Of a stretch of 36,456 nucleotides of DNA, positions 1 to 36,456 are shown in pieces. The notes beneath the pieces were generated by a model. It saw only the letters and a program-made list of their open reading frames with translations, was not told where the DNA came from and made no database searches. Both the position numbers and the translations under genes were made by a program. How positions within the stretch are numbered: position 1 is the stretch's first letter; every line of letters starts with the position of its first letter. The DNA is from a virus (Duplodnaviria > Caudoviricetes). The stretch is from IMG/VR virus record IMGVR_UViG_3300038314_000750, positions 1 through 36,456 of that record; one strand, given 5' to 3'.

Positions 1-637
1 TTTCATTAATTGTTCCATCTTTTTTAAGATTGACAATAATGTGGCCGTCTATCTTGACCTTTGGATCCATTTCTTCTTCACAGATTTGATACCCAGCGCA
101 CTGGAAGAACATCTCTGGATAGATACCGGATGAGGTTTTAATATCTCCTAGCCAGGTCTTGCCATCTATCTCGCAGAGGAAATCATAAGTTCCGGCAAAC
201 CAATGCTTCTCTGAATAGACTCTGCGTTCTGATTCTAGGAACTTGACTTTGTTCTCTTTAGCCCAGTTGATAAAGTTCTGAACCATCTTTTGACCCTGCT
301 TATCTAATTCCTGATATGATTTTAAATTTTTTAATATATCTGTTTTATGGATTATTTCTGATATAACCAAATGAACACTTGTCCCAATATCCCCTGCCTT
401 ATCTCTTTTCCGAGCGTATGCTTTTCTAGCTTCAGCTAAAACTTCTTCATAATCAGCTTCACTTAATCTATGTCCTTTTAGATGTTTTTGAATATGATCA
501 ACCGCCATATTTGAAGCCCAGTTGATCAGAGCTGGTTTTGATATGACCGAAAGTATTGTCGTGCAACCAGTTAGTGGTTTTCCTCCAAGGGTATATAGAT
601 GTCTTTTCTCGTCAAATTGTAATTCATTTTTTCCCAT
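1..637 (-). CDS. PD-(D/E)XK (RecB/Cas4-like) phage exonuclease, 3' end truncated by window edge
   Basis: Not in ORF track. Manual translation from ATG 637: MGKNELQFDEKRHLYTLGGKPLTGCTTILSVISKPALINWA...GTSVH...SERRVYSEKHWFAGTYDFLCEIDGKTWLGDIKT...QCAGY, with the E...GT-D...D-I-K nuclease motif. Confidence 0.85.
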   Translation of the reverse strand, partial: MGKNELQFDEKRHLYTLGGKPLTGCTTILSVISKPALINWASNMAVDHIQKHLKGHRLSEADYEEVLAEARKAYARKRDKAGDIGTSVHLVISEIIHKTDILKNLKSYQELDKQGQKMVQNFINWAKENKVKFLESERRVYSEKHWFAGTYDFLCEIDGKTWLGDIKTSSGIYPEMFFQCAGYQICEEEMDPKVKIDGHIIVNLKKDGTINE

Positions 638-649
638 TTATTTATCCAC

Positions 650-678
650 TTGACCTGCTCGTAATAGTTATTTATAAT
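650..678 (+). promoter_or_regulatory. sigma70-type promoter driving a short antisense transcript
   Basis: TTGACC(650-655)-N17-TATAAT(673-678), followed by a G-U rich hairpin and T-run at about 703-735. Confidence 0.55.
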
Positions 679-731
679 GAAATAGATTCTATCATAAAAG
701 TCCTATTACTTCGCAAGGGTGGTGGGTCTTT

Positions 732-974
732 TTATTTTATCTTATCACCTATCGCTAAGATCTTGCTTAACATATAGGCTCGGCCTGACCAAGCTACGAT
801 TATTTTATTGGGCCTGAATCGTGGCTCGGGTTTTTTTGCTTGTTCTGTAAGCCAAGTCATATCGTTGTCTACTAATCTTAATACTACTTCTCCTACTTTA
901 TGATTAGCTTTTTCTTCAGCAGTAAAATAAGATAGATAACGCTTCATCAAATCTTTAACAAATATTGGTTTCAT
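732..974 (-). CDS. hypothetical protein (80 aa)
   Basis: ORF track; GGAGG RBS upstream; ATGA overlap with upstream gene. Confidence 0.75.
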   Translation of the reverse strand: MKPIFVKDLMKRYLSYFTAEEKANHKVGEVVLRLVDNDMTWLTEQAKKPEPRFRPNKIIVAWSGRAYMLSKILAIGDKIK

Positions 975-1147
975 TTTGTCTCCACCTCCTCTCTTTTTAA
1001 AATTTTAAACATCATAACGACAGAAACACCAAAAATATCAGCTAGGTCGGTCATTGTTATTTCGTCTTTATGTTTATCCCATTTTTCTCTTGCCCACCTC
1101 TTTCTTAATTGAGAAAGATATTTATTTTTAAGTTTTGTCTTAACCAT
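971..1147 (-). CDS. small helix-turn-helix DNA-binding protein (58 aa)
   Basis: Manual translation MVKTKLKNKYLSQLRKRWAREKWDKHKDEITMTDLADIFGVSVVMMFKILKREEVETK; TMTDLADIFGVS is an HTH signature; ATG lies 6 nt after a -10 box. Confidence 0.75.
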   Translation of the reverse strand: MVKTKLKNKYLSQLRKRWAREKWDKHKDEITMTDLADIFGVSVVMMFKILKREEVETK

Positions 1148-1153
1148 AATTTA

Positions 1154-1182
1154 ACTTTAACAAATTAAGGATACCGTGTCAA
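1154..1182 (-). promoter_or_regulatory. sigma70 promoter, probably leaderless transcript for the HTH gene
   Basis: TTGACA(1182-1177)-N17-TAAAGT(1159-1154); two TTATCCCCA boxes at 1190-1208 just upstream. Confidence 0.7.
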
Positions 1183-1221
1183 GTCTTTTTTATCCCCAGT
1201 TATCCCCACCTTGTTTTAACC

Positions 1222-1250
1222 AAAAAAAAGAGCAGCCGAAGCCACTCTTC
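1222..1250 (-). terminator. intrinsic terminator after holin-like gene
   Basis: minus strand GAAGAGTGGC-TTCG-GCTGCTCTTT followed by T-run; UUCG tetraloop. Confidence 0.8.
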
Positions 1251-1285
1251 CCGATTCCATACTTGGCGTGCCAAGTAATAGATGG

Positions 1286-1483
1286 CTAATCAATTCTACC
1301 AGCCACAATCTTATCTGTGCTAATTAGGGCTACAATAGTTTGAAATAAACCAATAGCTGTGGTGATAAGAAATGGTAGCTGGTCGGTAAAGGATTTTTCA
1401 CCAGTAAAGATAAAACTTATACCAGTGATAAGTGCGATAGCACCAGTCCAAAATCTTTTTGAATGAAGAAAATTCTTTCGCAT
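1286..1483 (-). CDS. holin-like small membrane protein (2 TM)
   Basis: 65 aa, SKRFW start motif typical of small phage holins, two hydrophobic segments, directly downstream of putative lysin. Confidence 0.65.
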   Translation of the reverse strand: MRKNFLHSKRFWTGAIALITGISFIFTGEKSFTDQLPFLITTAIGLFQTIVALISTDKIVAGRID

Positions 1484-1501
1484 AATTAGTTCCTTTCTTA
1501 A

Positions 1502-2503
1502 TTATTTAATATCCTTATTAATAAAATTCTTTACAACATCAGTAAATTGAGGTAGTCCAATAATCCTTCCCTCATAAGGAAAAGAGAATACATCTACTTC
1601 AACAACCTTATCCCAGCTAATTAATCCATCTGTGGCCTTAATTAAACATTCCATATCTTTACCTGTTTTAATCCAAAATGGTTCGTTGTCGGCTATTAAA
1701 AGAATTGGGTTTCTTCCCTTAATTCTTTCTAATTTAAACTTGATGTTTTTCTTGGCTACATTTTTAGACCAATCTTCTGGTTCTGATACCCAGCCAGAAT
1801 AAAGTTTGACTTGTTGACCAGTTATATTTTCTCTATACCAACGACCGTTCCTATGAACCATCCACTTATCAAAAGGATCATAGGAATCTTGGTATTGAAT
1901 ACCTTGATATCCATTATGTATTCCATATCCTGTGGCGAAAATAAAATGTCCAATATTTCCTGAGGCGATATATCCAAAACCAACTCCGTGATTTGTGAAA
2001 ATTGCCTGAGCAAACTTATCAGGATTATTTAGATTGATACTATAATAACCTTTGATTTTCCACCTTAACGCTTGATGTCTGGCGCCCTCAATTCCAGCCT
2101 GACTTCTTATCTGTTGTTCTGTTAATTGTTTGCCAACTGGAGTAGGAAAAAATCTATCTTCTGGGATTCCTTGAGCCTTTAATATCTTATAGGCGTTCCT
2201 CGGTGATGCTCCTCCACTGGGTAAAAATATTTGAGAATAAATAAAACGCTGAGAAAAATGAACCTTTATGTCAAATGTTTGGGCTGTCATTTCCATATCA
2301 CTGCTTGATCCAAAACTAACACAACCCAAAGACTTTCCCTGATGATCATCTCTTAATGATCCATACTTAAACTCAGAACTATATCCTTTTTTCCAATCGG
2401 GCATATCTTTTGGTGTCGCACCAAACACTTCATCGTATTGATAGTCATTTATATCGGTTTCGTCCGGATGGAATCCTAATTTAACTGGTAAATTGTTATT
2501 CAT
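1502..2503 (-). CDS. papain-like (C1-type) cysteine peptidase, putative lysin
   Basis: QGKSLGCVSF (oxyanion Q, catalytic C), FSQRFIY, GHFIFATGY (catalytic H), QDSY; adjacent to holin-like gene. Confidence 0.75.
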   Translation of the reverse strand: MNNNLPVKLGFHPDETDINDYQYDEVFGATPKDMPDWKKGYSSEFKYGSLRDDHQGKSLGCVSFGSSSDMEMTAQTFDIKVHFSQRFIYSQIFLPSGGASPRNAYKILKAQGIPEDRFFPTPVGKQLTEQQIRSQAGIEGARHQALRWKIKGYYSINLNNPDKFAQAIFTNHGVGFGYIASGNIGHFIFATGYGIHNGYQGIQYQDSYDPFDKWMVHRNGRWYRENITGQQVKLYSGWVSEPEDWSKNVAKKNIKFKLERIKGRNPILLIADNEPFWIKTGKDMECLIKATDGLISWDKVVEVDVFSFPYEGRIIGLPQFTDVVKNFINKDIK

Positions 2504-2552
2504 ATATTTGTTCCTTTATTAATTTCCCTCACTCTATACCCAATCATCTAGG

Positions 2553-3347
2553 CTATCCGCACATTATAATTAGATACAGGGTAAGAGGGAGGAGTATGTG
2601 ATTATTTATACTCCTCCGTTTGTTAGCTATTTTTTTAATTTTTTCAATTGCCTTCAAAACAAAATTGCTTTTAATGGCAAATCCCATACCCTTGTCTTTG
2701 ATACCCGCGTTAACAACGCCGAGAATTTCAAAGCCAAGGCCATTATTGCGAAGAGCAATCATGGGGCTTCCGCTGTCGCCAGAGTTGGTAGGAACGGTGA
2801 TAAGGAAGCAGTCTTCTGCTATGTCCCCATACTCATCTTTAATATGAGTTCTAGAGATTATGCCGTTCTTTATATTGGTCGCTTTTCCGAAAGACCAACC
2901 CAACACAACAACCTCAGTCCCAATCCTCGCCTTTGTGGAATCACCAAAGGGAAGGGGGAACTTCTTCTTGCTGTTAGAAAGAAACAGAGATATATCCTTG
3001 TGTCGTCCTATCAGCTCGATTTCCTCTCCATCGATAAGCCACTTTTCAGCGATAATCTTTCTCGTTACTGGATAGTAACCAAAAGGACTTGCTACCATTT
3101 CAAACTCCAGAAACTTAGTAGTGTGGGTTAGGGCTAACACATAGCCATCTCCCAGATAAAACGCTGTCCCTCTCATCACTTTTTCCACGACCTCACCATC
3201 AATTTCAAGAATGGCTTTGGTGTCCACTATCGCTAAAGATTTTACTGCTTTCTCAATAACAGCGGGATTGAAAACATTTTTGTAATAAACACAACTGGTT
3301 GTAGCCAAAACAGTCGCTAACAATATAACAAAGAACTTAGCCATCAC
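2553..3347 (-). CDS. trypsin-like (HtrA/S1) serine protease, probable lipoprotein
   Basis: GTAF, ALTH, DISL, NSGDSGSP catalytic motifs; hydrophobic N-terminus ending LATTSC; GGAGG RBS. Confidence 0.85.
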   Translation of the reverse strand: MMAKFFVILLATVLATTSCVYYKNVFNPAVIEKAVKSLAIVDTKAILEIDGEVVEKVMRGTAFYLGDGYVLALTHTTKFLEFEMVASPFGYYPVTRKIIAEKWLIDGEEIELIGRHKDISLFLSNSKKKFPLPFGDSTKARIGTEVVVLGWSFGKATNIKNGIISRTHIKDEYGDIAEDCFLITVPTNSGDSGSPMIALRNNGLGFEILGVVNAGIKDKGMGFAIKSNFVLKAIEKIKKIANKRRSINNHILLPLTLYLIIMCG

Positions 3348-3428
3348 GCACCCTCCTTTCGCATCACCTCACTTTGGAGCGGGACTGGACTGAACCAGAT
3401 TGTGAGCAACACAGCTCCCCCGCTTGGG

Positions 3429-4019
3429 TTACATTGAAGAATGAACTCCCTTCTTGTCTGAGAACAGTTTGATTTTGGGAGAACCCAGCTTAGTGATTGG
3501 CATATTGCCAGCCTGAGCATAGCTATTGTCCCATCGCATATAAGAACCAGTGAGGCAAACATATTGTTTGTCCTCAACAATTCGGTTCTTGGTAGCATCA
3601 AACCCTTGTTTGATAATCGGTTCACAGGCAATTGAGTGAACATGACCCTGTGCCAGTACATCTGAATTAATCCAGGCACACTGGTCAATGACCGTCTTGA
3701 GCTTGGTATGCTTAAACTTAGAACCTCCAGTTCCGTGAGTGGAATAGATTGAATACCTTGTTCCATTAACGGACAACAAACTCCAACAGGAAAAACCTAG
3801 GTATGGTACATTCAATATCCGTGCCATAATCTTGGTAATATCAATCCCTGTTGATTTGGTGATTCGTGATTCGTGGTTTCCACAGTGCATTCCAATAATC
3901 AATCCAGCTTCTGCTACTGGTTTAAGTATTTCTATCATAGTCCACATTTGAGCATCTGGATTAAGTTTCTGCCGATACATGCTGTCTCCGATACTATCCT
4001 TGAGTCCACATTCAATTAA
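3429..4019 (-). CDS. calcineurin-like metallophosphoesterase, exon 2 (spliced product 282 aa)
   Basis: LIECG continues GD from exon 1; GNHE, HG and GHVH motifs. Confidence 0.85.
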   Translation of the reverse strand, partial: LIECGLKDSIGDSMYRQKLNPDAQMWTMIEILKPVAEAGLIIGMHCGNHESRITKSTGIDITKIMARILNVPYLGFSCWSLLSVNGTRYSIYSTHGTGGSKFKHTKLKTVIDQCAWINSDVLAQGHVHSIACEPIIKQGFDATKNRIVEDKQYVCLTGSYMRWDNSYAQAGNMPITKLGSPKIKLFSDKKGVHSSM

Positions 4020-4654
4020 CAAGTAGTTAGCTGTATATTTCTATACAGTTCGGACTATATCTTCACCTTGTTTCTATGGACTTTTATATGACAGCCCCTG
4101 CAAAGAGTAATTAAATTGTCTATATTATTATTAGCATTCATCTTTTTTCTATTCTCAGTTTCGTCGAGATGATGAATAACTAATTTGTCTGTCTTTCCAC
4201 AGACCTGACACGAATTACTATCTCTTTTTAGAACGATTTTTCTGTTTCCGCCGAAGCGAATAGCGTCTTTATTTTTTTGCTTATAAACTTTGACCTTTTC
4301 AGCATTTCTCATCTGCCAAAGTTTAGTAGCTACGCTATATCGTTCTTTGTTTTCTTGGTATCTTTCTCGACTACGCTTTAATAGCCTTTTTTTGTTTTTT
4401 AGATACCAATCTCTTTTATAGTCTTTTTCGTGTCCCTTATAGACACACTCTTTGAGTGGTCTGGATACAAATTGTCCTTTATTATTTCTATCCATATTCT
4501 AATTTTAGCATACGGTTAGAAATAATACAAGGGGTTGGCGTGTAGTCTCTACGGATTCTCCTTTCGGAGTCTTTCCTCGGGATTGCCAGTTAAGGTTTCC
4601 CCGATACGGCCAACTTTCTTGTATGACATTACTGCCATACGGAGACTAATCTTA
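4020..4654 (-). mobile_element. group I self-splicing intron (635 nt) carrying an HNH endonuclease
   Basis: P1 GGAGAU/GUCUCC with U-G at the 5' splice site; P3 GUUGGC/GCCAAC; P7 GACUA/UAGUC within AAGAUAUAGUCC; P9 CUGUAUA-GAAA-UAUACAG; terminal G at 4020; removal restores in-frame GD|LIE. Confidence 0.93.
4055..4495 (-). CDS. intron-encoded HNH homing endonuclease
   Basis: RDSNSCQVCG...LVIHHLD...NNNIDNLITLCRGCHIKVH; lies in the P8 loop, stop codon inside the P7 3' strand; internal promoter TTGTAT(4530)-N17-TAAAAT(4502). Confidence 0.9.
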   Translation of the reverse strand: MDRNNKGQFVSRPLKECVYKGHEKDYKRDWYLKNKKRLLKRSRERYQENKERYSVATKLWQMRNAEKVKVYKQKNKDAIRFGGNRKIVLKRDSNSCQVCGKTDKLVIHHLDETENRKKMNANNNIDNLITLCRGCHIKVHRNKVKI

Positions 4655-4912
4655 ATCTCCCATTAATAATACATAGATTTCTTTTTCAAGAGCATAATCC
4701 AGCATCGCTTTGGCTGTCTCTAAATCGGATGTGGGATATCCATAGTGACAATCACCCCAAAACAACAGCTCGGAATAGTTCTTTCCATTCTTAACCTTTA
4801 AACTTTGACGGTTAAGACGGATAGGTCTGCCTCGTATCTTGTCCTTACCTCTATTCTTTTCAATGAACTCTTTTTTGGCTTCTTTGTTCAATTTATCCTC
4901 CTCCCCATTCAA
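4655..4912 (-). CDS. metallophosphoesterase exon 1
   Basis: LLFWGDCHYG (DxH motif) and VLLMGD ending exactly at the intron 5' splice site. Confidence 0.85.
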
Positions 4913-5246
4913 TTAATTCTTTGAATGAATAAACGATTGGAATACCTAATTCCATGGCTCTTTTAATCTCAGCTTTAGCTCCTTTGGAATGCCGACAACT
5001 CGGCAGGGCAAACACTACATCTGATGCTTCCAACCAAGCCATAGAGTAGTCATAATAGTCTTGTAGAGATACCTTCTCGCCATTCCTCTGCATTAGAGTA
5101 AAATGGTAATCCAGCCAAGGAACGAACGGGGCAAACCCAGCTACTAAAACTCGGGTTCCCATCCTCATTCCTGTTCTCATATTATTTAAGACCGATATGG
5201 CATCATTTGCCGAATACGCACCTGCGATATAAACCCGTTTTCTCAT
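4893..5246 (-). CDS. DUF4406/DUF1937-like nucleoside deoxyribosyltransferase-fold protein
   Basis: VYIAGAYS...PFVP...SDVVFALP...SKGAKAEIKRAMELGIPIV pattern; AAGGAGG RBS. Confidence 0.75.
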   Translation of the reverse strand: MRKRVYIAGAYSANDAISVLNNMRTGMRMGTRVLVAGFAPFVPWLDYHFTLMQRNGEKVSLQDYYDYSMAWLEASDVVFALPSCRHSKGAKAEIKRAMELGIPIVYSFKELIEWGGG

Positions 5247-5255
5247 AATCCCTCC

Positions 5256-5480
5256 TTAAAATATAGTTTTCTTCGTTGCCATCACAAAATTATGGGCGAT
5301 AGCAAAGTATTGATGAGGCGTTAACTGTTGTTTATTGGGTATTTTTCTTTCCAGTTCTGTGTGGCATCTTTGGCACAAACGGACAACAAAGGGTGTCTTA
5401 CCGAAAAACCTTTTCGGTAAAATGTGGTGGGTGGTTAAAGCTGTCATCTGATTACACGTTTTTACAGGACAGTTGCCCAT
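5256..5480 (-). CDS. small HNH-like zinc-binding protein
   Basis: CxxxxC...HHILP...LCQRCH; start at 5480 chosen for GGAGG spacing. Confidence 0.65.
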   Translation of the reverse strand: MGNCPVKTCNQMTALTTHHILPKRFFGKTPFVVRLCQRCHTELERKIPNKQQLTPHQYFAIAHNFVMATKKTIF

Positions 5481-5805
5481 GATTCTGCCTCCCATTGATT
5501 TTAATGGTTAGCATCGTTTTCATATTGAGCTCAATCTGATCCATAACCTTTTGGGCTACTGTGTGGATTTGCGGAACGGTCATTCGGTTCATCATCCGAG
5601 TGGTTTTTTTGATTATCGCTTTTTCACTTAGATAAGGATACTTGTCGTGCATGTATTCGTGAACGAATGCTTCTGCAACGAGCAAGGTAATATTTAGGAC
5701 AATCAAATTTTCCAATGGGACGATATGTGCGAATGTATTTTTGCTAATCCAATCAGCTTCTATACGATACTCACCGCTGTTAATGAACTCTAGGATTTCT
5801 TGCAT
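5452..5805 (-). CDS. HExxH metallopeptidase-like protein
   Basis: FVHEYMH motif; ATG at 5805 preceded by AAGGAGG (ORF track start 5832). Confidence 0.6.
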   Translation of the reverse strand: MQEILEFINSGEYRIEADWISKNTFAHIVPLENLIVLNITLLVAEAFVHEYMHDKYPYLSEKAIIKKTTRMMNRMTVPQIHTVAQKVMDQIELNMKTMLTIKINGRQNHGQLSCKNV

Positions 5806-6104
5806 ATGAGGTCCTCCTTTGTCAGAATCCAACCAGTGCGTTCTCCTTTACAAACTTTACACTCAGGGTCAAGTAGAAACTTAGGTTTAGGTGAGCGAAT
5901 CTCTTTAACAAGCCAAGGCTTATCGTGGAGATGGTCAGCGTTCTCAAGGATAAAATCATCCTTATTAACCAACGTAAATGCTCCGCACTTAACACAACCG
6001 ATAATAAAGTTATCTATCAGCTTCCTAAGATGTTGCTTACAGAACTGAAGGTTGGGTATTTTCTTTGACCAACTCTTGGCTGGTCTATCACAGAATGAAC
6101 ACAT
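5790..6104 (-). CDS. Cys-rich zinc-finger protein
   Basis: CSFC, CKQH, CVKC, CKVC; AAGGAGG RBS. Confidence 0.7.
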   Translation of the reverse strand: MCSFCDRPAKSWSKKIPNLQFCKQHLRKLIDNFIIGCVKCGAFTLVNKDDFILENADHLHDKPWLVKEIRSPKPKFLLDPECKVCKGERTGWILTKEDLICKKS

Positions 6105-6200
6105 AATAAACCTCCTTATCCAATTCTGAATACTTGAAAAATATTACAGAGTATCAGTATGCCATAAAGGATGGCAATGCTCCAAAGAATTATTTTCACA

Positions 6201-6326
6201 TTACCTCCAATCAGGAAATTCGGTTTCCTCTTGACAATCTTCGCATTTACAGCCATTTTTTCGTTTCTTGTAAACCACAATAGCAATTATTAAAATTATT
6301 GCTCCTAATCCAACCAACCCAAACAT
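6201..6326 (-). CDS. small membrane protein with Cys-rich tail (41 aa)
   Basis: Manual translation MFGLVGLGAIILIIAIVVYKKRKNGCKCEDCQEETEFPDWR; strong AAGGAGGTGAT RBS. Confidence 0.65.
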   Translation of the reverse strand: MFGLVGLGAIILIIAIVVYKKRKNGCKCEDCQEETEFPDWR

Positions 6327-6414
6327 CAATATCACCTCCTTGTTATATTTTATTTGGAAAGAACTATCTTTTTTTCTTGTTATTCTATTTCAAAATATTT
6401 AAGAGTGTAAGCAT

Positions 6415-6446
6415 AAAAAAAGACCACACCCAAAACGGGTCAGTCT
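6415..6446 (-). terminator. intrinsic terminator
   Basis: AGACTGACCC-GTTTT-GGGTGTGGTCT followed by T-run. Confidence 0.65.
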
Positions 6447-6484
6447 ATATCTGGATATGTTGTTAGTGTTATACCCATAGTTTT

Positions 6485-6513
6485 ATAATACTCTTTTAAA
6501 ATACGCTTGTCAA
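6485..6513 (-). promoter_or_regulatory. sigma70 promoter
   Basis: TTGACA(6513-6508)-N17-TATTAT(6490-6485). Confidence 0.7.
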
Positions 6514-6514
6514 G

Positions 6515-6712
6515 TTATTTCTTGCTACCGTTCTTCAAAAACTCCAATAAACGAGTTAAAGCCTCGGTATTATGGCTCATGTGGTTTGAAATTATTGTAC
6601 CAAAACTATCATCTCTCTTTTTAAGATAGTTTATAAACATTTTGACTATTAGGTAGAGAACAAAAGCTACCAGTCCTGTTGCTCCGAAATCTACGATTTG
6701 TGATAAATCCAT
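6515..6712 (-). CDS. holin-like single-TM protein
   Basis: 65 aa, N-terminal TM plus amphipathic tail, directly after last virion gene. Confidence 0.6.
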   Translation of the reverse strand: MDLSQIVDFGATGLVAFVLYLIVKMFINYLKKRDDSFGTIISNHMSHNTEALTRLLEFLKNGSKK

Positions 6713-6724
6713 AATTGACCGCTA

Positions 6725-9700
6725 TTAGAACGCAGAATCAAAAGCGTTCTTATTTTTCTTTTGCTCTGAAGCATAAGGAACAACGTTATGTTGTTTAAGG
6801 TAATTTAACATAGCTTCAGCTTGATTTTCTTGTTCAAATTCTCGATTATCTTTTTCAGATTCAATATCAACAGACCTAACTGGCACACCACCAACGTATC
6901 TTGAAGCCCTCCATTGAAGAGGAATATCCTCATCTGAAACTCCCTTTAGAGTAGAAAAATATCTACCAATAAACGATTGAAGGAAGTGTAATCTTTTAGC
7001 ATCTATCTCGTATCTTTTAAGGAATACAATTTCCTCTGTATTAGACCAATCCCTATAAGAAACCTCTCTGTAGTTGAGATACTTCTTAATTGGACCAGGT
7101 AAAAACTTCAAAGCATCAGTTGTCTTCTTGGTCTGCATTTCTCTAGGAACTTCTGGGTTCCAAATATCTCCACCAAAATAGAAGTTTCTATTCATAAATC
7201 TTTCAATAGGATATTTAAGGAATGGAGTTAATGTTGAAGCAATTTCTCTAATACCATTTGAAGAGATAGGAAGCATGTTAATATCTTCTACTGGTAGGTC
7301 TAATTGAGCCCATAAACTACGACCCAAATCATCCTTTAGTTTAGTTGGGAATACTAACGATTCTTTCATCCAATCTGGTAAGCTCTTAAACTCTTCTTCG
7401 GCAGTAGCGTCAAAGAGAGATTTCCTTGTCTTTTCTAGTCCAGCATATTTTCCAGGTTGCTTCATCATTTGCTGAAGCTGAAGTGGGATGTTGTTTCTAG
7501 TCCAAGTATAGAAAGGTATCAATCTCTTCATTACATTTCTTTCAAATGGAGCTAATCCAGTTTCAGGAATGTAATCAAAGTGAAACTTAAAGGAATCCTT
7601 AGCTGCTTCAGCTGGGCTGTAACCCTTTTTGAGACGGTTAATAAATATTGGAAGTCGTAATCTATTCTCTACTTGTTCCATCATCCAACGAGGAGCATTA
7701 CTAGCACCAAGACCAGCTCTCTTGATTTTACTTTTAGTAATTAGGTCTACATGTTTATCAATCTGCCTAGCTACATCCATCATTCCAGGCTGGTCTTTTA
7801 CACCAAACCTTCCAGCTAAATCTAATACCTGTTGACCAGTGTACTTTGTTCCTATCTTTGTTCTTATTGCTATTTTCTTTTTTGTTTTTGGTTTTTTAGG
7901 GTCTTTTGATTTTAGGTATTTAACTTTCCCTACCCCCTTAGTTGCTTGGTTGTAGATGTCTGTTAGTTGGGATTTGGTTGGTCTTTTAGACAAGACTTCA
8001 TTAAACAAATCTTTAATTGGATTTATATTTTTGTTTATTTTTTTAGTATTCCATATTAAATACTCTCCTCCATTGTCCTTAAATCCATCAAATCCTTGTT
8101 CCTTTGCTTTTTTAACAAAACTACTTAACCCACCAGTTCCCTGTTTAATATCTTGCATCGCAGATGTATCAATGTCTTTTAGTTTTAATCCTTTAGTATC
8201 AACAGCTAAAATGTTATTACCAGTTCCTTTTCCTCTTCCCATTTTTCTATACATATCTGCAGTGCCAAAACTATCTGTAAAATGAACACCACTATTCCAG
8301 CCACTACCACCTTTAAAGCCTTCTTTAAGAATATTATCACCACTATTAGTGCCATGAAAAATTTTTCCCTTTATTAAATTAGTAAGAGCATCTTTTTCGG
8401 ATTCAGAAAACGCATAATCAGCTTTTATACCAATGTCTTTGAAAAATTTACTCTCTATATCACTCAATGGCTTACCTTGTGCCTTCACAAACTCCTCTGC
8501 ACTCTTATACTTCCTTGCTTCTTTGGCTAATGGTTGTGTTGGAAGTTCATCTGCTTCCTTTATAATCTTACCTATAATTGGGTCATCAACACCATGTAAA
8601 ATCTTCTCAGCATCCTTATAGTCAACCAGTTTAACTCCAGCTAACCAGTTATTAAAAAATCCACCAATAAAGTTTCTAGTGTGAAAGGCTGGAAACATTC
8701 CAGTAACATTAACCTTCCAAATATTTAATGCTTTATCGTAGGCTTTGAGTAATCCTCTGGTTGTCTCCTCATTAGAAAGAAACTTCATAGTATCTTCAAC
8801 ATGTTCAACAATCGGCTTTGGAAGCAACCAACCTTGTAGGTTGGGATTTGTTGATTCAACTAATTCAATTCCCTCATCCGTAAGCCTACTTGCGTTCTTG
8901 TCCATCCTAACACCAAACCTAGCTTTAGTTTGTTCTAAGAACTTATGAGTGTTAGCAAATTTAATATGCTCTACCTTTCTCATAGCCCAAGACTTGAACA
9001 GGTTCTCCTCAAAGAATTGCTCGACTCCGTGCTTCTCTTTCATGTACTTATTAACCTCTTCAATAGTAGCAGGTGTTGAGTCAACAATCTTTCCAGATTT
9101 GGTTGAGTAAGCAAACTCAGCCTTAATACCAGTCTCACCGTATTCTTTAATTTGTTTAAAAAGTGGCACTCCCTCTAAATTACTGAGAGCTTTAACTGTT
9201 TTAGGAAACGCCTTTGCAGCAAGTTCTGGGTTTCTCTGAATAACCCCAGCAGCATGAGCTAATAATTCGGTTGGCTTTCTATAATATACTTGCTTCTGAC
9301 TAGATAACGTCTTGAAATCAACAGGAATACTTTTAAGAATAGATTTCCATTCTTCTCTTGCTGCAGTTTTAGCTCCATCCAACAACTTACCAGCCTTAAC
9401 AAACCTACCTTGTTTGCTAAAGGTTTCTATCATATCTAACATTCCTGCTACATGCATCTGACCACCATGTGCCATTTCGTGTCTCAAGGTTTCTAATAAC
9501 CTAGGAAATGGTACTTTAGCAGCAACTACTAATTTCTTTTTAAATGGGTCTAAATAACCCCAAGCACTACCCCTTTTAACTGCTTCTTGTGCTTTAAATT
9601 CAAGACTAAATCCATATTCTTTTAATATCTTAGTAACATCATCAATGGATTTAAGCTCACCAATATCCATTTGCTTACTTAATCCCCTAGCAACCTCTAA

Positions 9701-10897
9701 CCTCCTTAATCCTAAAGTCTTCGCTGTCCCGATTATTGACTTACCAGTTTCATCAGTAAACTTTAAAAATTTCCTTTGTATTGATGGGTCTAATTTGGTT
9801 CTTAATGGCTTAGGAAGAGCAGCAAGAAAATTATCAGTTTTATCAATAAACTCTCTAGCCTCTGGAGTTAAGTAATGTCTTACGTAATTACTAACCTCAC
9901 CAATCTTCTTCCCAGTACCCTTCTCAATTTTAAGCATCTGGTCTCTATCTCTTTGATACGCCTTAATAACAGTATCCAGAAACTTATCTCCAGAGAAATC
10001 ACCCTTTTCAGTAATGTAGGATAATTTCTTACCAACATCCTTACCGTATCTTTTAACGGCTTCATCTGAAATCTTTTTAAGTTCATCGGTTTCTTTAAAT
10101 ATTTTAAATCTTGTTTCCCTTGAAAAGGGCTTATAAAGGAAATCAGTATAAAGTCCCTTACCGCCAACTCTAGCAGGTAGTTTGTCTATCTCTCTAAAGG
10201 GAACAAAAGCTCTAGCTACCCCACCACCAATCTTACCAGCCCTACCAGCTCCTGGAAGCATACCAAGAACCTTTCCAGCCTGTTTAAATCTTTGAGCAGG
10301 AATAAATACTTGTCCCATAAATTTGAGACCTTCTTTCCCAACGTACTTTTCGGCTGCTTTTTCTCCACCTTCTTGAATTAGCTTAGCCATCGCCCTTCTA
10401 GCTGCTGCATCTGAAGCACCCTTCTCTATCATTGTCTTCATTACTTTTCTTCCAGCCTTAGTGATACCCACCTGACCACCTTTTGTTGCTAGTTTCATAA
10501 CTCCAGCAGTTCCGAAGGTTACGTAAGTAATAGGGTCAAGTAAAATATCAATAGCTAAAGAAGCTGCATTTCTTTTAGAGAAGAACTTCCGTTCTTCTTC
10601 TCTATCTTTAAGAATAACCTCTGATGGGCTTATCTTTTCTCTAATCCCAGTAATTGGGCTCTTGCCAGAAAGAATACCACCTATAGCGTATTCACCAGTT
10701 CTTAGTACGTTCAAGGTTCCAGTAAGAACATTAAGAAATTTCTTTCCTAACAAAGACCATCCTTTTTCTTTTGGAACCTCATAACCAAGTTCCTCTACTG
10801 TTTGTAGATTAGTTGCTGCTGTTGTTTTTCTACCACCAAGACTATCAAAAGCATTTTGCCTAGCAGTAGAACCTGCTGAATCAAAAGCGTTAGCCAT
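6725..10897 (-). CDS. large internal virion/DNA ejection polyvalent protein with zincin (HEMAH) and ART-like domains
   Basis: 1390 aa, last gene of podovirus-like structural block; DILLDPITYV and FHTRNF/LIPFYTW segments typical of ejection proteins; LRHEMAH...PTELLA; FHGT...GVHFT...GFDG...EY. Confidence 0.75.
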   Translation of the reverse strand: MANAFDSAGSTARQNAFDSLGGRKTTAATNLQTVEELGYEVPKEKGWSLLGKKFLNVLTGTLNVLRTGEYAIGGILSGKSPITGIREKISPSEVILKDREEERKFFSKRNAASLAIDILLDPITYVTFGTAGVMKLATKGGQVGITKAGRKVMKTMIEKGASDAAARRAMAKLIQEGGEKAAEKYVGKEGLKFMGQVFIPAQRFKQAGKVLGMLPGAGRAGKIGGGVARAFVPFREIDKLPARVGGKGLYTDFLYKPFSRETRFKIFKETDELKKISDEAVKRYGKDVGKKLSYITEKGDFSGDKFLDTVIKAYQRDRDQMLKIEKGTGKKIGEVSNYVRHYLTPEAREFIDKTDNFLAALPKPLRTKLDPSIQRKFLKFTDETGKSIIGTAKTLGLRRLEVARGLSKQMDIGELKSIDDVTKILKEYGFSLEFKAQEAVKRGSAWGYLDPFKKKLVVAAKVPFPRLLETLRHEMAHGGQMHVAGMLDMIETFSKQGRFVKAGKLLDGAKTAAREEWKSILKSIPVDFKTLSSQKQVYYRKPTELLAHAAGVIQRNPELAAKAFPKTVKALSNLEGVPLFKQIKEYGETGIKAEFAYSTKSGKIVDSTPATIEEVNKYMKEKHGVEQFFEENLFKSWAMRKVEHIKFANTHKFLEQTKARFGVRMDKNASRLTDEGIELVESTNPNLQGWLLPKPIVEHVEDTMKFLSNEETTRGLLKAYDKALNIWKVNVTGMFPAFHTRNFIGGFFNNWLAGVKLVDYKDAEKILHGVDDPIIGKIIKEADELPTQPLAKEARKYKSAEEFVKAQGKPLSDIESKFFKDIGIKADYAFSESEKDALTNLIKGKIFHGTNSGDNILKEGFKGGSGWNSGVHFTDSFGTADMYRKMGRGKGTGNNILAVDTKGLKLKDIDTSAMQDIKQGTGGLSSFVKKAKEQGFDGFKDNGGEYLIWNTKKINKNINPIKDLFNEVLSKRPTKSQLTDIYNQATKGVGKVKYLKSKDPKKPKTKKKIAIRTKIGTKYTGQQVLDLAGRFGVKDQPGMMDVARQIDKHVDLITKSKIKRAGLGASNAPRWMMEQVENRLRLPIFINRLKKGYSPAEAAKDSFKFHFDYIPETGLAPFERNVMKRLIPFYTWTRNNIPLQLQQMMKQPGKYAGLEKTRKSLFDATAEEEFKSLPDWMKESLVFPTKLKDDLGRSLWAQLDLPVEDINMLPISSNGIREIASTLTPFLKYPIERFMNRNFYFGGDIWNPEVPREMQTKKTTDALKFLPGPIKKYLNYREVSYRDWSNTEEIVFLKRYEIDAKRLHFLQSFIGRYFSTLKGVSDEDIPLQWRASRYVGGVPVRSVDIESEKDNREFEQENQAEAMLNYLKQHNVVPYASEQKKNKNAFDSAF

Positions 10898-10898
10898 A

Positions 10899-12428
10899 TT
10901 AGTTAAACGTAGGACTTACTAATTCAGGTAAACCATCTCCTGGACTAAGGAAGAATTGTTTCCCAGCTTCTCGACCCCTTTTCTCTGCTGCTTCTTCAGC
11001 CAGTGCTTCTGGGGTTTCAGTTAATATTCTATCTGGGTCTAACCCACCATAAGGGTCAAAGGAAGTGGTAGATGGTTGTTGTGGAGATGGTGGTAATAAG
11101 TTCTGAGGAACTGGCTCATCAAATTGTTCAGCAGTAATTAATCTAGCTCTATCTTTATTTATTATATTTTGAGACAAGGTAACCTCATCTAAAACTTCTT
11201 GATAAGTTCTGTCTTGTCCTTGTAATCCTCTAATAACAGCTCTAAGTTCATCATCCTCGTAAACCCTTACATCTGGGTCATCTGGGTCTCTTCGAAGAGC
11301 CTTTACTGCTTGAGCATTAGTTAGAGCAATTCCAGCTCTTTCAGCTGCAAGTTGTAATTCTCTTTCCTCACTAGCTAGTGGAGCAACTAATTCAGCATAT
11401 TCTGCCTTTACTTCATCTAAGGTTTTACCAATAATGTTTATGTTTACACCAACTTGAGCAGCTTTAACCATCAATTCAGCCTTTTCATCTTCTTCTTTCT
11501 TCGTTTGTTCTAAAATGTCTCTTTGAACGTCTAGTGTGTTATTTAAGGCATTTTGAGCTTTGGTATCTAACTTATCTATAATGTCCTTATTAATATCAAA
11601 AAACGTTTGTAATTGGTCAAATTCAAATTGTTGGTCAGCCATAGCAGCAGTTACAGCATCCTTGGCAAGGCTTCGTGCTAAAGATATATTGCCCTGTAAG
11701 GCGGCTATAGTGGAGTTCTTAGCATTCAAAGTAGCAGCTACAGCGTTAATACGAGAATTGGCTTGACGTTCAATCCTTGCCTTTCTCCCAGTAACTTCAG
11801 AAATAGTTAGTCCTGGGATACCCTCTTGAGCCAGCATAGACTGGTCTCTTTGAGCAGTGAGAGTGTTTAATTGGTCTTGTAGTGGGATAGTATCCTGAAT
11901 AAGTGTATTTATCTGTGCTAGATTTGTTGGAATGCCAAGTTCTTTCTGTTGTTCTGTTAAAATGGCTGCCTGTGATTGTCTTTGGGTAAAGAAATCTTTT
12001 ATGCCAGTGACAACGCCTTTTTGTTCTTTGCGAGCTTCTTCTAGTTCTTTTTGTAACTGTTCAGTTTGTTGCTGAAAGAAATCAAACTGCCCCTGTAATC
12101 CCTTACTAGTGTCTAATGCCCCCACACCAGTATCTGCCAATTCTCCTGTGGGCATTTGTAATTCTGTCTGATTCAACATCTCTGGGGTAAGAACATCTGC
12201 TTCTCTTGGGTCATCTGGAAACAATCTCTCTGTTCCAGGAAGTCTTACGCCTAATTTTCTTGCTTCTTCTTGTCCAATGTCCTGAACAACGCTAAAAGCC
12301 TCTTCTGGAGTTTTTGCTCCAGTGAGTTCCATTAGATGTTTAGGGTCTCTAACGGGACCTCCCTCTGCCCCTATTTCAAAAACCTTTCCAGGAGTTTGGC
12401 TTGTTGGTATTCTAACAAATTTAGCCAT
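10899..12428 (-). CDS. putative internal virion (ejection) protein, coiled-coil
   Basis: 509 aa, Q/A/E-rich helical; position between tail genes and large ejection protein. Confidence 0.6.
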   Translation of the reverse strand: MAKFVRIPTSQTPGKVFEIGAEGGPVRDPKHLMELTGAKTPEEAFSVVQDIGQEEARKLGVRLPGTERLFPDDPREADVLTPEMLNQTELQMPTGELADTGVGALDTSKGLQGQFDFFQQQTEQLQKELEEARKEQKGVVTGIKDFFTQRQSQAAILTEQQKELGIPTNLAQINTLIQDTIPLQDQLNTLTAQRDQSMLAQEGIPGLTISEVTGRKARIERQANSRINAVAATLNAKNSTIAALQGNISLARSLAKDAVTAAMADQQFEFDQLQTFFDINKDIIDKLDTKAQNALNNTLDVQRDILEQTKKEEDEKAELMVKAAQVGVNINIIGKTLDEVKAEYAELVAPLASEERELQLAAERAGIALTNAQAVKALRRDPDDPDVRVYEDDELRAVIRGLQGQDRTYQEVLDEVTLSQNIINKDRARLITAEQFDEPVPQNLLPPSPQQPSTTSFDPYGGLDPDRILTETPEALAEEAAEKRGREAGKQFFLSPGDGLPELVSPTFN

Positions 12429-12433
12429 AATTA

Positions 12434-12922
12434 TTACCGCTTATATTCTTCTACGAAAATGTATTCCATTATTAACATAATTTCACCTGTGCCAGTTTTG
12501 CCTCCTGCTGAAGCAAAAACAACTGTATCACCTGTGCTTATATCTCTTTTAAGTAGAGTAAGTTTAGTAGAGTCCCATAAAGTTTGAGATACTAAAGAAG
12601 TGCCTGTAAAATAATAATCGTCATCATCTGTGGTGGAGTTCATCTTGCCTATCTTGATAGTTATACCCGCATCAGCTGATGTTTCTTCTGTATAAAGCAC
12701 ATAAACCCTAGTTATTTCTGCTGCCCGTTCTGTATGAAAAACTACCAAAGTTTCTGCCCCCCCAGATAAATCAACTGCTGTAGCTGTTCTTACTATTAAG
12801 GTAGGTCTATTTAATAAATCTTCAAACTTATTCTTTGGAGCATTAATCCCATTGTGAGGAGGATTCTTTTCTATAATTGGTGGTCTTATAGCTTTTTCTG
12901 TGATTGTTTCTATTTTAGTCAT
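12434..12922 (-). CDS. putative virion structural protein
   Basis: 162 aa beta-rich, within structural operon. Confidence 0.55.
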   Translation of the reverse strand: MTKIETITEKAIRPPIIEKNPPHNGINAPKNKFEDLLNRPTLIVRTATAVDLSGGAETLVVFHTERAAEITRVYVLYTEETSADAGITIKIGKMNSTTDDDDYYFTGTSLVSQTLWDSTKLTLLKRDISTGDTVVFASAGGKTGTGEIMLIMEYIFVEEYKR

Positions 12923-14628
12923 TATAATAAAGGTTCAGAGATTGTTTCATAAATTATGTCTAAATCGCTTAAAACTGGCTGCCCGCTTGTAGTTCTAATT
13001 TCTATTTTAATTAATAACTTTCTAAACTCTGGATGGTCTGGGCAGTCAATAAAAATATTATCTCCAGATGTTATATTTGTAACATCAATCTTAAACTTCT
13101 TAAATTTTTGAATGAATAAACGAGTCTCGGTTGGATTATTAACAGCCATATTACTATCTAATGTATATACATAAGGGTCGCCAGAAACATCTACCGATGT
13201 AATTCTTCTAATATATCCAGCATTGCTCCCATTTAATACCATAATTTCGTCTCCCTCAGCTCCTAATGGATTATCTCCACTATCTGTTGATGATTTATCT
13301 ATTGATACTTTATTTTTAACTGATTCATTTCCATCCTGCTGAGCGTACCCCCACAACAAGGTGTCAAACACATAATAACTTGCTAAAACATCTACATCAA
13401 ATTTTGATGTGTCTGCCCTTTGCCAAGGATTAATCTTAAACTTAACCCCTTTAAGAATACTTTTTTCATCAGAGATAATTGGCGAAATATAATATGCTGC
13501 TAATGTAGGAGCACTCCCTATGTTGAATTTATCTAAACTTCCCTTATTCCCAGTTGCATCCTGTTGTGAACCTATCAGAATTTGTCGCCTACTACCCAGA
13601 CGAGGAACAGATAATGCTTTTACCCCATAAGAAGTGCTACTAATATACCTCTCTTCAGAAGCTAATGGACTTACAAAATATCCAAAATTAGTTTTTAAAT
13701 CATAACACCATAAACCTGGCATCTTTCTATTAAAAGCACTATTATTGCTTCCAAAATAAATCTTACCACCTACCACTATTATAGTATTATCTTGAATTTG
13801 TGTGTTTACATCAGTATCTCCTGTATCTGGTGTTTCAAATAACAAAGTTGGGGGGTATGAAGTAATATCGTATAAATGACCATCTGAAAGAATGGCGAAT
13901 ATCCTATTATTATGATTTAACAATGACATTACTGCTTGATTAAACTGATAGATAGCACTTGGTTCGTCTGAAACAACATCCCACTCAAACACAGCACCAA
14001 TATTATTTCTATTAGCTGCTATAAGAGCTTTACGATAATCATATCCAGCTTGTGTAATAGATTTAATAACATAACCAGGTGGTAAGGTTAGAGCACTTGC
14101 TGTGAACGACCCCGCCCCGCCTCCACTTGTATCAATTCTCGCTACGATATTTCCATCGCCCCACAAAACATAAGCTTGAACTAAAGCTGCTGGGTGATAA
14201 ACTCCTGCATCTCCATTTGTAAAAGAATAAGATGGGTCTGTCCAAACCCTTGGGGCAGCAGCTGTCCAATATTTTAAAGCTGCATCTGAAACAACCCAGA
14301 TAGAATCATTTTGGTCAGCTATCATATTATTACTAAACCCAGAATTATTACCTAATGCTACCCAATCTGATCCTCCAGTCGCAGAACTAAAAATATATGC
14401 ATTATCACATAAAACGAACGCCTTTGTTTCTGTTCTTCCATAAGTAAAATTAACAGGAGTAGTAAAATTAGCAAGAGTTCCTTCTATTTCTGAATTAGTA
14501 ATTTTAGCTATTGCTCCTAATCCCTTTCCGCCATCAACTGGAATCATATTAACAGAATGATAAAATCCACCAATTACTGGTCGGTCATGTATTCCTCTAA
14601 AATCTCTAATTTGTAATTTTTTAAGCAT
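12922..14628 (-). CDS. tail tubular/nozzle (head-closure) beta-propeller-like protein
   Basis: 568 aa, IRDFRG N-terminus, repeated beta-strand/W-D patterns, syntenic with P22 gp10 / T7 gp12 position. Confidence 0.6.
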   Translation of the reverse strand: MLKKLQIRDFRGIHDRPVIGGFYHSVNMIPVDGGKGLGAIAKITNSEIEGTLANFTTPVNFTYGRTETKAFVLCDNAYIFSSATGGSDWVALGNNSGFSNNMIADQNDSIWVVSDAALKYWTAAAPRVWTDPSYSFTNGDAGVYHPAALVQAYVLWGDGNIVARIDTSGGGAGSFTASALTLPPGYVIKSITQAGYDYRKALIAANRNNIGAVFEWDVVSDEPSAIYQFNQAVMSLLNHNNRIFAILSDGHLYDITSYPPTLLFETPDTGDTDVNTQIQDNTIIVVGGKIYFGSNNSAFNRKMPGLWCYDLKTNFGYFVSPLASEERYISSTSYGVKALSVPRLGSRRQILIGSQQDATGNKGSLDKFNIGSAPTLAAYYISPIISDEKSILKGVKFKINPWQRADTSKFDVDVLASYYVFDTLLWGYAQQDGNESVKNKVSIDKSSTDSGDNPLGAEGDEIMVLNGSNAGYIRRITSVDVSGDPYVYTLDSNMAVNNPTETRLFIQKFKKFKIDVTNITSGDNIFIDCPDHPEFRKLLIKIEIRTTSGQPVLSDLDIIYETISEPLL

Positions 14629-14629
14629 A

Positions 14630-14707
14630 TTACTTAATAACCGTTATCATTAAAATTATTATCCCTATTATTATAAATGCTATTAAAGATATTTTATCTG
14701 TGTTCAT
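14630..14707 (-). CDS. tiny membrane peptide (25 aa)
   Basis: MNTDKISLIAFIIIGIIILMITVIK; ATGA overlap with upstream gene and fills the gap exactly. Confidence 0.45.
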   Translation of the reverse strand: MNTDKISLIAFIIIGIIILMITVIK

Positions 14708-15947
14708 TCTGAATCTATCCATATTATACCTGTGGTTGATTTAGGGTCATCTGTTGGAGGCGCTGCTGAATATGTAACTGTTAATTGTGGATCATCAGCT
14801 GTTCCGCCCTCTTCTGAAGACCTGATATTACAATCCGCTTCATCTGAACCATCTGTTGGCTCTACATCGTCTATATCTAAATCCCCCCACCTTAATCCTA
14901 AACAAGTCCAGCCAGTATCCGTGCCGCAAGCGCTTGCTTCTCCTGAACCAACAACCCAGCCCCGACCAGTAGCATCAAGTGTAAATTGAAAATCACCAGT
15001 TGCGTTAACAGTAACCCTAGAAGCTCCTTCTGTCGGGGTGGTGGTTGCTGATGGATTGTTAAAATCTTCTATTACTAAATTTGTTTCATCTGCTTGGGTG
15101 CCTTGAATTAAACCTATATCGTGCGAACCATTATGTTGTGTGCCCGATACAGTATTAACCGTAATATCCAAAGTCGCTGCTGAAACTGTTGAACCTCCTG
15201 CCATTGCGACAGTATCAAAGGGTATAAGTATTCTATTAATATAAGACAGGTCAGCTCCCGCTTTAAGGGATTGAAGAAACATCTCGGCGCCAGTATAATC
15301 CAAATCATCTGCGGTAGAATTATCATGAGCAAGAGCCCAAGTAGCCTCAGCCGCCCGCCTCATACTTCCATCACCCGAACCAGAAAAGGGGTTAATACTA
15401 TCTGCGTGAGCTGTTTTGAAGAGCCATTGTCTTAATCTGCTAATCAGTGGAACTTGCGCGTTAAAAGCGTCTATTGTAGTTGTGGCGACTTCTGTCTGAT
15501 ACCACTTATCCCCGTCATCATAAAAAGGAAATCCTGAATAAAAAGCTATTGTTTGTTGGCCGTCATTCCTATCAAAGACCCTATGGTTATATCCCCGCTT
15601 GTCTACATTTTCTACTTCATTCCCATTAAAATTATGTTCTACCAATACCTTACCATTAAACTCTTCCGATGATTTATTGGTTTTAAGCTCTACATCAGCA
15701 TAAGTATATTGGATAATCTTTCCCTTGTTTTCAAGCGTGCCGTTTTCGTGCCATACTTTCCAGTCAATTTCTTTATTATATAAAATCTTCTCTTTAGTAG
15801 CTTTTAGAATATGAGCTTCTGGGATTTTATCACCAAACTTTACCCCCCCCCCCATTCAATTAATTCTTTGAATGAAGGGTCATAAGAAAGATAAAAAACT
15901 CCTGTCACTATAACACCTACTATTAAAATTGATAATAATATTTTCAT
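14704..15947 (-). pseudogene. secreted tail-region/surface protein, frameshifted at a G11 tract (35-aa signal ORF 15840-15947 plus 383-aa ORF 14704-15855)
   Basis: MKILLSILIVGVIVTGVFYLSYDP... stops immediately after G11; G12 or G9 would join it in frame to VKFGDKIPE...; C-terminal half resembles DNRLRE-like beta-sandwich (RILIPFD, VSAATL, PQLTVTY). Confidence 0.65.
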
Positions 15948-15956
15948 ATTAGTCAC

Positions 15957-16775
15957 TTATTCTATCCATATTATACCTGTTTTTGATTTGGGGTCATCTG
16001 TTGGCGCAACTCCCTCATAATAATCTTCTATTTCAGTAGCTGTTCTTGTTTTGTTTGAAAATCTAATTTCATCCATTCTACCATCAAGAGGACTGCCGCC
16101 AGCGTTATTTTCACCAAAAACAAGAATACTGGTTGTATCTCTAACACCATTGGCTGTTATTGTACTAGTAGAACCCATTTGTTGCCCATTAACATACCAT
16201 TTACCTTCATTAGCAGTATTATCAAAAGTAGCTACTAAATAATACCACTGTCCCGTAGATGGACTTGGACTCCAAGTAGCACCAATACCTTCTAATGTTG
16301 ACCCATCATATACATTCAAAGTTAAACTATATGTTCCAGCTGAATTTAATAAATAGAACAGATATGCTTCTTGTCCTCCACCCCATTTTGATATTGGGTC
16401 AATTTCTGTCCCAGAACTAGGCAAAGCATCAAAATATATCCAAAACTCTATTGAGAAATCCTGATTAGGAAAAGATACATTAGCATGGTCAGCCGCTGTT
16501 ACAGAATGATTAGAAGCTGGTGTAAAATCATAAGAGCCGTTAGATGCTCCGTCAAATCCATTAACTGCTCCAGGTGTGTTCACCTCTGTTAAGTCAATAG
16601 CTGATGTTCCTTCAGCATTATCTTTTTTAGCGGCTGAACCAACCGTTCCGTTCATGTGCCACAAAGCTAAAGTATCCCCATCTACTGTAAATTCATCCAG
16701 AGCGGCACTTGACAAGTTTTGAACACTAAAAGTAAATGAGATTATTACTAAAATTGTTATAATTGCCTTCCTCAT
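15957..16775 (-). CDS. LamG/concanavalin A-like lectin domain protein with signal peptide
   Basis: ALWHMN, DFSIEFWI, GQWYYLVATFD, WYVNG, LDGRMDEIRFSN; N-terminal MRK plus hydrophobic stretch. Confidence 0.85.
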   Translation of the reverse strand: MRKAIITILVIISFTFSVQNLSSAALDEFTVDGDTLALWHMNGTVGSAAKKDNAEGTSAIDLTEVNTPGAVNGFDGASNGSYDFTPASNHSVTAADHANVSFPNQDFSIEFWIYFDALPSSGTEIDPISKWGGGQEAYLFYLLNSAGTYSLTLNVYDGSTLEGIGATWSPSPSTGQWYYLVATFDNTANEGKWYVNGQQMGSTSTITANGVRDTTSILVFGENNAGGSPLDGRMDEIRFSNKTRTATEIEDYYEGVAPTDDPKSKTGIIWIE

Positions 16776-17152
16776 GGAGTTGTAGTTGACGCATTATCTT
16801 GAACCATTATCCAGTCATAAGCCCTGTATTGTTCAACTCCGCCAACAACTGCTTTTTTGTATATCTTGTTATTTTTTTCTTTAGTCATATAGATTACATA
16901 GCCAGCTTCGTTTTTAGCGGTTAAGTATTCGTGGACTTCATATTCTACTCCATTTATTATTTCTTTAGGTCGGTATTTATATTTGCCATTATCCTGTCGG
17001 TCTGATTTTATGGTCGTTATAAGAGTATCTATGTCTGCTTGAATTGTATCACCTTGAAATAATGGAGGAGTATAGGAATAAAGCAAAGTTCCTACTACGG
17101 CTATTAGCGTTATTGTCCCCGAAAATATCCAAGCTTTTTTGTTAATAGTCAT
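16772..17152 (-). CDS. membrane-anchored/secreted hypothetical protein (126 aa)
   Basis: ATG at 17152 preferred over GTG 17224 because another ORF occupies 17154-17291; N-terminal TM; ends NASTTTP. Confidence 0.65.
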   Translation of the reverse strand: MTINKKAWIFSGTITLIAVVGTLLYSYTPPLFQGDTIQADIDTLITTIKSDRQDNGKYKYRPKEIINGVEYEVHEYLTAKNEAGYVIYMTKEKNNKIYKKAVVGGVEQYRAYDWIMVQDNASTTTP

Positions 17153-17153
17153 A

Positions 17154-17291
17154 TTATTTACCTTTAAATGAAATAGGATCCAAATCAAACCACTTGCGAC
17201 ACCTGACGCACATCCATTGACCACCCTCTCCCTCTATTGGATATGGCGGTGGCGTGGTATGTCCTATTAGTTTACAAATCAGTTTAATCAT
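17154..17291 (-). CDS. DUF1660-like small zinc-binding protein (45 aa)
   Basis: Manual translation MIKLICKLIGH...WMCVRCRKWF; CxxxGH...CxRC pattern. Confidence 0.65.
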   Translation of the reverse strand: MIKLICKLIGHTTPPPYPIEGEGGQWMCVRCRKWFDLDPISFKGK

Positions 17292-17292
17292 A

Positions 17293-19164
17293 TTAGTCGC
17301 TTATTCTATAGCCGATTACCCGAATTATGAGATAATCGGGAGTTCCACTTTTAGTTACAAACTCTAATCTCATCGGTTCATAGGCATTAAATACATTATT
17401 AGTGGTAACCTCGTATTGGATTCTTGTGGTACTGCACGTTTTAGTTCCCGTATCATTAGTGCCATCTGAAAGGAATACTTGCTGGGAAGTTCCTGAATCT
17501 ACATGACACATAATCCCCGTAACTACCTGCTTCAAATAATGGTCTGGTAAATCAATTATTCCTCCGCTTATAAAATCTGGGGAGGTAGAAGGGACAATGA
17601 AAGAATAAAGTGTGGTTGTCGCACTACCCATCACAACTGGGCTTCCCGTAGTAGAGGTTGCTATTATAAGGTTTCCGCTTGTCATATCAAGAGCCATTTC
17701 ACCTATTGCGTTGACGGTGGGGGCTGCGGCATTAGGTATTTCAAGGCTTGTTGCTCCACCGAAATCCCAATCACCCGTAAAAGCAAAGCTACCATCATCG
17801 TCTATGTCGGCATCTATAACTGAATCATTAGCAAGTTCTCCTGCTGTTATATTTCCCCAAGTTACTTCACCACCTGCGGCTAAATCGGTCAGGTTACCCC
17901 AGTCAATAAAAGCATCTAATATAGAATCATTTGGAAAAGACACACCCGTATTTACAGTTAAATCATTAGCAATATAAAGCGAACCTGTGGTGGTGGCATT
18001 CCCGTCAACTCTAAAGTTGGCAGCAATAGTAGATGATGCCCTGACAAAGATACCTGCCGATGTATTAGTTGGAGTGATTGCGTTTAACCAAGGAGCATCC
18101 CAAGCTTGCGTGCTTGCGCCAGCGCCAGCATCAGAACCGCATACTAATAATCCATTAGCATCAGTATCTAAATTACAATTAGCATAAGACGGAAATGCAA
18201 ATGAACCAGTTGTAGTGGCATTCCCCTGTATTCTCAAATTAGCTTCTATAGTGGAACTGGCCTGAACGAAAATCCCAACCGATGTTGATGAGGGGCTAAT
18301 AGCTGTCGGGCTAAAAGATGACCAATCTTTCTGGGTATGATTTCTAGCGTCTAAATATGCCGAACCCTGTAAAGAGTCAAATGTTCCAGTCCAATCCCCT
18401 GTGGCATCTAGCGTAATAGCTTCGGTTGCGCAATCTATTCCCGTTCCTTCTACTTCAGAACAATCAAATGAAACCGTAGGGTTAGAAAATGTTATCCCAG
18501 TTCCACCAGTTAAATTGGGGACAAGTGTGCCAGCAGAATTGGTAAGTCCCGTACCAGTAAGGTCTGTAAAACCTTCTGAATTTATAAATAGTTCTCCGAC
18601 ATTTTGAGAACCTGTTGTAGTGGCGTTGGTTTCTATAATCAAACTGTTAATAGTTGAAGAAGCACTAACAACAAATCCTACCGTAGTTGAAGGAGTTATC
18701 CATCCTTCATCTGTTCCGATTGACCAGTTATTAATCCCCAAACCAGCCGTCCCCGTAAAACAATCAGCCCCACTAAAACAGAAAGTAGCAGCATCTACCG
18801 TGCCTGTAGTAGTTGAGTGTCCATCAACGCTAAAGTTTCCAATTACAGTAGAAGAAGAATTAATAAGTATACCATAACTGGTTGTGCTTGGAGTAATATA
18901 ATCACCGTTTCCGTTCCAATGAAGTCCTGCATTTAAGGCAGAAAAGTTGTCATTGATAGTAGTACGACTATCTGAAATCTTATCAGTCGCTTGAATGGTA
19001 GTAATTGAAGCGCCAAGCATTGGTTCTAGTGTGGGATTTTCCCAAGTTGCTTCTTCAAGAAATCCTATATCTTCAATAGGAGCAATCTGAGATTTAATAA
19101 ACAAAGCGAATATTATAAACAACAAAATTATTGTAAAAGATGTTAGTATAAAAGTTTTATTCAT
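17293..19164 (-). CDS. tail-fibre-like Ser/Thr-rich repeat protein with N-terminal signal/TM
   Basis: 623 aa; four ~40-aa repeats W...ITPSTT..G...ASSTI..N....NATTTG; N-terminal hydrophobic helix. Confidence 0.65.
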   Translation of the reverse strand: MNKTFILTSFTIILLFIIFALFIKSQIAPIEDIGFLEEATWENPTLEPMLGASITTIQATDKISDSRTTINDNFSALNAGLHWNGNGDYITPSTTSYGILINSSSTVIGNFSVDGHSTTTGTVDAATFCFSGADCFTGTAGLGINNWSIGTDEGWITPSTTVGFVVSASSTINSLIIETNATTTGSQNVGELFINSEGFTDLTGTGLTNSAGTLVPNLTGGTGITFSNPTVSFDCSEVEGTGIDCATEAITLDATGDWTGTFDSLQGSAYLDARNHTQKDWSSFSPTAISPSSTSVGIFVQASSTIEANLRIQGNATTTGSFAFPSYANCNLDTDANGLLVCGSDAGAGASTQAWDAPWLNAITPTNTSAGIFVRASSTIAANFRVDGNATTTGSLYIANDLTVNTGVSFPNDSILDAFIDWGNLTDLAAGGEVTWGNITAGELANDSVIDADIDDDGSFAFTGDWDFGGATSLEIPNAAAPTVNAIGEMALDMTSGNLIIATSTTGSPVVMGSATTTLYSFIVPSTSPDFISGGIIDLPDHYLKQVVTGIMCHVDSGTSQQVFLSDGTNDTGTKTCSTTRIQYEVTTNNVFNAYEPMRLEFVTKSGTPDYLIIRVIGYRISD

Positions 19165-19176
19165 AAATACCGCTAT

Positions 19177-19338
19177 TTAGGGTTTAGTTCTTTTTGTCCA
19201 AGTTGTGTCTTTTAACATTTGCCAAGCTTCTGGGGTATCCTTCCAGGTCTTTAATGCTTCTCTCCATATCAAACCACGCCTTGTTCTTTTGACCCAGGTT
19301 ACTGAAGGCTTTGTGCGTTTTCTGTAAGAAGTTGCCAT
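19177..19338 (-). CDS. small basic Trp-rich virion-module protein (53 aa)
   Basis: Manual translation MATSYRKRTKPSVTWVKRTRRGLIWREALKTWKDTPEAWQMLKDTTWTKRTKP; TAATG coupling to upstream gene. Confidence 0.6.
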   Translation of the reverse strand: MATSYRKRTKPSVTWVKRTRRGLIWREALKTWKDTPEAWQMLKDTTWTKRTKP

Positions 19339-20099
19339 TATTTATAACTCTCTTTAAAGTATTTACTCTTAAATCTTAATATTTTATCAGATGCTCTTGT
19401 TGAGTAAAATGCTTTCATTTTACTAATAAGCCCGCCCACTCTATCTTTGCCCCTTAGGGCTGGACCATAAAGTTCATCTTTACAAAATCTGACCAATCCT
19501 TTCACACCAAACTTCTGGGCATAATCAAGCGAAGCTCCTAAAGATAATGTCCTGTGAAAAGCATCTTCAAATACTGGCTCTGCTGTATTACCTGCTATAA
19601 AAGTAGCACTTCCAGCGAATGCTGAAAAAGGTAAAACTTCTTTCATATACCAAATTTTTAATCCATCAGTTCTATTAGTATCAGGAATAGGATAAATGAA
19701 AGTAGAATCATCAAAAGTATCAAACTCTGGACGACTTGTTGAAAACACATTATTAATATCAGCTGAAGAGCCTATAGATTTATCTAAACTGCCAGGGTCC
19801 ATAGGATGCGCCCTAACGTAGGACCCATCACCATTGTAATCTATTTCTATCCTTTTAATCTTCAAAATATCAGTTGGGAATGTATATTCCCCTTGATTGG
19901 CGACTAAATCAGCAGTTGCTACTTCACCTTGAAAATCCCATTCGTCCATTGAATCCAAAATTTCCACTATCATTCGGTTGTACCAATTATTTACATTCCT
20001 ATCTTTATCAGCTAAAGAATACGAAGCTGTATTTGTATTACAAAGATAATCAATATCTTGTAAAATACCTTGACTATTGGCAGTGTTATTATATTCCAT
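19338..20099 (-). CDS. head-tail adaptor / tail tubular protein A-like
   Basis: DLVANQGEYTFPTD, FIYPIPD, P-FEDAFH patterns typical of podovirus adaptor proteins; synteny. Confidence 0.7.
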   Translation of the reverse strand: MEYNNTANSQGILQDIDYLCNTNTASYSLADKDRNVNNWYNRMIVEILDSMDEWDFQGEVATADLVANQGEYTFPTDILKIKRIEIDYNGDGSYVRAHPMDPGSLDKSIGSSADINNVFSTSRPEFDTFDDSTFIYPIPDTNRTDGLKIWYMKEVLPFSAFAGSATFIAGNTAEPVFEDAFHRTLSLGASLDYAQKFGVKGLVRFCKDELYGPALRGKDRVGGLISKMKAFYSTRASDKILRFKSKYFKESYK

Positions 20100-20100
20100 G

Positions 20101-21156
20101 TTATTTATCCGCTACCCTGTGATACACATTTGCCCATTTGTGAGCATGTTTTTTAAAATTTGAATGCTTAATAGTCCATTCGTAAGCATTTTGAGCCATT
20201 ATCTTACGCTGTTTTTCGTTTTCGATTAAATAACTTATTTTATCAAACCATTCCTTTTTATTTTCTTTAGCCACTAATCCCGTTACTCCGTCTTTAACTG
20301 ACTTATAAAGAAATTTAGAATATACTCCTGCTATCTTATTTAAACTATATTCCCCATATTTGCATTGTGATTTACATTTAGCAAATGGTTCTTCAACTAC
20401 TGGTGCTATAGCTATGTCCCCTCGCAATGAAGACAATTTAGACGGCCATACTTCCATTGGAGCGCCTAAACTAAATTCATACTGGTCTTGTGGCAAATCT
20501 TTGAACAAACTTTCTCCATAATTATATTGAACCCACTTGTCTGGAGAGTTAGTTCCACCAAACCCGCAACAAACGAACTTAACATTTTTATATTTATTTA
20601 AAATCTTTTTAATAACTGGGGCTATAAATTGTAAATCTAATTTATGGGAATTGCCCCCCGCCCATAAAAGCCTAATCTTATCTGAAGTATTTGGCTTATG
20701 CGGTTTAAGCCAAAATGATATATCAAAATAGTTTGGGAGAACAGTGATGTCATCGTTAAACCACTTATATCTATTTTTAATTACCTCTGTGGTTGTAGTG
20801 ATAGCATCCGACTTCCACAAACACCAGTAGGTTAAAAATGTTCTCCACCAATTCATTTCCTTATAAGCATAGTGAGTTTTAGGGACTCGTTCCATCATAT
20901 CATCAAGCTCATAAACTATCTTTGCCCCTGCTTTATGGCAGGCGTTAATAAAGGTGGGCGAATAGACCATTTCTACTACAACTATATCTGCCCATTGGAG
21001 AAGCCCATCTGGTATCCCGCCAGTTTCCCCCGACTTCAGTCCCCTGATTTTAATATCATGTCCGAGAGAAGCCATATAGTAAGCCTGTGGAATAATACGG
21101 TATAAACGACTGCCTGTAGAATTATGGATAAAGATGATATGTAATTTATTTTTCAT
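20101..21156 (-). CDS. GT-B fold (GT4-like) glycosyltransferase
   Basis: LYRIIP, IVYELDD, DAITTTT, VLPN, WAGGNSH, DIAIAP...F..CKSQCKYGEY. Confidence 0.85.
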   Translation of the reverse strand: MKNKLHIIFIHNSTGSRLYRIIPQAYYMASLGHDIKIRGLKSGETGGIPDGLLQWADIVVVEMVYSPTFINACHKAGAKIVYELDDMMERVPKTHYAYKEMNWWRTFLTYWCLWKSDAITTTTEVIKNRYKWFNDDITVLPNYFDISFWLKPHKPNTSDKIRLLWAGGNSHKLDLQFIAPVIKKILNKYKNVKFVCCGFGGTNSPDKWVQYNYGESLFKDLPQDQYEFSLGAPMEVWPSKLSSLRGDIAIAPVVEEPFAKCKSQCKYGEYSLNKIAGVYSKFLYKSVKDGVTGLVAKENKKEWFDKISYLIENEKQRKIMAQNAYEWTIKHSNFKKHAHKWANVYHRVADK

Positions 21157-21781
21157 TTAAATATTCTCCTATAGTTTTAAATTTTGCATCTGTTGGCATT
21201 TTGAGAAGATTGGGATATGCAATGTCCAGTCCGTTATTAGTCAACCATATATGTCCATGAGCCTTTATAGTGTGATACTTGGGGATTGGCTGTTCTATAG
21301 ACCAACTCCAAATATATGTAGGAATGTCTGTATGCGTGACTGGATTGTTTCTGTCAATAGCCAGCGTATATCCATTCTCTAAGAGAACCTCCTCTGCTTC
21401 TTTGCTTCCTTCCCAGAATGGGAACTTGAATACTTTTATAAAATCTAATCCCAATACTTTTTCTAAACAATTCTCTGTAGCTTTCAACATTGTTCTTAGA
21501 ATTTCCTTATCATTAATTAACCATTCTCTTCTTAGATGAGCAAAGCCGTGTGGAGCTACCTCTATCCAGGGGTTGTTTTTAATTAACTTACCCCATTCTT
21601 TAAACTTCTCTATAGTGACTTTCTTAGTCATCAACGCTGCATGAAATCCTGGCGTAAAACAAGTGCATTTAAAATTAGGATAATGCTCTTTTAATTTAAA
21701 TAATAATTCTGTCCCAGGTGTCGTGGCGTTTAAATCATCAAAATCACAGATAAATGTTTGTTTTACTTTGTTGCTAGACAT
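21146..21781 (-). CDS. polysaccharide deacetylase-like (CE4/NodB, DUF2334-like) protein
   Basis: CDFDD, EVAPHGFAH, FKFPFW, HGH motifs. Confidence 0.75.
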   Translation of the reverse strand: MSSNKVKQTFICDFDDLNATTPGTELLFKLKEHYPNFKCTCFTPGFHAALMTKKVTIEKFKEWGKLIKNNPWIEVAPHGFAHLRREWLINDKEILRTMLKATENCLEKVLGLDFIKVFKFPFWEGSKEAEEVLLENGYTLAIDRNNPVTHTDIPTYIWSWSIEQPIPKYHTIKAHGHIWLTNNGLDIAYPNLLKMPTDAKFKTIGEYLNEK

Positions 21782-22266
21782 AAAATTACTTCGTGTCGGA
21801 ATTCAAGGTCAACGCCCTTAAATCCAGCATTTAATAAAAGTTTGTTCATAGCAGCTGGGGTGTGTCTCCAGTAATCATCCCATTCTTGCCAAGGTTTCTG
21901 TCTTTGATTATCTTGGTGAAAGGCACAATGAAAGGGACAATCTATAATAGCATATCTCTTACATACCCGATAAATCTCTTTAATAGCTTTTTCATAATCC
22001 CAAATATGTTCTAATGTTTGGGTCATAATTACTAAATCATAAGCGTTATCTGGTATTTGATTATTGGTAATATCCCCAACTATATCTGGTTTCCATTTAG
22101 GGTTTATGTCCATTGTCGTCCATTTATTATTTTTTCCAAAGAACCTATAAGAACCACTTGGTTTCTCATCTCCAGCAATACCTATTTCAAGTATATCCCA
22201 ATCAATAGGATTCAACTCAATCGCAATTTTTTCTAAAAATACATTAACTTTATTCCGCAAACTCAT
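21763..22266 (-). CDS. class I SAM-dependent methyltransferase
   Basis: ILEIG, PDIVGDI, YDLVIMTQTLEHI, DYWR. Confidence 0.85.
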   Translation of the reverse strand: MSLRNKVNVFLEKIAIELNPIDWDILEIGIAGDEKPSGSYRFFGKNNKWTTMDINPKWKPDIVGDITNNQIPDNAYDLVIMTQTLEHIWDYEKAIKEIYRVCKRYAIIDCPFHCAFHQDNQRQKPWQEWDDYWRHTPAAMNKLLLNAGFKGVDLEFRHEVILCLATK

Positions 22267-22495
22267 AAATATTGTTTTAATGACTCTTTATAAATCTTTT
22301 CGTTAATCTTAGAAATGGTTTTTTGTTTATGCTCCTTATGAAAACCAGCTGCTTCTTTAACTCTTTTAAAACTACAGCCGATACTATCCATTCTTAACAT
22401 CATTTCGTAATCATCTGCCCCGTATCCGACCATTTCTTTAGAAACTTCTTAATACATTCTTCTCTGATTGTTGGAACCACCACGATAGCTTTCAT
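22263..22495 (-). pseudogene. out-of-frame fusion of two glycosyltransferase-related gene ends (deletion scar)
   Basis: Frame A MKAIVVVPTIREECIKKFLKKW (GT-A/RGP-like start, stop at 22400); frame B SKEMVGYGADDYEMMLRM...GFHKEH...QYL (GT2 C-terminal GxGxxD motif); both ends ATGA-coupled to neighbours. Confidence 0.7.
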
Positions 22496-23124
22496 GTTTT
22501 TACAAACCTCACTAAAAACCAATTTGGAGGGAGTGGTCTTTTATTTAATACATCATACGGAATAATAATTGGAGATGCGGTCTTGCTATCATCAAAAATG
22601 CCCTTTGAAATCTCTTTGAATTCTATTGGTGTCCATTCCTGAATATGTTCTTCTGACATTAATGTATCTCCTATCTTCCATGGTGTTGTGAGGAGTAGGA
22701 CTCCTTTTCTCTTTAAAACTCTTTTCATCTCTAGCAACAATTCTTTCGGTTTCTCAACGTGCTCAACAATCTCTTGGACAGAAATAACATCAAATGTATT
22801 ATCCTCAAACGGTAGATGAAAAGCATCAGCGACCATATAATCTATGTTCTTAGCTAAAGTCTTTGCTTTCTTGATGGCGAACTTAGAATAATCTATACCA
22901 ACGACATCCAATGCGGGATTTCTAGCTTTAATATACCGACAAAAGTTTCCTAATCCGCACCCAACATCTAACAAACTGCCCCTAGTGGGTATATGAGTAC
23001 CCATCGTATCAAATCTTAATCCGTCCCACCTATAACCCATAGCCCCATTGATATGTTCTGACTTCATTAACTTCCATTCCTTCTTAAATTGCTTATCCCA
23101 GAACTTAGGATTGTTTAGGTTCAT
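22492..23124 (-). CDS. class I SAM-dependent methyltransferase
   Basis: LLDVGCGLG, GIDYS, LPFEDNTFD, EIVEHV, EMKRVLK. Confidence 0.9.
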   Translation of the reverse strand: MNLNNPKFWDKQFKKEWKLMKSEHINGAMGYRWDGLRFDTMGTHIPTRGSLLDVGCGLGNFCRYIKARNPALDVVGIDYSKFAIKKAKTLAKNIDYMVADAFHLPFEDNTFDVISVQEIVEHVEKPKELLLEMKRVLKRKGVLLLTTPWKIGDTLMSEEHIQEWTPIEFKEISKGIFDDSKTASPIIIPYDVLNKRPLPPNWFLVRFVKT

Positions 23125-24619
23125 ATTTAGTAGTCTTTAGTTTCTCCTTTTTGGCTTCGTATTCTGGATGAGCTTTCGCTTGAAACGATGTGAAATCCAT
23201 GTGTTCTACAATTACGTTTTCAAGATATGCAAGTATGTATTGGTATTTAATAGCATATTGGCTAAATGTATAATCCTGGTCTCCGTGTAAAAAGTCGTCC
23301 TCTTCCCATCTGAAGTGCTTGTAAATAAAGGCTGGAGCCGCACAACATATTCCTCCGATGTGAGGAGCCAACCCTAAAAAGTGTTCTCCTACATAAGCAT
23401 ACTGTGTTCTTGGAACTCCACCTGGAGTATCTCGTAATCCTTCAACTCTTGGCGACACAACAAACTGTCTTTGTTTTTCATATAAATCAACTATATCTTT
23501 AAGCCAGTCTTTTGTTAAAAACAAACAATCGTTGTCTGCTTTTATAATTACATCATAGCCCTCACCAATTATGTCCAATAATTCATTGGAAGCCTTTGAG
23601 ATACCTACATTCTCATCATCACCAATCATTTCTTTTACTTCAGCATTCTTTAATATCCAATGGCGAGTTCCATCAGTAGAACCATTATCATATACAAACC
23701 AATCAAACTTATGTCCAGCGTTCTTCTTCATTGATTCATACATGCGTTTTGTGTAATCAAGTCGGTTCATTGTTAGGGTGAATATGGCTACCTTTAACTT
23801 TGGTCGTTCGCCATATAAAGTCTTGTCTGGAAATATCTTACAATCATCTGGACTAAAGTCAGGGAGATTCTTCCCAGTAATAGGATGCTTCTTATCTTGT
23901 TTCTTAAATTGATTACACCCTGGATGAACATAGTAATCGGTAATAATAATTGGCACATGTTGAAATCTATATCCAGCTTTTGTCATTCTGACCCATAAAT
24001 TCCAATCAGCATACTTTACTAATGCCTCGTCCCAACCACCAACTGCCTCAATACAAGCCTTACGAATAAGCACGTCTGAAGTATCAATGTAGTTTTCCTG
24101 AGTTAATAGTGCAGCATTAAAATCACTTGAATTGCCCTTCATTGGCTTGAACTTACCACTATCATCTACTATCCATCTATCTCCATAAACTACATCATTT
24201 TTTCCTAAATATTTATAAAGAACTTGTAAATGATCTCTACGATACTCATTATCATCATCAAGGTATGCTACCAAATCCGCTGTCGCAGCTTGCGTGCCTT
24301 CGTTCTTAGGGCGTGGATGCTGCCCAAAGTTAGAGCTACGCCTAATATACCTAATCCTATTATCTTTACGAACCATCTTTTCACAATACTTTTGGGTTTT
24401 GTCTGTTGAATAATCATCTACAATGATGAGTTCCCAATCAGTAAATGTCTGATTAAGAACTGATTTAACTGCTTTTTTTAAACGACTAACACGATTATAA
24501 GTCGTTGTTATCACACTAATCGCTGGGTCACTTGTCGAAGTAGTTATCATAAATTTAGTGCTAAAGCGGCAGTTATAAGGATTAACGCAGCGGAAAACGT
24601 CTTTCCCTATAGCCGCCAC
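23105..24619 (-). CDS. tandem GT2 glycosyltransferase (two GT-A domains); start may be ATG 24550
   Basis: ISVITTTYNR, IIVDDYSTD, YLDDD; second domain YDNGSTDG, KADND. Confidence 0.9.
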   Translation of the reverse strand: MAAIGKDVFRCVNPYNCRFSTKFMITTSTSDPAISVITTTYNRVSRLKKAVKSVLNQTFTDWELIIVDDYSTDKTQKYCEKMVRKDNRIRYIRRSSNFGQHPRPKNEGTQAATADLVAYLDDDNEYRRDHLQVLYKYLGKNDVVYGDRWIVDDSGKFKPMKGNSSDFNAALLTQENYIDTSDVLIRKACIEAVGGWDEALVKYADWNLWVRMTKAGYRFQHVPIIITDYYVHPGCNQFKKQDKKHPITGKNLPDFSPDDCKIFPDKTLYGERPKLKVAIFTLTMNRLDYTKRMYESMKKNAGHKFDWFVYDNGSTDGTRHWILKNAEVKEMIGDDENVGISKASNELLDIIGEGYDVIIKADNDCLFLTKDWLKDIVDLYEKQRQFVVSPRVEGLRDTPGGVPRTQYAYVGEHFLGLAPHIGGICCAAPAFIYKHFRWEEDDFLHGDQDYTFSQYAIKYQYILAYLENVIVEHMDFTSFQAKAHPEYEAKKEKLKTTKYEPKQS

Positions 24620-24626
24620 CTTAACA
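24559..24626 (-). ncRNA. long G-U rich RNA hairpin (22-bp stem) with loop complementary to AGCGGAAAA
   Basis: UGUUAAGGUGGCGGCUAUAGGG pairs with CCUUAUAACUGCCGCUUUAGCA with one mismatch and several G-U pairs. Confidence 0.6.
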
Positions 24627-24630
24627 TCCG

Positions 24631-25023
24631 CTATGTTTTAAATCCTTTTTGTTGCATTTTTTCTAACATCTCTTTATTTTTAGGACTTGTAAAATGCTTT
24701 ACAAATTGTCTTGATGTAATGATTTTCCTACCCAATAGTGTTAATCCAATGCCAGTAAGAGAACGATGCTGTGTTCCGTCTTTTGTTTCATATCCTTGGT
24801 CTCCACGCTTATCGTTTATGTTTGACCAGCCCTTAGCCCCCTTACAACCCTTGGGGATAGATATTAAACGCTTATTGCCTAAATATAAAACCTCTATCTC
24901 TTGATTAAGCTCTGTGTATTCTTCACCAGTCTTTTCGTCAAGGAAACGTGTATTGATTTTCTCTATATGTAATCTTCTATCAAATTGTTGCAACCATTTC
25001 TCAAATGTCTTTTGAATTATCAT
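24631..25023 (-). CDS. hypothetical protein (130 aa)
   Basis: ORF track; directly downstream of capsid gene. Confidence 0.7.
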   Translation of the reverse strand: MIIQKTFEKWLQQFDRRLHIEKINTRFLDEKTGEEYTELNQEIEVLYLGNKRLISIPKGCKGAKGWSNINDKRGDQGYETKDGTQHRSLTGIGLTLLGRKIITSRQFVKHFTSPKNKEMLEKMQQKGFKT

Positions 25024-25029
25024 AATAAT

Positions 25030-25075
25030 TGTTCCCTCAGGGAGCTTCTATGTGTTCAAAGCTCCCCTAGGAACG
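25030..25075 (-). other. stem-loop downstream of major capsid gene (terminator/processing site)
   Basis: GTTCC..GGGAGCTT / AAGCTCCC..GGAAC inverted repeat; no clear U-tract. Confidence 0.5.
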
Positions 25076-25113
25076 TTTGCTAATTGCCTTTATCACAATA
25101 GCAAACTCAAAAC

Positions 25114-26076
25114 TTAGTCTCCGAGTACTGCACCACTCTCAACACGAATCATACGACTGCTATTCAACTCTCTCGTAGCAAAAGCCATCTTGAATCCAAC
25201 AGTTCCATACAAATCTAATGTTGAAACTGGAGATGGATTCTTAATAATGGTTTTGATGTCTTCGAATTCTGAAACTCCGTAGTGTTCTGGACCAAAGATA
25301 TAAGACTGGTAAACATCAGTGTTAGCCGAACCAGAAGCAACCATCTTTAGAGCTTGCTGACTCAGAATAAACTCAACACCGAATAATCGACCAACTACAC
25401 CCTTGCCCATTCCACTACTTGCAGCATTGCCAAATGTTCGCATATCACCCATACCACTCTCTGTGTGTTTGAGGATTTCCTGCCAGTTAGCTGTGTCGCC
25501 CTGTAAATCATACTTAACGTCCTGATTAATAATACCCCGATAAAAACCATCTGGGTATGGTTGTGCTTTAAGAGTTTCAAGACTATTAAGAGATTCACGA
25601 ACTTCAGCTATGTCCATATCAAATGTACCATCTGTGGCAATAGAGTTGCGAGCAACCGCGGTCCCGCCATACTGAGCTGAACCACCTGCTGTGAAGTTAC
25701 TGTCACGAATAACAGTATCAATCTCTAATGCAGCTGCACGGGCTAATCGTTCCATCACTTCTACCATTGACTGAGGAACCCAAGTGCCTTGTAAGATGTC
25801 AGAAATTTTAACGGTCTGACCATACTGAGCTAAAGCTGCGGTAAGGTCACCTGCTGACAAATTGGTCTCATCTGGGTCTGTCCCTTCGGTAAGGGCTGGA
25901 CTTGCTGAAAAATCAGCAATAGACAACCAATGGACTAATTCACCCTGGTTCCTTGGGTGGGTGCTCTTTAACCCCCAACCAGCAAATACTGTGTTTGCGC
26001 GAAGTTCATTCAAGAATACTTTATTATAATATTCTTCAATAAGTTCTGCCTCTGTAGATATTGTAACTGTAGCCAT
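25114..26076 (-). CDS. major capsid protein (HK97 fold, N4-gp56/P22-coat-like)
   Basis: 320 aa; LTEG, QYG..VKISD, AAALEIDTVIRD, DVKYDLQGD..W, GRLFGVEF, YGTVGFK; follows scaffold. Confidence 0.9.
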   Translation of the reverse strand: MATVTISTEAELIEEYYNKVFLNELRANTVFAGWGLKSTHPRNQGELVHWLSIADFSASPALTEGTDPDETNLSAGDLTAALAQYGQTVKISDILQGTWVPQSMVEVMERLARAAALEIDTVIRDSNFTAGGSAQYGGTAVARNSIATDGTFDMDIAEVRESLNSLETLKAQPYPDGFYRGIINQDVKYDLQGDTANWQEILKHTESGMGDMRTFGNAASSGMGKGVVGRLFGVEFILSQQALKMVASGSANTDVYQSYIFGPEHYGVSEFEDIKTIIKNPSPVSTLDLYGTVGFKMAFATRELNSSRMIRVESGAVLGD

Positions 26077-26087
26077 CTAAATTCCGC

Positions 26088-26675
26088 TTACTTTTGCGAA
26101 ATTGGACGATTCCAAGAAGGTAATGCCTCAACCATTTTCTTAGCATCCTCTATAGGCATGCTACGAATCTGCTCTTTGGTTATACCCTTTTCCCCTTCTG
26201 GTAATCTACCGCCCTCAACAAATTCAGGACTTGCTGGTTTCTGCAATTTTTGTTCCTGTTGAACCATTTTCTCAAAAGCAGAATCCTTATAAGCCTCACT
26301 CATAGAGACACCTTTTTGCTTAGCAATAGCCTGAACATCGTCAGAATATCCCTTAGCGTCTGGGTGTTCCATGCCAAATTCCATTTTAGCGATTTTGTCG
26401 CTGGTCGCTACATTAGCATCTTGATTCTTCTCTTCAGAAGATTTAGCTGCTTCTATTTTGTCAAACTCTGCCGCTTTTGGACCAAGCTCTCCAATATAAG
26501 AAGTTTGCTCTTTCATCCCCTTCCGAGCTTCCTCTATGCTTTTGTATTCACGACTCATCAACGTATTGATTTCCTCAAGGGTAAGATTATCGCCCTGTGG
26601 CGTAACATTTTCACCACCTTCTCCAGGGGTAACGTCTGCCCCTTGAGGGTCGGTTATTGAAGGTTTGTTTACCAT
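26088..26675 (-). CDS. capsid scaffolding protein
   Basis: acidic, helical, between portal and capsid. Confidence 0.7.
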   Translation of the reverse strand: MVNKPSITDPQGADVTPGEGGENVTPQGDNLTLEEINTLMSREYKSIEEARKGMKEQTSYIGELGPKAAEFDKIEAAKSSEEKNQDANVATSDKIAKMEFGMEHPDAKGYSDDVQAIAKQKGVSMSEAYKDSAFEKMVQQEQKLQKPASPEFVEGGRLPEGEKGITKEQIRSMPIEDAKKMVEALPSWNRPISQK

Positions 26676-26711
26676 AAAATTTCACTTCATTATCCGCTGT
26701 AGCCTTCCAGG

Positions 26712-26933
26712 CTAGGTCGACCTATCCGCTGTGGTTCCAGTGGGCAAAGCATCTGCTGCCCCTTCCACTGTTCTAATAATTTGGCTCTTAAACTCCTGAA
26801 CCCCCTTAGCTTCTGGTAATCTTTGTTTAGGAATACCCCAACCGTAATACTTCTCTGCTGTATCGTTTAAGAGTTTTTTAATAATTTTCCAAGTTTCCGT
26901 ATTAGCTGCTTGTGCTAATTTTTTATTATCCAT
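26712..26933 (-). CDS. small head-module protein (73 aa)
   Basis: TAATG-coupled to portal; typical position. Confidence 0.7.
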   Translation of the reverse strand: MDNKKLAQAANTETWKIIKKLLNDTAEKYYGWGIPKQRLPEAKGVQEFKSQIIRTVEGAADALPTGTTADRST

Positions 26934-28777
26934 TATTGTTGTGTTGCCGCAGCAACTGGAACACCCTTAGTTTTGGGGCTTAATGTTCCTTCTAAATTTC
27001 CTCTTTGAAACTCCGACATAGCTGTAGGTTCTCGACCTGCAACCTGTGTCGCTGCAGGAGCTTTTTGTCCGTTTGTAAATCTTGAACCACTTAATCCCAT
27101 AATCTCAGCAACTTCTCTTCCAAGGGCTTCGCCATCCATTCCTGGGAGCTGAGCTTGAATTAAATCAATTAAGTTTCTGGCCATAACTGCCTTATCAAAC
27201 TTCTCATCAGTAATCTCTATGTCTACATCATAATCTACATCAAAGAATTCTTTTAAAATCTGTATATCCCTATCCTTACCAAGTTTATTTAATCGCCCTC
27301 TAAATGCTGTCTTAAACATCTCCGCCTCTTCATCTGTCGGGACTCTGCCTGTTTCCACTATTCTATTAAGAACCTCATTATGATAAGCGTTGGTCAACAT
27401 AATGTCGTCAATCATCAAAAGGTCTTCAGCTTCACCAGTAATACGCAGTATCTCACCCTGCTTCAAAGAATCTATTATTAGTGGGATAACATGTCTTTTC
27501 AGGAATCGCTTTAAGAATAAACCTATGTTCTCTTGTGTGAGAGCAAACGCAGACCTTGAACCTCTATCCTTAAGGACTGCTGTAGTTGCTGGCAGCGAAG
27601 GAGCTATGGTTTCTACATCATGAGTCCCAGTTACCCTTTCCGCCATGCCTATAATTTCAGCTGGTTCCTGATATGCTGAAGCCTTGACATCCCCTTCAAC
27701 TAATGTCTGGATGTCTTCCATATTATCTACTGGGATAGCCCCACCTGATTTAATTGATTCCAGCATCTGACGTGTAATGCCCACGCCCTTACGATATTTA
27801 AACTTACCAGTTAGCTTATTCATCAATTCATCCCTACGAATATTGACCACTGTATTTAACCAAGTCTGAAGCCCTTTAATCATCTCAGCAGGAGGTCGTC
27901 CATGCCATCTGTTGGGGACTCTTTTATACCAACACTCTTCAAAAGGCTTAAATGCTCCTTTGTCCAGCTTAATTTTATGAATTATCTTTATCTGGTCTGC
28001 TAGCTGTCCTGTGCTGGAAGACACATTATCTGTCGACTCTTTAGGTTGGGCTGAAGCTATGATGGTGCCAGGAAGCCAGGTCTCTTCATCTGCCTTGTCT
28101 TTTGTTACCAAGCTCTTAGGAATAAGCCCCCACCTCTCATAAATATTCGCTGTGGGAACTGAACCCGTGCTGTATTGAATAAACTCCTTATTGTCCCAGG
28201 GCATTCTTGCCACCTCATCCTTGGTCATTGATGCTTTTTGTAGGATAGGAACATCGTGTAAAGAATGAGCTGATGGGTCTATAACCAGATTCAAAGGGTC
28301 AACGATGCTTAATCTTGGGAGATTACGCTTATACTCCTTAGACCACACTCTAACTGCTTTGGCAATTCCTGTGCCGTCTATAGTTAAACTACGGGTAAAT
28401 TCATTCAAAAATTCACCAAATCCTATTATTTTTAAAAAGTGTAAAGTAACCAACCGAACCAACTGAGCTATTCTGGAATCTTTACCTGGAGGGTTTTTAA
28501 TGGTTACATCTTTGGTGTCTAAATCTATATTCTTAACAATCGTTTCTATCGTCCATTCGGTTAATGGAATCCATAACTTATCAAGTCCTGTATCATCATC
28601 TACTGAATTTTCATAAACTCCGTAATAATTCTTACGATTGCTGTCAATCTCACCCCGCATAGAGAAGGTGACATCGTCTGATACTACAATGTTAATATTC
28701 TCCCACGCTTGTTTTTCGCGTTGGATAAGCCCTATAGCCAATTTGTCTTCTTTGGTCGGGTCATAATTCTCTGTCAT
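26933..28777 (-). CDS. portal protein (P22-like)
   Basis: 614 aa after TerL; DGTGIAK, VDPLNLVIDP, PNRWHGR, LQTWLN, TATT-like ATT segment. Confidence 0.85.
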   Translation of the reverse strand: MTENYDPTKEDKLAIGLIQREKQAWENINIVVSDDVTFSMRGEIDSNRKNYYGVYENSVDDDTGLDKLWIPLTEWTIETIVKNIDLDTKDVTIKNPPGKDSRIAQLVRLVTLHFLKIIGFGEFLNEFTRSLTIDGTGIAKAVRVWSKEYKRNLPRLSIVDPLNLVIDPSAHSLHDVPILQKASMTKDEVARMPWDNKEFIQYSTGSVPTANIYERWGLIPKSLVTKDKADEETWLPGTIIASAQPKESTDNVSSSTGQLADQIKIIHKIKLDKGAFKPFEECWYKRVPNRWHGRPPAEMIKGLQTWLNTVVNIRRDELMNKLTGKFKYRKGVGITRQMLESIKSGGAIPVDNMEDIQTLVEGDVKASAYQEPAEIIGMAERVTGTHDVETIAPSLPATTAVLKDRGSRSAFALTQENIGLFLKRFLKRHVIPLIIDSLKQGEILRITGEAEDLLMIDDIMLTNAYHNEVLNRIVETGRVPTDEEAEMFKTAFRGRLNKLGKDRDIQILKEFFDVDYDVDIEITDEKFDKAVMARNLIDLIQAQLPGMDGEALGREVAEIMGLSGSRFTNGQKAPAATQVAGREPTAMSEFQRGNLEGTLSPKTKGVPVAAATQQ

Positions 28778-28787
28778 TTATTTTCCG

Positions 28788-30059
28788 CTAATATTTAGGA
28801 TGCTTAAAAATCATTGCTTCCTCATTCTTTTTATTGGGGTTCTCGCTAAGTTGCCATACTGCTAAAGCTAATGAATTGACACAATCATCATGCAATCCTT
28901 CTGGAGCAGAATATCGTATATTCCCGCTATCTGTCCGCTTATAACCAAAGGCTTCAAGTTCATCAATCAGAACCTCGATTGGCGGGATATTAAACCTTTT
29001 CTGCTCTATAAATATTGAAAGTTTTTCAATTAACTGGGTCTTGGACTTATTTGTATATTTAAAGTCGTCTACTGCCAAACCCATCCTTCTAAGGTCGTCC
29101 GTGATAGGGTCACCTACTCCTGTAGAATCAATCGTAATCCTTGCTCCGTTATATTTCTTAGCAGTTTCGTAAATCCTTGCTTTCTGTAAATTCCAATCTA
29201 TATCCTTGAATCTGTCAAAATGAACTAACTGATGGTTTCTACGGTTAATTACCGAAAGAACTGTAAAGTCCTGGTATTTTCCCAAATCTACACCCATTAC
29301 ATAAAAGTTGCTCTTTTCTGGGTTTTTAACCTCTCCTGATACAATTTCTTTAACTCCTCGGAATACGGCTGCCGCGTCTCTTAAAAAGGCTGCTTCATAC
29401 TCCTGATTAAAAACGTCCATAGGGAGCCGTTTCTTTTCTCGTTCCCACTCGTCTATAGGAAAATAGGGGTTATTTTTGCTTGTAAAATGAAATGAAACCC
29501 CGTCCTCTGCGTCCTTATTCTGGATGTGCTGCTGATAAAACCAGTTCTGTCCAAACGGAGTGCTTATAAAGAGAGCTGACCCCTTTCTACTTGTAAGACG
29601 TTGGGAGATATACGAATTATAGACCTCTCCCTTCATTCTGGAACATTCGTCCATAATCACCAAATCCAACTCTTCTCCTAACAGCCCTGTGGGAAATTCG
29701 GCTGACTTACACTCAACCCAGCTCTGAAACCTCACATGACGCACTGAGAGCTTCCCTGCGGCACGTTGTATCTTAATTCTGCCCCTTTTAAGGTCTTCTG
29801 GAAAACCATTGCCTAAAAAGGTGTTTAAGTGTTCAAAGACCTTTTTGCTTAAATCATAGGTTGGACTTACTATCCAAATGTGAGTTCCTGGATTAAAGAG
29901 CTTCTTAAGAGCTAAATAAGCACATAACTGAGATTTACCAAACCTTGTTCCTGCACATATTACGGTAAAACGTTTAATTCCTGTAAGAATCTCTTTTTGG
30001 GGATTATGGGGTGTCCATCTTATTCTTTCTTGTAGTTCTATCTCTTTATTTGAAAACAT
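28788..30059 (-). CDS. terL: terminase large subunit
   Basis: Walker A AGTRFGKS, Walker B LVIMDE, ISTP, QEYEAAF, nuclease GVDLG, IDSTGVG, HDDCV. Confidence 0.95.
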   Translation of the reverse strand: MFSNKEIELQERIRWTPHNPQKEILTGIKRFTVICAGTRFGKSQLCAYLALKKLFNPGTHIWIVSPTYDLSKKVFEHLNTFLGNGFPEDLKRGRIKIQRAAGKLSVRHVRFQSWVECKSAEFPTGLLGEELDLVIMDECSRMKGEVYNSYISQRLTSRKGSALFISTPFGQNWFYQQHIQNKDAEDGVSFHFTSKNNPYFPIDEWEREKKRLPMDVFNQEYEAAFLRDAAAVFRGVKEIVSGEVKNPEKSNFYVMGVDLGKYQDFTVLSVINRRNHQLVHFDRFKDIDWNLQKARIYETAKKYNGARITIDSTGVGDPITDDLRRMGLAVDDFKYTNKSKTQLIEKLSIFIEQKRFNIPPIEVLIDELEAFGYKRTDSGNIRYSAPEGLHDDCVNSLALAVWQLSENPNKKNEEAMIFKHPKY

Positions 30060-30529
30060 TATTTTGAAAGAAAACCTCTTTTTAATGGTTGTTTAACCCT
30101 TTATTTAAGCCAAGTGGCACTCTATTTACCGAGGATTGTATTTCTTAAATTCACTTGGCTTATTTAAGCCATTTTATTTTCTTCTTTTTGTCTGATTTTA
30201 TAAAAATAGTTATGGGGAGGATAACAATATTTTACAACAAAACACAAGTCTGGGGGTGGGGGGGGTATTGGCTCAAGTATGCGGTTGTATGTTTATGGTT
30301 ATGAGTATAATGGTGATTATACCCTATGCATATTGGCTTTAATAAGTTGTTTTAATACAATACTGATATATGCTCTTGTCTATTTCTATGTTGTGCGTGT
30401 GAGAGATGCAGGTTAATAGGTTGATAAGTTAATAGGTTGTAGATTAAAAGGTCAATAGCTAATCTTACAAATATAACCATTTAATACCTTTTTTGCTTTT
30501 AATTAGTCTTACGGGGCAGTTTTGAGCGT

Positions 30530-30874
30530 CTATAATCCTTGATAGTCTTCACTTTCTGCTTTTTCAAAGGTTATGTTGTGTTTTAATAGTCCTCTTGCTT
30601 GTAATACCATCTTAATTGCTTGGAGACTTGCCCGCTTGTCTGATGACTTGGCGTGTTTGTTTAATAATAAACCGATTGTATTGTCGTCCAGTCCTATATC
30701 ATCCAGTAATGCTACGAAACCTTTTGATGCGGTCATCTTTTGAGGGGTATGAGCTGTGTTTTTCTTATAACCAGCGTCAACCATTGCCTTGCCCATATTG
30801 CCACCATTATCCACCAAGTTCTGGAGGGCTTGTTTATGTCTGTGTTTTGGTTTTATATTATATGATTTTTTCAT
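30530..30874 (-). CDS. terS: terminase small subunit
   Basis: GNMGKAMVDAGY HTH pattern typical of TerS; upstream of terL. Confidence 0.7.
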   Translation of the reverse strand: MKKSYNIKPKHRHKQALQNLVDNGGNMGKAMVDAGYKKNTAHTPQKMTASKGFVALLDDIGLDDNTIGLLLNKHAKSSDKRASLQAIKMVLQARGLLKHNITFEKAESEDYQGL

Positions 30875-30926
30875 TATTCTGGGGATAACTATTTTGTCGT
30901 GGCTTATCTGTGCCGTTTGTCAGGGG

Positions 30927-30955
30927 TTGACAAGCTTGTTTTGATTTGTTAGACT
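30927..30955 (+). promoter_or_regulatory. sigma70 promoter of the divergent plus-strand operon
   Basis: TTGACA(30927-30932)-N17-TAGACT(30950-30955); -35 lies within inverted repeat TTGTCA-GGGGT-TGACAA. Confidence 0.7.
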
Positions 30956-31004
30956 TCTTATGTAAAGTTAATAAGGGATTGTATCGGGTCTTTAACAAAA
31001 TTAT

Positions 31005-31145
31005 ATGACTAGAATAGTGCCAATAAAAGATTTGTTTATTGATAAGGGTATTCTTTACTGGAATGATAAACAATGGAAAATGAGGTGGTCAGGCGAAATT
31101 GTAAAGTATATTAGTAAAACGGAAGTGGAGTTCTATATCTATTAA
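31005..31145 (+). CDS. hypothetical early protein (46 aa)
   Basis: Manual translation MTRIVPIKDLFIDKGILYWNDKQWKMRWSGEIVKYISKTEVEFYIY; first ORF after promoter. Confidence 0.6.
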   Translation: MTRIVPIKDLFIDKGILYWNDKQWKMRWSGEIVKYISKTEVEFYIY

Positions 31146-31147
31146 TT

Positions 31148-31194
31148 GCTGTTTAATTGACATCAGTATCCGATACTGCTGGTGTCAATCATAA
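31148..31194 (+). repeat. structured repeat A (short type)
   Basis: GCTGTTTA + stem ATTGACATCAG/CTGGTGTCAAT + CATAA. Confidence 0.75.
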
Positions 31195-31237
31195 GAGTTA
31201 TTAAATAAAAGATTTGTTTAGGGGTCTTTGAAAATTA

Positions 31238-31420
31238 ATGGATAAAGAACGATTAAAAGAAGTTAGGTATTATATTGGCCGAGAAAAAACATACTTGAAT
31301 AATCTTATAAAAATGTATAAAGAAGATTTACTAAGAGATGTTTTGAAAAGAAGTATTGATTGGAAAAGTTTTGACTCTTATTGCGAAGGATTAAGATATG
31401 CTAAAAAAATATTAAAGTAG
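31238..31420 (+). CDS. hypothetical early protein (60 aa)
   Basis: ORF track. Confidence 0.7.
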   Translation: MDKERLKEVRYYIGREKTYLNNLIKMYKEDLLRDVLKRSIDWKSFDSYCEGLRYAKKILK

Positions 31421-31466
31421 CTGTTTAGTTAGCTTCAGCATCCTAAACTGCTGGAGCTAACCATAA
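31420..31466 (+). repeat. structured repeat B (short type)
   Basis: GCTGTTTA + stem GTTAGCTTCAG/CTGGAGCTAAC + CATAA; four compensatory pair changes vs A. Confidence 0.75.
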
Positions 31467-31513
31467 CCGCTGTTATGCGGTCAAACAAGGTATTCGCTGG
31501 TATCTTTAACAAA

Positions 31514-31732
31514 ATGGATAAAAAATTAAAAGAGTATAATGTTAGCTGGGAAGTTTCTAAACACGCAGTAATTGAAGCCAAAAACGAAGAAGAAGCTATT
31601 AAAATCGTAATTAATCAAGCCAAATTAACTAATGCTTTATTGGCGAGGGGTTGGAGGTCTATGGAAGATGAAATTGAACAATTTGAAGATGAAATAACGG
31701 CATCACCTGTGGCTCGTGAAATAAAATCGTAG
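31514..31732 (+). CDS. hypothetical early protein (72 aa)
   Basis: ORF track starts 31475; ATG 31514 preferred because it follows the TCTTTAACAA motif like its neighbours; IEAKNEEEA motif. Confidence 0.7.
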   Translation: MDKKLKEYNVSWEVSKHAVIEAKNEEEAIKIVINQAKLTNALLARGWRSMEDEIEQFEDEITASPVAREIKS

Positions 31733-31734
31733 GA

Positions 31735-31883
31735 GCTGGATAGATAACTTCATTCATAACAGCGAATGAGTGGAGTTATCAAATACGGTGGTTAGCGCTC
31801 TCTTATTAGCTCGTCAATCAACAATCCACATATTTATATATTATTAGGATAACCGATTTGATGGGCTAATAAGAGAATACTAA
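31735..31883 (+). ncRNA. structured repeat C (long type, two stems)
   Basis: GATAACTTCATTCAT/ATGAGTGGAGTTATC then ~28-bp interrupted stem; homologous to 32136-32276. Confidence 0.7.
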
Positions 31884-31950
31884 ATAGTCGTGGGTATTCT
31901 TGAATTCAGTTGTTAGGAAATTCCTAATAACTTAAAAAAGGAGATTTATT

Positions 31951-32133
31951 ATGAAAAAAACTAAACATGACTATAAGTGCGATATTTGTGGCAAACCAGC
32001 TACAATAAATATACAAGACTGGTGGCAGAAGTATGCAATAACGGAGGAAGGCGACTTTATGACTGATAAAGACTGGGAAGGCGATACAAGTGAATTCTAT
32101 TGCGATAAATGCGAGGAAAAACAAACTAGCTAA
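31951..32133 (+). CDS. small zinc-finger protein (60 aa)
   Basis: CDICGKPA...CDKC; AAGGAG RBS. Confidence 0.8.
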   Translation: MKKTKHDYKCDICGKPATINIQDWWQKYAITEEGDFMTDKDWEGDTSEFYCDKCEEKQTS

Positions 32134-32135
32134 TC

Positions 32136-32276
32136 GCTGGACAGATAACTTCATTGGCACAGCGAACAATGGAGTTATCAAATACGGTGGTTAATGTCCT
32201 GTTATTAGCCAATCAATCAACAAATCACAATACTATTACGATTGACCGATTTGGTTGGCTTATAAAGGGATACTAA
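32136..32276 (+). ncRNA. structured repeat D (long type, two stems)
   Basis: GATAACTTCATTG/CAATGGAGTTATC, identical linker AAATACGGTGGTTA, covarying second stem. Confidence 0.7.
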
Positions 32277-32324
32277 TTAAAAGGGCGTTATGTCGGGCGT
32301 TCTAAATTAATAAGGAGATTTATT

Positions 32325-32492
32325 ATGGAAAAGATTATTAAAGAAGTTTTAAATAAATTAACTAATAAAGATTTATGGGCTAATAACCATAAAGAAAATA
32401 TCAAATTATTTATTGAAACTGAAGTTAAAAAGGCATTGAAAAATGCTTACGCTTGTGGATTTGAGTGTGCTCGGAAAGCTTATAAAAAATAA
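32325..32492 (+). CDS. hypothetical early protein (55 aa)
   Basis: Manual translation MEKIIKEVLNKLTNKDLWANNHKENIKLFIETEVKKALKNAYACGFECARKAYKK; same AAGGAGATTTATTATG RBS as 31951. Confidence 0.7.
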   Translation: MEKIIKEVLNKLTNKDLWANNHKENIKLFIETEVKKALKNAYACGFECARKAYKK

Positions 32493-32526
32493 TATTTTAG
32501 AGTTATTTTAAGGAAGTGATAAATTT

Positions 32527-32733
32527 ATGAAAAAAGAAATTATAAAAAATACAAAACTGAATCCAACACCTAAAACAATACGAGAATTCAAATATCGTTG
32601 GCTTAAGGAAGAATTTATATGTTATTCTGATGAACAAATTAGGAACTTATTAAAAGAAATTCTGAAAAACGATAAAAAAGGGATTAGAAAAATAACTATA
32701 TTCAAACCAAAATGGATTACTATAAACTATTAA
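32527..32733 (+). CDS. hypothetical protein (68 aa)
   Basis: ORF track. Confidence 0.6.
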   Translation: MKKEIIKNTKLNPTPKTIREFKYRWLKEEFICYSDEQIRNLLKEILKNDKKGIRKITIFKPKWITINY

Positions 32734-32755
32734 AGAACAAATAAAAGGAGGAACT

Positions 32756-32911
32756 ATGGACTATATCTATCATAAAAAACAACTAAAGAGGAGGTATGAG
32801 GAACGAAGCTGTATCTGCTGGATGATATTTGTGTTTCTGGCTTTAACTGCTTATGCTTTTGTTCAATGTGGAATATGGAAGTTTCTTGCGGAAATGTATC
32901 GTATAATATAA
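32756..32911 (+). CDS. small membrane protein (51 aa)
   Basis: Manual translation MDYIYHKKQLKRRYEERSCICWMIFVFLALTAYAFVQCGIWKFLAEMYRII; AGGAGG RBS. Confidence 0.6.
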   Translation: MDYIYHKKQLKRRYEERSCICWMIFVFLALTAYAFVQCGIWKFLAEMYRII

Positions 32912-33070
32912 TCCTGTCTGTCTTTCTAATCTCACAAGATTAGGGGGTGCCCCCAGAACTTATAATTTTCAATGAGTTGCTATCTTACACGAGTTTTTAA
33001 TCTTGCCCCCCAAGATAGAATTCAAAATTATAAAAAATGTCTTTAAGTTAATAATTATATGTTAGGGAGC

Positions 33071-33101
33071 AAAATTAAAAACCGACAAAAAACTTGTCGG
33101 T
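33071..33101 (-). terminator. intrinsic terminator at convergence of the two transcription units
   Basis: ACCGACAA-GTTTT-TTGTCGGT followed by TTTTAATTTT on minus strand. Confidence 0.65.
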
Positions 33102-33156
33102 GTATCCTCCAATGGAAATACTTACAAAGTTGTCAACTTGTGTTCGCATAATAGTA

Positions 33157-33185
33157 ATTGTATTCTATTTTTTAACAAATGTCAA
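33157..33185 (-). promoter_or_regulatory. sigma70 promoter
   Basis: TTGACA(33185-33180)-N17-TACAAT(33162-33157). Confidence 0.6.
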
Positions 33186-33269
33186 ATGCTATCTGGGGAT
33201 AACTGCTCCTAACGGCTAATATAAGCCACATACAACCGCATTAGCCAAAAGATGGAAATGGTTTAGGAT

Positions 33270-33512
33270 TTATACAGGACGAATCTTTTTTCTGCATCTT
33301 GGGCACCGAGCCTTTCTATACTTATCCAAATCCTTAAAACTGGTTGGGTCAAATCGGAGTTTATACCTATGTCCGCAACTGCAAATGAATTGCGGATAGT
33401 TTTTTTGATACATTGGATAACAAGAGGAATTACAATATCGTTGTGCCCCTGCCGTTGGGGTGAACCAATTAAAACAGGTTTTACATCTGCGTTTTTTATC
33501 TGTTGTTTTCAT
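33270..33512 (-). CDS. Cys-rich zinc-finger protein
   Basis: CKTC, YCNSSC, CSCG, CPRC. Confidence 0.7.
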   Translation of the reverse strand: MKTTDKKRRCKTCFNWFTPTAGAQRYCNSSCYPMYQKNYPQFICSCGHRYKLRFDPTSFKDLDKYRKARCPRCRKKIRPV

Positions 33513-33518
33513 CTTGCC

Positions 33519-33902
33519 TCACTTTCGGTTTGCCCAATATTCTCTACTATGTAATCCTCCATGGCATTTTCGACAAAGAACTATTAAATTATCCTTGTCA
33601 TTATTAACTTTTAATCCTTTATTTTCATAGTTGCGACCTTGATTATCTAAATGATGAATTGTTAAATCATTTTCTTCACCGCACTCAACACATCTTCGGT
33701 TACATCTTTCATAAACCTCTAAAGCTAATCTAAATCCATATCTTGATATAGTCCCAGCTCCTAATCCATAATCTATCTTATATCTATTTAGATATTGTCC
33801 TTGACAATCTCGACAATGGGATTGTAAATTAGTTAAAGCTCTTCTGTCTAGGTTGAAACAATTATTCTCTTTTACTTTTTTACACTTTGAACATTTTTTC
33901 AT
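33519..33902 (-). CDS. free-standing HNH endonuclease
   Basis: N-terminal CSKC...CRDC; CVECG...LTIHHLD...NLIVLCRKCHGGLH; own promoter TTGACA(33939)-N17-TAGAAT(33911). Confidence 0.85.
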   Translation of the reverse strand: MKKCSKCKKVKENNCFNLDRRALTNLQSHCRDCQGQYLNRYKIDYGLGAGTISRYGFRLALEVYERCNRRCVECGEENDLTIHHLDNQGRNYENKGLKVNNDKDNLIVLCRKCHGGLHSREYWANRK

Positions 33903-33948
33903 ATACTACAATTCTATCATCTCGTCTAAGGGGTGTCAATACCCTTTT

Positions 33949-34071
33949 TTAATCCCTATTATTTATTTCCAATTTATCCAACTGCCGAATAAACCAGATG
34001 TATAACCCTACTATTCCTGCGATAATAAGGACTGCTAATAAGATGAGTTCAATTATAATGTGTTTAATCAT
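33949..34071 (-). CDS. small membrane protein (40 aa)
   Basis: MIKHIIIELILLAVLIIAGIVGLYIWFIRQLDKLEINNRD; ATGA overlap with YopX gene. Confidence 0.5.
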   Translation of the reverse strand: MIKHIIIELILLAVLIIAGIVGLYIWFIRQLDKLEINNRD

Positions 34072-34505
34072 TTTAAAAGTTCTTTATTTTCATATATGTT
34101 TCCTAAAATCTTAAGATTATTCATTAAACTTGGAATTAATTCAATATCCTTTTTATCTGGATTAACCAACCAGAACCCAGCACCAACCCACATTACTTCA
34201 TATATGACATTCCACACACTAAAACAATCAAATTCATATATCTCTTTTCCGTTTTTGTCTTTGAGTCCTGTGTATTGCATTAAAATACATTCATTGTTTG
34301 TAATCCATCCATCGGCATAATTGTCATCTTTACATATAGATTTACAGGTAATATCCTTTCCAGATAATTTATTTAATGGAAAATAAATAGAATCGACATT
34401 TCTCATTTTATTATTCCAATCAAATGTTTTAAAATTATTAACACCTCTCCAATTTTCTTTATTAGATTTTATCCACACTCTAAATTTTATTTCTCTTTGT
34501 TTCAT
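34068..34505 (-). CDS. YopX family phage protein
   Basis: REIKFRVW, LMQYTGLKDKNGKEIYE, ILGNIYENKELL. Confidence 0.92.
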   Translation of the reverse strand: MKQREIKFRVWIKSNKENWRGVNNFKTFDWNNKMRNVDSIYFPLNKLSGKDITCKSICKDDNYADGWITNNECILMQYTGLKDKNGKEIYEFDCFSVWNVIYEVMWVGAGFWLVNPDKKDIELIPSLMNNLKILGNIYENKELLK

Positions 34506-34712
34506 AATTTTAACTATTTATTAAATGAATTCCTAACGCTACCATACCGAGAGCTATGGCGAGCTTACCAAGAATAACAAGGTCTCCTGCTGGTATTGTT
34601 GGAACTGCCCATATTATCATCGCTACTATCGGCGAAACTATTAAAATGTATCCTAATGTTTTTTTAATCATAGTTGTTTGTTTAGTTTAATTTTTACTTT
34701 TTTATAGTATTC

Positions 34713-35252
34713 TTAAAGTTTTATATCGCTTTTAACTTCGTTCCCCCAAGAATCCCAACCTTTAGTTTTTTCTCTAGCAAAGAGTTCTATGCGAGGTATA
34801 TTGCCACTCCACTCAACAATTCTACTTTTAATGTCTTGTGGTTTGGCACTATGCTTGAATCCGAGTTTTTGAGGATTAACATAGTTAAATATATTTTTGG
34901 TATTCTTATTCCCAATCTTCATTTTACCCCTTACTCCGAATATAATATGTTCAGTAGAACCTCTAAAGTAATATCCCATTCCCATTTCTGGTTCTCCATT
35001 TCTATATGTTTTCACCCAAGTTAAAAGAGTTTTATATTCAAATCCCCAGCTTTCACATATTTCTAGTCCTTCTTTTATAAATGGATTTGTAACCCATAAA
35101 TATAAATGTGCCTTATCGTTTATATAGTCCTCAATGGGTAACTCCTTGATTTGTTCAGTGGTCATCGTCTTGTAGGTATGCTCATTACTGCCATTACCCC
35201 AATTCTCTTTATATTTCCAAGGAGGGTCAGCATAAATTATTTGGTATTTCAT
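34713..35252 (-). CDS. MT-A70 family N6-adenine methyltransferase
   Basis: IIYADPPW, LYLWVT, WGFEY, HSAKP, RIELFAR, GWDSWGNE. Confidence 0.92.
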   Translation of the reverse strand: MKYQIIYADPPWKYKENWGNGSNEHTYKTMTTEQIKELPIEDYINDKAHLYLWVTNPFIKEGLEICESWGFEYKTLLTWVKTYRNGEPEMGMGYYFRGSTEHIIFGVRGKMKIGNKNTKNIFNYVNPQKLGFKHSAKPQDIKSRIVEWSGNIPRIELFAREKTKGWDSWGNEVKSDIKL

Positions 35253-35381
35253 AATTCTTACTCCTTGTTTAGTTTATTCAAAAACCTAATTTCTCTAAAA
35301 CCCATACTGCTAATCTAATAACAGAAAAAAGTGCTACAACAAATAATATTGTCAAAAATGGTAATATTAATGTTTCCATAA

Positions 35382-35585
35382 TTATTCTCCTTTCTTTAGT
35401 TTAATTAATTTATGCTTATAATCTTGACCCCACGAATTATCGTTTGTTTGGTCGTGTGATACCTTACCACAATTTTCACAAAATATAATGATTCTTTTAG
35501 CTGAATACCAACCCTCATTAACATCGTGTAATTTAACAACTTCGGGTTTATAGATAAATTTATGTTGACATAATTTTGTTTTCAT
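35382..35585 (-). CDS. small zinc-binding hypothetical protein
   Basis: CQHKF...FCENCG. Confidence 0.65.
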   Translation of the reverse strand: MKTKLCQHKFIYKPEVVKLHDVNEGWYSAKRIIIFCENCGKVSHDQTNDNSWGQDYKHKLIKLKKGE

Positions 35586-35623
35586 AGTTTTTCTAATTCC
35601 TTTATTACTCTTTTATAGTATTC

Positions 35624-36391
35624 TTAAAGTAGGGGTTTTTGTGCAAGTCTTTTACGGGCAATATCGCAATAAGTTTCTGAAATTTCTATTCCTATAAAAT
35701 TTCTTTTTAATATCTGTGCAATTTTACAAGTTGTTCCACTTCCACACATTGGGTCTAAAACCAAATCTCCTTTGTTGCTCCAAGATATTATATGTCTTTC
35801 GGCAAGTTTTTCAGGGAATATTGCTGGATGTTGATGACATAATTTATCATTACCCCTATTAGACAAATCCCACACATTATCTAGGTTTACCATTTCTTGC
35901 CTAATAAAATTATTTTTAGAAAATTCACCTGTTTTTTTATCTCTATGATATTTTTTTACTTTTCTGTTATCTTGATATTTTGCTTTTTCCTTTATCGGAT
36001 TAAAACTTTTTACATTACCTTTGCTAAAAATAAACATATACTCAAAGGCTGGCTCATATCTATCTCCTGTTTGTGGCAATGTTCTTCTTCTCCAAATCAT
36101 AGTATCGTGCAAATTAAATCCAATTTCCTTAAAATAAAGTGCTTGTTTAAATGATGTTCCTGTTTCACTACCTTTAATTGTAGCATCTCCTACTACCCAA
36201 ACTACTACTCCGCCTTGTTTTGTTATTCTGAATAATTCTTTAGCTATGCCCTCAAAATCAAATGTATATCCCTTATAATCTCGTAGGTTGTCGTAAGGTG
36301 GACTTGTGATGGTTAGGTCAATAGAATTATCTGGTAGTTCTTTCATTATTTCAAGACAATCTCCTTGTATTATTTTGTTAAGATATTTCAT
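35624..36391 (-). CDS. beta-class N4-cytosine/N6-adenine DNA methyltransferase
   Basis: TSPPY catalytic motif precedes DPMCGSGTT SAM motif; HPAIFP. Confidence 0.93.
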   Translation of the reverse strand: MKYLNKIIQGDCLEIMKELPDNSIDLTITSPPYDNLRDYKGYTFDFEGIAKELFRITKQGGVVVWVVGDATIKGSETGTSFKQALYFKEIGFNLHDTMIWRRRTLPQTGDRYEPAFEYMFIFSKGNVKSFNPIKEKAKYQDNRKVKKYHRDKKTGEFSKNNFIRQEMVNLDNVWDLSNRGNDKLCHQHPAIFPEKLAERHIISWSNKGDLVLDPMCGSGTTCKIAQILKRNFIGIEISETYCDIARKRLAQKPLL

Positions 36392-36456
36392 TCCAACTCC
36401 TTTATTTTCCTTTGATAGTATTCTTGGGAGGGTTTAATTGGGCTTTTAATGCTTCA

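What the first reader, a model, noticed from the sequence alone, without database searches (positions are those of the whole stretch)
6719..28789. Late genes use an AGCGG motif in place of a Shine-Dalgarno sequence
On the minus strand AGCGG(A/T) lies 5-9 nt before the start of portal (28785-28789, 7 nt), capsid (26084-26088, 7 nt), the GT2 GTG (24628-24632, 8 nt), adaptor (20109-20113, 9 nt), fibre (19170-19174, 5 nt), the 509-aa ejection protein (12437-12441, 8 nt) and holin (6719-6723, 6 nt). It is 18 nt before the scaffold start (26694-26698). None of these has GGAGG, while early and accessory genes do, so the host anti-SD is probably canonical. A GC-rich pentamer at a fixed position in an AT-rich genome is unlikely by chance. 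Inference: a late-specific translation initiation or reinitiation signal, an RNA-binding-protein site, or a late promoter element.
Basis: seen in the sequence. Interest (0 to 1): 0.8.

Follow-up and report, generated by a model that had tools for sequence, protein, structure and literature searches.

The report
Phage hairpin with private ribosome-binding code
In this uncultured phage many virion genes carry AGCGG where a ribosome-binding signal normally sits, a single conserved RNA hairpin in the same genome displays the exact complement in its loop, and the two change together in related phages, so the hairpin likely acts as the phage's own substitute for the ribosome's anti-Shine-Dalgarno tail (untested; it could instead repress those genes).

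Summary
AGCGG precedes 7 of 23 late starts and 0 of 23 other starts; GGAGG shows the reverse (0 of 23, 7 of 23). Between the 130-aa gene after the capsid gene and the GT2 gene lies a ~75-nt RNA hairpin (24557-24629, minus strand; 17 of 24 pairs compensatory) whose 8-nt loop UUUCCGCU is complementary to the motif. Among relatives, loop and motif change together: AGUGG/CCACU, AGCGA/UCGCU, GGCGU/ACGCC, AGGGC/GCCCU. All 17 hairpins also have a complementary site beside their stem base. The motif lies 5-9 nt before the start in 31 of 39 sites and serves GUG/UUG starts. It is not a host 16S-tail match in the genomes searched. Best reading (about 50%): a trans-acting surrogate anti-SD that gives late mRNAs a private initiation code. 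Main rival (about 25%): C4-like antisense repression. No Rfam family or paper was found. Against: three hairpin-bearing relatives show no or at most one dispersed site, one conserved site has no start nearby, no ribosome-docking partner is known, the host is unknown, and the RNA itself has not been observed.

The parts
24557..24629 (-). Guide hairpin RNA: basal helix, long helix with G-U pairs, small internal loop, 5-bp apical stem, 8-nt loop. One copy per genome.
   Evidence: MFE -37.3 kcal/mol, z -6.2 on the minus strand vs -17.8, z -0.6 on the plus strand; 17 of 24 pairs compensatory in 11 sequences; one sense hit per locus
24589..24596 (-). Apical loop UUUCCGCU, complementary to AGCGG(AAA); the guide
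   Evidence: covaries with the RBS motif
24628..24632 (-). Self-site AGCGG at the 5' base of the hairpin; overlaps the stop of the 130-aa gene; 8 nt before an in-frame GTG in the stem and, across the stem, close to the GT2 ATG at 24550
   Evidence: a 5-8 nt complementary site flanks the stem in 17 of 17 hairpins
28785..28789 (-). Target site before portal (7 nt); AGCGGAAA matches all 8 loop bases
   Evidence: duplex -12.3 kcal/mol with the loop, -3.5 with a canonical 16S tail
26694..26698 (-). Target site before scaffold (18 nt here; 6-7 nt in L008, L092, L098, L112)
26726..26730 (-). Extra conserved AGCGG directly 5' of the AGGTCG box, with no start codon at SD distance (unexplained)
   Evidence: also in L091, L007, L097
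26718..26723 (-). AGGTCG box, conserved before the scaffold gene regardless of code; role unknown
   Evidence: a (G/A)GTCG box in 12 of 12 close relatives shown
26084..26088 (-). Target site before the major capsid gene (7 nt)
20109..20113 (-). Target site before the SU10-type adaptor (9 nt), inside the upstream coding sequence
19170..19174 (-). Target site before the 623-aa putative fibre gene (5 nt)
12437..12441 (-). Target site before the 509-aa putative ejection protein (8 nt)
6719..6723 (-). Target site before the 65-aa putative holin (6 nt)
24631..25023 (-). 130-aa gene always just upstream of the hairpin; predicted alpha-beta-beta-beta-alpha order; possible but unproven RNA-binding partner
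   Evidence: no clear fold match; weak dsRBD/HicA rows at Z <= 2.7; homologues also occur without the hairpin
23105..24550 (-). GT2 glycosyltransferase gene directly downstream of the hairpin

Best explanation
AGCGG is the binding site for the loop of a phage-encoded hairpin RNA (sequence complementarity and co-change are shown), and that loop likely pairs in trans with late mRNAs and serves as a substitute anti-Shine-Dalgarno sequence that would position ribosomes on virion genes. Shown: motif enrichment and position, the conserved strand-specific hairpin, loop-motif complementarity, and matched changes in four further lineages. Inferred: the hairpin survives as a stable piece of the late transcript and acts in trans, because sites lie up to 18 kb away and the self-site cannot reach the loop across an intact 25-30 bp stem; it docks on the 30S subunit through its conserved G-U-rich helix, alone or with a protein; and accumulation gives positive feedback and preferential translation of late genes.
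For: Loop and RBS motif match in each lineage and not across lineages (L098 AGTGG 4 of 11 starts, AGCGG 0; L092 AGCGA 2 of 5; L094 1 of 3; L102 AGGGC 2 of 12; G304 GGCGT 3 of 28; AGCGG-loop phages 8 of 24, 4 of 14, 3 of 7, 4 of 13). The own-loop assignment is the best of 120 permutations, and the capsid RBS matches its own loop by 5-8 nt in 12 of 14 phages. AGUGG, AGCGA and GGCGU lineages nest among AGCGG phages in a quick capsid tree. 31 of 39 sites lie 5-9 nt before a start in a 0-25 nt search window, the spacing expected of an SD (knowledge). 6 of those 31 starts are GUG/UUG, including the capsid gene in L002 and L093, and L140's only in-frame GT2 start is a UUG 7 nt after the self-site; such starts usually need SD-type help (knowledge). 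Loop-site duplexes are -8.4 to -12.3 kcal/mol vs -2.9 to -4.5 with a 16S tail. A 5-7 bp pairing with fixed distance to the start codon suits a pairing held inside an initiation complex (inference). Relative L011, which lacks this hairpin family, uses AGGAG (6 of 20 starts).
Against: No docking site or partner on the ribosome is identified; the 130-aa protein has no clear fold match and occurs without the hairpin. G303 (1 of 30 starts), L003 (0 of 7) and L099 (0 of 2) keep the hairpin and self-site but hardly any dispersed site and no SD, so late genes can do without the motif. Most portal relatives at 25-38% identity have few or no SD motifs and no hairpin. Only 8 of 24 called late genes of the window have the site. 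The conserved site at 26726-26730 has no start nearby, and scaffold sites are 14-20 nt away in four phages. In L056 and L011 a different hairpin has a CCUCC loop facing canonical SDs, which is easier to read as occlusion. No transcript of the hairpin was seen.
Confidence: 0.5

Rival explanations
1. The hairpin is a short-seed antisense repressor, like the C4 RNA of P1/P7: its loop pairs with the initiation regions of SD-less late genes and blocks 30S loading, as feedback control or superinfection exclusion with phage-specific codes.
For: It explains the same covariation. C4 is a ~77-nt phage RNA whose loops pair with targets, partly occluding ribosome-binding sites, with specificity set by a few loop bases (PMC5320573, passages). 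Late genes without any motif exist in G303 and L003. CCUCC-loop hairpins face canonical SDs in L056 and L011.
Against: Occlusion does not need a 5-9 nt window, yet 31 of 39 sites keep it, including non-orthologous genes. A single 5-7 bp contact is weak for a free repressor (inference). GUG/UUG starts sit behind the motif. No conserved promoter was seen that would make the RNA outside the late transcript (and inspection).
Confidence: 0.25
2. The hairpin guides a nuclease, or acts as a ribozyme, to cut late mRNA at each site, producing short-leader transcripts and releasing the hairpin itself.
For: A site abuts the stem base in 17 of 17 hairpins, like an exon-binding arrangement. The neighbouring protein has weak HicA/dsRBD-like rows. 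It would tolerate the 14-20 nt scaffold spacing and the start-less site.
Against: No Rfam ribozyme match. The protein occurs without the hairpin. The tight spacing to start codons is not required by this model.
Confidence: 0.1
3. The loop captures the non-template DNA strand at a -10-like position and so acts as an RNA-guided late promoter that makes leaderless mRNAs.
For: The spacing also fits a -10 box; non-late genes have sigma70-like boxes 6-8 nt before ATG.
Against: UUG starts and 9-20 nt spacings fit leaderless translation poorly (knowledge). A start site downstream of the self-site would remove the basal helix, which shows compensatory changes. 5-6 bp is little specificity on DNA.
Confidence: 0.06
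4. The core role is head-to-tail oligomerisation of the hairpin (self-site to loop), as in a packaging-RNA ring, and the RBS copies are secondary feedback sites.
For: The self-site is universal (17 of 17) while dispersed sites are not; the element lies in the head module.
Against: It lacks the multi-way junction of phi29 pRNA (recalled), and in L102 the self-site is itself at RBS position before GT2.
Confidence: 0.05
5. AGCGG pairs with host rRNA (a variant 16S tail, or the 5' strand of helix 45) or is a protein-binding site, and the hairpin match is incidental.
For: The helix-45 3' strand in the sampled genomes often reads (U/A/G)GCGGAU, close to the motif.
Against: 0 of 301 genomes have a CCGCU tail and 68 of 68 readable tails are CCUCC; the pattern AGCGGW..ATG shows no clear excess over its reversed control in those genomes, by inspection; five codes each track the phage's own loop. 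The host phylum is a guess.
Confidence: 0.04

Closest known systems
C4 antisense RNA of phages P1/P7 (PMC5320573, passages read); CI RNA of P4 (recalled)
   Same: Small phage RNA cut from a longer transcript, acting through short loop sequences on initiation regions; specificity changes by matched substitutions.
   Different: One long unbranched hairpin with one loop, not three stem-loops with a' and b'; at least eight sites across the late operon at SD spacing on genes that lack an SD; encoded in the head module; no Rfam C4 hit.
3' cap-independent translation enhancers of Tombusviridae, e.g. the PLPV TED (PMC4820102, abstract and outline seen)
   Same: One structured element whose loop kisses short complements near several start regions and promotes translation; this is what the best model works like.
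   Different: Bacterial DNA phage, probably acting in trans over up to 18 kb, with fixed 5-9 nt spacing; no bound factor known.
Phage-encoded bS21 (PMC9723584, passages)
   Same: A phage late-module component proposed to bias initiation toward late phage mRNAs at the anti-SD region.
   Different: That is a protein substitution; here the specificity is RNA base pairing. No bS21 hit among 49 window proteins, though the window is a fragment.
Engineered orthogonal ribosome/mRNA pairs (recalled; listings)
   Same: An altered anti-SD reads an altered SD at normal spacing.
   Different: The altered anti-SD here is on a separate phage RNA, not on 16S rRNA, and is natural.

Membership tests
C4 antisense RNA (Rfam) | Match to the family covariance model | tested here: not met
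   No C4 hit at E<=10 over 24400-25200; no gathering-level hit at the hairpin in 8 sources
C4 antisense RNA (Rfam) | Three stem-loops with two targeting loops | tested here: not met
   Single unbranched hairpin, one loop
C4 antisense RNA (Rfam) | Loop complementary to target initiation regions, changing in step with them | tested here: met
C4 antisense RNA (Rfam) | Represses target expression; processed by RNase P | not testable with these tools
   needs experiments
Canonical Shine-Dalgarno signal | Complementary to the 16S 3' tail | tested here: not met
   -2.9 to -4.5 kcal/mol with a CCUCC tail; no CCGCU tail in 301 genomes of the guessed host phylum; true host unknown
Canonical Shine-Dalgarno signal | 5-9 nt upstream of the start codon | tested here: met
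   31 of 39 sites
3' CITE-type translation enhancer | Loop pairs with short complements near several starts | tested here: met
3' CITE-type translation enhancer | Binds an initiation factor or ribosomal subunit and raises translation | not testable with these tools
   no partner identified
3' CITE-type translation enhancer | Located in the 3' UTR of a plant RNA virus | tested here: not met
   dsDNA tailed-phage genes: terminase, portal, capsid
Sigma70 -10 box for leaderless mRNA | TANNNT consensus | tested here: not met
   Motif is (T/A/C)AGCGG and varies with the RNA loop
HicA / dsRBD fold (130-aa neighbour) | Significant structural match | tested here: inconclusive
   pLDDT 76; no Foldseek hit at E<=0.001; VIA-align best Z 3.6, HicA and dsRBD rows at Z 2.0-2.7

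The most novel reading that the evidence does not exclude
A natural orthogonal translation system: the phage makes a small RNA that docks on host 30S subunits as a replaceable anti-Shine-Dalgarno, so virion genes are read through a private code that drifts from phage to phage.
Probability: 0.4. Interest if true: 0.97.

Novelty: categorically new. Interest (0 to 1): 0.86.

Why it matters
If the activating reading holds, ribosome recruitment in bacteria can be reprogrammed by a 75-nt RNA without changing rRNA. That would be a new way for a phage to favour its own late mRNAs and a compact tool for orthogonal expression. If it represses instead, it is still an operon-wide, single-loop RNA regulator with a co-evolving code that replaces the SD position. 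Five natural loop/site pairs give ready-made swap controls, so the sign can be settled with a simple reporter.

Tried and rejected
Host tail match: none in 301 genomes of the guessed phylum (positive control). My recollection that AAAGGTCG is a host ribosome-binding motif: not supported (most of 20 fetched matches are not gene starts). Helix-45 pairing: rejected because the invariant first A pairs only with the phage loop. Stop-codon readthrough or a conserved peptide through the hairpin: in-frame stops in most relatives (inspection). Intramolecular pseudoknot of self-site and loop: sterically excluded by a 0-2 nt linker across 25-30 bp (inference). Hairpin in host genomes: 3 of 150 with weak hits at E 0.002-0.005, not followed up. 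Hairpin in 77 more distant loci: none. Fold of the 130-aa protein: nothing clear. RNA evidence: one run at 0.06 word share gave three short contigs over scaffold and capsid and none over the hairpin; contigs cannot show ends or absence. Host search with the portal profile: 1 of 401 genomes, distant; the 91-kb record behind L272 is a phage, not a provirus. Literature: ten searches found no description of this system; most subscription papers are not in the library. In PMC10690425 (ten thousand candidate viral RNAs) three supplement files gave no match to the loop sequence or record ids, and six files could not be searched, so the RNA may be among its candidates. The careful tree did not finish; one search is the quick tree.
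Full report
Setting. The window is a 36.5-kb, 36.8% GC fragment of a tailed phage. Family scans of 49 proteins give terminase, an SU10-type portal, a major capsid protein, an SU10 adaptor, glycosyl- and methyltransferases. No cultured phage is close: the best capsid matches in the phage collection are under 30% identical in the rows shown. The host is unknown. Weak hints point to the candidate phyla radiation: a 35%-identical capsid in the bin 'bacterium ADurb.Bin212' (its placement in Patescibacteria is recalled, NCBI lists it unclassified), and a 44%-identical portal labelled candidate division CPR3. Both could be mis-binned phage contigs.

Observation. All eight sites are where stated. AGCGG lies 3-12 nt before 7 of 23 late starts and 0 of 23 other starts; GGAGG gives 0 and 7, AGGAG 1 and 10. 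Corrected P is 6e-9, and no GC-rich pentamer exceeded 4 genes in 20000 shuffles. Before the capsid start, close relatives carry AGCGG or variants, while many distant ones carry ordinary SD motifs and others carry neither.

The partner. The 'GT2' site is the 5' flank of a structured RNA between the 130-aa gene and GT2. It folds as one long hairpin with an 8-nt loop, UUUCCGCU (24596-24589), at -37.3 kcal/mol, z -6.2; the opposite strand gives -17.8, z -0.6. In 11 aligned copies, 17 of 24 pairs show double changes (three of the 14 first aligned aligned poorly or were shorter and were left out). A model built from them finds one sense copy per locus and, at E<0.001, only the close clade among 100 sources, and nothing in 77 further loci. 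Rfam has no family for it.

Loop and motif move together. Loops with CCGCU go with AGCGG sites (window 8 of 24 called late genes, L091 4 of 14, L007 3 of 7, L002 4 of 13, L008 1 of 12, L097 1 of 6, L093 1 of 3, L096 1 of 2). L098 has loop CCACU and AGUGG at 4 of 11 starts with no AGCGG. L092 and L094 have UCGCU and AGCGA (2 of 5, 1 of 3). L102 has GCCCU and AGGGC (2 of 12). G304 has ACGCC and GGCGU (3 of 28). Off-diagonal counts are 0-2. Misses: G303 1 of 30, L003 0 of 7, L099 0 of 2. The capsid RBS matches its own loop by 5-8 nt in 12 of 14 phages. With one representative per code, the true assignment is the best of 120 permutations; I chose the representative site for L102 after seeing it. 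In a quick capsid tree the AGUGG, AGCGA and GGCGU lineages fall in different places among AGCGG phages and L102 lies outside, so the changes look independent. All 17 hairpins have a 5-8 nt complementary site beside the stem, 16 on the 5' side and L102 on the 3' side. In a scan of other intergenic hairpins such flanking matches were uncommon.

Not the host rRNA. No CCGCU tail was found in 301 genomes of the guessed phylum; 68 had a readable tail and all are CCUCC. The eight sites pair with the loop at -8.4 to -12.3 kcal/mol and with a canonical tail at -2.9 to -4.5; ten SD-led non-late genes pair with the tail at -6.0 to -21.6. PMC9297842 (passages) reports the anti-SD in only 48% of Parcubacteria, so a host without one is possible, but the window's non-late genes use SDs.

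How it likely works. 31 of 39 motif sites with a start within 25 nt lie at 5-9 nt (where two starts were listed I took the homologue-supported one). Six of the 31 starts are GUG or UUG, and in L140 the only in-frame GT2 start is a UUG 7 nt after the self-site. One GUG start without motif or SD was seen (L002 terminase). A short pairing at a fixed distance from the start codon is the signature of a contact held within the initiation complex. The self-site cannot reach the loop across an intact stem, and other sites are 1.5-18 kb away, so pairing is probably between molecules. I therefore favour a surrogate anti-SD: the stable hairpin accumulates from the late transcript, binds 30S subunits, and recruits late mRNAs. 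Docking, stability, trans action and the positive sign are all inferred. C4-like repression explains the covariation equally well and is the main rival. It gains from G303 and L003, whose late genes have neither motif nor SD, from the many SD-poor portal relatives, and from CCUCC-loop hairpins facing ordinary SDs in L056 and L011. It explains the spacing and the non-AUG starts less well. Guided cleavage, an RNA-guided promoter and a packaging-RNA ring are weaker rivals.

Protein partner. The 130-aa gene is always upstream of the hairpin, but profile hits also occur in many relatives without it. Its model (pLDDT 76) has no clear fold match; dsRBD and HicA rows appear only at Z 2.0-2.7. It is a candidate, not a shown partner.

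Comparison and novelty. By anatomy it is nearest to C4 antisense RNA (PMC5320573, passages) and, in the favoured reading, works like plant-virus 3' CITEs (PMC4820102, abstract and outline). Its proposed purpose parallels phage bS21 (PMC9723584, passages). It fails the membership tests for all three. Ten literature searches found no description, with the limits given under Tried and rejected. Five look-ups in earlier scan findings showed nothing on this genome or family.

Verdict. The motif is real and is one half of an RNA-RNA recognition system whose other half is encoded in the window. The pairing is well supported by covariation; the sign of the effect is open.

Noticed in passing
window 26718-26730 (minus); scaffold leaders of L091, L007, L002, L008, L097, L098, L092, L112, G303, G304, L003: A code-independent (A)AAGGTCG-like box 15-40 nt before the scaffold start in 12 of 12 close relatives, repeated before three other genes in G304; possibly a late promoter or protein site. 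Not a host-wide RBS in the genomes sampled.
   Followed up: partly
L056:1164-1255; L011:8006-8062; L010:9009-9098; L129:5099-5176; L134:4367-4434; L017:7996-8070; L101:2020-2056: Distant relatives carry other head-module hairpins whose loops match a nearby or RBS-proximal site: CCUCCC/GGGAGG, UGAGGUCAG/CUGACCUCA, CCGUCU/AGACGGA before portal, CUUGUC/GACAAG, UCCUCUGC/GCAGAGGA. They may be analogues or ancestors; the covariance model does not detect them.
   Followed up: partly
L008:6359-6591; L102:172-399: Group I intron matches in or next to the capsid gene; in L008 the capsid gene is interrupted and holds further open frames.
   Followed up: no
window 33939-33902, ~1190-1147, ~4510-4495 (minus): Sigma70-like boxes ending 6-8 nt before ATG, suggesting leaderless transcripts for some non-late genes.
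   Followed up: no
L232-L289: Most portal relatives at 25-38% identity have almost no SD motifs (commonly 0-3 of up to 36 genes), pointing to hosts that do not use SD pairing.
   Followed up: partly
window 25030-25105 (minus): GC-rich hairpins without a U-tract follow the capsid gene in the window and most close relatives.
   Followed up: no
window 30874-31238: A palindromic stretch bounded by TTGACA on both strands lies between the divergent early and late blocks; possible operator.
   Followed up: no
L099:1430-1460; L003:6310-6340: The apical region of these hairpins resembles the 16S end read (GUAUCCC...ACCUC); may be chance.
   Followed up: no
G303 after 7170; L093 after 1722: An extra open frame, possibly a homing endonuclease, sits between the hairpin and GT2.
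   Followed up: no
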